DNA of 64,000 nucleotides. It comes from Amoebophrya sp. A120 (lineage: Eukaryota > Protista > Dinoflagellata). Below the pieces are notes generated by a model. The model was given only the letters and a program-made list of their open reading frames with translations. It did not search any database and was not told where the DNA came from. The stretch covers positions 4,341,938 through 4,405,937 of the forward strand of contig CAJINV010000006.1 of assembly GCA_905178155.1 (NCBI GenBank), written 5' to 3'. Below, piece after piece: positions 1-64,000 of the stretch (within the stretch, counting starts at the first letter, position 1; every line of letters begins with the position of its first letter). The position numbers and the translations under genes were made by a program.

Positions 1-181
1 ACTTTTTTGCAGGAACAGCATCACAGATTTGTTTTGCATGACAGAGAAAACCTGCCATGCGTAGCTAGTACGCGAAAACACGTATGAAAATAGCCTGTGA
101 TGCACATCCAGCATGACAAGTGTAGCTGTATTGCAACATCTGCAACACAAAGTTACACTTACACAGTTTTTTTCTTGCATA

Positions 182-3100
182 CACCTGCGGGCGGGTTCAG
201 TGCGGACGGGGGAGCTGAGCAGGATCTAGATCTGTTGAAGCAGTCCTCTTTGTCCACCTCTGCATGGTACGCGTTTTATCGGGATATGGACCGGAATAAC
301 AACAACCTCGTCTCCATGATCGAATTCGAAGCGGTATTGTGAGGAAAAATCTTTCCTCCCCATATTGAAAGCGCATCCATCTTCTGGAAACTTGTGATGC
401 AGATTTGTGAACACAAGTCGCGTCTGTCTTGCAAGAGGGCAAGTGCAGGCTGTCCGGCACGTTATGCAGGCGATTTGTAATGCTGCAAGCCCTACAGGGC
501 AGCCGTCTGCCATGCTAGGCGCCTACACCAAAAGGCCCCGCCCTAGGGTTGCGATCTGACTGCGTGCAGTGCTCTACTGCAACACGGATTTGATTTGTGT
601 ACTCAAATACAGCATCACAAATTTCTTTGTCGATATGGGGAGGGGGGATCTTTCCTTCTGATAAGCGGGGTTGCTTTCTTTAAAATACCCCGACGAATCC
701 ACGGACGCGTCGAGTCGGAAGAATATCCTGTGCAAAAGTACCGTACGCGTAGTAATTGCAAGCATGGATGACAGGGTAAATCCGCGCTACAAATTGTTCC
801 ATGTGTCATGCTGAGCCAAGTTGTATATGCAATTTCTAGTATTATTACCTAGGTAGTGCGATGCTTTTGCAATGCATAAAGAGAAGGAAGAAGCTACTCC
901 AGTTGTTAGATAAGGACGGCTCCGGCGAGCTGACATTTGAGGAATTCGGGCAGGTCCTCGGGTTCAGCGAAAAGGAAATCTACAAGGCAAAGGATGACTA
1001 CCAGAAGAAAAACCTCGGGAAAGACGTATGCAATGTAAAAGCATCGTACTAGTATGAATTGCATTACAAATTAGCCCAGCATTACAAATTGAATTTGTAA
1101 TGCTGATTCACCTTGAGAAAGAAATTTGTAATGCATGCATGCAATTACTACGAATACGATGTTGCTTTTGCTCAGGATAAGACGGGGTGAATCGCAATAT
1201 CCGGTGGAGCGCGACGGAAGAATTTGATTTCCACGCGAGAATCAAAGAGTACGGCAGGAGGTCCCGGAGCACCACGCCGTCGCAGCGGCACTTATCCTGA
1301 GTAAAAGCCCCACACCCCATAGTCAAGTTGGGAAACCTGCAATACAAATCAACAAGCTTTGGCTGTTGCCCATCACAGGTTTTGGCTTGCAATGTGATCG
1401 CGTTTAGCTAGCGCAGCTGCGTCACAAATCTAGCATCTTATGCTGATACGAGCATCACAAATTTCAAAACAGCACTAGAGATGAATGCGTCCTCTCATGG
1501 GGCTCCTCCGCATGAGAAACATTTTAAGCATGCAGATTTGCATGACAAGAACTAAGTAAGTATGGGGTGTGACGTTTTTCCTCAGGATAGCACTCGAAGA
1601 AGATCTACACGGACGAATCCGTGCGGAAAAATATTACAGTGAAAAATGCCCCCACACGTCCGAAAGTTGCAATAATTTGTGATGCGAAGTTTCCAAATGA
1701 AAACTTTTTGTCATGCGTGAAAGAACTATGAGTCTTACCTTTCTGATGCAGAGTCTAGTCGTATACAGCATCGCTTGCACCATCACAAGAGCTGCTCTTG
1801 CTGGGATCTTTTGCAATGCAAATCTTTGCTATTCACGATTGAAGATCTGTGATGCTGATACATGCAAGAGAGCGAGTGTTTCCTTTGGAAAGGTTTGCAA
1901 TACAAATGCTTGAAGTTCATCTGGGGTGGGGGCATCTTTCATTGTCATAAAAAAGCACATGCGCATGATCTCTGCCAGCGACATGTCGCCGGTGCCGCTG
2001 TATTGTGAGGAAAAATCCCCCCTCCCCACAGTGCTCAAAACGGAAATCTGTATTGCTGATTTGTGACCACAGATCGTCTCTCTCTTGCAAGAAGGCAACT
2101 ACGTCAGAGGTGTCCGTCGCACTGCGCGGCGGATTTCTGATGCTGTTGGACCTTCATGGCAGCCGTCTAGCATGCGAAACAGAGACTATACGCAAACAGC
2201 CCCAGCACAACTCAGGCTTGCAACCTGCCTGCGATTCCATCCTGCAAGACAAAGCGAATTCGTGGACACCAATCCAGCAACAGAAATTTCCGTTTCAAGA
2301 TGGGGACGAGGGATTTTTCATTTTCATAGGCTCCTGCCGGGTGGTCGGGTGTCGAAATCAGCTTCTTCAAGTAGGTCGAGAACGAATTTGAGCTCCGCGG
2401 GAACGGGAACAAACAAGTCCATGACGAACCAGTCCTTGACAGACGAATCAACGCAGCAGGGCGGTGGAACGACGTTGCAAGACCACGCTTTTCCCGAAAT
2501 GGAGCAGCAAGACGGGCGGGGAACGAACTATATATGCAATGCAAAAGCATCGTGCTCGTATAAATGCATTACAAATTTCCTCTGCGTGGTGAGAAATAAA
2601 ATCTGTAATGCGGATTTACCTTGCCAAAGAAATTTGTAACGCATGATTGCAATTACTACGACTACGAGTACGAGTACGATAGTTTTGCACAGCATACTAC
2701 AATCGGTTTAGCAACGACAACATGCAACAGGGGCAGCAAAGTGCTGGACAGCATAGTCTATCAAATGTAAAAATGTCTGGGTCTGGAAGAATGCATGTTT
2801 GTCATGCTTGTCTGGCATGACTCTTGAATCTGTCATGCAAGTTACCCAAGAGCCCCATTTTTCTGTGATGCAGAAGCGCACTTTGTCATGCAGAATAGGC
2901 AACACCTGGAAGCTCAGAAACTTGTGATGCTGAGCCAGCATTTCTGGCCTCATCATGAGACGCCACCCAGCATCACAAGTTTCCAGACCCAGACATTTTT
3001 ACATTTGATATAGTCAACATATGAAGAAATCCAGCTCTGCAGGGACCACAAATTCAGCTCCTATCAAACGCAAAAATGTCTGGGTCTGGAAGGATGCGAA

Positions 3101-6100
3101 CTTGTGATGCATACTTGGATCACACAAAAATCTGTCATGCTTAGACAGCAAAGGGAGCTTGCTCCTTTTCCTGTCGCCGAAAGAAGATGCTTGTCATGCG
3201 GATTAAGCATTGCGAAACTGTCTCAAAACCTGCGATGCTAGGCCTTGCATGGCACACCTTCTGTGTCAAGCAGACACAGCATCACAAACCTCAGCAACCT
3301 TCCAGACCCGGATATTTTTGCAATGTATAGCTCCTTCGACGAGACAACAACAGCTGAGTTCCGCTGGCGGCGGAGCGAACAGTGCAACTACCGGGAATAA
3401 TGCGATGGAGCTCATTCCCTTGCAGGAAGACCAGCAGATGACAATGATCTCCGAGACAACGACAATTATCAACCGGTCCGCAACTATGGAACTGTCAGGA
3501 TCGAAATCAACAAAATCGAAATAATTTGTGATGCATAAAATAGATACCAGTTGGAGCCTCAGTTTCCAAGTGGCGCATGACAAATTTCAGGAGCTGCACC
3601 AAAATCCAGTCTGTCATGCTGTTTGGGCAAAGAAGGCTGCTCCTGTCGTGCTACTCTGGCAGCACATCGCCTTCCCCTAAACAGGCTTGCATCGGTCTCA
3701 TTTGCCTGCTCCCCAACACAGGCCTTACTTGCCCAACATTTTATGCATTACAAAACTTTTCGAATTTATCGCTTTCGATCCTGACACATCCATAGCAACC
3801 GCACCGACCAAAACTACTGCCGAAGAGCCGCCAAAGGAATTCGACTACGCCGCTTTTGTATCGCAAGAAAAAACTGTTCCACTGTGAACTTGTGATGCAT
3901 AAAATGGAAGATTGAACTATTTGTCTTGCTACTTCTGCAAGGCATCGGATTTTTAAGCGTGTTTTCCCTATGGGAAATGCGCGCACGGCATGTGTAACAA
4001 ACTTGTGATGCAGATCTTGCAAAATGAAAATTATCACAGTGAAGCAGTTTTTTCGTGGGATAGTTTAAGAAGAAGCAGCAAGCACCAAGCACTGCGCCAA
4101 CAACGCTAACCGACACGAAAAACCAGAACAATCCAGGGTTCAGTCGGAAGTCCCACATTGTTGACCACCCATATCGTACGAAAAAAGTGTTTCACTGAAA
4201 GGATTTTGCAAGTTTTGCATCACAAGTTTGTTCTGCATGACAGAGAAAATTTGCCCTGCGAGATTTCCAAGGGAAAGCACCGCTAAAGATCCATTGTCTT
4301 GCATGTGTGGCAAGACAAACACTTCTGAGATACATTTTCTGCATTACAAGTTCACAGTGAAACAGTTTTTTCTTGCGATAACCCGAAACGGTGGACCAAT
4401 CGGTACGGGCACGTGGATCCGAAAACGCCGAAGCAGTTTCGCGACTCGTTTGACGGATTCGGGTTGTTTTCTACGGAGCATTTGATCATGCAACAGGAGT
4501 GGAAGATCCCGCCCGGTACGGGGGAGGACGACTTTTCCCAATCGAAATGGCGATCGTCCGGTGCACCGCCCAATTGGGTCGACCCGAAGAAGGCGCTGCA
4601 GAAGAAGAAGGACAACATGATCATCGAAATGAAACTGTTCCGGGATTTATCAACTTCAAATATGTCTGGGTCTGGAAACTTGTAATGCTGAGCTGTGAGA
4701 AGCAAGTAGTGAATTCTCTGTAATGCACAGCCAAGCATGAGAAATCTTTGCGCTGCTTAGTGTTACGCTTTCCGCATGACAAAGTGCGTTTTGCATGACA
4801 AGCAAGAAGGTCTCTTCTTGGACACGCATCACAAACTCTTCCGTCATGCCAAGCAAGCATGACAAACCTTGCATCCATCCCGACCCAGACATATTTGCAA
4901 TGCATAGGATTTTCTGGAGTCCAAATACGGGGCGTACGGCTATGAAGGGATGGAGCGGATTATCCTGAGGCAAAACGATCCCACCCCATAGTCAAGATGG
5001 GAAATCTGCTACACAAATCCCTAAGCTTTGGCTGTCGCGCATGACAAATTTGGGCTTGCAATGTACTTTCGTGTTTAGCTTGTGCAGCAGCGTACCAGAT
5101 CCAGTTTGTCATGCTGATTCGAGCATGACAAATCTCACAGCACCACCGGGAAACGCCTCTCATCCTCATGGGTCTCCGCAAGAGAAACACTTCAAGCATG
5201 CAGATTTGCATTACAACTCTGGGGTGGGGACGTTTTCGCACAGGATACGGATCTTCAAAATGATGGACACGAACAGCTCTGTATCAAATGCAAATATGTC
5301 TGGGTCTGGAAGGATGCAACTTGTGATGCTGCCTTTGGACTCTACATAAAATCTGTATTGCGTGAACAGCACAAGAGGTGTAATTTGTGCTACGCGTATG
5401 GCGGACGCAGAAACTTTTCTTCAAGAAACTTTTTTTTTTTACCCATGACCTCGGCCTGTGCATGATAGGCCTTGCAACTTTATATAACGGGTTTACGAAG
5501 GGAGTAGCAAGCCCTGCCACGGCTCATGCCAAGCCAATCGCGTAAGCACTTGCGAAGACGCTTCAGCAGCAACAGGTGCTGCGGGCTTTTGGTGTTCCGC
5601 TAGTCTTGGTCCCGTGTCCCTTTCATTCCCGCACGCCAGCGCCCGTCTTAATCGGGCTTGATGCTACCGGGGCACGCGCCTTCTTGCGCAGCACACGCTG
5701 TGCGGAGGCCACCTTCTGTGTTTCACCGAAGGAGCTGACAAGTGCGCCGCCTGAGGTCGCCATCCCCCTTCGAACGTATTCTGGCGACCCTTAGGGAGGG
5801 TAAAATACGGCCCAAATAGCGTTCTCAAGTGCGGGAAGGCTTCTGCGCCGTTTCCGGAAGCAACGTCGCGGAGAAGGGCGCTGCCGGCCCTTGGCCAATC
5901 TGCCAGAACCCAGCGCGACGCCGGCGACCGTGCGCATAGACAAACCAACCCGCACGAACGGCGCCTCTTGCGCAGAGTTGCCTCGTAGCTCGAAGATGTC
6001 CGACCTCGTCTTGAGGAGACACGCCGAAAACACCAGAGGGGGGCCCCTCGGAGGGGGGTTGGGGGGGTGGGTTGCGCGACCCCCCCTGCGTCCATCATAC

Positions 6101-9100
6101 CATGCGGGCTAGCAAAAAAAGGGGGTCCCGAAGGGGGGGGGGTTTACTCCCCCCCTCCGGGGCCCCTCGAGCCGGCATTTTTGCGCTGCCCAAAAGGATT
6201 TCCCGTTGTCTGCGTTGCCGCCAGGCCGGGCGAAAGACCTGGGGGCTTAGGGCAGTGTGGGGAAGCCCGGCGGAAGAAAGCCCACTGCGCGCGGGGCTCT
6301 GCGAGGTTTTTCTCGTTCTAAGCTAGAGCGCCTCCACGCCGCTAAACCTCGGCGGGGCCCCGCAGAACAGCAGCAGAGAAGATTCAAAGCAACGCCCGTC
6401 CTTTCCTCTGTTTCGGGGGTAGTGAGGTGATGCGCCCAAGCCATGACAGCCCGTCGGCACCTCTCACACTGCTAACGCGTAGCTTTGGTGGCACGAGGAG
6501 CCGGCGATAGTGCCTGCTCTCACAGTAGCCATCACCCCCTGCGGCAGGACCCTCGCCGCACGCACAGACCCTGAGAGGCCGCTTTCCAATTGGTCGCCGA
6601 ATGCCTGAGCGGCTCAGACTGTTCGTCCTGGGTTCTCTTTCTAAGCCGGAGTCAAGGAATGGCTGCGCTAGCGGTTAAGCCGTCCTATCAAGAGGGGGCC
6701 GGCGGCAGGCGAGCAAAAATCGACGGTAGGGCCCGCGCTTGGTATTAGGATGCACAGCTATGGGCAAAAAAAAAAGTTTTTTGAAAAAAAGTTTCTGCGT
6801 CCGCCATAACGTGGAGAGGAGATTTCTCAAGCGTTATGAGCATCAGAAAGCCCTCGCAAAATCTCTGATGCTGGGGCATGCATCACAGACCTCATGGGTC
6901 ATGCAAAATCTGCATGACAAACAACTGCACTCGCCCAGACCCAGACATTTTTGCAATCCATAGTCCGACCGGTTGGGCGTTTCCGCGTTTACCGCGGCCT
7001 TGCAATCGACTCTGAAGTACCCCGACGATGGCTCGATTTCCTTCAACGCACAGAGAAGACGGGTGAATCTGTTTCTCATCATGGATTTGGACGGAATGGG
7101 GAGCTTGGATCGGTACAGAGTTGTACTACAGTTTTGTTTCAGTATCTTGTTGTGATCATGTAGTTGTCATTCTGCAACGCAAATCGCTTTTCGTTTGCGT
7201 TTCCCGCATGACAAATTCATCTAGCCTCGATGATTAAAAAAAAGGTACGAATTCTGCCGTGGTTTGACCCAGCAGCTGGACGCCGGAGTGAATCTGGACG
7301 AGAAATTATTGCAATGAAAAATGCCCCCACCCCGGAACTTGGGAGCATTTGTATTGCAAACCTTTCCAAAGGAAACACTCGCCCTCTTGCATGTATCAGC
7401 GTCGCAGATTTTCAATCGTGAATAGCAAAAATTTGTATTGCAAAAGATCCCAGCAAGAGCGGCGCTTGTCATGCAAGCGGCGCTTTATACGACAAGACTC
7501 TGCATCATGAGAAAGATTCATAGTGCTTTCATGCATGGCAAAAAGTTTTCATTTGGAAACTTCGCGTCACAAACTACTGCAAAATTCGGGGTGGGGGCAT
7601 TTTTCACTGTGATAGAAATTCACCCGCCGCCTCCAGCGGTGGGGTAACGAGAAATCGAAGTGGGTTTTGCTGGCGAAGGGGGCGAAAAATTTGAAAAAAC
7701 CACCGCGGAAAACGTGGCACGATTCTTTGTCCATCGTGAAGCCCGAGAACCTATTGAGAGGAAAAATCCCCCTTCCCCATATTGAAGAGGCATCTTTTCG
7801 AAAATTGATGTTGCTGATTTGAGGTCACAAATCACATTTGTTTTGCAAGAAGACCAGGGCAGAAGCTTCCGCCCCATTACGGAAGCGATTTGTCATGCTG
7901 TTGGGCCTAAAGGGGAGCCGTTTGCCATGCTGAGCAACTAGACGCATACGCCCCTACCTAGCCTGGCGATCTGGCCGCAGTGCTTCCCTGCAATACAAAT
8001 CTGATTTGTGTACGCAAATCCAGCATCACAGATCTCTTTTTCGATATGGGGAGGGGGGATTTTTCCTTTTGATAGAACCCGGTGTCCTATCTAGCAAACG
8101 TCGGACTGTCCGGGGGAAACTCCACGTCGGTGCAGGCGAACAGCGAGGAATTAGCCCGGGCGCAACGGTATCAAATGCAAATATGTCTTGGTCTGGAACA
8201 AACTTGTGATGCAAGGACGGGAATAGTGAGCACACTGTAATACGCTACACAGCATGACAAGTTTTTCCGTGGTTCAGAGTTGCGCACCGCGCATGAGAAA
8301 CTGCGTTTTTGCATGACAGACGCGAGGACCTCCTCGCGGGCACGCAATACAGAGTTCAGAGTCATGCCAGACTAACATGACAAATCTCGCAATCTCCCAG
8401 ACCCAGACATATTTGCAGTTCATAAAAGGGCGAACGCGTTTATCAACGTGAGGAAGAAGCTAGAGCCGATCTATTCCCGGCCGGGCACGATGGGAAACAG
8501 CTATGCATTGCAAATATGTCTGGGTCTGGATGGTTGCAACTTGTGATGCTGCCTTTGGATTCTACACAGAATCTGTCTTGCATGATCAGCAAAAGAGGCC
8601 CATTTTTTGCTACCCGGAGAGGGCTCTCATGCAGTATAGGCATCAGAAAGCCCTCAAAAAATTTGTGATGTTAGGGCATGCATCACAGACACCATGGGGC
8701 ACGCAAAATGTGCATGACAAGCGCTGCACTCTTCCAGACCCAGACACATTTGCATTTGATAACAGCGGGTGCGCGACCAGTTTCGGGCCCCCAAGACCGA
8801 CTACCAGTCCGGATCTGTCGCAGCTGTTTAACATCCTATATCAAAAGGAAAAATCCCCCCTCCCCATATCGAAAAGGCATCCGTTCGAAAATCTGTGATG
8901 CTGATTTGTGGCCACAAATCAGGTCTGTCTTGCACGAGAGCAACGCCAGAGCTTTCGCCGCTTTACGCAGGCGATTTGTAATGCTGCTGCACCAACAGGG
9001 CAGACGTCTGCCATGCTGAGCGCCCACCTCTAGCCAGCCCCTTCCAGGCTTTTTATCTGCCTGCACTCCTATACTGCAAGACAAAGCTGAAGCTGATTTG

Positions 9101-10209
9101 TGTACACAAATCCCGCAACACAGATTGCCACTTTGATATGGGGAGGGGGGTTTTTTTCTTTCGATATCCTGCCCAAATCGAGCAAGGATTCCTCCGGGGA
9201 CAGTAACCGCGGCGTTTTGTCCGCACTAATGAACGCTTCGAAACCAAAAATGAGTGAGAAATCTTTCCTAGCGGATGAGCACAGCCTCTATGCATTGCAA
9301 ATATACCTGGGAGGTCGGGAGGAATGCAAGTTTGTCATGCTCGGCTGGTATGACTCTTAACTCTGTGATGCATGAGCAGGAAAAAAGCCTGCCCCTCGCC
9401 TGTCAACATGCAAAAACGCAGTTCTTTGTCATGCGCAAAGCGAAACACATAGCAGCTCGACAACTTGTCATGCTTGGCCGCGTATTGCAGTGCTTACCCA
9501 TCAATCACAACTTTGCATCACAACTTTCCAGACATCCTGGGCTATTTGCAGTGCATAGCCTCATGCCGGCAACTACGGGGGATGCGGAGGATGATGATGA
9601 AGTGTCGGACATGCTTATCAAATGCAAAAATGTCTGGGTCTGGAAGATTTGTAGACTTGTCATGCATATTTTCCAGAAGCCACGATGTCTGTGATGCATG
9701 CCGTAGCATCACAGATGTGTATCGGGCTTTGTGATACCTCTACCGCATGAGAAATACCCTCTCCACGTAGGACAAACCCGACCCCTCTTGCTGGTCATGC
9801 AATACAATTTTTTTTAGAATCCACAGACAGCATCACAAGTTGTGAGCTTCCAGACCCAGACATTTTTGCATTTGATAATGCTGAAAAACCTGCAAAAGCG
9901 GTTTTTGCAACAGGAGCACGTGCGGGAAGAGCGGAAATCACGGGCCTTGTCCGAAACGGTTGACTTTGCGGAAATGATGTGCAGGATATGCAATGCAAAA
10001 GCATCGTACTAGTATAAATTGCATTACAAATTAGCCAGCATTACAAATTGAATTTGTAATGCTGATTTGCCTTGAGAAAGAGATTAGTAAATGCATGGCT
10101 GCGATTACTACGAGTGCGATACTTTTGCAGTGCATACAGGAGTGCGAACAGCAACGCGATCGCGCAGATGAGCAGCGTCGCGAACTTTGGAGTACAGATT
10201 TCGTCGTGA
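182..10209 (+). CDS. Multi-EF-hand calcium-binding protein, 5'-partial, split by 23 complete introners and one GT-AG intron (802 aa visible)
   Basis: Removing each TA..TA element plus one 5-bp DR gives a continuous ORF (184-10209 minus 7617 nt = 2409 nt) ending at TGA 10207-10209. EF-hand-like loops: DRNNNNLVSMIE, DKDGSGELTFEE, DTNSSDRLGVSA, DLDGMGSLDRYE. The two EF-hand pairs share an LKYPD linker. Confidence 0.85.
335..663. mobile_element. Introner family B (representative; ~315-330 bp; TIR TAT.....GGAAAAATCCCCCCTCCCCATA)
   Basis: DR AGCGG/AGCGG; removal joins MIEFEA to GLLSLKYPDE. Other copies: 2001-2328, 7752-8074, 8839-9166, 35664-35978, 50413-50733, 57193-57513, 61718-62039. Confidence 0.92.
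1027..1179. mobile_element. Introner family C (representative; ~145-165 bp; TIR TAT....TGCAAAAG(T/C)ATCGTACT)
   Basis: DR AGACG/AGACG. Other copies: 724-878 (opposite orientation), 2533-2696, 9987-10136, 16794-16938, 17998-18148, 18188-18346, 20857-21019, 22160-22308, 25931-26078, 46819-46968, 53599-53748. Confidence 0.92.
1293..1589. mobile_element. Introner family D (representative; ~275-300 bp; TIR TATCCTGAGTAAAAACGTCCCCACCCCA)
   Basis: DR GCACT/GCACT. Other copies: 4961-5247, 19600-19878, 21212-21493, 25601-25874, 26131-26420, 31704-31985, 39228-39506, 43663-43942, 50785-51063, 57565-57843, 63867->64000. Confidence 0.92.
1632..1949. mobile_element. Introner family E (representative; ~305-320 bp; TIR TATTACAGTGAAAAATGCCCCCACCCC)
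   Basis: DR AAAAA/AAAAA. Other copies: 7307-7614 (opposite orientation), 17664-17976, 31357-31662, 47541-47858, 54321-54638. Confidence 0.92.
2759..3010. mobile_element. Introner family A (representative copy; ~245-295 bp; TIR TATCAAATGCAAA(A/T)ATGTCTGGGTCTGGAA); most abundant family, with several internal subtypes
   Basis: DR TAGTC/TAGTC. Other copies: 3062-3329, 4648-4906, 5282-6962 (hosts the nested element), 8169-8424, 8502-8761, 9289-9557, 9616-9877, 13421-13682, 15991-16251, 16309-16582, 18871-19132, 19951-20214, 22359-22642, 23317-23574, 23747-24008, 24394-24660, 24901-25154, 25265-25533, 27171-27456, 27770-28014, 28514-28790, 29432-29687, 29799-30067, 30397-30674, 41815-42078, 42133-42394, 42642-42888, 45230-45481, 46491-46746, 47040-47333, 48029-48292, 48394-48655, 51159-51432, 51708-51969, 52482-52740, 52856-53110, 53272-53526, 60052-60306, 60390-60651, 60919-61196, 61398-61659, 62615-62883, plus copies at +6780 in the duplication. 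Confidence 0.93.
3485..3794. mobile_element. Introner family F (representative; ~305-316 bp; TIR TATGG..(G)TGTCAGGATCGAAATC)
   Basis: DR GCAAC/GCAAC. Other copies: 15303-15618, 26761-27074, 48985-49292, 52083-52389, 55765-56072, 58863-59169, 62265-62576. Confidence 0.92.
3859..4062. mobile_element. Introner family G (representative; ~200-220 bp; TIR TATCGCAAGAAAAAA(C/G)TG; several subtypes)
   Basis: DR TTTTG/GTTTA. Other copies: <1-181, 4172-4380, 16989-17199, 31029-31243, 36732-36941, 43040-43258, 43328-43532, 44963-45175, 48745-48947, 55525-55727. Confidence 0.9.
5397..6808. mobile_element. 1412-bp non-autonomous TIR element nested inside a family A introner
   Basis: ~50-bp TIR TATGGCGGACGCAGAAACTTTT...CCCAT / ATGGGC...AAAAGTTTCTGCGTCCGCCATA; DR ACGCG/ACGTG. 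The host introner sequence resumes exactly after it. GC-rich interior with no credible ORF. Confidence 0.9.
7113..7244 (+). other. Canonical GT-AG intron (132 nt) flanked by a GGTAC direct repeat
   Basis: CG|GTACAG...AAAAG|GTACGAA; removal completes the EF-hand loop DLDGMGSLDRYEF. Confidence 0.85.
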
Positions 10210-13200
10210 GGAGATCAAGGGGGTACTAGGGGGAAGAGTGGTCTTTCTCACAGTGTAGTGATGAAGATATGGGTAATATCAACAATGCCAAGAATGCGAA
10301 AAAAAATGAAAACTGTCATAACCAAGCAGAAGAATTCCTATGTGAACAAAAGGAAAAGCGAAACGAAGTGAAGTACTCATCGATTTTTCGTTTATCAATT
10401 TCTTAACTCATTACGTTTAAATTTAATGCCACTTGCTGTCATTCTTAAACCTTGTTTGTATAATGGCTAGAACTTCTTTCATCTGATCTCTAGTGCAAGA
10501 CTTCAGTTGTGCCAGACCACGTATCATCTAAAATTGAACCTAATGCTTACTACCCTCGAACAAGATCCAGCCGCGAAAGCAACTAATGTCTATTAATACC
10601 ACTTTAGGAGAATATTGGAAATCGAATGAACCTGCCACAAAGTCGTGATCTAGTACTTTGTGCACTGGGGCGCTAGCGAGAAGTCCCTCACATAGGAGTG
10701 CACGAGGACGAGTAACGTGCAATCGTGGTTGAGGCTTTATCGCTTCGGTCACGCTTTCTTGACCGAATCTGAAATGAATTATGTACAGGCCTCTCCCACC
10801 TATTGAAATTGAAGAGAATCGGACGATGAACAAATGCACGATGGCGCGACGGTACAGCAGGCGAGCTCGGGGCTGCGAAGCGGAAAGAGCCCTATGTGTT
10901 TTCGTTTTGTTTTGTGTCAGCGTGATATATTTGTAGTCACACCATTATAGCGTTTTTTTTGCCTCCATTTTCTGACCGGCAGAGAGAGACATTTTAGCTC
11001 GACAGATGCTACTTTTCGCCCCTCAATTGTAGATGAAGATTTTGTTTTAGTAGCTTGAAGCAGATATGCAAAAGATCTAGATTTAGACAGAAGTGCTAGT
11101 GCACTTATTTCAGGATCTGGATCAATTTGCTTGTGCATCACGAAACAGAACAAGTGCCGTGAGATCTTCTATAGCATCCGTGGTACTATCATAGTTCTAC
11201 AGTGTGCCTGGTGTGAAGATGTCCGCATATTACAAAACGCAAGCGCTCTACTTTTAGTTTTTACCTCCAGGATCGCGGATGCTGCATCGGAGTTATTTGG
11301 CAGAGGGCAAGATCTAGGTTTTACTAGTAAATCCAAGAGGTGGATTTGTACGTGACGGGAACAAAGCCTGAACAAAGGATCTATTTGGTGTAGTAAGTAG
11401 TCGAGGCGTTGTACTATCGCAAAACTACGTGGCGGTGCTAGGATACTTTATTTCATCTTCAGTAGGTGGTGCTACTGCTAGCTGTAGTGACGAGGCGGTT
11501 TTTTCACTCAGTGCGCAAGCTGTGCCGTTTTCCCCCCCCCTTTAGAGATGAGTTCAAGTAATTTCCGGACAGCAATAGATAAACAAGTCATAGCACAATT
11601 ACCTGTACTCCGAGATGAACAATGCCACTACCTCCAGGTTCGAAAAAAAGACGAAACTTTTTACAACTACGCCTTTTTGTGTGTATAGTGATTTCAATAT
11701 CTGAACGGAAAGCTCGAAGGAGCTGTATCGATTTTGAGAAGCATTTATTAGCTGCTTGGAATCCATCAGACGACAGCAATAAGCCAGACTGTACTTCTCT
11801 CATCTTCATGTATGTTCTCGACGCAACATCAGAGCTGTTCTTGTGTAACATAAAGTTACCTGTAAAAATAGTACCAATACATAGTGGTGTCTGTGTGTGC
11901 TACTAACTAGTGCTCAATCGATTTTTGAGCCATCAATCAGGACAAAAAAATGTTCGAATGAGGGGGCATCAATAGCACTTGACCTGTCCACACGGAATAA
12001 AATCCGCGCCGGCCGCCCTCGGGACAAAAAAACTGTAGTACGCATAGACTGTGCGCAAGTAGACGATCGCTCGGCGGGAAATTTGTAGAAGCCTAGAATT
12101 GATGTCGTTGATACTAGCACGACCATCTTCAAGCAACGAAGAATGGTTTTTTTTGGAGGAGAGCAAACAGTAATTTTTTTTGGTGATCATCTTCAGAGCC
12201 GATCGCAAAACTTTATTTCCACTCCTGCGTTTGTTATTTTTCTAAGAATCTTCACAGAGCGTTCCCTTGTTGCAGGGTTAGAACCTACTCTGTGATATGC
12301 TACTCACTTGACAGCGAAATCGAATCGATTGTCGTGGGACGATAGCAAGAATATTAAAGCCGGTCGGCAGGAGCTGTAGAAAAAAGAACGAAAATTATTG
12401 AGACCAGGGCGTTGTTGTAGTAGTCGTGCGAGTTTAATACTTTTTACAACTAGTACAACGCGTCTATCAAATAAAGCACTCGTCATCACAAGAACTCTCT
12501 TAGGAGGGCAGCACTTGTTATCACAATTCACGACGGAGGAATGAAGCTAGAAAAAGTGTTAAAAGCTTGTACTATTACCAAATTGTGCCTGCGTTTACAT
12601 GTTAAATTTCTTTAACTTTCTAGAAGATTTTTCATCCGAAATCGAACATCATAACAGAGAAAAACCAAAGCAACTTATTCGACGAAACATAGTTTACCAC
12701 ACTTCTGCCTATGTTGAATAAAAAAAAACTGTTCATGAAATCGAAACTACACTTTGCTTTTTTTGAAATTTTTCACTATTTCTTATTCTTGCCCAAAAGT
12801 GGTCTAGGAGGTGGAGGTGGTAGACTTGTAGGTACTTATCGAAAAAGTTGAAAATAAAGCCAGACTTGAAAAGCCAAAGTCAGTTTTCTTCAACAGTAGT
12901 ACCTGATAGCTGGAAATTTGGATATCTGAACACTTTGTCGTTTCAGTATTCAAGTTGTGTACGTAGCTACATTTTTTATCTTCGACGACTTTCTTAGAAA
13001 CTTTTTCTTTTTCACGTAGCTTGCTGCTGACAGACAAGCAGGTGATGTGACAAGAGCTAGTCGCGACGTCGACACAGATCATCTTTGGAATAAGATTTAA
13101 ATACTTTTTGTCGGTCCCGATACTAACTTGACGACGAGGGGGGCCTCCGGTTTAGTAACCCTCCTGCGGATATCTACTTGATGTACTCGCGCGCTTAGCC

Positions 13201-13392
13201 GTGGAGCTGGAGATTACTTCAATATAGCAGGAGAGCGGAGTAGAGGACATCGTCGATCAAGAAGAACCCTTGGCGCTAATAGTCGTCTGTTTTTAGCCGG
13301 AAGACGCGCTGACGGGGGCAGAAGCGACAGCGGCAAAATATTAAATCTCGGGGAAAAAAGATTGTTCCCGAAGAAGACGACCAACTCCGAAG

Positions 13393-16300
13393 ATGCAGGT
13401 CTTTTATTACACCTTCCTGCTATCAAATGCAAGAATGTCTGGGTCTGGAAGAATGCAAGATTTGTCATGCATATTTCTCATGACCCATGATGCCTGTAAT
13501 GCATGACCTAGCATCGCAGACTTTTAGAGGGCTTCCTGATGAACCTTCCGCGTGAGAAATGCCCTGTTCGTGTAGCACAAATTGCACCCCTCTTGCTGGT
13601 CATGCAATACCAATTTTTTTGGAGTCCAAAAACAGCATGACAAGTTGCAATCTTCCAGACCCAGACACTTTTGCAGTTGATGCCTGCTATCATTTCTCAA
13701 CATCGCCCACGTAGTTTGGGCTCGGGGTGGTTTGCACCACCAGACGGCGGTCGATACTTTTCCGACTGGAGCAAGGGGAGAATCTTCATCCCACGAGGAA
13801 CTACCAGGTTCGTTGCAACATGCAATCGGTCCTCGCCAAGATAACAATGGAAGAAGTGAAACCGAAGAACTACGTGGCGAAGAAGTAGGACCCTCCTCAT
13901 TCGCTGCTCATCTACTTATTTCCAAGAAGGATGCGCAAGGCAACCCGGAGGTACCCAAGAAGGATGCGCAAGGCAACCCGGAGGTGGAGGAGGTACTAGG
14001 GAGTGGCGCGGGCAGCTCGCAGCTTGGAGTTTCCGGTGCTGCTGCTGGCGAAGATGAAGAGAGGGGTTATGATCATGACCTCGATCATATTAGAGCAGCA
14101 GAGACCAGCACAGCCACTGCGTCCTCTCGACGTCCGGGGGTCGTCGTGTCGACCCCGCCCTTCGATATAAGCAGGACCTCTGATGCTAAACAAGATCCTC
14201 ACACTTCTATAACCCCTGCTGAGGACGAGGACGACGCCATAGAAGGGCTCGAGCGGGCCCCCGCGGGTTGGTCACGCACCATTTCTGCTTCGACAATCTC
14301 GAGCGCCCAGGACAACGAAGGAGAGGTGGACAAGAGTGTCTACTATTTTCCTTCCAGTGTCACTAAAGCCTTCAGTACGCCGAATATAGTATCGAAAACT
14401 CCGGATGAACCGACGTCCTTTCCCGGCACACCAGTCAGAAGTACTACCCCGAAACAGAGTCCATTTCGCGATGAAGCTGCAGCAGTTCCTGGTGTAGAAG
14501 TCGGAGGGATAGTTAGCGCGGCCGGAGTTGTGGGTTCGTCTTCGTTTTTGTCTTTTGATGATCTTCCCATGGGCCGCGGGTCGACACCAGCGGCTAAGAA
14601 GCAGGACAAGGAAATACAGCAACTAGTATCACAGGGCTTATCCTTATTTTTTCCACCGGGATCGTTTAGCTCAACATTCAGAGCTGGTGGTGCAACTAGT
14701 ACAACAACTACGAAAAAAGCCAGCCGAAGGAGAATCAAAAACCTGCCTTTGTGGCAGGTTGAGACTAAAAATCCGGAACAACAAGAGCCAGCCATCGTGC
14801 GCATGTTCAAACAGCGCAGAAGGGAACGGCTGGAACAGAAACGACGGAAACGACAGGAAGAGCAGGAGAGATTTATTTCCTTTGAGGGTCCGAATTCCTC
14901 AGATTTTGCGGCACCAAAAGATGGAGGTTTGTTTTCGGGAAGTAGACCACCGGAAAGTGTAAGTGATCAAGACGTTGACTCCAATGCGGGCAGCTCTACT
15001 GGCAGAAGTTCCTTCGGCCGCGAAAGAACTACGCCAGGAAAACAAGAACGTCGTGAAGGCCAAGGCCACCAGCGTGTCGGAGGACAGCAGACCAGCTCTA
15101 TGGCTCAACGTGTCATGCAAGATTCAGGACTCAACTCTATCATTGGCCGGTTTCTGCCGACCAACCTGAATTTTGCCAAAAACGGGTTCTACAACGAAAC
15201 GGAATTTGACAACGACAGTGATGTGGATGAGTCTTCACGAAAAAGTAGAAGTACTAGTGCTAAGAACAAGCGGGGGAAGAAGAATAAATTTAGCAGCAAC
15301 GGTATGGAAGCGTCAGGATCGAAATCGTCAAAGTTGAAATAGTATTGCGATGCATAAAATGCAACGCAAAAACTGCCTCTATTGCAGAGGACGCAAGGGA
15401 TGCAGATTGTAAGCCGTGTGAGCGGTAGAAACTGAGCTGCTAAGGTACTAGCATGACAAATAAAGGCGTCTTCCTTCCTCAAACAGCATTACAATTCGGA
15501 TTTCAGTTGTCTACCCAAATTTGTCATGCGCCACTTGAAAAGTAGCCGCCAACTGGTATCCGTTTCGTGCATCACAAATTGTTTCAACTATGACGATTTC
15601 GGTCCTGACACTCCCATAAACGGACTGGTGGATCTCGACACCGCGTTTCAGTTATGAGAGTGCACAAGAACAAGTCCCCGTGGAGGTCCCCCGCATTTGC
15701 AATGCAAAAAACCAAGCACACGTCTTATTGTATAGCTTTATTTAGCGCTGTCTGCATGACAAATTTATTTGGGACGACCTCAAGCACCACTACAATCCGG
15801 TTGTGCAGTAGATTTGTGATGCTGAAGGCACATTACTGCGCTGTTTTTTATTGTGTTGCTGTGTATAATGCCCTACAAATAATGAGGGCGGGGGGGGGAT
15901 GGACTTGGACAAGAACTTGTGCACGGTCATATCAGTTGTCTCAAGTGTCGAGAGACATTCTTTTCACCAAGAAGGAGCACGCTTTCGAAATATCAACTGC
16001 GAATACGTCTGGGTCTAGTAGAGCGCAAGTTTGTCATGCTCGGCTAGCATGACTCTCAAGTCTGTCATGCGCGTTACCCAAAAGCCCCACTTTTCTGTCA
16101 TGCAACAACGCAGCTTGTGCTTGTCATGCTGAGTAGACAACACCTAGCAAGAACTCAGAATCTTGTCATGCTGAGCGATCACTTGTGGCATCCTCATGAT
16201 TCGCCACTCAGCATCACACGTTGCCAAGCGCAGACATATTTGCAATGCATACGAAACCTGCTTAGCCTATTTGAAGAAGCTGGACAAAATTGAGAGCAGC

Positions 16301-19300
16301 GAAGACGATATTAAATGCAAATATTCACCCTGGAGGACGTCTGGAAAGTTGTGATGCTGGACTGTGGATGTTGGAAACACTTCCGAATGCAGCCAAGCAG
16401 GACAAGTTTGCAGAGCCAACGCTTTCTCATACGCAGCCCGCATGCGAAGCTGTGTTTTTGTCTGACAAATCAAAAGAGGGCGCGACCTTTGTTGGTCCAG
16501 GAATGGACAGATTGCACAGGAATGGAAGACCAGCATTACAAGTTCCCACTTTCCAGACCATTAGACATTTTTGCAATGGATAGACGATGCGTGGGTGGCG
16601 TTGATGACGGAGCTGTCGAAGACCCTGCACACGACCGGTGGGAGCGTGAATTATCGGAAATTCCTCGGAGCTCACGAGTTGAAGGAGCACGATAAATTGC
16701 TAGACCACTGGCGGACCTACGACAAGATGGCGATCCAGGAAGAAAGACAGGCAGCAGGTCTGGAGGGAGAAGTAGTTATAAATGCGTCCGATCTATGGAT
16801 TGCAAAAGTATCGTACTCGTACAAATGCATTACAAATTTCCTCAGCATGAGAAATAAAATTTGTAATGCGGATCTGACTTAACAAAATCATTTGTAATGC
16901 ATGATTGCAATACGAATGCGATGCTTTTGCACAGGATACGATCAGGACAAGTACCTGATTGCGAAATTGGTAGAAGTTTTCGACGCAGTATCGCAAGAAA
17001 AAACTGTCTCACTGTGAACTTGTGACGCAGAAAATGGAACACAGAACTCTTCGTCTTGCATTGCAAGACCTTGTATTTCCAAGCGTGTTTTATTCCCTTG
17101 GGAAGCGCGGGTGACAAATTTTCAGTGTCATGTTGCGCAAACTTGTGATGCAGATCTTGCATCAAAATCATCACAGTGAAACAGTTTTTTCGTGGGATAC
17201 GCAGACAGCGCAGATGGAGCTGATGCGAAAAGTAGAAGTCCGCCATCGTATAATTCGCCGCACAGGACGAGTACGACAACGTCTACAAAAACTACTTCCA
17301 AGCGAAACACCAAAGTTTTCGAGTTTGAAAACGGGGCGGATGAACTCACCTACGCTTTCTTGAAACAATCCTCCTGCATTGAGTACTTGCAATATGACAG
17401 TGCACAACTCCCCTCGTCTGTATGGTATGAATAGCAATACACACACCAGCGCACATGGAGCCTATGCATGACAAATCTATGTACCTAATCTAGTGCTGTT
17501 TAACGGGCTTCCAGAATTTGTCATGCATAATAGTGATACAAGGGAACAACTGGAATATTGGATTTTGCATGAGAAATGAGAACGAGGGAGAGTTGTGCAC
17601 TTCCATATGCAACTCGAGTCGCAAAACACGGTTTCGGAAACAAACAAGTTCAAACGGCTCATCTATTACAATGAAAAATGCCCCCACCCCAGAATTTGCA
17701 AAAGTTTCTCATGCATAAGGTTTTCAAATGCAGAGCTTTTTATCTATGCATGACAGGACTACGAGCCTTTCTGATGCAGAATCTAGTCATGTCGTGCGAG
17801 GCATCTTTTGCATAACAGACCCGGCTGCTGTTGGGCTCCTTTGCAACACAAATTTGAGCTATTCAGCATGAAAAATTTGTGATGCTAAGATATGCAAGAC
17901 GACGAATGTTTCATTTGGAAAGGTTTGCAATACAAATGTTCCCAAGTTCTGGGGGGGGGCATTTTTCATGGTAATATCATCACCGAGGCCGGGGTGTTAT
18001 GAACTGCAAAAGTATAAGTATCGTATTCGTATAAATGCATTACAAATTTCCTCAGCATGAGAAATAAAATTTGTAATGCAAATTTACCTTAACAAAAGGA
18101 TTTGTAATGCATGATTGCAAAACGAGTACGATACTTTTGCACAGAATAGGTGTGCACGACTTCGGAAACTTGGACCAGGAGCGAAGATATGAATTGCAAA
18201 AGTGTCGTACTAGAAGTAGTAGTTGCAATATAAATTCGCTTAGCATGACAAATGGAATTTGTCATGCTGATTTGCCTTGGGAACCAGATTTGTAATGCAT
18301 GACTGCGATTACTTTTACTACGAGTACGATACTTTTGCACAGGATAGAAGAGGAGGGGCTGCAGGTGGCTCACATGGCGTACAACCGGTTCTTGTTTTAC
18401 AAGTATGAGAGTGCTGCACAACTCCCCCTCCCCCTCATTTGTATTGCATGGACAGCAATACAAACACCCGCACCTGTGGGGCCTGTGCATGAGAAGTCTT
18501 CCATGCGCGTACTGTAGTACTGTCAGGGCAGCTTCCGGAATCTGTCATGCAAACAGTACCACAGAGCAGCAAGTGGATTTGGCATTTTGCATGACAAATC
18601 AGGGGGAGGGGGAGTTGTGCACTGTCACAACAAGCGGGACCAGGACGAGAAAGAGAAACTCAAACTGCAAGAAGAACTACAAAGGGAGAAATTACGGAAG
18701 CGACTGGAACATCAAAGCGCAGCCGAGAAAAATCCTCCTTGGAAGGAGCACCAGCATAAAAACCATAATACTATGCCGAATCTGTTAGAAAAAGATGAGC
18801 CATTTACATTTTCGCTGCATCAAGATGTCCGTCGTGAAGTGGTAGAGCCAGAACAGCAGAGGAAGCCCAGTATCAAATGCAAAAATGTCTGGGTCTGGAA
18901 GAATGCAGCTTGTGATGCTGCATTTGGATTCCAAAAAGATCGGTATCGCATGAGCAGCAAAGGGAACGCATTTTTTGCTACGCGGAGAAGGCATTTGTCA
19001 TGCCGAATAGGCATCAAGAAGCCCTCAAAAAATCTGTGATGCTAGGGCATGCATCACAGACATCATGGCTCATGCAACACGTGCGTGACTTGTCTCAGAA
19101 TCTTCCAGACCCAGACATTTTTACAGTTGATACCCAGTAAAGAAGTGCGATTTTTTACTGAACCAGCAATGGACCACCACCTTCACATCGTGCAAGAACC
19201 ACCGCAGCAACTGCTTGCAAGAGGTGAAGACGGCTTTAATACTGTTTCGTGCGTCGAGGGCAGCAAGAAGCTCGATTGTGGTGCTGTAATTATTCCGGGT

Positions 19301-22300
19301 AGTACGACGTCGACAAGTACTAGCTATTACAGCGCCGCTGATCCTCCACCAGGCGCAGCAGGCCCGCTTTTACTACACGAGGAGCACAAGTCTTTGCATC
19401 AGAATTGTCACAACAAGGTTGATGACCTTATGGCCGACCTCAAGTCCATCTCAAAACGGAATGAAACACTTCACCTAACACCTTCAGAGGAGATGGATGC
19501 AGAATCATGTCTCCTTGACCTGCAGCTTCCGTTCCCGCGCCAAATTACCGGCTCCACGGCCGCGCCAGCGAGCTCGATCGCGACTTTCAGGTCGACAAAT
19601 ATCCTATGTAAAAACGTCCCCACACCATAGTCAAGATGGGAAGTCTGCAACACAAATCCCCAAGTTTTGGGGGTTCTGCATGACAAGTTTCCATCTGCAG
19701 TGTAGTACTGGCTGGCAAGGAAAGCCGCATGACAAAGCCATTTTCTCGTCCTGTTTACAGCATTACAAATTCCAAAACACGACTGGAAATGCCTCTCATG
19801 GAAGTGCGCATTACAAATCTTCCTGTCATTGCACATTTGCATGACAACTCTGGGGTGGGGACGTTTTTACACAGGATAACAAATGCCCATAATTCATCTC
19901 CTCATGATCCCGGAGGTCCCCCTTGTAGTTCCACGTCGCGCGACCCCCGCTATCAAATGTAAAAATGTCTGGGTCTGGAAGGATGCAGAGGTTTGTGATG
20001 CAGCTGTGGCATGACCCAGAAGGGCTACCATGCACGCCCCAGCATCACAAGTTTTTAGAAGGTTTCTTAATGCGTAATCCGCATGACAAGGCCCTTCTTT
20101 CGGTGGCCAGAAATGTGCAGCTTTTGGCTTCCATGCATGACAGATTTTTGAGTCATGTGAAATGCGGATCGCAAGTTCGCATCCTTCCAGACCCAGACAC
20201 TTTTTCAGTTCAGACCCGCGTAGGTGGAGCGACGAGGACTCTGCGGCGTACAAGCACAAGCGACAACTTCCTGGCTGCGGAGGATGATGAATCAGGCAGG
20301 AACGGTGGAGGTTTCGGTCACCGTGGTCCTCCGATGTTGCAGTCCACCTGCTCTGGAGGTGCTCTAGTACTGCACGACGATAGTTTTAAAAATAGCGAGG
20401 AGCCTGACCCAGCAGAAGTAGAACGTCGAGAAGTGCTGTCGCCCACAACATGGCCCTCGTCTTCAGCCCTGGGCAGGAGCCGTAGCAGCTGCAGTTCTCG
20501 CGGCCGCGGCCCCCGGTCTTGTTCATCTGCCGTCGGGTTTTTATCCCCGATCGGAGATCATGATCAACAACGCGTTCAACATAGTTGTACCAGCGACGAC
20601 AGAAATAATGCAGACGAGGATGAAGATAGAAGCGCCGAAGCCGATCATACTATTGAAGATTCAGGTAAAGAGGACGAGGACCTTGAACATCTCCCGGAGA
20701 TGCTGGGAGAACGGTCTTTTTGGACCCGGTCGATGTCACCCGAAGGAAGCGTCAGGTCTGCTAGCGCATCGAACCACACAGCAGCGCCAAACACTTCGTA
20801 CAGCTTCTCGGCTCCTCGTCCGGTGGAACAAGCGACCATTGCTTGTTCGCCGGCTTTATGAATTGCAAAAGTATAATCCGATACTCGTATAAATGCATTA
20901 CAAAATTCCTCAGCACGAGAAATGAAATTTGTAATGCGGATTTACCTTAAGAAAAAGTAAAAGATTTGTAATGCATGACTGTAATCACGACGTCGAGTGC
21001 GATACTTTTGCAGTTGATAGGCTTTATCTTCTGGCGCTGCTTCCTCCCCCTATTTGATGTCTTCGAGAACTTCCGTACTGGCCGCGACTCCGGAATTGCA
21101 CCCCATGTCGTGGAGTGAAGATGTATTTTATACACCTGGCGCAGATCATGATACAGTAGATGTTCACGGGGACTCGTCTCCGGTGCTGTCCTCAGAACAC
21201 CACCCCGATCATATTCTGAGTAAAAACGTTCCCACCCCAGAGTTGTCATGCAAATCTGCATGCCAAAAAAGTTTCTGATGCGGAGCGCCATGAGAGGGAT
21301 TTTCTAGTCGTGTTTTGGAATTTGTGATGCTAGAATCAGCATGATATGCAAGATCTGTGATGCTGCTGAACGACCTAAACACGACAATTACACCACGAGG
21401 ACAAACTTGTCATGCGAAACAACCAAAGCTGGCTGATTTGTCTAGCAGATTTTCCATGTTTACTCTGGTGTGGGGTCGTTTTTCCTCAGGATAGATCAGT
21501 CGTGCAGGTGGAGCGAAGATCAGTCCTCTCTCGGTGTTGAGCAGCTGCACGGGGGGGCCACAGAACCGCGGAAGGTCTCTAGTACTGTCTCTTGCAGCAA
21601 GGGCCGCCACATCAAGACCTTTTCGTGCACGCGCGACGACGAAATCCCGCAGCTCGTCCTGGGGCCGAGTTTTGATAGTCCTACTCCGATGGAACAAGAA
21701 GAAGCGCGCGACGACGAAAGTCCGCAACTGGTCCTGGGGCCGCGTGGCTCGGACGATGTTGAGCTAGATGGTGACAGGGAACAAGTACAGGAAACTTCTT
21801 CATCCCCTGCTCGCCGACGTCCCCCACCCAGCATCTGGCTAGTTCGCGAATTGAAAATCGGGCTTTGCACCGAGTTCGTCCCCTACAATGCGCGGTCCAA
21901 TGCGAAATTTTTGCTGGAACTTTTAAGGACGACGGAAAGTTATAAGAGCGAACATGTTCTTGCGGGCTCGCAAAGGAAAAGTGATGAACCAGCTGCACAA
22001 GTGTCTCGTCGTGAACATCTCGCTGCGGCAGGAGCACCATCTTCAGGCCAACATCTACAACTTCCCCTATTGAGGAAAGAACCCGGCTGGGCAGCACCAG
22101 CGACACAAGTTCTTGTGCGGGAAAAGTCGGAGTTTTTGAAGTACAAAAAGGGCATTTTGTATGAACTGCAAAAGTATCGTACTCGTATAAATGCATCACA
22201 AATTTTCTCAGCATGAGAAATAAAATTTGTAATGCTGATTTGCCTTAAGAGAGAGATTTGTAATGCATGATTGCAATTACTACGAGTACGGTACTTTTGC

Positions 22301-25300
22301 ACAGGATATTTTGGTGGCGGTCTTGGCGATTGCGCAGGACCTGCAGGAGAATCAGGTTTATGCATTGCAAATATCGTCCCTGGATCGATCTGGAACAGTG
22401 CAACTTGTGATGCTGCATTTGGATGCTACAAAAAATCTGTATTGCATGAGCAGCAACACCAGCAGTCAAAGAAATTTGGCTACGCAGTAGATCGGGCATG
22501 TGTCATGCGGGATGTTGCGCATCGATGAGCGCTGAAAATAAAATCTGTGATGCTAGGGCATACATAACAGACATCGTGGATCGTGGACAATGTGCATGAC
22601 AAACTTGTTCTCTTCCAGACCCAGACGTATTTGCAGTTGATAAGGTTTCCATCGTGAAGCGGCGGAGCTGGCTGCAGGAGCAAAAACTGGCGGTAGAGGG
22701 GCGGATATGACAGTGCACAACTCCCCTTCGTTCCCATTTCTCATGCAAAATACCAAATCCACGCTTTCCCTCCTGTCACTATTATGCATGACAAGTTTAT
22801 GATCTGGTAGCCCAAATAGCACTACACTCCAGTCGTGCAAAAAAAATGTCATGCAAAACCGGCACTGTTGCTGATGCTTGTATTGCCGAGTTCATGCTAT
22901 ACAAATGAGGGGGAGCAGGGGGAGCTGTGCACTGTCATAGCGGAGGGCGAGAGAACAGAAAGTAGAAGATCTAGAGCTTCATCGTCCATGGGGTACTAAT
23001 GATTATACAGGTCGTTCCTCGACGTGGGAAGAAGCTGCGACAGGAGTTCTTAGTGCGGGTGCAGGTGCAGGTGCAGGAACAACGGGTCCTTTCGGAATCT
23101 ACCGCGGCGGAGCGCACGACGCGGTCAGCGACCTTCCGCGGCAGCAATTGGGTTCTTCACCTGCTGCGCCGCATACTGCGACCCCCGCTCCTGCAGTCGC
23201 TGCACTAGCATCGTCTTCTTTATTCCTGTCTCAACATGAAAGACAAGTCACCGGCGAAAGTTCCGGCAAGATTTCTTCCGGTTCGCAGCAAAGCACAATC
23301 AGTGATAGTACGAGCGTATCAAATGCAAATATGTCTGGGTCTGGAATGTTGTGATGCAAGTCACTGAATGATAAGCACACTGTAAAAATGCGCCACCAAG
23401 CATGACAATTTTTTTCATGGTTCTGTGTTGCGTATTCCGCATGAGAAACTGTGTGTTTGCATGAGAGTCAAGAGGAGCTCTTGGTTGCCACGCAGTACAG
23501 ATCCCAGAGTCATGCCAGACTAGCATGACAAGTCTCGCAATCTCCCAGACATCCAGGGATATTTGCAATCCATAAGGCGACCATAATTTCGATGCAGGTG
23601 CTGCTCAACATCATCAAACCGGTGGTGAACCGGAGCAGAGTGGCGGTGGTACAACGACCCCTGGAGCAGCAGGAGGTCCTGCTTCCTCTACTATGAAAAA
23701 AACCCCCTCCCACTTTTTCCTCGAGATACGCCCGGATTATAATGACTATGCATTGCAAATATGTCTGGGTCTGGAAGGTTGGAACTTGTGATGCTCACTT
23801 TGCACTCTAAAAAAATCTGTATTGCATGACCAGCAAGAGGAGCCCAGTTTGTGCTACGCGGGGAGGGCATTTGTCATGCGGGATAGGCATCAGGAAGGCC
23901 TCTAAAAATATGTGATGCTAGATCATGCATTACAGACATCCTGGGTCATGCAAAATATGCATGACAAACCTGGTAACCTTCCAGACCCAGACATTTTTGC
24001 ATTTGATAATGACCAAGAGGAAACTCAAACTACTACCGGTACCACGCGAGCGCTAAAATTCAACACGAAAACGGGCACCTTGCGCACTGTGCCCGCGGCC
24101 ACTGTACAACATCAACCTGCGGGAACTACATTAACAGCGGAAGGAGGTTCTGCAGCAGCAGGAGCAGCACAACAAGTCCTCTGGGCGCCGCGACGCTCGG
24201 CGTATTCCAGTCGTACGCGCGAAGCACTGTTCGGGGAGCAAAGATTTGCGGGGCAGCAGCGACGGCAGGAAGGGGAAAACGGTTTTTTACAAGTAGCGCA
24301 GGAAGTAGAGAATCAAGGTCAAGAAATAAGCTCACCCACAGCGCTCCTCGATGACCTGTCACAGCAAAGTCTGGTGAACACGCCCGTGGAGCGTATCCAG
24401 AGCAAATATGTCTGGACGTCTGGAAACTTGTGATGCTCAGTTGTGGATCATGGAAACTACACTTCCGAATGCAGCAAAGCATGACAACTTTCCAGAACGC
24501 TTTCTCATGCGCAGCCCGCATGAGAGGCTGCGTTTTTTTATGACAAAAGAGGCTGCCGCTGCGGCTGCGCCTTGTGTTGGTCATGCAATACAGATTGCAC
24601 AGGAATGGAAAACCAGCATTGTTTCGTCCAGACCTCCCAGACATCTTTGCAATGTCGATAGAGCAGCAGTTGCAACGAAAGGCTATGCTGCCAGTCTGGA
24701 TCTACTACCTAGCTCTGAAACTGGAGACAGATGTAGAGACTGCGGAGTTGAATGAGTTTATTGAGAAACGGTACGCAGTTCCAGCATCGGTCGATGAACA
24801 AGACGAGGAGGGGGCCGCAGATTCGCGCGACCTTGTGCGACGACGAGGAGCAGTAGAGCAACTAGACAAGGAAAAAGAAAAATTGCAGAAAAACCACACT
24901 TATGCATTGCAAAAATGTCTGGGTCTGGAAGAGTACAAACTTGTATATGCGCATTTCAGAACACAGAAAAATCTCTCATGCATAGGCAGCAAAAGTTGCC
25001 CTCTTTCTGTCACCAAAATTCAGGGATTTGTCATGCGGATTCGGCATTGCAAACGCTTCTCGAAACCTGTGATGCTAGAGCTTCCATGCCAGCCCTTCTG
25101 TGTCATGCAAAAGCAGCATGACTCTTCCAGACCCAGACATTTTTGCAGTTGATAACACGGGTAACGACGTTGATCTCGGGTACGTTCTTAGTGTCATGTT
25201 GCGGGAGCGGCTGACCGCGCCGCGGTATTACGACATCGTCGCAAAATTGCACTTCCAACTTGGGTATCAAATGCAAATATGTCTGGGTCTGGAAGATTCC

Positions 25301-28300
25301 AAGATTTGTGATGCAGTAGTTCCAAGCTCCACCACGTTTGCAATGCAGGGCATAGCGTCACAGGTTCTGCAGCCCCTTGGTGATGCCTATTCCACCGCAT
25401 GAGAAATGCTCTCTCAGTATGGCCAGCAATGCACAGCTTTTGCAAGTCATGCAACACAGATTTCTGTATGATTCGCAACATGCATCTTCACAAGTTCGCA
25501 GCCTTCCAGACCCAGACATATTTGCACTTGATCTTGGGCAAGAGCGGACCTGGATGCGGCAACAAGAAGAGCGCGAACTAGCGGCCGCCAACGCAGCTGC
25601 TATCCTAAGTAAAAAACGTTCCCACCCCCGAGTCAAGATGGGCGACATCTCGCAACACAAGCCGGGAAGTTTTGGGAGTCACGCATGACATACTATTCTA
25701 GTGCAGTTTAGCAAGTGTAGCCGCATCACAAAGCCATCCTCTCGTGCTGTTTACAGCATTACAAAGTCCAAAACACGATGAGAAATGCTTCTCATGGGGA
25801 TGCGCATTGCAAATCGTTCTGTGACTGCAAATCTGCATGACAACTATGGGGCGGGGACGTTTTTCTTCAGGATAGCCGCTGCAGCAGGTTCATCATTTCC
25901 ATCTTCCACTCGTCGCTCCTACGCCTCGGTTATGCACTGCAAAAGTATCGTACTAGTATAAATTGCATTACAAATTAGCCCAGCATTACAAATGAAATTT
26001 GTAGTGCAGATTTACCTTGCGAGAGAGATTTGATGCATAAATGCAATTACTACGAATACGATACTTTTGCACGGGATATCGGTCTCTTCCCTTCGCCGCC
26101 GGAAAAGGTACAAAGAGAAACTGGAGCTGTTATCCTGAGTAAAAACGTCCCCACACGACTAGAGTTGTCACGCAGGTTCAATGGCAGGAAGATTTGTGAT
26201 GCGTATCCCCATGGTAGGCATTTCCGATTGTATGTTTTGGAATTTGTAAAAATGCGGTAAGCAGGACAAGCAGATGGGTTTTTAATGCGGCTACCCGCCT
26301 TGCCGACCTGCACTACACTACGGGCTGCAGCTTGTCATGCGTGACGCCCAAAACTTGTCGCTTTGTGTTGCGAATACTCCCCATCTTGACTCTGGGGTAG
26401 GGACGCTTTTACTCAGGAGAGCTGTTTCGTAAATACCTCGAGCAGGAGAAAAACAGGCAAGACAGTGAGCAAGTTATGGTCGAGCTTCCTCTGCCGAACT
26501 TTCTTGCGGTCTACATCGCGGCTGTGCAATGTCGAGTCTCGAAGACTTCTTGTCAGACCGATTTAGAAGCATTAATGTCAACTACCGACACCGAGACGGA
26601 GCAGGAGGTCCTTGGACAGGACCACAGGAGCGTCGCCGTTAGTGCGCCGCGGTGCTCTGGCGGAGTTGATCAAAAGATTGTTCATCCTCTTGACCCTAGC
26701 CTCAGCAGCGCCAGCACTTTTGTGGCCGGAATGCTGAAGCAGTACGCTGTAACGCGTGTGTATGGGAGTGTCAGGATTGAAATCGACAAAGTTGAAGTGA
26801 TTTGCCATGCATAAAATCGATACCAGTTGGAAGCCCAATTTCCAAGCGGCGCATGAGAAATTTTCGGAGCACTGGGATCCAATTTGTCACGCTGCTTAGG
26901 CACAGAAGACTGCTTTTGTCATGCTACTTTAGCAGCTCTATTTCAAAGAGCCCTAAACAGGCTAAGAACAAGCGGCCTCACTTGCCATCCCGGCAAGACA
27001 GGCACTTCATGCCTTGCATTTTATGCATGACAAATCATTTCAAGTTTGTCGATTTCAAACCTGACGCTTCCATAGTGTGCCGGAAGTGTATACGCCCGCA
27101 ATTGGCGGGCACGAGTATGCTCACGGACGGAGCTCTTACCGGCATGATGCTGAGCTGTTTTACCGAAGAATATGCATTGCAAATATCGATCTGGGTCTGG
27201 GTCACCGGAATGTAGTACCTTGTCATGCGCAATCTCGATTACAAAAAAATCTGTGTTGCATGAACGCCAAAAGCTGCCCACTTCTTGCTAGGCAGAAGGC
27301 GGATTTGTCAAGCGGAATGGGCATGAGGAAGGTCTCGCGATGAAATCTGTGATGCTTCTGTACGCATTCCACACGCCATGTGCGTGGTCCGCCGCGGAGA
27401 TGCATGACAAGTTGCGTACTGTTCTTCCAGACCCAGATCGATATTTGCAATGGATAGAGAATTGAGTCGTTCTATTTCGGGTTCACAATCACGGTGAGAT
27501 CCCTTTCCGTTCGTGACATCGCCGATAACGTGCCAACGTTTTCCGCGGCCTGGGAAAAGCTGCAGCGGGAGTCCTTTCTTGTGGAAATTCAGGAGCAGAC
27601 AACCGGTAGAAGTTCCGGACGAGGTGGACCCCATGGAGGCACGACAGATGCCGATCATGTGTTTTTTGACCAAGAGCACAGCTTCCCCAGAAAGACAACC
27701 CTCTTTCCTGTAGACATTGAACATCGGGAGCGCGAAGCGACGAAAACCTGGTGGCATCCCGTTCACGCATATGGATTGCAATTATGTCTGGGTCTGGAAG
27801 GTTGCAACTTGTGATGCTGCATTTGGATACTACAAAAATCTGTATTGCGTGAACAGCAAAAGAGGTCCAGTTTTTGTCACGGCGAGAGGGCATTTCTCAT
27901 GCGGTATAGGCATGAGGAGGCCCGCACAAAATCTGTGATGCTAGGACATGCATCACAGACGTTAGGAGTCATGTAAACTGTGCATGAGGGACCCAGACAT
28001 ATTTGCAATGCATAACGCATTGACGGGGCACCTGCCAAAACTACTCCACGTGGAGGCGGCCGTGCCTGGCTTTCTAAGAACCTTCTCCAAGATGAAAAAT
28101 GCCGCAGGACAAGAAGTAGACCAGGGCGGACAGCAACAAGAACCACGTATCGATTATCCCGCCCTCCTGACCCGGCTCTTTGCGCAAATGAGCGCGCTTT
28201 TGCAAGAAGCGAGAAGGGCTACAACTACCGGGCTGGAAGGAACTAGATCAAACGACGATGAGCCACCGGGTGGTCCGGAACAGAACCAAGCGATTAAGCC

Positions 28301-31300
28301 AGGAAAGACAAACATGATGGCCACGGTCTTGGCGTTTAAGAAGAAGTGCGCGAGGAATTTTCTGCTGCAGGAGCAAATCCTGCAAGTGAGACGGGTCATT
28401 TTGACGCTCTGTTTAGAAGAAGCGAAACAAATCGGGTTTCTCGGCGGGGCACCGCCCGGGCGCCGGGTGCAGCTGCAGAGAATGGATGACTTTGTAGACG
28501 AGGTCGTGCCGAAATTGCATATCAAATATGTCTGGGTCTGGGTCTGGAAAATAAGTGTAAACTTGTCATGCAGGTTTTCCATGACCCATGAGGTCTGGAA
28601 TGCGGGACCTAGCGTGACAGACTCTCTGAGGTCTCTGTCATGCCTATCCCGCATGAGAAACTCCCGTTCAACTTGCGGTCGAAAGTGGACAGCTTTTGGC
28701 ACTCATGCAACACAGATTTTTGCATGATTCGGATTTAGCATGACAAGTTGCCATCTTCCAGACCCCCAGACTACATATTTGCAATCCATATCGAATCCGG
28801 TAAAACTAAAGTTCCTTTCTTTGGAGGAGGTGACGCTGAAAGTGTTCCGCCGATCGGAGAGGGGATTCGTGATGTCTGACTTCAAGCAGCGGGCTTCTGT
28901 CTTGAAGCAAAACCTCAGGCTTGACCGGAACTCTCCCACTGCTTTCCTGAGCGACGTTTTTGCCGAGAGCAAGGAGATGCTTTTGGACCAACAACAAAGC
29001 AGAGCAGGAGATGACCAAAGATTAAACGAGGATGCAAACGCCTTGTGGCTGCGAATTGAAGTGGTAAACAAGGTCGATGTTCCGGAGTTTGCTCTTGCGG
29101 ACGAAGACAATGTAGTGCGGCATGCCGCTTCCTCACCGGCTGAAAACTACAACTACCTTGCCAGCAGCAGCTCTGCCAGCACTACTACACGAATGGCAGA
29201 CCACATGCATGACAACAGCCTCCGTCGCCTACCGCAGCGGCACAACACCATCTCCGGTACAACTGCTAGCGGCTCTGGTAGCAGTCACCCGCTGCTGACC
29301 GAGCTAGCAGTCAATATACCGCGTCGCGACCATCGGGCTAATACCGATTTTTTCGGGGCGGGGACCAATTTCGGAAAAAGTTCCGCTGCAGGAGGCGGTG
29401 CATCATCCTTCTCTCGTGCGCAGATGCAACATATCAACCGCAAATATGTCTGGGTCTGGAAACTTGTGATGCTGGGTGGCGTCTCATGATGAGGCCACAA
29501 GTGCTGGCTCAGCGTGACAAGTTTCTGAGCTTCCAGGTGTTGCCTATTCTGCATGACACACTACGCTTCTGCATCACAGAAAAATGGAGCTCTTGGGTAC
29601 CGTGCATGACAGATTTAAGAGTCATGCCAGACAAGCATGACAAACATGCATTCTTCCAGACCCAGACGTTTTTTTTTGCACTTGATACAACAACTTGTGA
29701 ACGAAAAAGAACAGCAGCAGAGGGACATCAGGAATTGGCAAAAGGAAAAGAAAAAACAGCTGCAGTTCGAATGGACGCTTTTAGGGATGCTCTTTGACTA
29801 CGCATTGCAAATACTATGTCTGGGTCTGGAAGATTGCAACTTGTGATGCGGATTATGGAATAGGCAAAAATTTGTATTGCACGAGCGCCAAAACGAGCCG
29901 CCCATTTCTTGCTACGCAGATAGGGAAGTTCTCATGCAGGATGGGCATCAGAAGGCCTGCGCAAAACCTGTAATGCTTTTGCCTGCATGACAGGCCATTT
30001 GCATAATCCAAAACATGCATGACAAACAAGGGCGTTCTTCCAGACCCAGACATGCTTGCATTTGATATTGACTTTGACATAGACGATGAGGTCACGCTGA
30101 ACGCGATGGGCTTGGACATTCGGCGGAAAAGGGAAATGCTGGAGGAACGAATGGAAAGAGAAGCAGCAGAGGAACAGCAAAGGGAATGGGAATTACAACA
30201 GGAAAGAGAATCGCAGCGTGGTCGGCAAGATGAAGATCGTGAAAATCATACACCTGCTCGGCCTGGTCAAGAAGATGGTGCAACGAGCGATATAGAAGAT
30301 GCAGTAAGCGTAGATCCTGAAGAACACGACCAGCAGCAGTCCTCTCGTCGGCAAGAATCTGGCAAAAAAAATCCGCTCAAAGGGTTTTCGCAAACGTATC
30401 AACTGCAAATATGTGATCTGGATCCATCTGGAGATGACTTGTGTTGCTGAACAAGCTTGTATTGCAGAGTACTAGCCACTTCTTGTATGGCATAACGGCA
30501 TCAGAAATTTTGTGAGGTTTATAATTGCAGATTGAGATTCAATCGTAAAACGCATGACAAACTGGCACCATCCAGCACCACAAAAAAGTTGCTCAGATGA
30601 AATCGCATTCACTCATTATGTCCTTCCAAATACGGAAGAAAAATCTAGACCCAGATCGATATTTGGAATGCATAAAACGCTCGAACGCGACATTTTAACG
30701 CTTTTCATGCTCCAGGAGAGTTTCGCAATGAAGCTTGTGGACTTCACCAGAGACACGCAGCACCTGTGCTTTGGCCTTCTGTTAGACGTGCTGTTCCGTG
30801 TGTTTGCGGGGAGTAGTTCTTCGCCGGGTCGTTCTTGTAGCAGTGAGACAGCAGCAACAAGAGCGGGTCCTCTGGGAACAAGAAGAACTTCTTCTACCAG
30901 TAAAAATAAACCTGACGAAGAACAATCGCTCCTGGAACTGTCCCAGGCTTTACGCAAGATGGCTCTAGGGGAGGGCGGGGGCGCCGTGGTCTTTAATAGA
31001 AGTACTTCCACAGGAGGTGGACCACAATTATCCAGGAAAAAAACTGTGTAAGTGTAACTCGTCTCTAGGAAGAGCAGCATCACAAATTCGTTTTGCATTA
31101 CAGGGAAAACCTGTCATGCGCAGCTAGTACGTGAAAACGCGTATGAAAGTAGCCTGTGACGCAGATCCAGCATGACAAGTGTAACAGTTTTGCACTTTCT
31201 GCGTCACATCAGACTTACACTCACATAGTTTTTTTCTTGCATAATATCAGCCGCCGCAGTATTGCTCCATGTCCCCGGAAATGAGCTTCATTGAGGGCAA

Positions 31301-32295
31301 GCGGATCCTTCAGCAGACCGCGGACCTGTGTATGGATCTGAATCCCATGCTGGGCGTATTACAGTGAAAAGTGCCCCCCACCCCCAAAGTTGCAAAATTT
31401 TGTGATGCGAAGTTTCCAAATGAAAACTTTTTGTCATGCATGAAAGGAGTGCGAATCTTTCTGATGCAGAGTCTAGTCGTGTTTCGCATCGCTTGCTTGA
31501 CAAGCGCCGCTCTTGCTGGGATCTTTTGCAATACAAATTTTTGCTATTCACCATCGGAAATCTGTGATGCTGATACATGCAAGAGGGCGAATGTTTCATT
31601 TGGAAAGGTTTGCAATACAAATGCTTTCAAGTTCGGGGGTGGGGGCATTTTTCATTGTAATAGGGCGTGCTCGGGACGACGACGACGACCACGGCTGCGA
31701 AGGTATCCTAAGGAAAAACGTCCCCATCCCAGAGCCAGAACGGGGATTTTGCAACACAAACCTTGAAGTTTTGGGAGCCCCGCATGACAAATTGCAGGCT
31801 GTAGTGTATTGCAGTTTAGCAAGGGAAGTCGCATGACAAATCCATTTGCTTATCCTGTTTACAGCATTACAAGTTCTTCCAAAACACGATCGGAAATGCC
31901 TATTATGGGGATGCGCATTACAAATGCTCTTGTGCTTGCAGATCTGCATGACAACTCTGGGGTCGGGATGTTTTTACACAGGATAGAAGGTGGTCGGGTT
32001 ATTTGGCGAAGCAGCATCGTCAAATAAAGTTTCCGCAAACTACCCAGGTGCAGCTGTGTCACCACCAGCTTCGTCTTCACAACCCGCAGTTAATAATCTG
32101 CTGTCGATGCAGGAAAAACTGGATCAGCTGTTACTTTTGTTTGAGCAAAATTTCCCGGATTTTTTCGGCACGTCGAACGGAAGTAGTAGAGCACAGGGCG
32201 GTACTAGTACCACCTCGTCGGGTGGTGCTGCCAGTAGTGTGCCTTCTAGCTTCGTCGGGCACGTGCGGTTCCTTCCGCAAAGTCGGGCTGAGTAA
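13393..32295 (+). CDS. Large hypothetical protein (3077 aa) with predicted N-terminal signal peptide, split by 38 introners
   Basis: ATG 13393 follows an in-frame TAA. Spliced N-terminus is MQVFYYTFLLSFLNIAHVVWARG. Span 18903 minus 9669 nt (38 elements plus 38 DRs) = 9234 nt = 3078 codons, with no internal stop, ending at TAA 32293-32295. No domain recognised. Confidence 0.8.
13922..13985 (+). repeat. 33-bp in-frame exonic tandem repeat (KKDAQGNPEV x2)
   Basis: CCAAGAAGGATGCGCAAGGCAACCCGGAGGT occurs twice. Confidence 0.9.
17393..17607. mobile_element. Introner family H (representative; ~215-280 bp; TIR TATGA(C/G)AGTGCACAACTCCCCCTCCCCCTC)
   Basis: DR TGCAA/TGCAA. Other copies: 15653-15931, 18404-18629, 22706-22939, 49522-49737, 50029-50245, 56302-56517, 56809-57025. 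Confidence 0.9.
21631..21742 (+). repeat. Exonic direct repeat (RDDE(I/S)PQLVLGP x2, 75-bp period)
   Basis: GCGCGACGACGAAA.(C/T)CCGCA.CT.GTCCTGGGGCCG occurs twice. Confidence 0.85.
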
Positions 32296-34025
32296 AGAAC
32301 AAGGACGGGTTGATAAGAAGTAACAACAGGAGGTGGAGGGAAGAAGCGGAAGATGAGAATCATCCTGAGGTCTACTTCCTCGTGGGACCAATCGAAGAGA
32401 CGGTTTTTATCGAACCCTGACAAAGCGAACAAATTGTAAACAGCGAACGAAATAAAATGATCGAATCAAGATACTTATCAACTTTCAGTACAAGAACAAC
32501 CACCGTGAAGATCTCAACCGTGACGTATGTATCTACTTACATCAAACCTTTTTTCAACAAATAAAACAAGACTTCATTTCATCTATTCACTAACAAAATC
32601 TTCTGTCCGATACATTGCCTTGTATATTCCCTTCCTGCTACAAGAAGTAAGAACAGTGCAGGAGCAGGGCGGAGTGCATGATGTCTAGAATTTTACAACC
32701 CACACTTTGCTGGTGATGCGACAGGTACTTTTTGGCGACACTACCGAAGGACTTAGTTTGATACAGCGATACCGATTTTTCCACATAATAAAGTCAAATA
32801 GTCCTACTCCTATCAACGAAAATGAGGAGTCAGAGTGGTCATGGTGATTGAGTCTACCATATAAAAATCTTTCATACGAACGGTCTGATCGGTCTCAAAC
32901 TTCGAATGAGATCAATCAGCGTTAATATTTTGAGTGGCGTTTCAAATTCTTGCCCGATAGATAATTCACTATCGTTTTTATGTCGATCTACACATGCGTA
33001 ATTTAAGATTTTTATACAAACCTGTTTGTTTCATGTTTGCAAGGTCACTTGTACTATCGCAGACACTGCTGCAATGGAAATTTCTACATACGGCGCATAG
33101 CAGTAACCTAACACCGCCGGCGGGCTCGTTTCCATGCCACGGGGGTTAGTTTAGGTTTGACTATGACTATGTTGAAGATTTGATAATATTTCTTCGCCGT
33201 TTTTGTTTTCTTCTTCAAGCGACCATTATTTTTTATTTTTTTCAGACGAGCACGAAAAGGAAAAGATAAAGATAAAGTTAAAGAATACAACGTAAGAATA
33301 TCTTGTACACACTGATTAATGTGGACGAGGAAATCTGGATCCTCAAATTCTGTGTATTGTATCTTTTTTGCAGATCTTCTATATGATTGATATTGATGTG
33401 TTTCGCCCCTTGTACCATCTAGGAGAAGCAGGGCGGTCAAGTCTGTACCTCTGATGGCATCGGGGCATTGAAGAGAAGCATATTTTTTTTTCAACAAAAT
33501 CTATCGAAACGTGCATCCGGCTGAAAAATCGAGGGTCGTGGTGACATCAACGCGATAAGAAGAGGAACGCGGAAATAAAGCATGAGGACCGTGAGCGGTA
33601 GCGTGTGGAGAATTCATTTTGTGAATACGCTTTCGATGTAGAGGCCATTTTGCTTATTTTCGAGTTTTATTGGGGTTTTGGGATTTTACTCTCCAATGTA
33701 ACACCAATTTTTATAACTTGCTATTTGCAATTTTATCACTTGTTTTCGAAAAAAATTTTATATAAAGATAGCTCGCTTGTTTTTATGCTGGAGGCCTAGT
33801 CGTCAGCGGGTTTGTGTACTTATTTACCAAATAAATGATCTTCCGGACGATTCTGCTCCTGTAATCTAAATTTTATGAAGAAATTGTAGCGCTGACATCG
33901 TACGCTGTAGTTGTAGCAGGGCCAGGGCAGAGTCAGAGCTCTGCTTGTCGCACAACTTTGATTTCTCCTCGTGGCCCTCCGGGCAGCTACATTAGTAAAA
34001 ATAATGACGCACTGTTGGATAGTAT

Positions 34026-34106
34026 CGAGTTGTTTAAAAACGGCAGAGGAGAAGGATCGCACTTACGAGTTGTTTCAAAGAAACGGTAGAGGAGAAGGAC
34101 CGCACT
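34026..34106. repeat. ~40-bp intergenic tandem repeat
   Basis: CGAGTTGTTT..AAAACGG(C/T)AGAGGAGAAGGA(T/C)CGCACT occurs twice. Confidence 0.8.
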
Positions 34107-35663
34107 AGCAGCTCACAAGCGGAGCACTCAAACTCTACTTGTGCAGAGAACGCAATTTTTTTCAGAAAATACAGAAGAAAGGGAACAAGGCTGCTCGTGG
34201 TGCCTTCGCTATTAAATAAGGGATTGATAGAAAAATTATGCTCAGCAAGTAGCGGGAGCGTGATTTAATATCACGGCAGACTCGTCCATATGGAAAACTC
34301 TCACGGCGCTACTTTTGGAAACGTAACAACTGTTGCACTGACACTAGGACTACCACAGGCCTACCAGATATAAAGAAAAGCCAGCATAGATACTTCCTGG
34401 ATGTTGAAAAGAAATACGCCGCGTCGTTGTAACGTAAAAAATTTTGTTACGATAGAGAAGCAATATTTCCGTGGTAAGAAGAAGGGCGACCATGGGCGGA
34501 CTAAAACTGCTACTGCAAGGGGAGGTGTACAGTCGCAATCAACAACAGAAAGCAGCAGATAGGCATAGGCGTTGGTACTGTGAGGCATATTACGGGGTGG
34601 AGAAATAAACAAGAAACACAAACAACTGTCTATGAAATACTGTCCTGTATTTGATGTGAAAACATCGGAAAGCCGATCAAAAGAAAACTTCTTGCCTTCT
34701 CTATCCGACGGCCGTATTGGGCGAATGTGAAAGTGTTCGTTCGTTTTCGAAATGGCTCAGCTGGCGGCTTGGTGGCGGATCTCTTTTTCGCAGTGGATCA
34801 TAGGTTGGTCGGAGAAAGAGCAGCTTCTATGGGCCCTGCTATAGTTCGTTTTTTGTGAAGAGTCAATAGGATTTGGATCTCAACTGCTTGTGCAGGCATG
34901 GCAAGATGCAGACCGCATAACAGGATCAAAGTAAGTAGTACCTTCAGTCGCAACAGGACAAGGCGGGATCTAGCTTGGCCACGACCACGGTGGACCACAA
35001 TAAAGAGAAACAAGCGAAGGTCTCACGACATTACTACAACAGCGTGCTTCTGTAGCTGTAGGTGTAGTTGACAGCGTATGGCTCTTGCTCAAGGATGGAA
35101 AAGTTGTGAAGAGATTCTTTTGGTGTAGAAGTAGATGTTCAACACAAAAGTAGATCCTGAGGCTGATGCTGAACACGAGAAGGTCAGGCAGAGATCTAGG
35201 CGTATTCTATTAGGTTTCACAGTGGAAGATCTGATCTCGTTATTTCAACACTTCAATTGGGGCACGTCAGGAGGTGTTCTAGTTTGAGTAGTGAGGGTAG
35301 AAGTCGTGCTTTATTTTTTCCATTGGTGCCCCCCTGCTCAGGGATTCTTTTACAACTAGCATGCCGCGCAGGATCTGGATCTCACTTAATAAACAGTGAT
35401 GGGGTGCTGGAGATGCGATCAGATTAAGAATAGTGTATCGATAAAACAATATTTGTATCGACAGGCTGCAGATAGTAGCAAGCCGTGTAAGAGCTGCGGG
35501 CGGCACTCGCATTTATTTTTCCTACTGAAGATTCACGACCAGTATAATAATAATTGCTTTTAGATTTGAAGGTGTAATAAAACAAGTTTACATTCGACAA
35601 TCACGACGTCCAAAAATAAACGCCAGGTCAACGACAGTTCAGGAGTGACTTTTCGTTGAATGA

Positions 35664-35978
35664 TATCAAAAGGAAAAATCCCCCCTCCCCATATCGAAAC
35701 CGAAACTTGTGATGCTGTATTTGAGTACACAAATCGACTTGGATTGCTAGAAGGCCAAGAGACGCAGCTGTGGCCTCGGTTGCAGGCAATTTGTCATGCT
35801 GTTTCCCACTTTTAGTTGTTTTTTGTTATGTTGAAGACGCAAAGGTTTATTCCCACGCCAACCAGCACTACAGTCCGCATCTTTTCCCTTCTAGCATGAC
35901 AAAGCTGATTTGTGGCCACAAATCTGCATCACAAATTTCTAGTGTGAGTATGGGGTGGGGGGATCTTTCATTTTGATA
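35664..35978. mobile_element. Family B element outside any recognised CDS
   Basis: Family B TIRs; left flank AATGA, right flank A+AATGA. Confidence 0.85.
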
Positions 35979-36731
35979 AAATGATTGAGAGAAAAAACTA
36001 CGTCAAGAAAGCTAGAAGAACGAACAGCAGAAAAAATAGAAAACACGTACTAAAATTCATCAGAACAACTCACTGCTCACTACACTTACGGAAAAAAGAT
36101 TTGATGTATCGAAAACTATAGCACTCGAACTCCACTAAGGCTGCTCGAAATAATACAAAAAATTCGAGCACAAATAATAAGCCGGTTACTAGACAATTAT
36201 CGATTTGTAAAAATATCTTTCTGAAAACTAATACGCTACTAGCGAATTTTATTTTGCTCTATCTCTTTCACTCGTACGAACGACACTCGGCACAGGATAA
36301 TTTACCAAATAGGGCAAAAGCGAGAAACTAAAATATCTGTCATTTCTTTTGGCCTTTTTTATTGCGCCGTGCTGATTATCCGTTGTATTTTTTCCAAAAT
36401 ATATTGATTACACCGAGGTTTTCCTTTCTCTCAGCAAGGCTGGCACTGACTCCTTCGTGTGTAGTTCCCATTGATAGGAAAATTACTCGTCACCTCTTTA
36501 TCTCCAGTATTGCCGCGGGTTCTTTGCCTCGCGTATATCGGAGAAAAGTTGTTGTTTCGGGCGACGCAACTATCATAAGTACCTGGGAACAATAATAATA
36601 AATTCTGCTTGCTCTTCACAACATACAACGTACTTGATATTCGTTCCTCGGAATAAATCGCTGAAAAAACCAGAAAGAATCGGCAAAATAAAGAAAAGAC
36701 CCGATTGGCGGAAGGTTTTTTTTTTTCCCAC

Positions 36732-36941
36732 TATCGCAAGAAAAAAGTGTTACAGTTACACATTGTGTTGCAAAACACGCATGGCAGACAGCCTCTGTCA
36801 TGCACGAAATGCTTTCAAACCTTGTTTCATACGTGTTTTCCCGTAGGATTTCAGCAATGCAAGTTTTCTCTCTCATGCAGAGAAATTTGTGTTGCTGAAT
36901 TGACAACAAATGTGTAACTGTAACACTTTTTTCTTGGGATA
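36732..36941. mobile_element. Family G element outside any recognised CDS
   Basis: TATCGCAAGAAAAAAGTGTTACAGTTACAC...TGTAACTGTAACACTTTTTTCTTGGGATA; DR CCCAC/CCCAC. Confidence 0.9.
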
Positions 36942-38763
36942 CCCACGCCGGCCGAATCACTATATCCACTCGACGGTCGTGCGCCGAATCATTTTGGTAG
37001 GTTAGAAGCTGTAGTATTGCCATTCGATTTTTGGAACATCAAAGCTGCTCGCTCATTCTTTTCTCACGGGGTATTAAGTCTTTTGCTTTATACCTTATTT
37101 CGATAGAGAAACTACACGAAAATAGCGCATGCTGGTAGCCTGTGTTTCTAGCAGATTCTTTTTGAAATCGAGTCTTCTCCAGTAGTCTCGCTACAGAAGT
37201 CGACTTGTATTTAAAAAAGTATCTAGAAGTACTTCTTGAGAGGCTAAAATCGCTTGTAGTACTTCTCCCAGAAAGACGTAGGAGCTACAACAACGCGCAA
37301 GTAGTACTTATTCCAGAATCAACACGATAGAACCGTTCTTATCAAGGAGAACAATTCATCGCCTCGCAGTCGCAGCGTTTCGTTGTACTGCTTTTTTATC
37401 ACAAGTGAGAGGCTCTACTTCGCACCGAGAATTTTTACGAGCCCCAGGCCATTTATTACTTCGTCGATAGATCTGCCGATTCGACTAGATCTTCGAACCC
37501 GCGAGCCTGTGTGGTCTGTTTATTTTCTTGGGCTGAAAAAATAAAAGTATAAAAATAACGCTGCAAGTAGACCAAGAGTCATAATTACAAACTATGTGAA
37601 GACAAGCTGTAGACTTATCGAAAACGACCAGGTTGCAGCGCGTTTTAGAGGACTGTGTCTTGTCGGAGACACAGAGCTCAAGCTGCAGTTTAAATCTGTA
37701 GCTCCACTGGCGTATTATTGGGGGGAAAAAAGTAAAAAGATTTTTACTAGGAAGACAGGCTACTTCACGATATTTTTACGATATTAGTGTTGTAAAAAAA
37801 AACTAACCTCAAATACAAAACCTAGGAACTACTACGCAGGAAACTCAACACCAAGAAGCCCTAGCATTAAAGATGTCGTTAGAAATCGTACCAAAACACG
37901 GCTGCCACGCTGGATTATACACTATCTTTCACAAAAGCAAAAAAGCTGGAGTGAAAGAATAGAGCCTGACACAACTTCAAGCTTTAGTACACCAAAAAGC
38001 GTCTTAGACCGAAAGGGACCCAACTTGTGGAAGATTTGTCGCACTCTCCACGACTGCGCGACCATCCCTTGAAGTGGCCTTTTCTACATTTCGATTGTGC
38101 AGAATTTTTTCAAAAAGAATTGTAGCCGCCTTTCAGTTTCACTTTTATCGCAGCACGCGGTACTTCCGTTTTTCGAAATTTCCCTTCGAAATCAGGAACA
38201 AATCGGACAAAAAATTTACTCCAGACCACTCAAAAAACCCACCTAAGAGTTGTACTCTTTTTCTACCGATTTACTTTCTTCGGGAAAAAGAGGACGCAAC
38301 CACTACACAATACTAGACCCAGATTCTTTTACAAATAAGAATAGCACGACCCGTTTTTGATACTATTACATTCACTATTTCATCATCTTTTCTTGTTTCT
38401 CGCTTTTATAATTCTTAGGCTCTTTTCGCTTTATGACTTTTGTCCTTATCTTCTTTTTTATATCCGCCAAAGGAAAGGTAGAAGACGCTGCTGGCGTCGG
38501 AAAACTAAACTTGTGACGTGTTGCTGGTTTGATGCCCTTTCACGGCGTCATCCCACAATAACTAGCACAGAAGTAGTACCTACAGAGGTCAACGTCTTTT
38601 GCTTTTCCGCAGTTTTACTTGTTTCATTATTTCAGCTTTTTACAAAAACTCTCTCGGTCGGCTTTTATTGATTAGTGTGCCGACAATTGATTACCAAAAC
38701 GTTGTTCTGAAATACATATACTTTGAAGTTGTAGAACCCGATAGAATAAATAAACAAGCCAAC

Positions 38764-41700
38764 ATGGAGGTCGCCAAAATGAATACATACACCCACTCGA
38801 CAGCGCAAAAGCGGGCTGCCGCGCGACGATTTTTTGCATTGTCCCGAGCGGCGCAGCTCCTTGTGGCTGCACAGCTGGTGATTTATTCCTGCGATCTGTT
38901 GGGCGTCGGAATGGTTTCCAATCTCTTTATTTCCCCGATCGTCTTCGCCGCTGCCGCAGCATCTTCCTCGTCGAACCAGGCTCGTCCTGCAGGGACAACC
39001 AGTGCGGGTGAACAAGGACTGCACCATGACGTCGTAGGGCAACAAGTTACAACTACACCGGGTAGTCGTCCTGAGCAGGCCGCAGCCGCTGCAGCTTCCG
39101 GCGGTCCACCTCCGTCGGTGCAAGATACGAATTTACACGCGCGCCGGGCCCCCGCGGCTGGACCACCAGGAGTCTTCACGACGGCCGCAGCTAGTCCGAT
39201 AGAGACACATGAAGTGCCTGACCGTCTTATCCTGAGTAAAAACATCCCCACACCAGAGTCAAGATGGGGATTTTGCAACACAAACCTAGAACTTTTGGGG
39301 GTCACGCATCACAAGTTGCAGTCCGTAGTGTAGTGCAGGTTCGCAATGCCAGCTGCATCAGAAATCCATCTGCTCATCCTGTTTACAGCATTACAAATTC
39401 CAAAACACGACTAAAAATGCCTCTCCTGGCGATGCGCATTGCAAATGTTCCTGTCATTGCAAATCTGCATGACAACTCTGGTGTGGGGACGTTTTTACTC
39501 AGGATGCGTCTGTCGGCCGGCGCTCGCGTGCTCGGAGAGCTTTGTTGCAGTTTCTCCGGGATCGGGCGGGGGAAAGGGTTCATGTTTTCGAACAATAAGC
39601 CAGATCGTTTTGACGATCCCCAACTGCAACATCACCAGCAGGCACAAGAACTACATCTTATCCGCCCGAAGCAGGAGGCGCTGCCTCCCTGCTCCTCGCC
39701 GGGAATGTCGTTTCAGTCTGAGGACCCTTGTACCTCCATTTCGGATGAAATCATGGAAGCCGTGTCTCGGTGCAACACGCCGCCGCCGTTGTGTGCGGTG
39801 ATGGGCGGTCCGGGGACGACCCCGACTGGTACTACTACATTGGGGGGTGAGCTACAAGAAGCCCAAGAACTACATCAAGGGGCTGGTGCTGCTCCTTCGG
39901 GTCGTGGTCAACAACAGCACTTAGCAGTGCCAACAAATAACCCAGCAGAAGCAGGTGGAATTACACGAGGACCTGGCGGGGGTGGTCCTAGTGCGATGAA
40001 TGCGGGAGAAGTACTAGGCCACAGCGGAGGAAAACAATCTTTCGTAATTGGAAACAGTGGCGCGGGCACGTGGGATCCCGTGGAAGTTGCAAGCGATAGC
40101 GAGCGGCCGGCGGTGGTCCGCTGCATACGGCCAAATAAAGTGCCACAACAGCAAGAACCATCTACTTCCAGCGGGAAGGAGCCTTTCTCCGTGTCGGAAG
40201 TGAGTTTGGCGATGGGGTATGCAATACAAATTTCCCGTACATCTACAAAATGCATGACAAATTTCGCGAACTTGCAGTGTCCAACTTGTCATGCTAGACT
40301 AGGATTGAAGACAAGTTTTGTAATGCAGTGACAGCATTTGCACATGTACGCGTACGGGAAATTTGCAGTGGATATGGGGCCCCTGCGCCGGCAGATCTAC
40401 GCGGGTGCCATGAACAACAGCACTGTTGTTTCTACAGCCGCGATTGCAAGAACACCAGATGTAGAACAGCCAGGGTCCTCGTCATCGTCTGGCGCAGCAG
40501 CAGCTCCGCATCATGCTGGAAGTGGTGGCCAAGGCGCAGGAGAAGCTCAACATCAGCCGCAGGGGGCAGTAGCTCAAGGAGGTGCAGCTGGTGCGCGGTG
40601 GAACCCCGCGCATCGTGGGGACAAAAATCAAGGATTTTCTCTGCGTGGTCAACAAGCCGGTACAACTTCTATGCAGGTGGGCCACGGCCGCTTGGCATCA
40701 TCATCAGCCGCACAGATGCCATCTGTGCCGAAAGGCCAGAAAGTGGTGAAAAAGCACCTATTCGGGAAGAAACGTGGACCAGCAGCTGCAGCAATTTCTG
40801 CGGCCGGAGCAGCTGCAAATATTCACGTGGTGAACAACAGCGGCAGGACTGCAGTTTCTGGCACTGGTAGTGCGACCGCTAGTTCTTCTGCTGCTGCGTC
40901 TTCTGGCCACCAGGGTCGTAGCAGTACCTCTTCTACCTTCTTCAATTCCACCCCAAATAAAGGTGGACAACATTCTTCGCAACCCGTGCGACGGGGAAAC
41001 CACTGCGATGCTATGGACCGATTGTACCGCAAGTACGGAGTGAAGTTCCGGAAAGACCGTGTGATCGTGTCTAATAAGGCGATACCTCCTCCTCTGAAGA
41101 TGCGGCAGAAACAAGTAGAACAGCTTCGTGGTTGCAACAAGGATGATTCTGCTTTGTTAACAGAACAAACCACCACGACCGGAGGCTCGTTTCTAGTTTT
41201 ACCGAAGTCCTCGGGGCAGCAAGCACTGGAAGATGTCGTTGTGGATTCGCAAGCACAACCCGTAATAGCTGGGCCCCAGCAAGGCCAAGGGAGCACGACC
41301 CCGTCCCCTTTAGATTTGGTTAAGCAGCAGGGCAGCACGTTCACGAGCGGCGCAGGTGAAGAGAACACAAGGATCATCGGTGCCGCGTCATCTGGGCAGC
41401 AGCAGGCGGGTGAACAACAAGCAGGAGGTGTACAACAACTTCACCCGCAGGGCGAGCGGACGTCGACCGGTGGGTGTGGTACTTCTATGCGACACGGTGG
41501 TACGTGCGACACGCCGAAGGCTCCTTCCGATATGTTGGCCGTCAACACGGACGTGGTAGCTGTTGCACCTCCGGGTAGTAGTAATCTTAGTACCCTGGTC
41601 CAGGTAGAACAACACGGGCAACAAGTTCCCCCTGCTTACCAAGAATGCACGACTTCCTTTGGTGGATTTCTGGACGGCCCCGACTGGGATGCGCCCGAAA

Positions 41701-44700
41701 CCAAGGCGGCGCTCGAGAAATTGGAAAAAGATCCGGAGTACCAGTACTACCAGAGATGCCAAAAACAGTACACGAGCAGCATAGAGGCGAAGAACATCGC
41801 CCCGCCGTGGGATTTATCAAATGCAAATATCGATCTGGGTCTGGAAGGTTGCAACTTGTCATGCTAAGTCTGCATCCTGTAAAAATCTGTGTTGCATGCT
41901 TACCAAAAGCTGTCCACTTTTGACCAAGTTGAGAGGGGGTTTCTCATGCGGGACAGCCATGATAGAGATTTCACAGAATCTACCATGCTAGTTCCTGCAT
42001 TCCAGACTTCAGGGATCATGGAATATCCGCATGACAAGTCGCGCAATCTCCCAGACCCAGACATATTTGCATTTGATACGTTTTGCGGTGGGTGTCGGGT
42101 AGTGGCGGGGAAGATCAGCATGCGGGAACAACTATCAAATGCAAAAATGTCTGGGTCTGGAAAGTTGGAACTTGTGATGCTAACTTTGGACTCTAAAAAA
42201 ATCTGTATTGCATGACCAGCAAGAGGAGCCACATTTGTGCTACGCGAGGAGGGCATTTGTCATGCGGAAATGGCATAAGGAAGCTTTCCAAAAATCTGTG
42301 ATGCTGGGTCATGCATTACAAGCATCATGGGTCATGCCAGACAAGCATGACAAGCCTTCCATTCTTCCAGACCCAGACATTTTTACATTTGATAACAACC
42401 ACTGGGGCAGCTGGAAATAAATACGAGTCTTACTCAACCGCGAACCAGTACGGGGCGAGTACGGGCTGTTTTTACGGAGAAAAATTAATCGAATCTGAAA
42501 ATGGGGACTTTGTGATGCGAGAAGATGTTGGTGATGGTGGTGGAAGTACTAATGCCTCTTGGCTGAGAAGCCAAATGCTGGCCGACGACGGGTATCGTGA
42601 CTCGTTAGGTCTGAATAAGCAAATCGGGATGAAAAGTTTGTTATCAAATGCAAAAATGTCTGGGTCTGAAAGAATGCAAGTTTGTCATGCTTGTCCGGCA
42701 TGACTCGCGAATCTGTGTTGCATAGGCACGAAAATTATGCCCTCTTACCTGTCATGCAAAAACGTAGTTAGCCATGCGGAATACGTAAGACATCGGAGCC
42801 AAAAAATTTGTCATGCGTAGCTGCGTATTGCAGTGCGTCTACCATTCACTTTTGGCATTACAAGACCCAGACATATTTCCAATCCATATTTGTGGACCAG
42901 ATCCGTGATGGACGGGCCGAGTGGAATTGCCGGCACCCTCGTCCAGGACCGCCCGCTGATCGTGCCGCCCCCGCAGCGGAAGCGCACCAGTGAGTCGATG
43001 TACGAACCGCGGGTGGATCATTCCCGGGTTCTGAGCGGATATCCCACGAAAAAACTGTAATACAGTTTTAACATTTGTATGTCAATTGAGCAACACAGAT
43101 TTTCCCTGCATGAGAGGAAAAACTTGCAATGCAGAGATCAACATAAGGGAAAACACGTATGAAATGAGGCTTGAAAGCATTTTGTGCATGACAGAGCTTG
43201 CCTGTCTTGCTTGGCCTGCAACACAATGTGTAACTGTAAAATTTTTTTCTTTTGCATAGCGGTGCCAGCTTTTGCAGTACTGGCGCAGCGTCCTCGTGTG
43301 GAGGGGTAGTACAACAAGGAGCAGGCGTATGCAAGAAAAAAACTGTGTAAGTGTAAGTCTGTAATGCAAGGGATGCAACACTGTTACACTTGTCATGCTA
43401 GCCAACCATGAACTCCTTCATTTGTGTTTTCACTTACTAGCTGCGCATGCCAGGCTTTGTCTGTCATACAGAACAGATTTGTCATGCCGTCACCCCAAGA
43501 CACCTACACTAACACAGTTTTTTCCTTGGATAAGGCGGGTGCTGCAATTCATCCCACACGACCAGTCCGCTGTCCGGGATGATGCAGCCTGCTCCGGCGA
43601 GCAGAAGCAATTCGAAAAGATCCTCGCAATTCGGAGAACAATCTTCGCCCTTGCTGCCGCGGTACCCTATTTAAAAACGTCCCCACCCCATAGTTGTACT
43701 GCAATTCTGCATGCTGAAAATGTTTCTCATGCGGAGCCCCAAGATGAGCATTTTATAGTCGTGTTTTGCAATTTGTCATGCTCCAATCAGCATGGTATGC
43801 TAGATCTGTGATGCTCCTGAGCTAGCTCAAACAGCACTACACTACGAATCCAAATTTGTCATGCAAAACAGCCAAAACTTGTGGATTTGTCTAGCCGATT
43901 CCTCATCTTGACTATGGTGTGGGGATGTTTTTACTCAGGATACTCGGCAACCGAACTTTATGGTTCCGCTGGGCGTGCTGGATGGTATTACGCATCAGCA
44001 GGGCGGCTTGGAGACGCCGCGGGGAAACACTAGCGCGGCAACAACGGTCGTGGGGGTGTTTGACTACGAGTCGCTGGCGGAGAGACACGACGGGCAAGGG
44101 AAGCAGGTGTTCTATGGAGTTCTCAAATCGGTTACCTTCTCAACTGTTACATGGATTTGCCATGCAGAACTACTACCTTAAGCCACCAGACGATCAAGCT
44201 ACTTCGCATGACAAATCTCCGAAGGGGTATTAAACAGCCTCTAAATATGTGCCAAACCTGTGATGCGAAAGCAGCAAGCTTGCCCCTTTGCCTGTTGCTG
44301 TTCTTGCATTGCAAATTCGTGTTGTAACTGTTGAGAAGGTAACCGATTTGAGAACGCCATAGGTTCCAACTGGACGGACTTACGATGCCGCCGGCACAGA
44401 TGTCGCCCGACGAGTGCGCTTCGATGGTGTCGGGCACGATGACCCCCCCGCCGCGTCGGCAGGTCAGCGGCCGAGCCTTCACCGAGCCAGACCCATTTTT
44501 GAATCGGTTAGAGCACTTGCTGAGCTCGCCGGGACAGCTGACAACAACGTCCAATCGGGACACCCAGTCCCTAGTTGGCAGCGAGTGCGGGGCAGACGTT
44601 GGGAGTGACGTTGCTCTCTCACAGCAGCAGCAGCTGGGAGCTGGCCCTTCGTCTACTTCCGGGCCCGCACAAGCTCTGTGCGAGCCAGCGGGCGGAAATG

Positions 44701-45609
44701 GTAATGGAAGTGCGAATGCGACAGGTGGTCCACTGCATTACGGCTGCGGTTGCCCGCTGGATACCGAGCCGACCCGTTTCACGCCCCCGCGACCCCGGGA
44801 GGCGAAGCGAAGCAGAGCTTCGAACGCTTCGGTCGATACGACGGATGAAAGCGGCGTAACGGCCTCGCAGGAACTGCGAAGCGGTTCTTTACTAAGTTCG
44901 TCGCAAGACACTGCGTGGACAGCAGCAGGAGCAGGTACGCCAAGTAGTCCGCCGTCGCTCTCTATGCAAAGAAAAAAGTGATGTTACAGTAACACATTGT
45001 CCTGCAAGACCAGCAAGACAGACGACCTCTGTCATGCGCAAAATGCTTGCGGGTCTCGTTTCGTGTGTGTTTTGCTTTATGATCTCTGCATTACAAGTTT
45101 TCTCCGTCATGTGAGGGGTGTGATGCAGAATTCACTACAAATGTGCTGTAACTGTAACACTTTTTTCCTTGGATTCTCTCCAGACAGTTGTCACCCTCGG
45201 ACTCGCAATCATCGTCGAGGGTGGCGGGCTATCAAGTGTAAAAATGTCTGGGTCTGGAAACTTGTGATGCTGGGTGGCGTCTCATGATGAGGCCACAAAT
45301 GCTGGCTCAGCATGACAAGTTTCTGAGCTTCTAGGTGTTGCCTATTCTGCATGACAAACTGCGTTCCTGCATCACAAAAAAATTGAGCTCTTGGGTAACG
45401 TGCATGACAGATTTAAGAGTCATGCCAGACAAGCATGACAAACATGAATTCTTCCAGACCCAGACATTTTTACACTTGATATGGCAGGCGGGGGCTTGAT
45501 GGGACTGTTTTCGGGTTCTCAAGATTCTACGCCGGACACGAGTTTGCAACAACAGAGCTTTGCCGCCATGATGCAGCACGCCGGTATTTTTGGTAGTATT
45601 TGTATTTGA
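38764..45609 (+). CDS. Hypothetical G/A/S/Q-rich protein (~1387 aa) with an N-terminal hydrophobic segment, split by 11 introners
   Basis: Starts MEVAKMNTY...AQLLVAAQLVIYSCDLLGVGMVSNLFISPIVFAAAA. Span 6846 minus 2682 nt = 4164 nt in frame to TGA 45607-45609. The 3' end is uncertain because a canonical intron near 45583 is possible. Confidence 0.7.
40218..40374. mobile_element. Introner family I (single copy in this window, 157 bp)
   Basis: TATGCAATACAAATTTCCCGTAC...GTACGGGAAATTTGCAGTGGATA; DR TGGGG/TGGGG; removal restores LAMG-PLRRQ. Confidence 0.85.
44113..44361. mobile_element. Introner family J (single copy in this window, 249 bp)
   Basis: TIR TATGGAGTTCTCAAATCGGTTACCTTCTCAAC...GTTGAGAAGGTAACCGATTTGAGAACGCCATA; DR TGTTC/GGTTC; removal restores QVF-QLDG. 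Confidence 0.88.
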
Positions 45610-46154
45610 GTTATACTTTCGATTCGTCTACTCTACAGTTCTCTTTTCAATATCGTTCTCATCTAGGATCAGTCCCTGGTAGTTGCTTGTTCTGGTGTGC
45701 TTTCTATATTCATCAATGGATTGTGCGCCGGCTAGAGCTGCTAGTTCTTCGTCTCTAATGAATAACGGGCAAGTAGTTGTACTAGGCCGAGGGTAGTACT
45801 ATGTATACTATAAAAATGTGCAGGCACTAAAAATAAACTTGCGGGAAGGTATAAAAATTGCAAAACAGCATTTACTTTTATCGGCATCATCGGCAAAACA
45901 GGTTACGGCGCATCTTCCGCGACCGGCGCGGGGGCCAATTCTAGCACGGGGGCTACACTCACGTCTGTTATCCACTATAGATCGAGGAAGTTTCTTGATG
46001 ATTGTACCGTCATACACGACAACGTGCGTTAAGTTGTGTACGTAGTAATGACAAACCTGCATGTTGAAATGGGTGTATGATTTGTTTTCGTAGCCTGTAC
46101 TAGCCAGGAGATTAAGCCCCCACCGAGGATCTTCATTCTGATTGAAATTTCCAT

Positions 46155-49100
46155 ATGACCAGCACAACATCTGGTACGTCTTTGTTTTCTTGTGCGGTAC
46201 ACGAATCGAAGAGCTTTTGCATTAAACTCTGCATAACGTCACCAAGCGCAAGCGTAAGCAGCAGGATAATCCAAACCGGCGGTACAACAAAACCTTCTGG
46301 CAACCACCTGGTTCGCCACGCGCACAGCAAAACGCCCCGCGGTCGCGTTGGCATGATTTCCTCCCCCGCTTCTCCGAGCCGGCCGCTCGGCGCACAGCGC
46401 AAATCCAACTCCTGCCCGGACATTGCGGCCATGGGTGGGGCAGCAAGCTCGGAGCAAGAGGACATGCGGCAATTGGGTGGCAACAGCACCTATCAGATGT
46501 AAATATGTCTGGGTCTGGAAGATTGCAAGATTTGCCATGTTAATCTGGTATGACTCTGCACTCTGTATTGCGTGGCCACGAATAGCCTCTCTCGCCTGGT
46601 GCCATGCAAAAACGCAGTTTCTCATGCGGAATGCGCAGCACAGAGGCACGAAAAAACTTGTCATGCTTGGCTCCGCATTACAGTTCACCTCTTGTGTACT
46701 GACTTGCATCACAAGTTTCCAGACCCAGACATATTTGCAATGCATAGCACCAGCGGCCACGCGAGCCAAATGTCTACCGATGGCATGAGCAATGTGGCGG
46801 TCGGGTGTCGCTCGAGCATATCCTGTGCAAAAGTATCGTACTCGTAGTAATGGCAGTCATGCATTACAAATCTCCATCCCAAGGCAAAACAGCATGACAA
46901 ATTGCATTTGTCATGCTGACCGAATTTGTAATGCGATTTGTACTAGTACGATGCTGTTGCAATGCATAGAGCATAGCGGGTGACGATTTAGATGACCAGT
47001 TTGAAATCGCTTCGCAGCAAATTGACGCACAGCTTGCTGTATGCATTGCAAATACGCCTGGGTCTGGTTCTGGAAGGTTGCAACTTGTGATGCTGGCTTT
47101 GGATTCAGAAAAAATCTGTATTGCGTGACCAGCCAAAGCGGTCCAGTTTGTGCTACGTGGAGAGCTACCGTTTCTCATGCGGAATAGGCATTACCATTAT
47201 CAGGAAGCCATCTAATAGTGGTCTGTGATGCTAGGTGATGCATTGTAGGCGTCGCGGGTCATGCAAAAGGTGCATGACATACAAACGCTGCACCCTTCGT
47301 CCAGACCCAGATCGATATTTGCAGTTGATGATATGCAGCGGGAGGTGACCTGGATCATCCTGTCGCCGGTAGTTCGCGTAGTGGAGGTGGTGACCTGGAG
47401 AAACTGCACCAGGGACAAATGCAGGCACCTGGTGCACCTGGAGCTACCGCAGCTGGTTGTTTTGCTTTTGCCGGTGGAGTTCCGCAACAACAGCTTCTCC
47501 CTAGCATCTGCGAAACTTTGAACGAAGATATGGCCTCGGATATTACAGTGAAAAAAGCCCCCACGCCCAAAATTGCAATAGTTTGTGATGCGAAGTTTCC
47601 AAGTGAAAGCTTTTTGTTATGCATGAAAGGAGTACGAATCTTTCTGATCCTGATGCAGAGTCTAGGCGTATATCGCAGCGCCTGCATGACAAGCGCCGCT
47701 CTTGCTGGGATCTTTTGCAATTACAAATTTTTATTTTTGCTATTCACGACTGGGAATCTGTAATGCTGATAGATGCAAGAGGGCGAGTGTTTCCTTTGGA
47801 AAGGTTTGCAATACAAATGCTCCCAAGTTCGGGGGTGGGGGCGTTTTTCATTGTAATATCGGAGCTGGGAGCGAAGACGGCATCTTCCCGGGGAAAGATG
47901 AGAAATAATGACCGCAGCTCTTCAAGCAAGGAAAGTTGCACGGCCGGCGACCGAGTTGTAGCTGGTGGAACCGCGGCAGCCGCTTCTTCTATGGAGGACC
48001 TGCCCCGCGTGCCCAGTAACAATACCATTATCAAATGCAAAGATGTCTGGGTCTCGAAGAGTACAAGACTTCTCATGCGGGTTCAACATGACGCATGAGG
48101 TCTGCAATGCAGGAGCTAGCATGACAGATTCTGTGAGATCTCTACCATGCCTATCCTGCATGAGAAACTCACTCCCAACTTGGTCAAAAGTGGTCAGCTT
48201 TTGGTAGTCATGCAACACAAATTTTTGCATGATCCAGATTTAGCATGTCAAGCTGCATCCTTCCAGACATCCAGGGATACTTGCAGTGCATAACCATGAC
48301 GGACGAACAGTTTTCCGAACTGGGCGGCGCGTTCAGCCGGGCGAGTAGCGGAATTATTCGGCAATCCACGAAGGATAGTACCATTACCAGGGCTATCAAC
48401 TGCAAAAATGTCTGGGTCTGGAAGAATGCAACTTGTGATGCTGCATTTGGATTCCAAAAAGATCTGTATTGCATGAGTACCAAAGGGAATGCAATTTTTG
48501 CCACGCTGAGAAGGCATTTTCCATGCGGAATAGGCATCAAGAAGCCCTCAAAAAGTCTGTTATGCTAGGGCATGCATCACAGACATCGTGGCTCATGCAA
48601 AACGTGCATGACAAGTCTCAGAGTCTTCCAGACCCAGACATATTTGCAATTCATAAGGGCCGCGGCGTTGAGTAGCGCAGGTTCCTCGCCAATGCAGGGG
48701 CCTGTATCAACTACCGCAACAAGCGCGGGAAGATGTGGGCGATCTATCGCGAGAAAAAAGTGTTTACAGTTACACATTTGTTCGAATTTCAGCATCACAA
48801 AGAAGACTTGTAATGCGCAGACCACAACATCTTCAAGGGAAAACCCGCACGAAATGAGGCTGGCAAGCATTTTCTGCATGACAGAGGTTGTCTGTCTTGC
48901 TGGTCTTGCGTCAGAGTGTGTAACTGTAACACTTTTTCCTTGTGATACGATCCTCTGCTGCTCTACTACAACATGCGGGAGGAGTATGGAAGCGTCAAGT
49001 TTGAAATCGACAAAGTTGAAATGATTTGTCATGCATAAATTGCAAGGCATGAAGTGCCTATCTTGCCGGGATGGCAAGCGAGGCCGATTGTGAGCCTGTT

Positions 49101-52100
49101 TAGGGTTTGAAATAGAGCTACTAAACTAGCATGACAAAAGCAGTCTTCTGTGCCCAAACAGCACGGCAAATTGGATTCCGGTGCTCGGAAGATTTGTCAT
49201 GCGCCGCTTGATAAGTGGGCTTCCGACTGGTATCGGTTTTATGCGTGACAAACTATTTCAACTTTGACGATTTCGATCCTGACACATCCATAACGATGTG
49301 GGAATAGTCATAGCCTTTCTCCGCAACTTCGCGCCGCAGTTCAGGCCCACGGTTGTACTAGTTCGCTCCAGCAGCAGGTCGTACTGGGACAACATGATGA
49401 TTTCACTGGAGCAGGAGCTCACGTAGGGCACCACCAGCGTCCTGGTGCTTGTAGTACCGCTGGTCGTCTGGAGGAACAACTTGCGGCGAGCAGGCCATCT
49501 TGCTCGCACACAACAACCACATATGAGAGTGCACAACTCCCCCTCCCCCTCATTTGTGTTGCATGAACAGCAACACAAGCGCGGGCAAAGATGCAGCTTT
49601 TGCATGACAAATTCCTAGGGGACTGTAGTGCTGTTTTGGATTCCGGAATTTGTCATGCAAACAGTGCCACAAGGCAGCGACTGGATTTGGGATTTTGCAT
49701 GACAAAGGAGGGGGAGGGGGAGTTGTGCACCGTGATACCACACCGGCACAGCACCGGGAAGACGAAGAGCAACTCCAGCTTCACTGCCGTGCTTGGGAGT
49801 GGGCGCGCAGCAATAGTGGCGGATCTACTGCTTCCCAAGTGGTGCAACAACGAGTTGCACTATCGGGTGGAAGAGAACAACCGGGTGGGGCGGGTGGGGC
49901 AGCCCAGAGCAGTGCTGCACCTAGAGAAGTCGTAGTACCTGCTGCTCAAGTAGGTGAACAAGAGCGAAATGGAGTAGACGAGGAGGTTGTGGTCCCGGAG
50001 GGGACGGTTCTGAATCTCCAAAATCTTCTATGACAGTGCACAACTCCCCCTCCCCCTCATTTGTCATGCAAAACCCCAAATCCAAGGGCTTTCCTGTGGC
50101 ACTGTTGGCATCACAGATTCCGGAAGCCCAAACAGTACTACACTAAGCGCATGAACTTGTCATGCACATGCACCAGGTGTGGCTGTGTTTGTATTGCTGT
50201 TCATGCAATACAAATGAGGGGGAGGGGGAGTTGTGCACTCTGATATCTTCAACCACGTGGCCCTAATCATGAAGCGGACGACAATGACGACGCTGCCTCT
50301 TCGGGAACGGCCTCGACCAATCTGGACGCGATTGAGGATGGGCAGCAGGACAGATTGAGCGACGCCATGACCAGGCTGAGCTTGTCAAAACGGGGAAGCA
50401 CTTTCGACTCCTTATCGAAAGGAAAAATCCCCCCTCCCCAAATCAAAATGAAATTTCTGATGCTGGATTTGTGTACACAAATCCGCGCTGTCTTGCTGGA
50501 GAGCACTGCAGGCCCATACTAAGTGTGAGTAGAGAGGTTTTGGCCTGGGCACTTAGCATGAAAAACATCCGCGCTGTAGGCCCAACAGCATGACAAACCG
50601 CCTGCACAGTGCGGCGGTTGTCTGTGGAGTTGCCTTCTTGCAAGACAGACACGATTTGCGACCACAAATCAGCATCACAAATTTGCAAAAGTTTTCTTTT
50701 CAGTATGGGGAGGGGGGATTTTTCCTATTGATACTCCTACGGCAGCAACATGTCGGGTTTGATGAGTGATGATGGGAACAGCCCTATCCTATGTAAAAAC
50801 ATCCCCACCCCAGAGTTGTCATGCAGATTTGCAATGACAAGAACATTTGTGATGCGCATCCCTATGATGGGCCTTTCCAGTCGTGTTTTGGAATTTGTAA
50901 TGCTGTAAACAGGATACGTATCTCGATTTGTAATGCGGCTGTCCTTGCTAACCTGCACTACACTACGGGCTGCAACTTGTCATGCGTGGCGTCCAAAACT
51001 CCTGGATCTGTGTTGCAGAGATCCCAACTTAACTATGGCGTGGGGACGTTTTTACTCAGGATAAACCCCGGTGGTTATCTCGGCAGGAACAAGAAGAGGA
51101 GCGAGAAACTGGCCGCCAGGAGAGGTGGCACCACGGGACATGGCGAAGGAGGAGCTGCTATCACCTGCAAAAGTGTCTGGGTCTGGAAAGAATGGGATTT
51201 GTGATGCTACCTGTCGACCACACAAAAATCTGTATTGCAAGAGAGGCAAAGAAAAAACACTCAGATGGTTGCCACCAGGAGAGGGCATTTCTCATGCAGT
51301 TTAGGCATGAGCAAATCTTTGCGAAAGCTGTGATGCTAGAGAGTGCATCAGAGGCATCGGTGGAAGCCATGTACAATTTGCATGACAAACTCCCAATAAA
51401 TCTTCCAGACCCAGACATATTTGCATTTGATAGCTGCGTCGTCGTCCATGGACCAGCGGCAAGAAATTACGGTGGTCACCATGAGTGACGATCAGCTCGC
51501 CGCCGCCGGCAGGGCCGGGCTTCTGGGCAACTTAGAAGGCATCGACCAAGATCGGCCACCGTCTAAGAGCAGCAGCGGTAAAAAGCCGCTTTCCGGTGCA
51601 GGCGGGGGCGCTCGCACCATTACGGATGATACGCTGATGGACACGTATGTGCTGGGCCACGCGAGCAGCCTCGATGGGGGGTCGCAAGACCGAGCGCATG
51701 GTGGGTATATCAAATGCAAAAATGTCTGGGTCTGGAATGTTGCCGGGTTTGTCATGCATACTTTGTATGACCCAGGATGTCTGTAATGCACGACCTACCA
51801 TCACAGACTTTTAGAACCCTTCCTGATGCCTACCCCGCATGACAAATGCCCTCCCCGCGTAGCATAAACTAGACTCCTCTTGCTGGTCATGCAATACAGA
51901 TTTTTTTAGAGTCCAAAGCCAGCATCACAGGCTCCAACCTTCCAGACCCAGACACTTTTGCATTTGATAGGGTCCTCGCAAGACCGGGCGGGTGCTGGGG
52001 CTAACTGTCCGCCCGATCATCGCACCTGCTCCGAGGGAACCCGTTCGGCGCTCGGGGAAGAGGATATGCGGGCGATGCTGGATATGGATGTGTCAGAGTT

Positions 52101-55100
52101 GAAATCGACAAAGTTGAAATGATTTGTAATGCATAAAAACCATGACCCGAGGCACGTGTGTTGCAGAGCAGGCAAGTGAGGCCGATTGTAATCCTGTTTG
52201 GGGTTACAGCTCGAGCTGCTAAAGTAGCATGAGAAAATCGCTCTTCTTTGCCTAAACAGCATGACAAACTGGATTTAGGGACCGCCGAAATTTGTCATGC
52301 GCCACTTAGAAACTGGGTTCCAACTGGCATCCATTTTATGCATGACAAATTATTTCAACTTTGTCGATTTCAACTCTGACACATCCATACTGGATGACGG
52401 CGAGAGTCGGGCCGCGGGGACCACGACGCGGGGCATCCTGGCCCGCTTGGCCGGGTCCGCGATCGGCTTGATTCCGGGTGTTATCAAATGCAAAAATGTC
52501 TGGGTCTGGAAGATTCTGAGACTTGTCATGCACGGTTTGCATGACCCACGATGTCTGTGATGCATGCCCTAGCATCACAATTTTTTAAAGGGATTCTTGA
52601 TGCCTAGTCCGCATGACAAATGCCCTCTCTGCGTAGCAAAAATTAGACTCCTTTTGCTGCTCATGCAACACAAATCTTTTAGACATCCAAATGCAGCTTC
52701 AGTTGCATTCTTCCAGACCCAGACATATTTGCAGTTGATAGGTGTAGGTTTCGCGGCCAGCACCCTGGGTCTCTCGACGATCAAGGAGGCGCAGAGCAAA
52801 AAGACAAGCCCGAAGCTGACAGCGGTGGAGGATCAATTTGCCCAGCCAGAAGACCTATCAAATGCAAAATTGTCTGGGTCTGGAGGTCTGGAAGATTTGC
52901 GATGCTTGTCTGGCATGACCAAAAGGTTTGCGATGCGTGTCCAAGAAGAGACCCTTTTGCCTGTCAAGCAAAAACGCAGTTTGTCATGCGAAAAACGCAA
53001 CACAAAGAAGCGCAGATATTTCTCATGCTTGGATGTGCATTACAGAGCATTCACAACTCCCAACGCAGCATGACAAGTTTCCAGACCCAGATCGATATTT
53101 GCACTGGATAAGATCACAGCCAGTTGGCACAGATTGCTGCGCACACTGCGACGCACATGCGGCAACAGCGAGAGAAGCGAGAGTTGCAGGAGCAGAAGTT
53201 GCTGCTTGCACGATCATCTTCCGAAAGCGTTCAGACTCCTGGTGGAGGTGCAGCGGCGGCGAGTACTTCTATATGGATTGCAAATACGTCTGGGTCTGGA
53301 AGAATGCAAGTTTATCATGCTTGTCTCACATGACTCTTGAATTTGTCATGCACATTACCCAAGAGCCCCATTTTTCTGTGATGCAGAAACGCAGTTTGTC
53401 ATGCAGAATAGGCAACACCTAGTAGAAGCTCAGAAAATTGTCATGCTGAGCGAGCACTTGTGGCCTCCTCATGATACGCCACCCAGCATCACAAGTTTCC
53501 AGACCCAGACATATTTGCAATGCATAGCACCAGCGGCCACGCGAGCCAAATGTCTACCGATGGCATGAGCAATGTGGCGGTCGGGTGTCGCTCGAGCATA
53601 TCCTGTGCAAAAGTATCGTACTCGTAGTAATGGCAGTCATGCATTACAAATCTCCATCCCAAGGCAAAACAGCATGACAAATTGCATTTGTCATGCTGAC
53701 CGAATTTGTAATGCGATTTGTACTAGTACGATGCTGTTGCAATGCATAGAGCATAGCGGGTGACGATTTAGATGACCAGTTTGAAATCGCTTCGCAGCAA
53801 ATTGACGCACAGCTTGCTGTATGCATTGCAAATACGCCTGGGTCTGGTTCTGGAAGGTTGCAACTTGTGATGCTGGCTTTGGATTCAGAAAAAATCTGTA
53901 TTGCGTGACCAGCCAAAGCGGTCCAGTTTGTGCTACGTGGAGAGCTACCGTTTCTCATGCGGAATAGGCATTACCATTATCAGGAAGCCATCTAATAGTG
54001 GTCTGTGATGCTAGGTGATGCATTGTAGGCGTCGCGGGTCATGCAAAAGGTGCATGACATACAAACGCTGCACCCTTCGTCCAGACCCAGATCGATATTT
54101 GCAGTTGATGATATGCAGCGGGAGGTGACCTGGATCATCCTGTCGCCGGTAGTTCGCGTAGTGGAGGTGGTGACCTGGAGAAACTGCACCAGGGACAAAT
54201 GCAGGCACCTGGTGCACCTGGAGCTACCGCAGCTGGTTGTTTTGCTTTTGCCGGTGGAGTTCCGCAACAACAGCTTCTCCCTAGCATCTGCGAAACTTTG
54301 AACGAAGATATGGCCTCGGATATTACAGTGAAAAAAGCCCCCACGCCCAAAATTGCAATAGTTTGTGATGCGAAGTTTCCAAGTGAAAGCTTTTTGTTAT
54401 GCATGAAAGGAGTACGAATCTTTCTGATCCTGATGCAGAGTCTAGGCGTATATCGCAGCGCCTGCATGACAAGCGCCGCTCTTGCTGGGATCTTTTGCAA
54501 TTACAAATTTTTATTTTTGCTATTCACGACTGGGAATCTGTAATGCTGATAGATGCAAGAGGGCGAGTGTTTCCTTTGGAAAGGTTTGCAATACAAATGC
54601 TCCCAAGTTCGGGGGTGGGGGCGTTTTTCATTGTAATATCGGAGCTGGGAGCGAAGACGGCATCTTCCCGGGGAAAGATGAGAAATAATGACCGCAGCTC
54701 TTCAAGCAAGGAAAGTTGCACGGCCGGCGACCGAGTTGTAGCTGGTGGAACCGCGGCAGCCGCTTCTTCTATGGAGGACCTGCCCCGCGTGCCCAGTAAC
54801 AATACCATTATCAAATGCAAAGATGTCTGGGTCTCGAAGAGTACAAGACTTCTCATGCGGGTTCAACATGACGCATGAGGTCTGCAATGCAGGAGCTAGC
54901 ATGACAGATTCTGTGAGATCTCTACCATGCCTATCCTGCATGAGAAACTCACTCCCAACTTGGTCAAAAGTGGTCAGCTTTTGGTAGTCATGCAACACAA
55001 ATTTTTGCATGATCCAGATTTAGCATGTCAAGCTGCATCCTTCCAGACATCCAGGGATACTTGCAGTGCATAACCATGACGGACGAACAGTTTTCCGAAC

Positions 55101-58100
55101 TGGGCGGCGCGTTCAGCCGGGCGAGTAGCGGAATTATTCGGCAATCCACGAAGGATAGTACCATTACCAGGGCTATCAACTGCAAAAATGTCTGGGTCTG
55201 GAAGAATGCAACTTGTGATGCTGCATTTGGATTCCAAAAAGATCTGTATTGCATGAGTACCAAAGGGAATGCAATTTTTGCCACGCTGAGAAGGCATTTT
55301 CCATGCGGAATAGGCATCAAGAAGCCCTCAAAAAGTCTGTTATGCTAGGGCATGCATCACAGACATCGTGGCTCATGCAAAACGTGCATGACAAGTCTCA
55401 GAGTCTTCCAGACCCAGACATATTTGCAATTCATAAGGGCCGCGGCGTTGAGTAGCGCAGGTTCCTCGCCAATGCAGGGGCCTGTATCAACTACCGCAAC
55501 AAGCGCGGGAAGATGTGGGCGATCTATCGCGAGAAAAAAGTGTTTACAGTTACACATTTGTTCGAATTTCAGCATCACAAAGAAGACTTGTAATGCGCAG
55601 ACCACAACATCTTCAAGGGAAAACCCGCACGAAATGAGGCTGGCAAGCATTTTCTGCATGACAGAGGTTGTCTGTCTTGCTGGTCTTGCGTCAGAGTGTG
55701 TAACTGTAACACTTTTTCCTTGTGATACGATCCTCTGCTGCTCTACTACAACATGCGGGAGGAGTATGGAAGCGTCAAGTTTGAAATCGACAAAGTTGAA
55801 ATGATTTGTCATGCATAAATTGCAAGGCATGAAGTGCCTATCTTGCCGGGATGGCAAGCGAGGCCGATTGTGAGCCTGTTTAGGGTTTGAAATAGAGCTA
55901 CTAAACTAGCATGACAAAAGCAGTCTTCTGTGCCCAAACAGCACGGCAAATTGGATTCCGGTGCTCGGAAGATTTGTCATGCGCCGCTTGATAAGTGGGC
56001 TTCCGACTGGTATCGGTTTTATGCGTGACAAACTATTTCAACTTTGACGATTTCGATCCTGACACATCCATAACGATGTGGGAATAGTCATAGCCTTTCT
56101 CCGCAACTTCGCGCCGCAGTTCAGGCCCACGGTTGTACTAGTTCGCTCCAGCAGCAGGTCGTACTGGGACAACATGATGATTTCACTGGAGCAGGAGCTC
56201 ACGTAGGGCACCACCAGCGTCCTGGTGCTTGTAGTACCGCTGGTCGTCTGGAGGAACAACTTGCGGCGAGCAGGCCATCTTGCTCGCACACAACAACCAC
56301 ATATGAGAGTGCACAACTCCCCCTCCCCCTCATTTGTGTTGCATGAACAGCAACACAAGCGCGGGCAAAGATGCAGCTTTTGCATGACAAATTCCTAGGG
56401 GACTGTAGTGCTGTTTTGGATTCCGGAATTTGTCATGCAAACAGTGCCACAAGGCAGCGACTGGATTTGGGATTTTGCATGACAAAGGAGGGGGAGGGGG
56501 AGTTGTGCACCGTGATACCACACCGGCACAGCACCGGGAAGACGAAGAGCAACTCCAGCTTCACTGCCGTGCTTGGGAGTGGGCGCGCAGCAATAGTGGC
56601 GGATCTACTGCTTCCCAAGTGGTGCAACAACGAGTTGCACTATCGGGTGGAAGAGAACAACCGGGTGGGGCGGGTGGGGCAGCCCAGAGCAGTGCTGCAC
56701 CTAGAGAAGTCGTAGTACCTGCTGCTCAAGTAGGTGAACAAGAGCGAAATGGAGTAGACGAGGAGGTTGTGGTCCCGGAGGGGACGGTTCTGAATCTCCA
56801 AAATCTTCTATGACAGTGCACAACTCCCCCTCCCCCTCATTTGTCATGCAAAACCCCAAATCCAAGGGCTTTCCTGTGGCACTGTTGGCATCACAGATTC
56901 CGGAAGCCCAAACAGTACTACACTAAGCGCATGAACTTGTCATGCACATGCACCAGGTGTGGCTGTGTTTGTATTGCTGTTCATGCAATACAAATGAGGG
57001 GGAGGGGGAGTTGTGCACTCTGATATCTTCAACCACGTGGCCCTAATCATGAAGCGGACGACAATGACGACGCTGCCTCTTCGGGAACGGCCTCGACCAA
57101 TCTGGACGCGATTGAGGATGGGCAGCAGGACAGATTGAGCGACGCCATGACCAGGCTGAGCTTGTCAAAACGGGGAAGCACTTTCGACTCCTTATCGAAA
57201 GGAAAAATCCCCCCTCCCCAAATCAAAATGAAATTTCTGATGCTGGATTTGTGTACACAAATCCGCGCTGTCTTGCTGGAGAGCACTGCAGGCCCATACT
57301 AAGTGTGAGTAGAGAGGTTTTGGCCTGGGCACTTAGCATGAAAAACATCCGCGCTGTAGGCCCAACAGCATGACAAACCGCCTGCACAGTGCGGCGGTTG
57401 TCTGTGGAGTTGCCTTCTTGCAAGACAGACACGATTTGCGACCACAAATCAGCATCACAAATTTGCAAAAGTTTTCTTTTCAGTATGGGGAGGGGGGATT
57501 TTTCCTATTGATACTCCTACGGCAGCAACATGTCGGGTTTGATGAGTGATGATGGGAACAGCCCTATCCTATGTAAAAACATCCCCACCCCAGAGTTGTC
57601 ATGCAGATTTGCAATGACAAGAACATTTGTGATGCGCATCCCTATGATGGGCCTTTCCAGTCGTGTTTTGGAATTTGTAATGCTGTAAACAGGATACGTA
57701 TCTCGATTTGTAATGCGGCTGTCCTTGCTAACCTGCACTACACTACGGGCTGCAACTTGTCATGCGTGGCGTCCAAAACTCCTGGATCTGTGTTGCAGAG
57801 ATCCCAACTTAACTATGGCGTGGGGACGTTTTTACTCAGGATAAACCCCGGTGGTTATCTCGGCAGGAACAAGAAGAGGAGCGAGAAACTGGCCGCCAGG
57901 AGAGGTGGCACCACGGGACATGGCGAAGGAGGAGCTGCTATCACCTGCAAAAGTGTCTGGGTCTGGAAAGAATGGGATTTGTGATGCTACCTGTCGACCA
58001 CACAAAAATCTGTATTGCAAGAGAGGCAAAGAAAAAACACTCAGATGGTTGCCACCAGGAGAGGGCATTTCTCATGCAGTTTAGGCATGAGCAAATCTTT

Positions 58101-61100
58101 GCGAAAGCTGTGATGCTAGAGAGTGCATCAGAGGCATCGGTGGAAGCCATGTACAATTTGCATGACAAACTCCCAATAAATCTTCCAGACCCAGACATAT
58201 TTGCATTTGATAGCTGCGTCGTCGTCCATGGACCAGCGGCAAGAAATTACGGTGGTCACCATGAGTGACGATCAGCTCGCCGCCGCCGGCAGGGCCGGGC
58301 TTCTGGGCAACTTAGAAGGCATCGACCAAGATCGGCCACCGTCTAAGAGCAGCAGCGGTAAAAAGCCGCTTTCCGGTGCAGGCGGGGGCGCTCGCACCAT
58401 TACGGATGATACGCTGATGGACACGTATGTGCTGGGCCACGCGAGCAGCCTCGATGGGGGGTCGCAAGACCGAGCGCATGGTGGGTATATCAAATGCAAA
58501 AATGTCTGGGTCTGGAATGTTGCCGGGTTTGTCATGCATACTTTGTATGACCCAGGATGTCTGTAATGCACGACCTACCATCACAGACTTTTAGAACCCT
58601 TCCTGATGCCTACCCCGCATGACAAATGCCCTCCCCGCGTAGCATAAACTAGACTCCTCTTGCTGGTCATGCAATACAGATTTTTTTAGAGTCCAAAGCC
58701 AGCATCACAGGCTCCAACCTTCCAGACCCAGACACTTTTGCATTTGATAGGGTCCTCGCAAGACCGGGCGGGTGCTGGGGCTAACTGTCCGCCCGATCAT
58801 CGCACCTGCTCCGAGGGAACCCGTTCGGCGCTCGGGGAAGAGGATATGCGGGCGATGCTGGATATGGATGTGTCAGAGTTGAAATCGACAAAGTTGAAAT
58901 GATTTGTAATGCATAAAAACCATGACCCGAGGCACGTGTGTTGCAGAGCAGGCAAGTGAGGCCGATTGTAATCCTGTTTGGGGTTACAGCTCGAGCTGCT
59001 AAAGTAGCATGAGAAAATCGCTCTTCTTTGCCTAAACAGCATGACAAACTGGATTTAGGGACCGCCGAAATTTGTCATGCGCCACTTAGAAACTGGGTTC
59101 CAACTGGCATCCATTTTATGCATGACAAATTATTTCAACTTTGTCGATTTCAACTCTGACACATCCATACTGGATGACGGCGAGAGTCGGGCCGCGGGGA
59201 CCACGACGCGGGGCATCCTGGCCCGCTTGGCCGGGTCCGCGATCGGCTTGATTCCGGGTGTTATCAAATGCAAAAATGTCTGGGTCTGGAAGATTCTGAG
59301 ACTTGTCATGCACGGTTTGCATGACCCACGATGTCTGTGATGCATGCCCTAGCATCACAATTTTTTAAAGGGATTCTTGATGCCTAGTCCGCATGACAAA
59401 TGCCCTCTCTGCGTAGCAAAAATTAGACTCCTTTTGCTGCTCATGCAACACAAATCTTTTAGACATCCAAATGCAGCTTCAGTTGCATTCTTCCAGACCC
59501 AGACATATTTGCAGTTGATAGGTGTAGGTTTCGCGGCCAGCACCCTGGGTCTCTCGACGATCAAGGAGGCGCAGAGCAAAAAGACAAGCCCGAAGCTGAC
59601 AGCGGTGGAGGATCAATTTGCCCAGCCAGAAGACCTATCAAATGCAAAATTGTCTGGGTCTGGAGGTCTGGAAGATTTGCGATGCTTGTCTGGCATGACC
59701 AAAAGGTTTGCGATGCGTGTCCAAGAAGAGACCCTTTTGCCTGTCAAGCAAAAACGCAGTTTGTCATGCGAAAAACGCAACACAAAGAAGCGCAGATATT
59801 TCTCATGCTTGGATGTGCATTACAGAGCATTCACAACTCCCAACGCAGCATGACAAGTTTCCAGACCCAGATCGATATTTGCACTGGATAAGATCACAGC
59901 CAGTTGGCACAGATTGCTGCGCACACTGCGACGCACATGCGGCAACAGCGAGAGAAGCGAGAGTTGCAGGAGCAGAAGTTGCTGCTTGCACGATCATCTT
60001 CCGAAAGCGTTCAGACTCCTGGTGGAGGTGCAGCGGCGGCGAGTACTTCTATATGGATTGCAAATACGTCTGGGTCTGGAAGAATGCAAGTTTATCATGC
60101 TTGTCTCACATGACTCTTGAATTTGTCATGCACATTACCCAAGAGCCCCATTTTTCTGTGATGCAGAAACGCAGTTTGTCATGCAGAATAGGCAACACCT
60201 AGTAGAAGCTCAGAAAATTGTCATGCTGAGCGAGCACTTGTGGCCTCCTCATGATACGCCACCCAGCATCACAAGTTTCCAGACCCAGACATTTTTGCAG
60301 TGCATATTCTAGCGGTGCTTCTCATTATTTCCTAGGAACGTCGCCTATTCGTCCCGAGCCCCAGCCCCTCCGGGAAGATCTTACGAGGGTACCAAATGCA
60401 AAAATGTCTGGGTCTGGAAGATTCTGAGACTTGTCATGCACGGTTTGCATGAGCCATGATGTCTGTGATGCATGCCCTAGCATCACAGGTTTTTTGAGGG
60501 ATTCTTGATGCCTATTCCGCATGACAAATGCCCTCTCCGCGTAGCAGATATTAGATTCCTTTTGCTGCTCATGCAACACAAATTTTTTAGACATCCAAAT
60601 GCAGCATCACAAGTTGCATTCTTCCAGACCGAGACATTTTTGCATTTGATAGAGGGCTCCTTCCTACCACGACCAAGATCTTCTGCTCCCGGCCAATGGT
60701 GCACCAGCCCGGACGCTCTCGGAAGCTGCTTTCCCGCGGCCTGACGATGCTGCTCTGATGAGTATGAGAGGGGACCACGTGATGGATGCTGATTCCTCAA
60801 ACGCCTTGTTAAATAACGTTAATGCGGCGGGAGGACGAGGACAAGCTCAAGGTGATACTACGTCGGGATTCTCGCAGGGGCAGGTCGAAGCCATGATGTA
60901 CCTCCACCAGGAACTCCATATGCATTGCAAATACCGATCTGGGTCTGGAAGGATGTTGCGAGGTTAGTCATGCTTGCATGGCATGACTGAAGAGTTTGTG
61001 AGGTCGTGAGTCCAAGAAGAGACCCCTTTGCTTGTCATGCAAAAAGAACGCAGGCTGTCAGGCGGAAAGAACCGCAACACTTAAGCGCGCAAATGTTTCT

Positions 61101-64000
61101 CATGCTTGGCTGTGCAACATTTTTACAGAGCATTCACTATTCCCAACTCAGCATAATTCCAAGTTTTCAGACCCAGATCGATATTTGCATTTGATACTGC
61201 AGCAGCAGCCGCGACAACATTCTCAGGGCCACGATAATATGCCGACGGGTTGCAGTACAACTTCTAGAGCTGCTGGGCCGGAGGTTCTTGTGCGGCACGA
61301 AGGTCGTTTTGAACATGATCCGAGCATGTTACAAGAATTATCTGGGGCAGCTGCAGCGTCTCGCGTTCTGCGCGATCAGCATGATTTTCGTTCATCATAT
61401 CAACTGTAAAAATGTCTGGGTCTGGAGGGTTGGAACTTGTGATGCTAACTTTACACTCTAAAAAAATCTGTATTGCATGACCAGCAAGAGAGGTCTCGTT
61501 TCTGCTAGGCGGGAAGGGCATTTGTCATGCGGAGTAGGCATCAGGAAGCCCTCCAAAAATCTGTGATGCTAGGTCGTGCATTACAGACATCCTGGGTCGA
61601 GCAAAATATGCATGACAAGTCTCAGAATCTTCCAGACCCAGACATTTTTGCATTTGATACATCAGGTGACGACGCAACAAGCCGCGCCGACGTTGGTGAG
61701 GAAGAACGCCGTCTGCTTATCAAAATGAAAAATCCCCCCTCCCCATATCAAAACGGAAATTTGTGATGCTGATTTGTGGCCACAAATCAGCTTTGTATTG
61801 CACAGAGGCACTGCGGCCAGATCCCCAGGCTAGGTAGGGGCGTATGGGTCTAGTAGTTCAGCATGGCAAACGGCCCCCATTTAGCCCCAACAGCATGGAA
61901 AATCGCTTCCATAATGGGGCGGAAGCTTCTGCCCTTGTCTTCTTGCAAGACAGATGTGATTTGTGGCCTCAAATCCGCAACGCAAATTTTTGGAAACATA
62001 CCTTTTCAATATGGGGAGGGGGGATTTTTCCTCTCAATACTGCTGGCTGCCCAACTACGCATACGCCACGTGTATGAGCTGAAGCGGTTGCCCGGACGAG
62101 GTCGGCCCATTGAGTTGCGTAATATCAGTACACGTGCAGAAGGAGGAGGACCTAGCACAGCAGCAGTTGGCCAAGAAGTTGTAGAACAAGGCGAGGGGCA
62201 GCAGCAGCAGACGACCACGCAGCCTCCGACGGACAAGCTCAGCTTATACCATGCGACGAGCGGATATGGGAGTGTCAGGACCGAAATCGACAAAATCGAA
62301 AAATTTGTAATGCGTAAAATTATGTAGGGCCCAAAAAAAGGCCTGTGTTGGAGAGGAGGCAAATGAGACCGATTGCAAGCCTGTTTAGCCCTAAACATGT
62401 ACTGCCAGAGTAGCATGAGAGGCGCAGTCTTCTTTGCCCAAACAGCATGACAGACTGGATTTTGGTGCTCCCAAAATTTGTCATGCGCCACCTAGAAACT
62501 GAGGCTCCAAGTGGTATCGATTTTATGCATCACAGATTTTTTCGATTTTGTTGATTTCGATCCTGACACCCCCATAGCGGACAAGTAGAACAGGATCTAC
62601 GACTTCAAGGGATGTTATGGATTGTAAAAATGTCTGGGTCTCCTGGAAGATTCTAAACTTGTAGTGCTGTCTCTGGATTCTAAAAAAATTTGTATTGCAT
62701 GACCAGCAAAAGGACTCCAGTTTGTGCTACGTGGAGAGGGCATTTCTCATGCGGTAGAGGCATCACAAAGTACTCTAAAAATCTGTGATGCTAGGGCATG
62801 CATCACAGATCGATCCTGGATCATTCAAAATATGCATGACAAACCCGGCAATCTTCCAGACCCAGACATTTTTCCATTTGACAGATGTTGAAGAGTGACG
62901 ATAGCAGAGGTAGTACTTCTTCTGCCCACAACGCGTCGGCAGCTAACCTTTTGAAGATGCGGAGGACTTCTAGTACTGCGTCAGCTGCTGAACAAGACCG
63001 GGAACAACTACAGCATCCTCCTTTGGAGCAGGAACAACGACACGTTCATCCTCTTCACTTTGACCCAGAAAATCGTAAAACTTTGCGACAAAAAAGTGGA
63101 GACCACACTATGGACGACGAGGACAATAAATTCGTTCCCTGGCAAACCGAATTTCTGGAGCGCATGAGAAACCAAGTTCTACTTTCCGGTGGTTCACCTC
63201 GCTCGATGCACACCGCCGCGGACATTCTTCAGCAAAGACTGCAACTGCAGCAAGCCGATGACCTGCAAGCCGATCTAGATCTTTCGCAGTTGAGCAATTT
63301 ACACCTTTCGTCCCCTCCTGCTCCTGCGGGGACGTCGAGCAGGGCTGTTGCATCTTCTCCTGCTCCTGCGGGGACCACGAGCAGGGCTGTTGCCCCGGTG
63401 GAGCAGGAGGAAGATGAAGATCCTCCTGCAGGTGTTCCTGATAGTCCCATGATCAGGCAGGAACACAAGATGCGTCGGCGACAAAGCGGTAACCTTGGAG
63501 AGATATTGCGAGGTCAGGCTGTTGCTGAGAAGACAGCAAGGGAAATAAAACACGTGCTGCAACGATCGTCGTCGTCCAGCAGGTTGGAAGCAGTTGGAGA
63601 AAATGGAACAGAAAGAATGGACGTTTTTCGAGATACCGCTGCTTTACCAGACGAGTTCGCGCTAGAGCAACATCCTAGAAGTTGTACAACAGCGGAGAGG
63701 ATGAAAATGGACGATATGATCAGCGGCGCACCAGGAGACTTGAGCGGTCTGATTATACCAGGGGGTCATCGTGGTACAACTGGGCGCGCAGCAGCCTGGA
63801 TACAACAACCAGTTCTTCCACCCGACGAATTGCAAAAAGAACTACAGGAGGGACAACAAACTCAGATATGCTGTGTAAAAACGACGTCCCCATCACCATC
63901 TTTCCAGAGTTGTCATGCAAATCTGCAAGTGCTTGAAATGTTTCTCATGCGAGCTGCCCCATGAGACGAGTTTTCTATATTGTATTTTGGAATTCGAATT
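46155..64000 (+). CDS. Hypothetical low-complexity protein, 3'-partial, split by introners and containing a 6780-bp tandem duplication
   Basis: The spliced ORF is open from ATG 46155 to 53271, and the same frame continues at 60307 to 63866 if one duplicate unit is ignored. The start is uncertain and the gene could be a continuation of the previous one. Confidence 0.65.
46706..60292 (+). repeat. Tandem duplication with a 6780-bp period (46706-53512 and 53486-60292)
   Basis: The sequence and the ORF track repeat at offset +6780. I saw no differences by eye. The copies overlap by 27 bp at the junction. Confidence 0.95.
63315..63393 (+). repeat. 42-bp in-frame exonic tandem repeat (PAPAGT(S/T)SRAVA x2)
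   Basis: CTCCTGCTCCTGCGGGGAC..CGAGCAGGGCTGTTGC occurs twice. Confidence 0.85.

Follow-up and report, generated by a model that had tools for sequence, protein, structure and literature searches.

Transposon-derived introns of Amoebophrya sp. A120 are likely to be removed at one fixed register and may be recognised through three terminal bases

The elements that interrupt the genes of the window (the whole 64-kb stretch of DNA analysed here) are likely to leave the pre-mRNA at a single, fixed register. We consider it slightly better than an even chance that they are non-autonomous introners of the A120 type, with 5-bp target duplications, which are removed at this register by a relaxed U2-type spliceosome. 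A more specific proposal, to which we give a little less than an even chance, is that A120 uses a three-base splice code without GU or AG, made up of U+2, A+3 and an adenosine fixed 7 nt upstream of the 3′ cut; palindromic ends would then suffice, A25 would behave likewise at the 5′ end, and no more relaxed spliceosome would be known. The elements have been published before, and the question addressed here is how a genome removes tens of thousands of introns that lack standard ends.

A scan of the window for inverted repeats only gave 96 elements, of which 65 have a perfect 5-bp flanking repeat and none has a repeat of 6–10 bp; the same scan found 1, 0 and 0 elements in three Markov shuffles. 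Degenerate copies joined the catalogue afterwards via homology, giving 115 complete TAT..ATA elements that occupy 30,843 bases, plus two elements cut off by the window edges and one that is nested. This agrees with the preliminary description of this DNA, which counted about 118 elements of one architecture. The inverted repeat begins with TAT, followed by seven variable nucleotides and then an A run (position table), and TA..TA termini are present. The flanking direct repeat (DR) matches at 5/5 positions in 82 of the 115 elements, 4/5 in 21, 3/5 in 8, 2/5 in 3 and 0/5 in 1. The elements have the traits of MITEs, being short, non-coding and multi-copy, with TIR and TSD, in either orientation. 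The 96 genic non-duplicate elements form eight multi-copy families and three singletons (14 families with looser clustering). Families occur in both orientations, and all eight multi-copy families are common to the window and the metagenome loci. The elements referred to individually are listed here, without strand.

1..181, element cut by the window start
5282..6962, element of the largest family hosting a nested insertion, absent as a whole from P0001
5397..6808, nested GC-rich TAT..ATA element of 1,412 bp, with a 43-bp TIR and a 4/5 DR
9616..9877, example of the largest family (about 262 bp; 41 of the 96 genic non-duplicate elements), with a perfect 25-bp TIR and the DR ATGCT
16794..16938, 145-bp element of the family of about 150 bp, skipped with 5 nt in the X3 contig
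28520..28790, element with a 3/5 DR, informative for the cut register
31029..31243, element with a 2/5 DR, informative for the cut register against P0002
35664..35978, intergenic copy found by the scan
36732..36941, intergenic copy with a perfect DR found by the scan
63867..64000, element cut by the window end

The nested element gave no Pfam match in 11 frames, no transposase, and no match among the 128 metagenome loci. No homologue of any window exon was found in the metagenome loci, and therefore no empty-site allele. Rfam, tRNA and viral-contig scans of the window found nothing, and a mutation-polarity test on mismatched repeats gave no signal.

Four genes are rebuilt when each element is removed together with 5 nt, in keeping with the earlier suggestion that MITE-like elements leave with one copy of the DR.

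184..10209, + strand, gene 1, EF-hand protein (3′ part), with 23 elements and one GT-AG intron
7113..7244, + strand, canonical GT-AG intron of gene 1, starting GTAC, whose junction peptide is in P0001
13393..32295, + strand, gene 2, 3079 aa with a hydrophobic N-terminus, 38 elements, stop-free once spliced
38764..45609, + strand, gene 3, 1387 aa, 11 elements, stop-free once spliced
46200..64000, + strand, gene 4, with an approximate start and an end beyond the window, duplicated in part, with 41 complete elements (duplicate copies counted)
46706..60292, no strand, exact tandem duplication with a period of 6,780 bp (46706–53512 = 53486–60292)
53272..53526, no strand, chimeric element at the duplication joint, with no DR and the frame not restored

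Stop-free frames of 2409, 9240 and 4164 nt result for genes 1, 2 and 3, and of 870 and 1456 codons for gene 4. The whole-codon lengths given in the preliminary description are thus right for genes 1 and 3, whereas gene 2 has 9240 rather than 9234 nt (the element starts at 28520), and gene 1 closes only if its normal GT-AG intron at 7113–7244 is also removed. From frame arithmetic by itself the removed length is known only modulo 3, and removal of the element plus 2 or 8 nt leaves 0–1 stops per gene. Reading through the element is possible for none of the 72 elements in genes 1–3. Pfam finds an EF-hand on the gene 1 exon at 882–1022 and no domain in three of the four genes. For gene 3 no database model was found among proteins of 348–2000 aa, which is weak evidence. 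The 6.8-kb tandem duplication accounts for 16 elements as copies. The junction at 53272, already noted as the exception to frame restoration, is a real chimera: the first 241 nt are those of the copy at 60052 and the last 41 nt those of the copy at 46491.

Matches of 99–100% link the window exons to database proteins that carry the label Amoebophrya sp. A120. Comparison of the spliced proteins with Amoebophrya database proteins had been suggested earlier, and the whole spliced products are identical to the A120-type protein models P0001 and P0002 over the parts spanned (for gene 1, the C-terminal 802 aa of P0001; for gene 2, its own C-terminal 1696 aa against P0002). A120 introners have been described with inverted repeats starting TAT and with 5-bp direct repeats (Farhat 2021, PMC7789003). 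Given these exon matches and this description, the phenomenon is already published, most likely for the same lineage, and the window elements are most likely the published A120 introner elements, as the preliminary description supposed. The accessible text of that paper reveals no difference in kind: both sets have TAT, seven variable bases and an A run, 5-bp direct repeats and a length of about 240–260 nt, both occur beside GT-AG introns in one gene, and in neither was a transposase found (PMC7789003). The direct repeat of 3–5 nt at the exon/intron boundary of A120 introners is also present here, as the 82 perfect 5-mers indicate. The same text contains no fixed cut register, strand-asymmetric invariant bases, families in both orientations or shared subterminal motif (PMC7789003). 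No published A120 splice code was found in the literature within reach, which did not extend to subscription papers, theses and the figures of Farhat (Fig. 3, S17, S19–S25), and Amoebophrya is unmentioned in the accessible part of the preprint of Roy et al. 2023. The fixed register and the strand-asymmetric terminal bases go beyond the literature found.

P0001 and P0002 derive from BLAT-aligned transcripts, with no splice model used, and lack all 44 elements in their spans, which supports removal from mRNA indirectly. A contig from X3, a run only guessed to be RNA, joins 16788 to 16939 with a skip of 150, and cannot place the cut. Raw junction reads were not found: runs X9–X11 gave 3, 2 and 12 reads, which hold only element ends with foreign flanks. 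The ETF-beta gene of locus L067 contains seven elements, and its junctions are mostly gap-free against homologues (340/366 crossings). The boundaries had been described as generally not GT-AG. This is borne out, since U2-type GT/GC...AG ends are possible for only 10/96 elements at any placement inside the repeat.

A single register reproduces both models, with the cuts 1 nt upstream of TAT and 4 nt downstream of ATA. It gives no mismatches over the 44 junctions, of which about nine are informative; taking 0, 1, 2, 3, 4 or 5 repeat bases before TAT gives 4, 0, 2, 2, 4 and 6 mismatches respectively. At 31029..31243, P0002 fits only this register and a cut at TAT leads to a stop, while 28520..28790 rules out cuts at least 2 nt before TAT. 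In ETF-beta, a homologue column of Val 20, Ile 2 and Gly 1 (n = 23) fits 0–1 bases before TAT, and a Pro found in 150/150 homologues fits 0–2. Stop tests exclude 0 bases at locus L057 and 5 at L061, and an internal repeat in L045 favours 0–1 at two sites. The upper bound comes from two model junctions, one strong homologue column and two weak repeat columns. Published end pairs agree with the prediction from a fixed register: in Farhat Table S4, 9/9 predominant non-canonical pairs start N-T in A120 and 9/9 start TT in A25 (PMC7789003), although the table may be biased, as the aligner prefers GT/CT/AT starts. Together these data point to a register that is fixed across elements.

When 304 elements are read by gene strand, no variation is seen at the 5′ T-A or at the leading A of the 3′ ATA. 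All 24 terminal variants lie on the other three positions (T3 at the 5′ end or the final two bases at the 3′ end), 11/11 in 96 window elements and 13/13 in 208 stranded metagenome elements; the rule was first noticed in the window, and only the 13 metagenome variants form an independent test. Of the 115, the window count leaves out the 16 copies in the duplication, the chimeric element and 2 intergenic ones. From 346 metagenome rows, 26 with a DR below 3/5 were left out in the first count (a re-run kept 321), as were 113 without a strand call; full flanks exist in only 80/128 metagenome loci. Outside the three terminal positions no convincing asymmetry was found (position 10, p 0.04, uncorrected). 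Variation affects precisely the pairing partners of the three invariant bases, and breakage of the last three terminal pairs is tolerated. The two arms of one element differ on average at 3–6 positions in 22 nt, and in 6/8 families their match is no closer than that of arms shuffled between copies. These results weaken the earlier idea that the machinery reads paired ends and not splice-site bases. Because the terminal bases decay asymmetrically by strand, the ends look as though they are read as bases (U+2, A+3, A−7) and not only as a paired stem, and we infer that these three bases are required for removal.

A relaxed U2-type spliceosome is predicted to read U+2, A+3 and the A at −7. N-U-A could be a GU-A 5′ splice site with its first base freed, A−7 could be the branch adenosine at a set distance from a 3′ site that lacks AG, and the TIR stem might merely bring the element ends together; all three are guesses. 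Because TAT..ATA is identical on both strands, either orientation would supply the signals and any target would be tolerated. Dropping G+1 and the 3′ AG together is extreme for a spliceosome. U+2/A+3 coincide with the canonical 5′ sites of the lineage: de novo GT-AG introns begin GTA in 16/23, in a noisy set (of 162 calls, 97 had coding flanks and many were mis-called elements; 23 remained after filtering). A at −7 is not enriched in this set (9/23, background 0.31, p 0.27). The bases preceding A−7 vary between families, with no single U2-pairing motif. Giardia and Spironucleus offer a precedent for a fixed branch-to-3′-site distance. Most spliceosomal proteins plus U2, U4, U5 and U6 were found in A120, and U1 was not, in the accessible part of Farhat 2021 (PMC7789003). 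A stable terminal stem would need to be opened by a spliceosome, which counts against it.

A non-spliceosomal endonuclease/ligase is a less likely alternative. It would act on the same elements at the same register, bind the TIR stem and read a few terminal bases, with a 1-nt 5′ and a 4-nt 3′ overhang, much as has been proposed for Euglena. The terminal stems are indeed strong (RNA fold z = −9.75 for 9616..9877 and −7.0 for 16794..16938), no AG or G+1 bias is seen in the direct repeats, and both the unenriched A−7 and the failure to find U1 (PMC7789003) fit such an enzyme. Euglena nonconventional introns leave as circles (PMC11282704), and share with the window elements a TIR stem, TSD-like repeats, non-GT-AG ends and fixed unequal stem-to-cut spacers, which here recall the Euglena code N3CDG/CHGN5-6 (PMC12501133; PMC11282704). 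In Euglena, however, a CAG/CTG pair is needed and the next exon must begin with a purine, with spacers of 3 and 5–6 nt (PMC12501133, PMC11282704), whereas the window elements have spacers of 1 and 4 nt, unpaired invariant bases and no exon base bias. The Euglena signature is thus absent: the ends are N-TAT and ATA-N4, with no purine bias. An enzyme that binds the stem is also hard to square with invariant bases that are not pairing partners, with tolerated loss of the last three pairs, with poorly matched arms, and with the agreement of U+2/A+3 with canonical 5′ sites. Finally, a spliceosome has adapted to transposon-derived non-canonical introns in Fritillaria (PMC11282704).

It is quite improbable that removal is precise but the cut floats within the 5-bp repeat, as a published figure legend implies, which would make the fixed register a small-sample or annotation effect. 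The 82/115 perfect repeats are uninformative on this point, and Farhat calls the sites variable, 1–5 nt from the inverted repeat (PMC7789003), but no informative site in the two models, the homologues or the stop tests goes against one register.

Excision at the DNA level, in a somatic or transcribed copy, has very little probability, even though TA-bounded ends in an alveolate host do parallel the internal eliminated sequences of ciliates. Raw RNA reads from a related strain include element ends with flanks, and X3 depth reaches 85 in element-containing bins against about 2 over long exons; therefore the templates carry the elements. The strand-asymmetric conservation likewise points to an RNA step. 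Least probable of all, and already largely refuted, is that the genes are dead or spliced at nearby GT-AG sites, for although three genes lack a Pfam domain and expression is seen only at low depth, the transcript-based models are matched exactly over 44 junctions, only 10/96 elements could be GT/GC-AG, and ETF-beta is intact across seven elements.

Returning to the relaxed spliceosome, the introns of Fritillaria borealis are also MITE-derived, with TIR and TSD, and are handled by a modified U2 spliceosome (PMC11282704, PMC13326754). They prefer the ends AG-AC and AG-AT and U1 is kept (PMC11282704, PMC13326754), whereas A120 elements have free first and last bases and U1 was not found in A120. 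The introners of Micromonas and Aureococcus are likewise non-autonomous TIR transposons, and they too turn into introns without altering the mRNA, but they depend on canonical splice sites, of which they bring one and take the other from the TSD (PMC9860276, PMC11282704), so their target choice is restricted. If the three-base code is true, any target and orientation would be allowed, explaining the harmless invasion of about half of the genic DNA, and A25 elements starting TTA would follow the same 5′ rule. The fixed register and the invariant bases predict one branch point per intron and three lethal point changes, and would provide an annotation rule for these genomes. A spliceosome that can lose G+1 and the 3′ AG would bear on minimal splicing chemistry, and on how transposons turn into harmless introns in bulk.

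Spread of the elements may depend on a candidate DDE transposase, whose binding site would be a shared 9-bp motif in subterminal position. No transposase was found in this analysis, nor in A120 in the accessible text of Farhat 2021 (PMC7789003). IS3EU/GingerRoot DNA transposons also have TA..TA termini, but their TSD is usually 6 bp (PMC10045372), compared with 5 bp here (6-bp repeat in 0/96). Integrase-type DDE enzymes are a candidate mobiliser of the A120 elements, and integrase-like family 38 occurs in A120 (PMC12130899).

Single exons of the window are 99-100% matches to proteins that carry the label Amoebophrya sp. A120, and passages of Farhat et al. (2021; PMC7789003) describe about 30,000 repeated non-canonical introns in A120, whose inverted repeats begin TAT and whose direct repeats are 3-5 nt long. 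The element system is real and already known, and finding it here is a rediscovery; the preliminary description was correct that Amoebophrya introners had been published. The same passages treat the splice position as variable within 1-5 nt and leave the removal mechanism open. Most parts of the A120 spliceosome are reported there as found, and U1 as not found.

The primary scan of the window (GC about 48%, DNA of eukaryotic type) used inverted repeats only and was blind to flanks. It picked 96 elements, of which 65 are flanked by a perfect 5-bp repeat; flanking repeats longer than 5 bp occur in none, and shuffled sequence gave 0-1. Homology extension raised this to 115 complete elements spanning 30,843 bases; the flanking repeats of 82 match at 5/5 positions, those of 21 at 4/5 and those of the other 12 less well. 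Together with two cut-off copies and one nested element, this bears out the mass of TAT..ATA elements with 5-bp repeats first described. The 96 genic non-duplicate elements form 8 multi-copy families and 3 singletons. Each family occurs in both orientations relative to the genes (70 vs 64, with 13 unclear, for window and metagenome copies of the largest). Two larger features are:

5397-6808, unstranded, nested TAT..ATA element of 1,412 bp, GC-rich, with its own, different 43-bp TIR and G/C runs
46706-60292, unstranded, tandem duplication of 6,780 bp, copies 100% identical

A metagenome search with a 30-nt end motif gave at least 128 loci, with at least 346 elements, at least 251 of them with perfect repeats. 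The assembly (JACKZZ01) carries the same eight families as the window, and further families, absent from the window, are visible in its loci (L001-L128).

Once each element is deleted together with 5 nt, the + strand shows four long frames, and read-through is possible in 0 of 72 elements in genes 1-3. The claim of restored frames thus holds; frame arithmetic alone sets the removed length modulo 3 only. The claimed exception at 53272 does fail to restore the frame: the duplication joint lies inside two members of one family, and the resulting chimeric element shifts it. Both breakpoints lie within elements of that family, with 27 nt in common, and the duplication is either a recent element-mediated unequal crossover or a misassembly.

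Imperfect repeats locate the cut, since the base of one copy stays in the mRNA; the intron takes in k bases of the repeat ahead of TAT and the other 5-k behind ATA. Against P0001 and P0002, the database proteins corresponding to genes 1 and 2, k = 0 to 5 gives 4, 0, 2, 2, 4 and 6 mismatches. ETF-beta homologues have Val in 20/23 at a column where k >= 2 predicts Ala or Thr, and Pro in 150/150, at a column that belonged to the query, where k >= 3 predicts Leu. Two sites in an internal repeat of metagenome locus L045 favour k = 0-1. Stops in loci L057 and L061 exclude k = 0 and k = 5, respectively. In Table S4 of Farhat et al. (PMC7789003), the nine predominant A120 end pairs all begin N-T, a start obtained for every intron with k = 1 only, although these starts may be partly due to aligner bias. 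We infer one fixed register, with the cut probably 1 nt before TAT and 4 nt after ATA (k = 1); informative sites are few, and none disagrees. For A25, the same table has nine predominant non-canonical pairs, all starting TT, and A25 repeats begin TTA; these starts would yield T+2 and A+3, as proposed for A120.

Read on the gene strand, 5' T1, 5' A2 and the first A in the 3' ATA are invariant across 304 elements, against 10 variants at 5' T3 and 14 at the last two 3' bases. The rule was first spotted in the window (followed by 11/11 variants), and the metagenome loci served as an independent test (13/13, p 1e-4). A transposase would not account for this strand asymmetry, since both ends would look alike to it. 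Nor would a strand bias towards any one base change account for it, because T and A are both among the fixed and the free positions. The pairing partners of the fixed bases vary, and these are therefore apparently read as bases: U+2, A+3 and A-7 under k = 1. Among GT-AG introns called de novo in the loci, 16/23 begin GTA, and A at -7 is not in excess (9/23). Neither the fixed register nor the three-base asymmetry was found in literature searches or in passages of Farhat et al. (PMC7789003); together they give sharp tests of the open removal question.

On balance we consider it probable that a U2-type spliceosome removes the elements. It would have lost its requirement for G+1 and AG, would read the 5' site as N-U-A, and would branch at A-7, which lies at a fixed distance from the 3' site; the TIR stem would draw the intron ends together. 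Partial accounts of Giardia-type fused branch/3' sites offer a precedent for the fixed branch distance. The stems fold strongly, and arm pairing within one element is no better than with shuffled arms in 6/8 families. The main rival, less probable, is an enzyme of the Euglena kind, cutting at fixed unequal spacers around the stem, as excerpts on Euglena introns describe (PMC12501133, PMC11282704). A cut floating within the repeat is unlikely given the register sites, and elimination of the elements at the DNA level is also unlikely.

As to removal itself, P0001 lacks all 23 elements in its span and P0002 all 21, and Farhat gene models, in the passages available, were built on transcripts whose alignment used no splice model (PMC7789003). 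One contig of X3, a run guessed to be RNA, passes over the 145-bp element at 16794 with a skip of 150 nt. Three raw RNA runs with the same species label gave 3, 2 and 12 reads, all on element ends, with exons uncovered. Those of X11, from a related strain, lie at 10115-10138, 13457-13474 and 19608-19640 and carry element ends with foreign flanks; the related strain thus shares and transcribes the element families. Dead host genes are unlikely too: in the part examined, the ETF-beta gene of L067 is interrupted by 7 elements, and after their removal 340/366 junction crossings are gap-free against homologues. Other metagenome hosts include an SNF2 helicase (L004), a kinase and an EF-hand protein (L070).

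The 9-bp motif YTGTVWTGC is present in 95/96 elements, at 18 per kb in elements vs 0.12 per kb outside. On both strands it lies 30-50 nt from each element end and faces inward, as a transposase binding site would. Because it is common to otherwise unrelated families, it suggests that a single protein mobilises them all. IS3EU/GingerRoot elements, as partly described (PMC10045372), have similar TA..TA ends, but their duplication does not match the 5 bp seen here. An integrase-like TIR family is described from A120 in part of PMC12130899. The nested element lacks the shared motif, gave no coding match and has an inner palindrome at about 6122-6166.

P0003, a second A120-labelled protein, from a different contig, is distantly paralogous to the C-terminal 900 residues of gene 2 and has no Pfam domain. 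P0002 begins at an inner Met, leaving out about 1,380 N-terminal residues (13393-21640); the open frame supports these residues, a hydrophobic leader among them. Gene 1 has in addition a single GT-AG intron, whose removal completes an EF-hand.

What the first reader, a model, noticed from the sequence alone, without database searches (positions are those of the whole stretch)
335..62883. One ~10-bp motif, GCAT(G/C/T)ACAA(A/G) / (T/C)TTGT(C/G/A)ATGC, is reiterated inside all otherwise unrelated families
Seen: families A-J differ in TIR, length and interior, yet each carries several copies of this motif on both strands. There are about 7 in 2759-3010, GCATGACAAA, CTTGTCATGC and TTTGTAATGC in the 157-bp family I copy, and GCATGACAAA and CTGTGATGC in family J. 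Variants include GCAA(T/C)ACAAA and GCATGAGAAA. The motif is scarce in exons and intergenic DNA. Inference: it is a shared cis-code, either the binding site of a common trans factor (splicing or excision protein, transposase) or a set of complementary modules that fold each intron into a long hairpin. A family-independent 'remove me' tag could be the undescribed part of the system.
Basis: partly seen in the sequence, partly recalled or inferred. Interest (0 to 1): 0.85.

Follow-up and report, generated by a model that had tools for sequence, protein, structure and literature searches.

The report
Helically phased code in Amoebophrya introners
The unrelated families of transposon-like introns in the marine parasite Amoebophrya all carry copies of one 10-letter motif that tend to sit whole turns of the DNA helix apart, which likely marks docking sites for an unidentified DNA-binding protein that would help these elements spread.

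Summary
The window is Amoebophrya sp. A120, full of its known introner elements: TAT...ATA ends and 5-bp target duplications. Removing each element plus 5 nt matches an RNA-type contig over 23 elements. The strict motif occurs 212 times in 98 elements against 1.06 in shuffles, twice in 20.6 kb of exon, and never in 9.9 kb of intergenic DNA. It is better conserved than the rest of the interior in 10 of 10 alignments. With it masked, most families do not align. The hairpin reading fails: partner sites do not covary and one family has all sites on one strand. New here: measured from the motif's GC step, copies in either orientation recur with a 10.4-bp period (bootstrap 10.3-10.6; none at 11). 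This held in four new families pooled. That points to a site read on double-stranded DNA. Mutation patterns lean towards a role in transposition rather than splicing. No protein was found, and no description of the motif turned up in the papers searched.

The parts
2759..3010 (.). 252-bp introner (260b subfamily). Motif sites start at 2798, 2829, 2862, 2882 and 2921 (- strand) and 2970 (+). Perfect 30-nt TIR and 5-bp TSD.
19600..19878 (+). 279-bp introner with all six sites on one strand (19647, 19678, 19727, 19760, 19808, 19839), so no motif-motif hairpin is possible.
42133..42394 (.). 262-bp introner (260a, the largest subfamily, 22 copies). Sites at element positions 39<, 70<, 124<, 163<, 181>, 213>.
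7752..8074 (.). 323-bp introner family (7 copies). Best phased of the multi-copy families: coherence 0.70-0.81 at 10.4 bp.
7307..7614 (.). 308-bp family with a purine/C-run TIR (5 copies).
52083..52389 (.). 307-bp family with a different TIR that lacks the AAA at nt 11-13 (6 copies) but carries the same internal motif.
36732..36941 (.). 210-bp family (9 copies). This copy lies outside the long ORFs and still has six sites.
9987..10136 (.). 150-bp family (11 copies). Consensus sites 34>, 52>, 67<, 98<.
50029..50245 (.). 217-bp family (5 copies).
15653..15931 (.). 279-bp singleton family with 4 sites; not phased (coherence -0.10).
44113..44361 (.).
40218..40374 (.). Sites 35>, 68<, 100<.
5282..6962 (.). 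260-type introner interrupted by a nested insertion. The whole 1,681-bp composite is absent from the RNA-type contig.
5397..6808 (.). Nested 1,412-bp TAT...ATA element with a 43-bp TIR and a 4/5 five-base TSD, no motif array and no Pfam hit in the 5 ORFs scanned. It is the only motif-free element of this end type seen.
7113..7244 (+). 132-nt GT-AG intron between 5-bp direct repeats, with no TIR and two motif copies (7174, 7206); likely a decayed introner.
187..10206 (+). Host gene 1: about 800 codons open after removing 23 elements and the 132-nt intron. One EF-hand-like loop pattern near the start; no Pfam hit for that exon.
13345..31027 (+). Host gene region 2: 2,944 codons open across 35 elements. 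The 3' part matches the annotated A120 protein P0001 at 1,543 of 1,545 aligned residues over 18 elements.
38566..45606 (+). Host gene 3: 1,453 codons open across 11 elements.
46146..63865 (+). Host gene region 4. It contains the tandem duplication 46498-53526 / 53279-60306, whose second copy was dropped from the statistics.

Best explanation
The elements are the non-canonical introns (introners) of Amoebophrya sp. A120, and the shared 10-mer, whose copies tend to lie whole helical turns apart, is likely the binding site on double-stranded DNA of one unidentified protein that would help assemble the transposition complex for all families. Shown: TAT ends, 5-bp TSDs, removal of element plus 5 nt from an RNA-type contig, motif enrichment and conservation, unalignable families, no covariation, a 10.4-bp period anchored on the motif's GC step in all three orientation classes, and outermost sites mostly 3-4 turns from TIR nt 9-10. 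Inferred: (1) a protein binds the site from one face of B-DNA, reading the GCAT half and the ACAA half with the variable fifth base between; (2) several copies line up and wrap or bridge the 110-330-bp element so that its ends can synapse; (3) elements with an intact, phased array are copied more often, which keeps the motif in unrelated families. The protein could be a shared transposase (as with subterminal repeats) or a host accessory factor; the family-specific TIR interiors hint at the latter. I put about 0.8 on 'read on dsDNA' and about 0.55 on 'chiefly for transposition'.
For: Phasing: in a free scan of period and orientation offset on one copy from each of 14 families, the best fit was 10.4 bp with offset 1.5 (equivalent to -3.75, the GC step); 1 of 400 random layouts put through the same search reached it. 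Same-strand, convergent and divergent pairs each give phase about 0 at 10.4 (0.02, 0.01, -0.06 turn), with peaks at 9-10, 31-33, 41-42 and 82-85 bp. Pooled over 18 families the best period is 10.4, bootstrap 10.3-10.6, with 0.02 at 11.0. It survives removal of the common 29-34-bp same-strand pairs (0 of 2,000 nulls). In four families absent from the window, with parameters fixed, coherence was 0.28 at P=0.016 using one copy each. No covariation; both orientations occur in transcripts. Copy-private substitutions are rarer in the motif core than in other interior columns (ratio 0.56, 259 copies). The ratio is 0.50 [0.40-0.61] in 209 TSD-perfect copies and 0.84 [0.56-1.28] in 50 TSD-imperfect ones (within-family permutation P=0.012). 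It is 0.46 for copies far from any sister and 0.65 for close sisters. This fits selection on copying lineages more than after insertion. Precedent: transposases bind subterminal repeats of MITEs cooperatively (PMC1636448, passages), and arrays of sites aid end synapsis (PMC11707139, passages).
Against: No protein or binding was shown. No transposase domain was found in 20 window ORFs, 7 ORFs of long elements or 66 of 76 long ORFs of related loci. Farhat et al. report no transposase in A120. Coherence is moderate (0.31), and off-lattice spacings of 18, 23, 37-39 and 48-50 bp are common. Four of 18 families are at or below zero (all have 1-4 copies), and only 2 of the 4 new families are clearly phased. 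Non-motif private substitutions do not rise in TSD-imperfect copies (0.0331 vs 0.0337), so that class is an uncertain proxy for age. The interval for close sisters (0.39-1.01) allows selection after insertion. The only motif-free TAT/5-bp-TSD element has evidently transposed, and it sits inside another intron, which fits an intron-marking role better. TIR nt 14-30 differ between families, which is unusual for a single transposase.
Confidence: 0.55

Rival explanations
1. DNA-level intron mark: a host protein bound to the phased array on the gene would flag the element for co-transcriptional removal, standing in for the missing U1 and for fixed splice sites.
For: The same dsDNA signature as the best explanation. 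All 202 further elements and 97 of 98 window elements carry the motif. The motif-free inserts seen (window 5397-6808; L013, L027, L049) are all nested inside motif-bearing elements. Only 15 of 97 elements have any GT-AG, GC-AG or AT-AC register. U1 was not detected in A120 (PMC7789003). The decayed 7113-7244 intron keeps two sites.
Against: Protection of the core is weaker in TSD-imperfect and close-sister copies. Copies with a GT-AG or GC-AG register are not relaxed (0.36 in 17 vs 0.50 in 129). A 1.4-kb insertion that breaks the array does not stop removal. A copy outside ORFs (36732) has a full array.
Confidence: 0.2
2. Sequence-encoded wrapping: the period positions a nucleosome or another non-specific packaging protein, with no specific reader.
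For: A 10.4-bp period of GC steps is the classical rotational-positioning signal (recalled, not from a call).
Against: Outside the sites, AA/TT and WW steps show no dominant 10.4-bp period; 8 bp is stronger. The motif has high information at 7-9 positions. The A-tracts of opposite-strand sites come out about half a turn out of phase under the fitted offset (inferred). One family is only 112-116 bp long.
Confidence: 0.08
3. RNA-level splicing tag bound by a single-stranded RNA-binding factor.
For: Universal in elements and nearly absent from exons. Most elements present at least one copy on either strand.
Against: The 280-bp family is inserted 6 times forward and 4 times reverse with all consensus sites on one strand, and reading frames are restored in both cases. 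A B-DNA period has no reason to exist on single-stranded RNA.
Confidence: 0.07
4. Residual ancestry: all families were built by duplication, inversion and deletion of one ancestral module, and the motif is a relic.
For: A same-strand pair 31-33 bp apart recurs in most families. Its spacers are slightly more alike between families than shuffled (0.303 vs 0.249 +/- 0.01). A few masked family pairs score 23-26 against 18-20 shuffled, and two subfamilies are related.
Against: Motif columns are more conserved than other interior columns in 10 of 10 alignments, with a position-specific profile (0.95, 0.96, 0.86, 0.85, 0.63, 0.86, 0.79, 0.91). Site order and orientation differ by family. Phasing persists without the 29-34-bp pairs. 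Remote ancestry may explain the origin of the motif but not its upkeep.
Confidence: 0.06
5. Complementary modules that fold each intron into a long RNA hairpin.
For: Interior folding z averages -2.8 over 45 elements and is -4.5 to -5.6 in three families. On average 45% of motif bases pair with another motif copy in the MFE structure.
Against: There is no covariation: the variable fifth base matches in 48 of 113 partner cells against 45.3 expected, and some consensus pairs are fixed mismatches. The 280-bp family has z -0.4 and 12% motif-motif pairing. Inverted copies of any repeat lower the folding energy. The TIRs do pair (83%), so a terminal stem remains plausible.
Confidence: 0.04

Closest known systems
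Amoebophrya A120 introner elements (Farhat et al. 2021, PMC7789003; Gozashti et al. 2025, PMC12130899)
   Same: These are those elements: the same organism, IRs that start with TAT, then seven variable nt and an A-run, direct repeats, non-canonical borders and lengths of about 150-330 bp. Gozashti's table notes '5-bp TSD, TA/TA termini' for family 38.
   Different: The passages, sections and supplement text I read describe only terminal repeats and family counts. They mention no internal motif common to families and no helical phasing. The motif strings had 0 hits in Gozashti's 14 supplementary files. Figures (for example Farhat Fig. S25) were not visible.
Subterminal transposase-binding repeats (Emigrant MITE/Lemi1, PMC1636448; piggyBat, PMC11707139; CACTA and hAT as cited there)
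   Same: Several short repeats in both orientations inside the ends of a non-autonomous TIR element, bound cooperatively in those systems.
   Different: There the repeat belongs to one family and often resembles its TIR. Here one motif is shared by at least 15 TIR classes with unalignable interiors, fills the whole element and is helically phased across orientations. No cognate protein is known.
Phased accessory-protein sites in recombination complexes (Fis enhancer of Hin/Gin, IHF/HU sites of Mu and Tn10, TnsB arrays of Tn7); recalled, not from a call
   Same: Sites placed on one face of the helix to build a nucleoprotein complex; Tn7 and Mu also make 5-bp duplications (recalled).
   Different: Those are single bacterial systems, whereas this is a genome-wide set of eukaryotic elements that double as introns.
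Ginger/TDD integrase-type DNA transposons (PMC2836005, passages)
   Same: TDD-4 and TDD-5 make 5-bp TSDs; Gozashti filed one A120 family under Ginger in their table.
   Different: Ginger termini are TGTNR and most TSDs are 4 bp. Here the ends are TAT (191, 191 and 193 of 196 ends at nt 1-3), with no target preference and no integrase found.
Non-canonical TIR introns of Fritillaria and euglenids (review PMC11282704, passages)
   Same: Transposon-derived introns with TIR, TSD and non-GT-AG borders.
   Different: They have preferred border or near-border nucleotides. The review passages mention no internal repeated code.

Membership tests
Amoebophrya A120 introner elements | Host is A120 | tested here: met
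   Exon 28797-29429 is 100% identical to a protein named Amoebophrya sp. A120, the only hit.
Amoebophrya A120 introner elements | IR starts with TAT, then seven variable nt, then three or more A | tested here: met
   TAT at 191/191/193 of 196 ends; A at nt 11-13 in 165/179/178. TAT was part of the search, so this is partly circular; the ORF and contig checks are independent.
Amoebophrya A120 introner elements | Direct repeat at the borders | tested here: met
   5-bp TSD perfect in 70 of 98 elements, against 1 for 4 bp and 0 for 6-9 bp; detection favoured 5-bp matches.
Amoebophrya A120 introner elements | Removed from mRNA, mostly at non-canonical borders | tested here: met
   Contig of run X3 (RNA is the tool's guess) spans 3,012 nt, equal to the predicted length over 23 elements. 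The annotated protein matches over 18 elements. Only 15 of 97 elements have a canonical register. Junction letters were not seen directly.
MITE / non-autonomous TIR DNA transposon | Short, TIR-bounded, TSD, many copies, non-coding | tested here: met
MITE / non-autonomous TIR DNA transposon | Cognate autonomous element or transposase | tested here: inconclusive
   None in the window or in 312 kb of related loci; the whole genome was not available.
Ginger DNA transposons | TGTNR termini | tested here: not met
   Ends are TAT versus TGTNR.
Ginger DNA transposons | 4-bp TSD (5 bp in TDD-4/5) | tested here: inconclusive
   5 bp matches TDD only.
Ginger DNA transposons | Gypsy-like integrase gene | tested here: inconclusive
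   No coding element was found; the long copies are short elements with nested inserts.
Subterminal transposase-binding repeats | Multiple conserved short repeats inside the TIRs, in both orientations | tested here: met
Subterminal transposase-binding repeats | Bound by the transposase and needed for transposition | not testable with these tools
   Only the indirect mutation test.
Conserved RNA hairpin modules | Compensatory changes between paired copies | tested here: not met
   577 of 791 vs 576 +/- 4 by permutation.
Nucleosome-positioning sequence | 10-bp periodic WW/SS steps throughout the element | tested here: not met
   Non-motif AA/TT and WW amplitude is not maximal at 10.4; SS is ambiguous.

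The most novel reading that the evidence does not exclude
Amoebophrya defines its non-canonical introns on the DNA: one protein bound to a helically phased site array both mobilises every introner family and marks it for removal from the nascent RNA, so any sequence that acquires TAT ends and the phased code becomes a self-spreading intron without splice sites or U1.
Probability: 0.2. Interest if true: 0.95.

Novelty: new variant of a known kind. Interest (0 to 1): 0.7.

Why it matters
A120 has tens of thousands of introns without consensus borders, no detected U1 and no reported transposase (PMC7789003), so both their spread and their splicing are open questions. The published picture is about 1,950 separate families. 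A single internal site shared by all families examined, and arranged on the B-DNA helix, reduces that to one system with one likely reader. It shifts attention from RNA hairpins to a DNA-bound complex and gives a simple signature for annotating these introns.

Tried and rejected
(1) A 16.5-bp orientation-free lattice was my first reading (z 3.99, 4 of 300 nulls). The 10.4-bp model with an orientation offset fit better, and 16.5 failed out of sample (-0.07 in new families, 0.08 in new copies). (2) The tandem duplication was useless as a test of selection after insertion: 2 differences in 6,821 bp. (3) No RNA holder was listed as such; the two raw RNA runs laid only 52 and 3 partial reads, so there are no junction reads and no motif-count versus splicing-efficiency test. 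(4) Transposase hunt: no relevant Pfam hit in 20 window ORFs, 7 long-element ORFs or 66 of 76 long ORFs of related loci. The four elements over 400 bp are short elements with nested inserts or rearrangements. (5) Viral contigs: 0 hits for the TIR pattern. The 2 hits for a motif pair show the same AT-rich stretch, with no match to the elements. (6) An RBFOX-like UGCAUG site and an ApiAP2-like TGCATGCA site (both recalled) were considered; the fifth base they need is the least conserved position, so the first was rejected and the second left untested. (7) DNA-level excision as in ciliates is not supported: contigs of run X5 run through element borders without differences, though this is not excluded for other life stages. 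(8) No whole genome was held. Roy et al. 2023 was not held; its preprint does not mention Amoebophrya. (9) Earlier scan findings: nothing in three look-ups. (10) The script stopped with an error after printing the results used; the finer nearest-neighbour cut-offs were not obtained.


Full report
WHAT THE WINDOW IS. A long exon (28797-29429) is 100% identical to a protein named Amoebophrya sp. A120, the only hit among 6,322 candidates. I delimited 115 full elements with TAT...ATA-type ends. Of these, 98 remain after dropping the second copy of a 7-kb tandem duplication, and 97 under 400 bp were used for family work. A 5-bp duplication flanks them: perfect in 70 of 98, against 1 for 4 bp and 0 for 6-9 bp, with no target preference (detection favoured 5-bp matches). 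Cutting out each element plus 5 nt opens + strand frames of 2,944 codons over 35 elements, 1,453 over 11, 1,421 over 25 and 890 over 19. The first matches the annotated protein at 1,543 of 1,545 aligned residues over 18 elements. A contig of a run guessed to be RNA holds only exon pieces, and its coordinates equal the predicted lengths in all 11 intervals: 3,012 nt over 23 elements plus one GT-AG intron. These are the published A120 introners (PMC7789003: abstract, passages, sections 12 and 16, supplement legends).

THE OBSERVATION. It is confirmed: 212 strict copies in 98 elements against 1.06 in shuffles, 2 in 20.6 kb of exon and 0 in 9.9 kb of other DNA. A PWM learned from element interiors, GCAtNAcAaa(t), has the same consensus in all 11 TIR classes, mostly with 4-6 sites per element in a family-specific order and orientation. 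When one copy defines the sites and identity is measured among the others, motif columns beat other interior columns in 10 of 10 alignments (for example 0.86 vs 0.65, and 0.84 vs 0.68). G1 and C2 are the most conserved positions (0.95, 0.96) and base 5 the least (0.63). With motif and TIRs masked, between-family scores are 15-26 against 15-20 shuffled, except 30 for one related pair; within families they are 33-203. A metagenome scan with a motif-pair pattern returned 123 loci. Of these, 71 (312 kb; those listed with names are contigs JACKZZ01...) match the window's families. They gave 202 more elements, detected by ends alone, all with at least one site and 199 with two or more, including four families absent from the window. 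The loci themselves were chosen by a motif pattern, so elements matching it were left out of the phasing tests.

NOT A HAIRPIN CODE. Opposite-strand sites could pair, and interiors do fold better than shuffles on average (z -2.8, 45 elements). But partners do not covary: 577 of 791 variable cells match against 576 +/- 4 in permutations, and 1,921 of 2,821 against 1,922 for all opposite pairs. The 280-bp family has six consensus sites on one strand, z -0.4, and sits in both orientations in genes (6 and 4). The TIR stem (83% paired) is unaffected by this result.

THE NEW FEATURE: HELICAL PHASING. Adjacent spacings are strongly non-random: 38 of 64 fall in 15-18, 31-33 or 48-51 bp against 16.9 +/- 3.4 for random layouts (windows chosen after seeing the data). 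My first model, a 16.5-bp lattice, gave way when an orientation-dependent offset was allowed. The best fit was 10.4 bp with the anchor on the GC step, reached by 1 of 400 random layouts given the same search. Measured GC step to GC step, same-strand pairs peak at 31-33 and 82-85, convergent and divergent pairs both at 41-42, and divergent pairs also at 9-10; each class alone has phase about 0 at 10.4. With parameters fixed, the four new families gave 0.28 (one copy each, P=0.016; 0.36 over 78 pairs), and 16.5 gave -0.07. Only two of the four are clearly positive. Pooled over 225 elements in 18 families the best period is 10.4 (bootstrap 10.3-10.6), with 0.02 at 11.0. It persists without the 29-34-bp same-strand pairs (0 of 2,000 nulls), and 14 of 18 families are positive. 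Outermost sites cluster about 40 and 50 bp from the ends, roughly 3 and 4 turns from TIR nt 9-10 (R 0.37). The fit is partial: coherence is 0.31, with frequent spacings of 18, 23, 37-39 and 48-50. A period of 10.4 is that of B-DNA, against about 11 for A-form RNA (established knowledge), so the site is most likely read on double-stranded DNA from one face. Non-motif dinucleotides lack a dominant 10.4 period, which argues for a specific reader and against general nucleosome positioning.

TRANSPOSITION OR SPLICING? In 259 copies of 10 families, copy-private substitutions in the motif core run at 0.56 of the rate in other well-conserved interior columns. The ratio is 0.50 in TSD-perfect copies and 0.84 in TSD-imperfect ones (P=0.012). 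It is 0.46 for copies distant from any sister and 0.65 for close sisters, and TIRs show the same trend (0.57 vs 0.97). Copies that happen to have a GT-AG or GC-AG register are not relaxed (17 vs 129 copies). This suggests that the motif is kept mainly along copying lineages. The test is weak: intervals are wide, and non-motif rates do not rise in the 'older' class. Against it, the one motif-free element with TAT ends and a 5-bp TSD (5397-6808) has moved without the motif and is hidden inside another intron, as are the other motif-free inserts. I give transposition 0.55 and a DNA-level intron mark 0.2; the two are not exclusive.

COMPARISON AND NOVELTY. The array works like subterminal transposase-binding repeats (PMC1636448 and PMC11707139, passages) or like phased accessory sites in bacterial recombination (recalled). 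It differs in being shared by families with different TIRs and in filling the element. The elements fail the Ginger terminus test (PMC2836005, passages), although Gozashti et al. list one A120 family as Ginger with 5-bp TSD and TA termini (PMC12130899: passages, and 41 of 58 A120 rows of one supplementary table). No transposase was found. I found no description of the internal motif or its phasing. The searches were (first 20 of 75 listings, none on Amoebophrya or introns of this kind), plus a string search of Gozashti's 14 supplements, the review PMC11282704 (passages) and the Roy preprint (passages). Figures, bioRxiv supplements, Roy et al. 2023 and theses were not visible, so prior notice cannot be excluded.

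VERDICT. The feature is real. The elements are known; the shared motif and its helical grammar appear undescribed. It is a new variant of a known kind, with interest 0.7, because it gives a direct handle on how these introns spread and possibly on how they are recognised.

Noticed in passing
window 5397-6808: Nested 1,412-bp TAT...ATA element with a 43-bp TIR, a GC-rich quasi-palindromic centre with G/C runs, no motif array, no second copy in the window or 125 loci, and no Pfam hit in the 5 ORFs scanned.
   Followed up: partly
window 7113-7244: GT-AG intron between 5-bp direct repeats that supply both splice sites; TIRs gone, two motif copies left. Possibly an introner converted to a canonical intron.
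   Followed up: partly
window, stretches between elements: Only 1 of 88 inter-element stretches under 700 bp is shorter than 29 nt, against 14.6 expected from an exponential, with a pile-up at 45-60 nt. This may be a minimum exon size or insertion interference.
   Followed up: no
window 46498-53526 / 53279-60306: Tandem 7-kb duplication with a 99.97% identical core (2 differences in 6,821 bp): very recent or an assembly artefact.
   Followed up: partly
TIR nt 4-13 of the 260-bp and 150-bp families: Some ends read as TAT plus a degenerate copy of the motif and score above the PWM threshold; TIR nt 9-10 is in phase with the outermost internal sites.
   Followed up: partly
L013 about 1263-1785: A second class of TAT...ATA element (about 520 bp, apparent 8-bp direct repeat read by eye, motif-free) nested in a 260-type introner. 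L027 and L049 hold other motif-free inserts, one ending in an ATC microsatellite.
   Followed up: no
L013:5385-5500, L053:1172-1377, L013:3801-3961, L081:1297-1554: Examples of four introner families (about 113, 206, 161 and 258 bp) absent from the window, all with the motif.
   Followed up: yes
37 of 52 unrelated metagenome loci (for example L011, L015, L055, L072): A different, roughly 110-bp near-perfect palindromic repeat whose two arms contain the same 10-mer and appear to change together. No match to the Amoebophrya elements; probably a coincidental MITE of another genome.
   Followed up: no
window 13345-31027: The excised frame is open for 2,944 codons, but the annotated protein P0001 (1,696 aa) starts about 1,400 codons in and has about 150 further residues beyond the aligned part. 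The annotation may split or extend the gene differently.
   Followed up: no
window 42509, 29207, 63162: Isolated good motif copies in coding exons; unexplained, and within what chance or remnants could give.
   Followed up: no

What the first reader, a model, noticed from the sequence alone, without database searches (positions are those of the whole stretch)
724..7614. Removal is orientation-independent: the same family is excised in both orientations from a sense-strand gene
Seen: family C 724-878 versus 1027-1179 and family E 1632-1949 versus 7307-7614 are reverse complements within gene 1. Family A 2759-3010 is close to the reverse complement of 29432-29687 and 45230-45481. All restore the frame. 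Established: spliceosomal signals (donor, branch point, acceptor) are directional. Inference: recognition is symmetric and based on structure or paired ends. It may resemble euglenid non-conventional introns or endonuclease/ligase splicing, or it may be DNA-level excision as for ciliate IESs.
Basis: partly seen in the sequence, partly recalled or inferred. Interest (0 to 1): 0.8.

Follow-up and report, generated by a model that had tools for sequence, protein, structure and literature searches.

The report
Two-way transposon introns of Amoebophrya type
A protist gene is interrupted by 23 small transposon-like inserts that are all missing from its assembled transcripts whichever way round they sit; they match the known Amoebophrya 'introners' and are likely cut from the RNA by a machine that measures from the hairpin at their ends.

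Summary
Observation confirmed. The inserts are 145-330-nt inverted-repeat elements (TAT...ATA) with 5-nt direct repeats, matching the published Amoebophrya A120 introner elements. In gene 1, contigs of two transcript-like runs lack all 23 elements plus exactly 5 nt each, and one GT-AG intron. Four families occur there in both orientations. A DNA-like run keeps the elements, so removal is at RNA level; IES-type excision is unlikely. The inference 'both orientations, so not spliceosomal' does not follow, because Polarella introners splice either way round. But only 6 of 96 elements offer GT-AG at any register. One thing I did not find in print: a single cut register fits all 13 readable junction edges, 1 nt before TAT and 4 nt after ATA. 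It rests on five informative junctions. It would keep U at +2 and put an invariant A at -7. Best guess: a hairpin-guided, U1-less spliceosome (0.5); rival: Euglena/SOS-type cut-and-ligate (0.35). The scan noted similar hairpin introns in other genomes.

The parts
184..10209 (+). Gene 1 reading frame (5' part lies outside the window): 802 codons after splicing, with an EF-hand; interrupted by 23 inverted-repeat elements and one GT-AG intron
   Evidence: Pfam EF-hand_1 E 1.5e-6 on exon 879-1022; 8 exon pieces in transcript-like contigs with 0 mismatches
335..663 (+). Element, family 3 (with 2001-2328, 7752-8074, 8839-9166 in the same orientation; 50413 and 61718 reversed)
724..878 (+).
1027..1179 (-). 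Element, family C, opposite orientation to 724; perfect 5-nt direct repeat
1293..1589 (+). Element, family 2 (also 4961-5247)
1632..1949 (+).
2001..2328 (+). Element, family 3; diverged direct repeat gives cut 1<=k<=4
2533..2696 (-). Element, family C; diverged direct repeat gives cut k=4 or 5
2759..3010 (+).
3485..3794 (+). Element, family 4
3859..4062 (+). Element, family 8
4172..4380 (-). Element, family 8, reversed relative to 3859; diverged direct repeat gives cut k<=4
4648..4906 (-). Element, family A, reversed (also 8169-8424 and 9616-9877 in gene 1)
5282..6962 (+). Family A element carrying a nested insertion; absent from the transcript; diverged direct repeat gives cut k=4 or 5
5397..6808 (.). 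Nested 1,412-nt GC-rich element with its own 43-nt inverted repeat (95%), TAT...ATA ends and a 4-of-5 direct repeat; no long ORF (longest 159 codons stop to stop)
7113..7244 (+). Canonical GT-AG intron, 132 nt, absent from the transcript-like contigs
7307..7614 (-). Element, family E, reverse complement of 1632-1949; folds a closing terminal stem, z -6.9
9987..10136 (-). Element, family C, last intron of gene 1
29432..29687 (-). Family A element in gene 2 (frame 13345-32295), reversed relative to 2759; frame evidence only
45230..45481 (-). Family A element in gene 3 (frame 38701-45609), reversed relative to 2759; diverged direct repeat, untested on RNA
46819..46968 (+). Second family C element in the orientation of 724, in gene 4; frame evidence only

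Best explanation
These are Amoebophrya-type introner elements that are absent from the transcripts in either orientation, likely because a modified spliceosome recognises the hairpin formed by their inverted ends and likely cuts at a fixed distance from it. Shown: TAT...ATA ends, 5-nt direct repeats, both orientations within families, exact loss of element plus 5 nt from gene 1 transcripts, retention in a DNA-like run. Inferred: insertion as non-autonomous DNA transposons with a 5-bp target duplication. Also inferred: a cut 1 nt upstream of TAT and 4 nt downstream of ATA in the direction of transcription, which removes exactly one duplication and leaves the mRNA unchanged. In that register the intron starts N-U-A, like the +2/+3 of a GU-A donor, and the first A of the closing ATA sits at -7, where it would be placed to act as branch point. 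Because both ends are inverted copies, either orientation would present the same signals. Untested: the spliceosome's involvement, the branch point and any lariat.
For: Exact accounting for 23 of 23 elements plus a GT-AG intron in contigs of two samples. Four families in both orientations in gene 1; 10 of 11 multi-copy families in both orientations window-wide, none departing from 50:50 at p<0.05 (lowest p 0.07). k=4 is the only register allowed by 13 of 13 readable junction edges, 5 of which are informative; k=5 makes a stop at 31029. At k=4, 95 of 96 introns have T at +2. The A third from the element's end is invariant in 96 of 96. The first two end bases deviate in 1 of 96 ends lying 5' but in 8 of 96 lying 3' (Fisher p 0.035, post hoc), an asymmetry that follows the transcript. 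Terminal stem predicted in 80 of 95 elements. Literature: A120 elements start TAT + 7 nt + A-run; U2, U4, U5, U6 and 83 of 89 proteins found, U1 not; all 9 top A120 non-canonical motifs start N-T, and all 9 top A25 motifs start TT; either-orientation introners in Polarella; spliceosomal removal of inverted-repeat non-canonical introns in Fritillaria.
Against: No G at +1 and no AG at the 3' end: GT-AG is available at any register in 6 of 96 and G[TCA]-AG in 12 of 96, and the direct repeats are flat in composition. The bases before the proposed branch A vary, TTGAT in only 23 of 96. No strand-specific selection on the hairpin: G.U 97 vs A.C 91, p 0.72, and equal folding on both strands. The internal GCA(T/A)NACAA motif is symmetric (255 sense vs 257 antisense) and is weaker near the 3' end than its mirror near the 5' end (p 0.018), which argues against it being a branch site. 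Only two junctions force k>=4 and they belong to different families, so a register tied to the element's own axis (k=4 one way, k=1 the other) is not excluded. The published motif table may reflect how the aligner placed ambiguous junctions.
Confidence: 0.5

Rival explanations
1. A spliceosome-independent, hairpin-triggered cut-and-ligate system removes the elements from RNA, as proposed for euglenid nonconventional introns and shown for SOS splicing (RTCB ligase) in animals.
For: No terminal dinucleotide consensus; U1 not found in Amoebophrya. The Euglena signature 5'-N3CDG...CH'GN5-6|R has a similar 2-3 nt longer 3' overhang beyond the paired motif. Euglenid introns are released as circles, not lariats. 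SOS splicing is triggered by inverted-repeat pairing.
Against: SOS splicing is imprecise and leaves indels, while the assembled transcripts here are exact for 23 of 23 (contigs hide rare isoforms). T at +2 and the transcript-side asymmetry of the end bases look like a donor site. The same inverted/direct repeat layout is reported in 15% of canonical A120 introns.
Confidence: 0.35
2. RNA-level removal with no fixed transcript-side register: the cut slides within the direct repeat or follows the element's own axis.
For: 70 of 96 direct repeats are perfect, so most junctions cannot be placed; only 5 RNA junctions are informative; Farhat et al. describe the borders as variable or unknown.
Against: One register fits 13 of 13 edges, two junctions exclude k=0-3 and three exclude k=5, and the frame excludes k=5 at 31029.
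Confidence: 0.09
3. DNA-level excision like ciliate IESs, leaving element-free somatic alleles.
For: Transposon-like ends, orientation independence and one direct repeat left behind; 1,648 joints were not displayed, so a minor element-free DNA form is not excluded.
Against: DNA-like run X1 has contigs through element-exon junctions at depth 24-33, one covering all of 724-878 with both flanks. It covers 5505-6536 at depth 35-87 where X3 and X5 have 0. The element-free contigs also lack the GT-AG intron, so they are spliced RNA. No germline/soma nuclear dimorphism is known in dinoflagellates (own knowledge).
Confidence: 0.04
4. Reverse-transcriptase template switching across hairpins flanked by direct repeats, an artefact.
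For: Hairpin plus short direct repeats is the classic setting for this artefact (own knowledge).
Against: Retaining any one element closes the frame in 72 of 72 cases, so the genes need removal in vivo; all 23 are missing together from single contigs.
Confidence: 0.02

Closest known systems
Introner elements among the non-canonical introns of Amoebophrya sp. A120 (Farhat et al. 2021, PMC7789003)
   Same: TAT start + 7 loose nt + A-run, inverted ends, 3-5-nt direct repeats, many families, about 240 nt, hairpin, mixed with GT-AG introns, co-oriented genes, removal supported by RNA.
   Different: No difference in kind. The passages and supplement text read do not discuss element orientation, and they leave the border position unknown; this window adds both-orientation removal and a candidate fixed register.
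Polarella glacialis and Aureococcus anophagefferens introners (Roy et al., bioRxiv 2020.10.14.339549)
   Same: Transposon-derived introns created in either orientation, with target-site duplications.
   Different: They carry or co-opt G[TCA] and AG sites and need particular target sequences; here the duplication is unconstrained and G[TCA]-AG is available in 12 of 96.
Euglenid nonconventional introns (PMC12501133, PMC11282704)
   Same: Paired ends, no GT-AG, slidable borders, paired motif set asymmetrically from the cuts.
   Different: Euglena pairs CDG/CHG 3 and 5-6 nt from the cuts and wants a purine after the 3' cut; here TAT/ATA lie 1 and 4 nt from the inferred cuts, with no purine bias.
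SOS splicing of DNA transposons in C. elegans and human cells (PMC12779559)
   Same: Inverted-repeat pairing triggers removal of a transposon from mRNA without GU-AG.
   Different: SOS cuts at several sites and leaves indels; the assembled transcripts here are exact. AKAP17A, CAAP1 and RTCB could not be looked for in this organism.
Fritillaria borealis non-canonical introns (PMC11282704; bioRxiv 2025.08.15.670264)
   Same: MITE-derived introns with inverted repeats, described as removed by an adapted U2 spliceosome.
   Different: Preferred ends AG-AC / AG-AT and a conserved U1; here no preferred ends, and U1 is reported missing in Amoebophrya.

Membership tests
Amoebophrya A120-type introner element | Inverted repeat starting TAT, 7 loose nt, then an A-run | tested here: met
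   TAT at 92 of 96 5' ends and 88 of 96 3' ends; A in 81-88 of 96 at positions 11-13
Amoebophrya A120-type introner element | 3-5-nt direct repeat at the borders | tested here: met
   5-nt repeat, perfect in 70 of 96
Amoebophrya A120-type introner element | Repeated families of non-canonical introns | tested here: met
   11 families of 2-39 copies and 5 singletons among 98; GT-AG possible in 6 of 96
Amoebophrya A120-type introner element | Removed from RNA | tested here: met
   23 of 23 in gene 1; genes 2-4 not tested on RNA
Amoebophrya A120-type introner element | Host is Amoebophrya; sequence match to published families | not testable with these tools
   No genome held; protein searches gave no named relative. 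The assignment rests on element anatomy.
U2 spliceosomal intron | GT/GC donor and AG acceptor | tested here: not met
U2 spliceosomal intron | Branch point and lariat intermediate | not testable with these tools
   Only an invariant A at inferred -7; no lariat data
Euglenid nonconventional intron | N3CDG...CHG N5-6|R signature | tested here: not met
   Ends are TAT/ATA and the flanks are flat in composition
Euglenid nonconventional intron | Released as full-length circle | not testable with these tools
   needs excised-RNA data
SOS splicing substrate | Paired inverted terminal repeats in mRNA | tested here: met
   predicted folds
SOS splicing substrate | Imprecise cuts with indels | tested here: inconclusive
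   Dominant form exact, but contigs drop rare isoforms and no raw reads of this strain were laid
Ciliate IES | Element-free somatic DNA | tested here: inconclusive
   The DNA-like run shows elements in place; most joints were not displayed and life stages are unknown
Group I/II or other Rfam RNA family | Match at gathering score | tested here: not met
   0 matches in 64,000 nt

The most novel reading that the evidence does not exclude
Amoebophrya runs a sequence-blind ruler splicing machine, separate from the spliceosome, that finds any TAT/ATA-closed hairpin and cuts 1 nt before and 4 nt after it. Any transposon with these ends and a 5-bp target duplication then becomes a scar-free intron in either orientation, tens of thousands of times per genome.
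Probability: 0.3. Interest if true: 0.8.

Novelty: already known. Interest (0 to 1): 0.45.

Why it matters
How Amoebophrya removes the roughly 60% of its introns that lack GT-AG, apparently without U1, has been open since 2021. The elements are known, and two-way introners are known elsewhere. What this window adds is a way in. Orientation independence shows that the signals lie in the symmetric ends, and diverged target duplications can place the otherwise unplaceable cut. If the 1+4 register holds genome-wide it gives a concrete prediction (U at +2, branch at the A at -7) that one lariat-sequencing experiment can confirm or kill, and it explains why insertions are silent in the protein.

Tried and rejected
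Whole-genome tally: no genome is held for this window, so all counts are for 64 kb. Run search: no RNA holder listed on record; X3 and X5 are RNA by the tool's guess, and I treat them as spliced RNA because they lack a GT-AG intron. The raw-read RNA run X10 gave 9 partial reads and told nothing. An early idea that the flanks carry A at -6 or an AG acceptor was rejected: composition is flat. The internal GCA(T/A)NACAA motif as branch site: not supported. Strand-specific selection on the hairpin: none. Removal of element + 2 or + 8 nt also keeps long frames, but the transcript lengths fix +5. Searches for a full-length annotated protein of genes 2 and 3, to read junction residues: nothing at E<=0.001 (length-limited, weak evidence), and only a 109-residue piece identical to the query exon. 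Rfam: 0 hits. No long ORF in the nested 1.4-kb element. Rows dropped before counts: 1 false candidate at 38106; 17 elements in the duplicated copy, including the hybrid at 53272; 2 elements outside modelled genes; 2 partial elements at the window edges. Nine elements were added by eye. The left end of 28514-28790 is ambiguous by 6 nt and accounts for the single 5' deviation at positions 1-2. Huff et al. 2016 could not be read and is known here only through Roy et al.
Full report
What is there. The window holds four + strand reading frames broken by short elements that start TAT, end ATA, have inverted ends and are flanked by a 5-nt direct repeat. A scan plus nine additions by eye gave 115 elements; 98 remain after dropping the second copy of a 6,780-nt tandem duplicate, and 96 lie in modelled genes. 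The repeat is perfect in 70 of 96 and flat in base composition. Removing each element plus 5 nt opens frames of 802, 3093 and 1408 codons, and 1418 in gene 4 with one duplicate copy dropped. Retaining any one element closes the frame in 72 of 72 cases in genes 1-3.

Orientation. The named pairs check out: family E 86% and family A 91-94% as reverse complements. The family C pair is weak alone but is placed by its family. Ten of 11 multi-copy families occur in both orientations among genic copies (25/14, 2/9, 6/4, 4/2, 2/4, 4/1, 3/2, 1/2, 2/1, 1/1; one family 2/0), with no inconsistent edge and no departure from 50:50 at p<0.05. Inside gene 1, families A (5/3), C (1/3), E (1/1) and family 8 (1/1) sit both ways round.

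RNA versus DNA. One lay of public contigs on 1-10300 gave, in runs X3 and X5 from two samples, single contigs made of exon pieces in order with no mismatch. Their offsets equal the elements plus 5 nt each in six of seven blocks; the seventh leaves 132 nt, which is the GT-AG intron 7113-7244. So 23 of 23 elements are gone, and loss of the canonical intron marks these contigs as spliced RNA, although the tool only guesses their kind. Run X1 behaves as DNA. It has contigs through element-exon junctions at depth 24-33, one spanning 724-878 with both flanks, and it covers the unique intron interior 5505-6536 where X3 and X5 have none. Most joints were not displayed, so a minor element-free DNA form is not excluded. 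Genes 2-4, including the partners at 29432 and 45230, were not tested on RNA.

Where the cut falls. Let k be the number of bases of the left direct repeat kept in the mRNA. All 13 piece edges next to an element follow the tool's leftmost convention. Five are informative: 724 (k 0-4), 2001 (1-4), 2533 (4-5), 4172 (0-4), 5282 (4-5). Only k=4 fits all, and k=5 creates a stop at 31029. The intron would then be N-TAT...ATA-NNNN. T stands at +2 in 95 of 96. The first A of the closing ATA is invariant in 96 of 96 and would be at -7. The first two end bases deviate in 1 of 96 ends lying 5' and 8 of 96 lying 3' (p 0.035, post hoc). A mirror-symmetric DNA constraint would not give that skew. Limits: the two junctions forcing k>=4 are in different families, so a register tied to the element's axis is not excluded.

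Results against my reading. GT-AG is available at some register in only 6 of 96 and G[TCA]-AG in 12 of 96. The bases before the proposed branch A vary. Both strands fold equally (80 and 81 of 95 with a paired terminal stem) and there is no G.U excess on the transcribed strand (97 vs 91). The internal repeated motif is symmetric and not favoured at the 3' end. Its nearest copies cluster at 42-43 and 50-55 nt from the ends, about one DNA helical turn apart, which I read as a possible DNA-binding site for mobilisation (inference).

Mechanism. I commit to RNA-level removal guided by the terminal hairpin, most likely by a modified spliceosome without U1 (0.5). The inverted ends would supply the +2 U, +3 A and a branch A in either orientation, and the 3' cut would be set by distance. 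A branch A 6-8 nt from the 3' end occurs in group II introns and in some compact spliceosomal introns (recalled, no call). The main rival is spliceosome-independent cutting and ligation (0.35). Sliding cuts, DNA excision and a reverse-transcription artefact are less likely.

Comparison with print. PMC7789003 (abstract, passages, sections 11, 12, 16, 32, supplement text; figures not seen) describes A120 introner elements with the same TAT + 7 + A-run ends and direct repeats, 29,850 in 1,954 families. It reports U1 missing and says the border position is unknown. The word 'orientation' occurs 4 times in its main text and 3 times in its supplement; the passages shown concern gene order. Its top A120 non-canonical motifs all begin N-T, compatible with k=4 but possibly shaped by the aligner. 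bioRxiv 2020.10.14.339549 (passages) reports Polarella classes that create introns in either orientation, as in Aureococcus, so two-way removal does not exclude a spliceosome. PMC12501133 (passages), PMC12779559 (passages), PMC11282704 (passages and section 6) and bioRxiv 2025.08.15.670264 (passages) give the Euglena, SOS and Fritillaria parallels. PMC9860276, PMC12130899 and PMC11453091 (passages) add nothing on orientation in Amoebophrya. Six library searches listed no paper whose title or abstract start reports orientation independence or a fixed register for these elements; most subscription journals are not held.

Verdict. The useful addition is the candidate 1+4 register, which is thin but cheap to test. 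Interest 0.45.

Noticed in passing
window 46706-53512 and 53486-60292: A 100% identical tandem duplicate (6,807 nt, period 6,780) whose junction lies inside a family A element (hybrid 53272-53526 with unmatched flanks). It breaks the frame of gene 4, and dropping one copy restores it, so it is probably an assembly error or a very recent unequal crossover.
   Followed up: partly
window 5397-6808: A 1.4-kb GC-rich element with its own TAT...ATA ends and 43-nt inverted repeat nested inside a family A element: an intron within an intron, and a possible trace of a larger parent transposon.
   Followed up: partly
window 7113-7244: The canonical GT-AG intron holds two sense copies of the elements' internal motif (7172, 7204), against 16 hits in 32,837 nt outside elements, and has an A-run instead of a pyrimidine tract before AG; it may be a decayed element.
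   Followed up: no
window 35664-35978 and 36732-36941: Two elements lie in the AT-rich stretch between genes 2 and 3, where no gene was modelled.
   Followed up: no
window 45600-46300: Gene 3's frame stops at 45607 in an AT-rich stretch that may hold canonical introns joining genes 3 and 4 into one long gene.
   Followed up: no
window 13345-32295, 38701-63860: Very long, low-complexity predicted proteins; the two long exons searched had no relative beyond an identical fragment.
   Followed up: partly

Follow-up and report, generated by a model that had tools for sequence, protein, structure and literature searches.

How does an intron that has itself been invaded by a transposon leave the transcript, and what is the invader? 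In the window, a stretch of 64,000 nucleotides from contig CAJINV010000006.1 of Amoebophrya sp. A120, one introner of an EF-hand gene is interrupted by a 1,412-nucleotide (nt) element with TATG..CATA ends. Our analysis makes it probable that this is a low-copy, non-coding TA..TA transposon lying in an older introner, likely moved by an integrase-type enzyme and likely lost from the RNA along with the host intron that carries it.

The window is dense with TAT..ATA elements of 145–329 nt that have a 5-nt direct repeat directly outside their ends (105 called, 71 with a perfect repeat). Among 89 curated, non-duplicated small elements, 142 of the 178 ends carry the motif TAT-N7-AAA, and at a flank length of 5 nt the two flanks match with a mean of 0.91 (63/89 perfect, compared with 0.22–0.38 for lengths 2–4 and 6–9), a figure that is inflated because a 5-nt match was one of the selection criteria for the set. 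Small elements account for 70% of the host gene span, insert excluded, and 46% of the window. The host-gene exon matches a single protein at 100%, a 1005-aa EF-hand protein of Amoebophrya sp. A120. The host introner spans 5282–6962 and measures 1,681 nt with the insert and 264 nt without it; its family has a length of about 262 nt, its mean identity to 13 relatives is 79%, and it has a TAT-N7-AAA end. A120 introners have been described as ending in TAT, seven variable bases and AAA, with inverted ends and direct repeats of 3–5 nt (Farhat 2021, PMC7789003). Because the 142 matching ends reproduce this published pattern, the host is a known A120 introner.

The nested element is bounded by inverted ends that align over 43 nt at 95% without gaps, or over 50 columns at 92% with one gap, in agreement with the terminal inverted repeats (TIRs) of about 50 bp proposed in the first-pass annotation. 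An 18-nt end pattern finds only the two ends of the element in the window, with 0.05 matches expected by chance, and two scans for other long inverted-repeat elements in the window returned none. The flanks, ACGCG and ACGTG, agree at 4/5 positions, whereas 6-nt flanks agree at 1/6. When the element is excised in silico with both flanks retained, the host introner is 5 nt longer than all 13 aligned family members (13/13), and the 5-nt repeat is therefore a true target-site duplication. One host-introner relative among the contigs continues past 5396 without the element. The nesting order is thus plain: the introner was in place first and the element entered it at the DNA level, as had been suggested from the ends and the 5-bp repeat. 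The coordinates are collected in Table 1.

Table 1. Features of the nested element and its host intron (window positions).
Feature	Position	Strand	Basis
Upstream exon, EF-hand gene (P0001)	5252..5280	+	Contig joint, annotated protein
Intron removed from transcript, 1,686 nt	5281..6966 (5282-6967 equally good)	+	X6/X8 joint, local register
Host introner, left part	5282..5396	+	Family alignment, end motif
Left target-site duplication copy, ACGCG	5392..5396	+	Single copy in 13/13 host relatives
Nested TAT..ATA element, no coding sign	5397..6808	.	Left junction bridged by DNA contig
Left terminal inverted repeat, T-tracts	5397..5446	+	50 columns, 92%
Central G/C-tract hairpin in element, weak	6122..6166	.	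Self-match; z = -1.9, 10/200 shuffles fold equally well
Right terminal inverted repeat, A-tracts	6760..6808	-	Inverted-repeat alignment
Right target-site duplication copy, ACGTG, one C>T change	6809..6813	+	Flank comparison
Host introner, right part	6814..6962	+	Family alignment
Downstream exon, then canonical 132-nt GT..AG intron	6967..7112	+	Joint; X5 contig with 0 differences

In composition and end sequence the element stands apart from the small introners. Its GC content is 0.60 against 0.48 for the window, and the introner motif GCATNACAA, which occurs at 9.2 per kb within small elements and 0.15 per kb outside them, is absent from it (0 in 1,412 nt, where introner density would give about 13 and the background 0.2), which bears out the reported lack of the shared motif array. 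Its end agrees with those of small introners to base 4 only and has no AAA at positions 11–13; in an end-profile comparison against 178 small-element ends it scores second-lowest. The TAT-N7-AAA motif that it lacks is also missed by 36 of those 178 ends. The proposal that element and introners share the same insertion chemistry therefore holds for the TA..TA ends and the 5-nt duplication, and fails beyond base 4 of the end. The central hairpins of the element (z of -0.3, -1.9 and -0.8) are not convincing.

We found no sign of a cut-down transposase gene in the element. None of its 45 stop-free frames of at least 20 aa gave a Pfam match above cut-off, and three matches at E 0.04–0.09 are taken as chance. 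By codon usage the element scores negative in every one of its six frames, while each of three exon controls has one positive frame. Comparison with a relative gave no significant synonymous excess: the best frames reach 8/17, with about 5 expected (p 0.08–0.11 before six-frame correction). The longest interior frame has no homologue among longer proteins (none of 1,487 candidates gave a score), a weak piece of evidence, and all 10 Rfam matches fall under the gathering score. Pfam also gave no match, and no transposase, in 15 of the 47 long open frames of the window; Farhat 2021 (PMC7789003) likewise reports finding no transposase in A120. The GC-rich interior is thus non-coding by the Pfam, codon and synonymous tests, as first described. 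The accompanying idea of a deletion derivative of an autonomous element fares poorly: there is no coding remnant, and the relatives described below cover most of the 1.4 kb.

Contigs of runs X1, X2 and X3, all from one sample, and of X5, from a separate study, were aligned to the window at 82% likeness. At the left junction, an X2 contig covers 5342–5522 with 0 differences at a depth of 26.5; a unique exon contig stands at 27.6. Within the element, at 5879–6071 and 6336–6542, X1 yields a window-identical contig together with a second contig differing at 17 positions over about 200 nt. In X1 the window's own copy reaches a depth of 34.7–44.6 against 45.6, near full single-copy depth, which makes the second sequence a likely additional copy rather than an allele. 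Adding up X1 depth across the interior gives 85–227, corresponding to about 2–5 copies, which is to be read as 'few' and not as a true copy number. Relatives about 91–92% alike occur among the contigs of X1, X2, X3 and X5 over 5397–5811, 5874–6123, 6258–6459 and 6336–6542, confirming that other copies exist. The X5 contig over 5397–5811 has 33 differences; its match stops exactly at the left end of the element and 30 more letters lie beyond (minus-strand convention), and we read it as an apparent copy at another site. The element is therefore a member of a low-copy, diverged family. With TIRs, a target-site duplication, related copies and no transposase gene of its own, it is a non-autonomous TIR DNA transposon.

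Transcript-like contigs of X6 and X8 (one sample), each of about 3.6–3.7 kb, join position 5280 to 6967 and skip 1,686 nt, which equals the host introner plus 5. Among the joints listed (15 of 34), the same contigs also leave out 13 further listed elements, again with 5 nt added to each, and the canonical 132-nt GT..AG intron. The annotated protein P0001 reads MDTNSSDRLG across the junction, in frame. Of the earlier description, a host intron of 1,681 bp with exons kept in frame, the frame and the introner length stand; the intron removed is 1,686 nt. The RNA nature of runs X5–X8 is a guess, none of the runs listed as carrying the sequence being on record as RNA; the exon pieces of the transcript contigs are identical, and the contigs may come from insertion-carrying cells. 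The raw RNA runs X9 and X10 have just 9 and 4 reads at the locus, and no joints. Separately, X6 and X8 give no cover over 5604–6671 at 92% likeness, an observation that we do not count as evidence. Folding predicts that the end pairs of host and element form simultaneously. With the insert present the host ends are predicted to form 26/26 pairs, as they are with 5/5 shuffled inserts, and prior removal of the insert would therefore not be needed.

How the element relates to published systems can be judged by description, not by sequence. Its closest counterpart is family 38 of the A120 genome (Gozashti 2025, PMC12130899), listed with 5 copies of 808–810 nt, inverted repeats of 49–53 nt and the label 'Ginger', and annotated '5-bp TSD, TA/TA termini'; the text calls it reminiscent of Ginger, without Ginger's termini. 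Family 38 and the element share the A120 genome, TA/TA termini, a 5-bp duplication, inverted repeats of about 50 nt, low copy number and great length. They differ in that family 38, at about 810 nt, is listed as making introns and is reported to have open reading frames with Copia/Gypsy similarity, whereas the element is 1,412 nt long and nested, with no such frames seen and no match above cut-off in a Pfam-only comparison. The same source lists families 196 (811 nt) and 86 (1,619 nt) as further long inverted-repeat introners, so great length does not by itself preclude splicing. Its family 25 (4 copies, an alignment of about 1.45 kb, unclassified) could, on a comparison of descriptions rather than sequences, be the element's own. 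The element is thus a likely member of a transposon type that has already been recorded from A120.

Relations to other groups are looser. A120 introners, of which the host is one, resemble the element in the TAT start, inverted ends and a direct repeat of 3–5 nt, but they have TAT-N7-AAA and an internal motif, whereas the element has neither and is about five times longer (PMC7789003). IS3EU/GingerRoot elements have TA..TA termini, inverted repeats, no fixed target and usually a 6-bp duplication, and GingerRoot elements measure 3.9–12.9 kb, with inverted repeats of 100–150 nt and an integrase-related transposase (PMC10045372, PMC6839031). The element shares their termini, their inverted repeats and the absence of a fixed target sequence; it departs from them in its 5-bp duplication, its 1.4-kb length and its lack of a transposase. 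Ginger1 and Ginger2 match it in inverted repeats and a 4–6-bp duplication, but their termini are TG..CA rather than TA..TA (PMC6839031, PMC10045372). The DNA-transposon nature of A120 introners is already published (PMC7789003, PMC12130899). In the literature covered, with Roy 2023 (Curr Biol) and supplement figures outside its scope, we found no account of the 1.4-kb element or of nesting in A120, and no paper combining IS3EU and introners; 'nested' has 0 occurrences in the main texts of PMC7789003, PMC12130899 and PMC9860276. The clustering in PMC7789003 was limited to introns of at most 1 kb (Table S7) and would exclude one of 1,686 nt.

The explanation that we favour is that a DNA transposon inserted into a pre-existing A120 introner with a 5-nt target duplication. 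It would have been mobilized by cut-and-paste, the enzyme being a putative integrase-type (Ginger/IS3EU-like) DDE transposase encoded elsewhere; this class is suggested by the element's termini, by the length of its duplication and by the example of family 38. The insert would then leave the RNA in one step, as a passenger of the host intron, through the predicted pairing of the host's own ends. Two observations run counter to this account: no transposase was found, either in the frames screened here or by Farhat 2021 in A120, and the duplication of the element is 5 nt rather than the 6 usual for IS3EU/GingerRoot.

A possible but rather doubtful variant, put forward in the first-pass annotation, is that the element is moved by the same enzyme class as the introners, cannot be spliced, survives only in introns or intergenic DNA, and perhaps derives by deletion from an autonomous element. 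It draws on the absence of both features common to spliced introners, on the intronic position of the single placed copy and on the low copy number. However, introners fill 70% of the gene span and 46% of the window, so that chance alone would be expected to put one copy inside an introner, and the nesting is uninformative about the element's own splicing; there is also no coding remnant, and similar long inverted-repeat families are listed as introns. The claim of survival only inside an intron is thus so far not borne out, although the missing end motif leaves room for an element that cannot be spliced. At the locus itself this variant fits the favoured explanation, from which it differs only in how other copies behave.

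Somewhat less likely is the converse, that the element is a long introner that splices alone, so that an intron within an intron is removed in two steps and other copies lie in exons. In twintrons and stwintrons the inner intron must be spliced before the outer. The locus resembles them in having one intervening sequence within another; to count as a twintron it would need inner-first splicing as well. No Amoebophrya paper appears among the twintron literature listed. The element's predicted end pairing is strong, and in the register consistent with each of the 14 local joints, excision of the element alone would begin at GT and restore the host exactly. The intron-making families 38, 196 and 86, and the compatible size of family 25, also speak for this alternative. 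Against it, no joint removing the inner element alone appears among the joints listed (15 of 34 for X6/X8, 15 of 275 for the X1, X2, X3 and X5 set), in contigs that lose rare forms and are unable to show splicing intermediates. The element also lacks the TAT-N7-AAA end found at most small-element ends and the internal motif, the folding model has the host ends pairing without prior removal, and none of the weak Pfam labels of family 25 recurred in the element, itself a weak test.

The remaining readings concern whether splicing or insertion took place at all. It is highly improbable that these elements, instead of being spliced from RNA, are cut from DNA by ciliate-like somatic elimination. 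Sequences eliminated in that way do resemble them in having TA..TA ends and flanking repeats, and the kind of runs X5–X8 is a guess; but the contigs with these joints have lost a canonical GT..AG intron too. DNA contigs retain this intron and, at single-copy depth, also run across the exon/introner border at 7307, so that splicing of RNA is favoured over elimination of DNA. The organism, moreover, is a dinoflagellate relative whose introners were published as RNA-supported introns (Farhat 2021, PMC7789003). An assembly artefact or one-off foreign fragment is barely conceivable, and largely refuted by the DNA contigs: only one copy lies in the window, viral contigs gave 0 matches and the end 20-mer hit metagenome contigs at just 2 loci by chance (same flanks, no match past the 20-mer), but the left junction is bridged with 0 differences, the interior is at single-copy depth, diverged relatives come from two studies and the duplication is clean.

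Returning to the transposon-in-introner explanation, the locus by itself is an unremarkable case of a transposon nested in an intron, and the type has been listed for A120 before: a new example, not a new phenomenon. Its interest lies in two questions that the A120 literature cited here leaves open, namely the enzyme that moved the introners and the removal of introns without fixed splice sites. On the second, a host introner stretched from 264 to 1,681 nt is nevertheless removed in frame, if the transcript comes from the insertion allele, and this fits splicing guided by paired ends rather than by length. On the first, the element and the small introners may plausibly have a transposase class in common, although their ends match in the first 3–4 bases only. 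A bolder form, which we offer tentatively and think unlikely to hold as stated, is that the long TA..TA/5-bp elements of A120 and its ~30,000 small introners share one unreported integrase-family transposase, the long ones lacking the AAA motif and the GCATNACAA array and never being spliced alone. The element provides a probe for longer, possibly autonomous copies. If the common-transposase reading is true, a comparison of such long elements with the introners would tell apart what transposition requires and what directs U1-independent, non-canonical splicing, and the missing transposase would be reached through their longest copies.

All 14 listed introner joints, that is, intron-skipping junctions in transcript-like contigs (presumably RNA-derived) of the EF-hand gene (window 2531–9170; one gene only), fit a single splice register, in which the intron starts 1 nt upstream of TAT and ends 4 nt downstream of ATA. 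Other registers fit fewer of these same listed joints, with 11 at offset 0 and 12 at offset −2. The legend to Fig. 3 of Farhat 2021 (PMC7789003) gives introner borders as variable or unknown; a common −1/+4 register, seen here in one gene, would account for 5′ dinucleotides of the type NT.. combined with unconstrained 3′ ends. A canonical GT..AG intron and the non-canonical introners are both removed in the same contigs.

Across the whole window, the lengths of these small elements cluster near 150, 205–217, 245–294 and 305–329 nt, and dissimilar families share a GCATNACAA array with a density of 9.2 per kb. Their 5-nt duplication shows no base preference in the whole window.

Separately, the middle part of the nested element, the 1,412-nt transposon inside an introner of the EF-hand gene, carries a series of G/C tracts that includes an imperfect 45-nt hairpin, weak relative to shuffled sequences. 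Elsewhere, a 6.8-kb tandem duplication with 99.97% identity is either a very recent event or an assembly artefact.

Features discussed, in window coordinates
Feature	Position	Remark
Canonical GT..AG intron	7113–7244	same gene as non-canonical introners; removed in the joined contigs
Introners lacking the final ATA	13421, 18404, 19951, 25265, 26131, 39228, 44963, 62616	flanking repeat kept
G/C-tract series	6035–6170	
Tandem duplication	46706–53526 and 53486–60306	

In several introners, the final ATA has been replaced by ends such as ATG, AGA, ATC or ACA, yet the flanking repeat is still present, a sequence pattern suggesting that an introner may not need its exact terminus after insertion.

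Follow-up and report, generated by a model that had tools for sequence, protein, structure and literature searches.

A TIR-less GT-AG intron of Amoebophrya sp. A120 as a probable introner fossil, and the cut register of its intact neighbours

The focal intron in an introner-rich window

Among the introns required in the first three genes of this 64-kb window (the whole stretch of DNA analysed), 72 of 73 are introner elements (IEs) with terminal inverted repeats (TIRs), and a single one is TIR-less. Is this intron, spliced between two copies of GGTAC, what remains of an introner, or an ordinary intron with another history? The case gains value because non-canonical splicing in Amoebophrya is unexplained. 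The count of 73 comprises 24, 38 and 11 introns in genes 1-3, and short in-frame introns could escape it.

The window is rich in elements of the form 5-bp repeat, TAT...ATA, 5-bp repeat. A first pass called 98 IEs, 72 of them with a perfect 5/5 direct repeat (DR) and two later dropped as mis-called; IEs total ~31 kb of the window, and the shortest intact ones measure 145 nt. By their sequence, these elements fit the A120 introner elements of Farhat et al. 2021 (PMC7789003), as described in the portions of that paper available to us. Two elements, at 35664-35978 and 36732-36941, sit in AT-rich, apparently intergenic DNA, and IE insertion is therefore not restricted to coding exons. A 1,412-nt element at 5397-6808, present in one copy in the window, is nested in the IE at 5282-6962; it has 43-nt TIRs (95% complementary), a 4/5 repeat, a GC-rich hairpin near 6100-6180 and a longest ORF of 159 aa. 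Subtracting 38 and 11 IEs from the genes at 13345-32293 and 38701-45607 leaves open frames of 3,091 and 1,408 codons, respectively, encoding low-complexity protein.

The focal intron interrupts gene 1, and its immediate surroundings are as follows.

6967-7112, plus strand: upstream exon of the EF-hand gene (P0001), from RNA contigs, spliced model and protein match
7112-7116, plus strand: left direct repeat GGTAC (final exon base and first four intron bases), likely a target-site duplication (TSD), from sequence
7113-7244, plus strand: TIR-less intron, 132 nt, GT..AG, phase 2, in the Arg codon of an EF-hand-like loop (D-R/Y-E, intron at the slash), from RNA joint and spliced model
7244-7248, plus strand: right direct repeat GGTAC (final intron base and first four exon bases), from sequence
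7245-7305, plus strand: downstream exon of the EF-hand gene, from RNA contigs and spliced model

The upstream exon matches an A120 protein with EF-hand Pfam matches (P0001, 1,005 aa) at 100% and an A25 protein (P0002) at 77%; these were the sole matches in protein searches with the focal gene. Removing 23 IEs and the focal intron from gene 1 reproduced the RNA contig coordinates and recovered the last 803 aa of P0001. The GGTAC copies described in the initial annotation are present in the sequence, and contigs from two sequencing runs, X6 and X4, connect 7111 to 7244 with five letters that fit on either flank, confirming the removal of the intron from mRNA. We took these runs as RNA (their type is guessed), which is supported by their contigs also skipping neighbouring IEs. 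Raw-read runs X10 and X11, with 7 and 0 placed reads, bear on neither point. Six cuts are equivalent at this joint and GT..AG arises in the +1 cut alone; because the RNA does not separate the six, GT-AG at the actual cut rests on consensus.

The intron thus carries the 3-5 nt border repeat of an IE (GGTAC twice, RNA slide of 5). A slide of at least 5 nt arose by chance in 0.4-4% of canonical introns simulated with assumed rather than A120-measured splice-site weights (0.4-0.5% without proto-splice bias, 1.5% with G/G bias and 3.6-4.1% with AG/GT bias). An 8-20 nt TIR starting with TAT, by contrast, is lacking, as the initial annotation had it: the best terminal 15-mer pairing is 7/15, against at least 10/15 in 110/110 IEs, and intergenic tiles have a modal pairing of 8. 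Failing on its TIRs, the intron is not filed as an IE. Its 3' end is a run of A followed by AG, with no pyrimidine tract. The initial annotation had also called it the only conventional intron, which holds in that it is the single TIR-less one among the 73, but not for its dinucleotides, since the IE at 8168-8428, in a register allowed by the RNA, likewise reads GT..AG and has intact TIRs.

Introner motifs inside the focal intron

IE families that otherwise cannot be aligned have one internal motif in common. It occurs on either strand at ~9 copies per kb, in most cases beginning 31-46 nt inside each element end; judged from sequence, the arrays may be candidate transposase-binding sites. Several copies of IE-type motifs lie in the focal intron.

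7150-7157, minus strand: degenerate internal IE motif TTGTGATC, 33 nt inside the left repeat, from sequence
7164-7171, minus strand: degenerate internal IE motif TTGTCATT, predicted to pair with 7208-7214
7164-7214, plus strand: hairpin predicted inside the intron, with two motif copies in opposite orientation closing it, from the fold of 7160-7219
7174-7184, plus strand: fourth IE-type motif GCAACGCAAAT, 0.35 per kb in IEs and 0 outside, a pattern picked only after the alignments were inspected
7206-7215, plus strand: perfect IE motif GCATGACAAA, from sequence match, its core ending 29 nt inside the right repeat

The perfect motif, whose retention the initial annotation had reported, was borne out as introner-specific: 93 copies occur in 31.2 kb of IE DNA and none in 32.7 kb of non-IE DNA, with one in the focal intron, where it lies within a 15-nt exact match to the IEs at 31779 and 23869. 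The 7-mer core of the motif occurs three times in the intron, compared with 0.028 expected from non-IE DNA. The outermost motifs are oriented as in IEs and stand 33 and 29 nt inside the GGTAC copies, while the distance from motif to repeat in IEs clusters at 31-46 nt. The same arrangement at both ends is found in 23 of 88 motif-bearing IEs, the motif being absent from 5 of 93 IEs.

Beyond these motifs, the likeness is limited. In the alignment to IE families that the initial annotation had proposed, run with HMMs of eight families, three scored the intron above all 1,000 shuffles, three were equalled by 2-5 per 1,000 and two gave no hit, the best score being 9.4 bits and no family among the eight being assigned. 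The ten best local scores against 82 IEs averaged 31.7 vs 22.6 (0/200 shuffles), and the single best was 37, compared with a median of 243 between IEs. The ends did not rise above controls, with shuffles equal or better in 124/200 for intron nt 1-57 and 177/200 for nt 108-132; nt 58-87 were marginal (30/200), and end-to-end alignment to IEs did not exceed motif-fixed controls (88/150). Homology is accordingly confined to ~20 nt, 50 at most, within a comparison of about 90 IEs in eight families, against 1,954 families given in the available portions of PMC7789003. A colinear match to a ~210-nt IE family, seen by eye, was lost against shuffles.

Folding of the whole intron is no stronger than that of shuffles (z=-1.13). 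The stretch 7160-7219, picked after that earlier fold, gives z=-3.51, with 0/200 shuffles as good, and the predicted hairpin leaves the intron ends apart. In an Rfam scan of 5200-7400, all matches were below gathering scores and outside the focal intron.

Cut register of intact introners

The initial annotation read the focal junction as a sign that introners are generally cut after nucleotide 1 of the repeat. Where the two DR copies of an element are unequal, the mRNA reveals which copy supplied each base, and this provides a simple way of fixing the true cut. Junctions could be read for 19 of the 23 gene-1 IEs (334-10140), as 12 joints and 7 piece ends, and seven of these IEs have unequal copies. 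The cuts that the RNA allows, counted as repeat bases left upstream, are given below.

IE 724: unequal DR, cuts 0-4
IE 2001: unequal DR, cuts 1-4
2532-2700, plus strand: IE (listed as 2533), DR copies differ, cuts 4-5, from an RNA piece end
IE 4172: unequal DR, cuts 0-4
5281-6966, plus strand: IE (listed as 5282) containing the nested element, DR copies differ, cuts 4-5
8168-8428, plus strand: IE (listed as 8169), GT..AG at the nucleotide-4 cut, TIRs intact (18/20), DR copies differ, cuts 3-5
8838-9170, plus strand: IE (listed as 8839), DR copies differ at position 5, cuts -1 to 4

A cut after nucleotide 4 is the sole one that fits 7/7 informative IEs, and nucleotide 1 is excluded by 3/7, refuting the nucleotide-1 rule. 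In intact gene-1 IEs the cut falls after the fourth nucleotide of the 5-bp repeat, such that each intron consists of 1 nt, TAT...ATA and 4 nt; this register is based on one gene, on contigs rather than reads from two runs of one study, and on an assumed common register, with four of the seven values coming from one-sided piece ends. At the IEs spanning 2528-2701, 5277-6967 and 8164-8429, translations from cuts 1 and 4 are identical, and the repeat mismatches, at positions 3-4, are all three synonymous.

In the portions available to us, PMC7789003 calls IE splice sites 'variable', with unknown borders, but speaks of four bases of the repeat lying upstream of the 5' end, so the nucleotide-4 register may be partly implicit in its figures. 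In support of that register, T occupies +2 in each of the nine predominant non-canonical end pairs listed for A120 in its Table S4, which an intron start one base ahead of TAT would predict, although aligner bias is possible. Among the titles and abstract openings surveyed, none concerned the A120 cut register; it may already appear in figures S19-S23 of PMC7789003.

We tentatively propose, as a possibility we favour less than its negation, that a fixed ruler sets the cuts of A120 IEs, placing them 1 nt ahead of the 5' TIR and 4 nt beyond the 3' TIR irrespective of the dinucleotides there. Since the junction is degenerate owing to the 5-bp target duplication, insertions with GT-AG available in a different register, a few percent, could silently become canonical and shed their TIRs. 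On this view the focal intron would have completed the hand-over, and fossils of this kind would make up many of the A120-specific canonical introns. If true, a fixed register would regularise the reported diversity of splice sites, the conserved +2 T being the first TIR base, and would improve gene models.

GT-AG-compatible insertions form a testable class for whether splicing needs TIRs. Six TIR-bearing IEs in the window can be read as GT-AG in some register, those at 8168-8428 and 31703-31989 in the nucleotide-4 register. The expectation that such elements have more degraded TIRs was not upheld at the scale of the window: pairing was 16.2/20 (n=6) for compatible and 16.3/20 (n=86) for other IEs (p=0.54), in a small set of elements found through their TIRs. 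TIR mismatches of the G-U and A-C types stood at 71:68, giving no sign of RNA-level selection for pairing.

Origin of the focal intron

We consider it probable that the focal intron is a decayed A120-type introner whose GGTAC duplication provided a canonical splice register, after which the TIRs became dispensable. In the proposed course of events, a TAT...ATA element would have inserted at GGTAC, duplicating it, and would at first have been removed in the usual nucleotide-4 register. Given a repeat starting with GGT and an element whose last base is A, moving both cuts 3 nt upstream produces GT..AG ends and an identical mRNA, so ordinary recognition could have taken over with the protein unchanged. 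With a canonical register on offer, the TIRs could then have been lost, and the element would have shrunk to 127 nt with its sub-terminal motifs kept; the intronic repeat bases may survive because they now serve as splice-site bases. Intact IEs with a GGT-starting repeat, at 17998 and 52482, would represent the predicted starting state. The hand-over of an introner to the ordinary spliceosome through a GT/AG-supplying target, as the initial annotation had put it, is thus favoured by the motifs, the IE-like layout and the 5-bp repeat, but is unproven, the ends having no IE homology. Also counted for an IE origin is the 15% of A120 canonical introns reported with both direct and inverted repeats in the available portions of PMC7789003; counted against it, the exon side of the GGTAC repeat can be put down to the conserved Arg-Tyr codons. 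Uniform neutral decay accounts poorly for a 15-mer left perfect next to TIRs that are wholly gone; deletions, an unsampled family or selection would be needed.

The chief competitor, which we regard as unlikely, is an old canonical intron common to A25, into which an IE inserted later and decayed to a motif block of ~65 nt, GGTAC being a coincidence born of proto-splice-site bias and the Arg-Tyr codons. Genome-wide, A25 shares the positions of ~19% of A120 introns, and 98.6% of this shared set is canonical, compared with 35% overall, so more than half of the canonical introns in A120 appear to be common to A25 (~19% of 35%). As conserved-position introns are mostly canonical, an old origin is a priori the more likely for a GT-AG intron lacking TIRs. 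The site moreover sits within a stretch in which A120 and A25 scarcely differ, IE homology is confined to the middle of the intron, and IEs do enter introns and non-coding DNA, as at 5397-6808 (nested), 35664 and 36732. Two scans of metagenomes for the orthologous locus yielded no relative. Against an old intron, it needs two independent rare events, the chance 5-nt slide and a remnant whose outer motifs happen to keep an IE-like orientation and distance from both repeats. Taken jointly, the repeat, the motifs and their spacing seem to us likelier under a whole-element origin, which we hold to be probable, than if a remnant were nested in an old intron, which we doubt.

Three further accounts fare worse. 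An IE-derived intron that never left the nucleotide-4 register, with an NNAGG-type 5-mer duplication and a donor made of G plus a mutated TAT as in 8168-8428, would make GGTAC incidental and the register shift unnecessary; its GTAC start is one change from GTAT, and the IEs at 8168-8428 and 31703-31989 are GT-AG in just this register. Its repeat copies match at only 3/5, however, the perfect GGTAC slide is again left to chance, and motif distances of 36 and 26 nt suit the 31-32 nt mode of IEs slightly worse than 33 and 29, making it improbable. Intron gain by double-strand-break repair has been proposed as a mechanism (PMC3020277), and capture of an IE fragment as filler would yield, in one step, a short direct repeat and no TIR in a window of which 31 kb of 64 kb is IE. 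We think this very improbable: a captured piece should align continuously with an IE, yet only ~20 nt do, and opposed motifs at IE-like distances from both ends would be unexpected. Finally, the motifs could be a general A120 splicing signal, also used by canonical introns and uninformative on origin, given that they are kept although the ends are unrecognisable and that no U1 snRNA turned up in A120. The motif shows no preference for either strand (48 plus, 46 minus) and IE families occur in both orientations within plus-strand genes, which suits a DNA-level or symmetric role, and we give a splicing signal scarcely any credence.

The favoured origin, in which the focal intron is probably an IE fossil, has parallels in other systems, as far as the available portions of the cited papers describe them. 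Introner decay into ordinary introns and splice sites derived from TSDs are already published. Within A120 itself (PMC7789003), the elements around the focal intron have inverted repeats of TAT, 7 nt and an A run, and 5-bp DRs, while the focal intron has no inverted repeat; that paper has the splice sites as variable, whereas nucleotide 4 here fits all seven informative IEs. Fungal introner-like elements (Collemare et al. 2013, PMC3609843) similarly come to resemble ordinary introns as they shorten and their sequence and structure erode, but are canonical from the start and without TSDs or TIRs, whereas most of the A120 parent class is non-canonical and the focal intron would have changed register. 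In TSD-recruiting introners (Gozashti et al. 2022, PMC9860276; review PMC11282704), one or both splice sites come wholly or partly from the TSD and mRNA length is kept, as would be the case here; recruitment is family-wide there and would here be a chance option for GGT-starting targets (~1 in 64), alongside a separate non-canonical register. In euglenids, the intermediate introns of Milanowski et al. 2016 (PMC4770533) are non-conventional hairpin introns with GT/C-AG ends, possibly convertible to conventional ones; they belong to another lineage and retain the end pairing that the focal intron has lost. One decayed introner adds little to this picture, and more use can be made of the fixed cut register that emerged alongside it.

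Elsewhere in the window, 38700-53560 yielded, among the matches listed to sequencing-run contigs, repeat-derived pieces alone and no informative junctions, those from run X9 being IE-like. Within gene 4, 46706-53512 is repeated at +6780 as a near-perfect 6.78-kb tandem duplication, the copies showing one mismatch before 53520 among the matches listed; on sequence grounds this would be either a very recent event or an assembly artefact.
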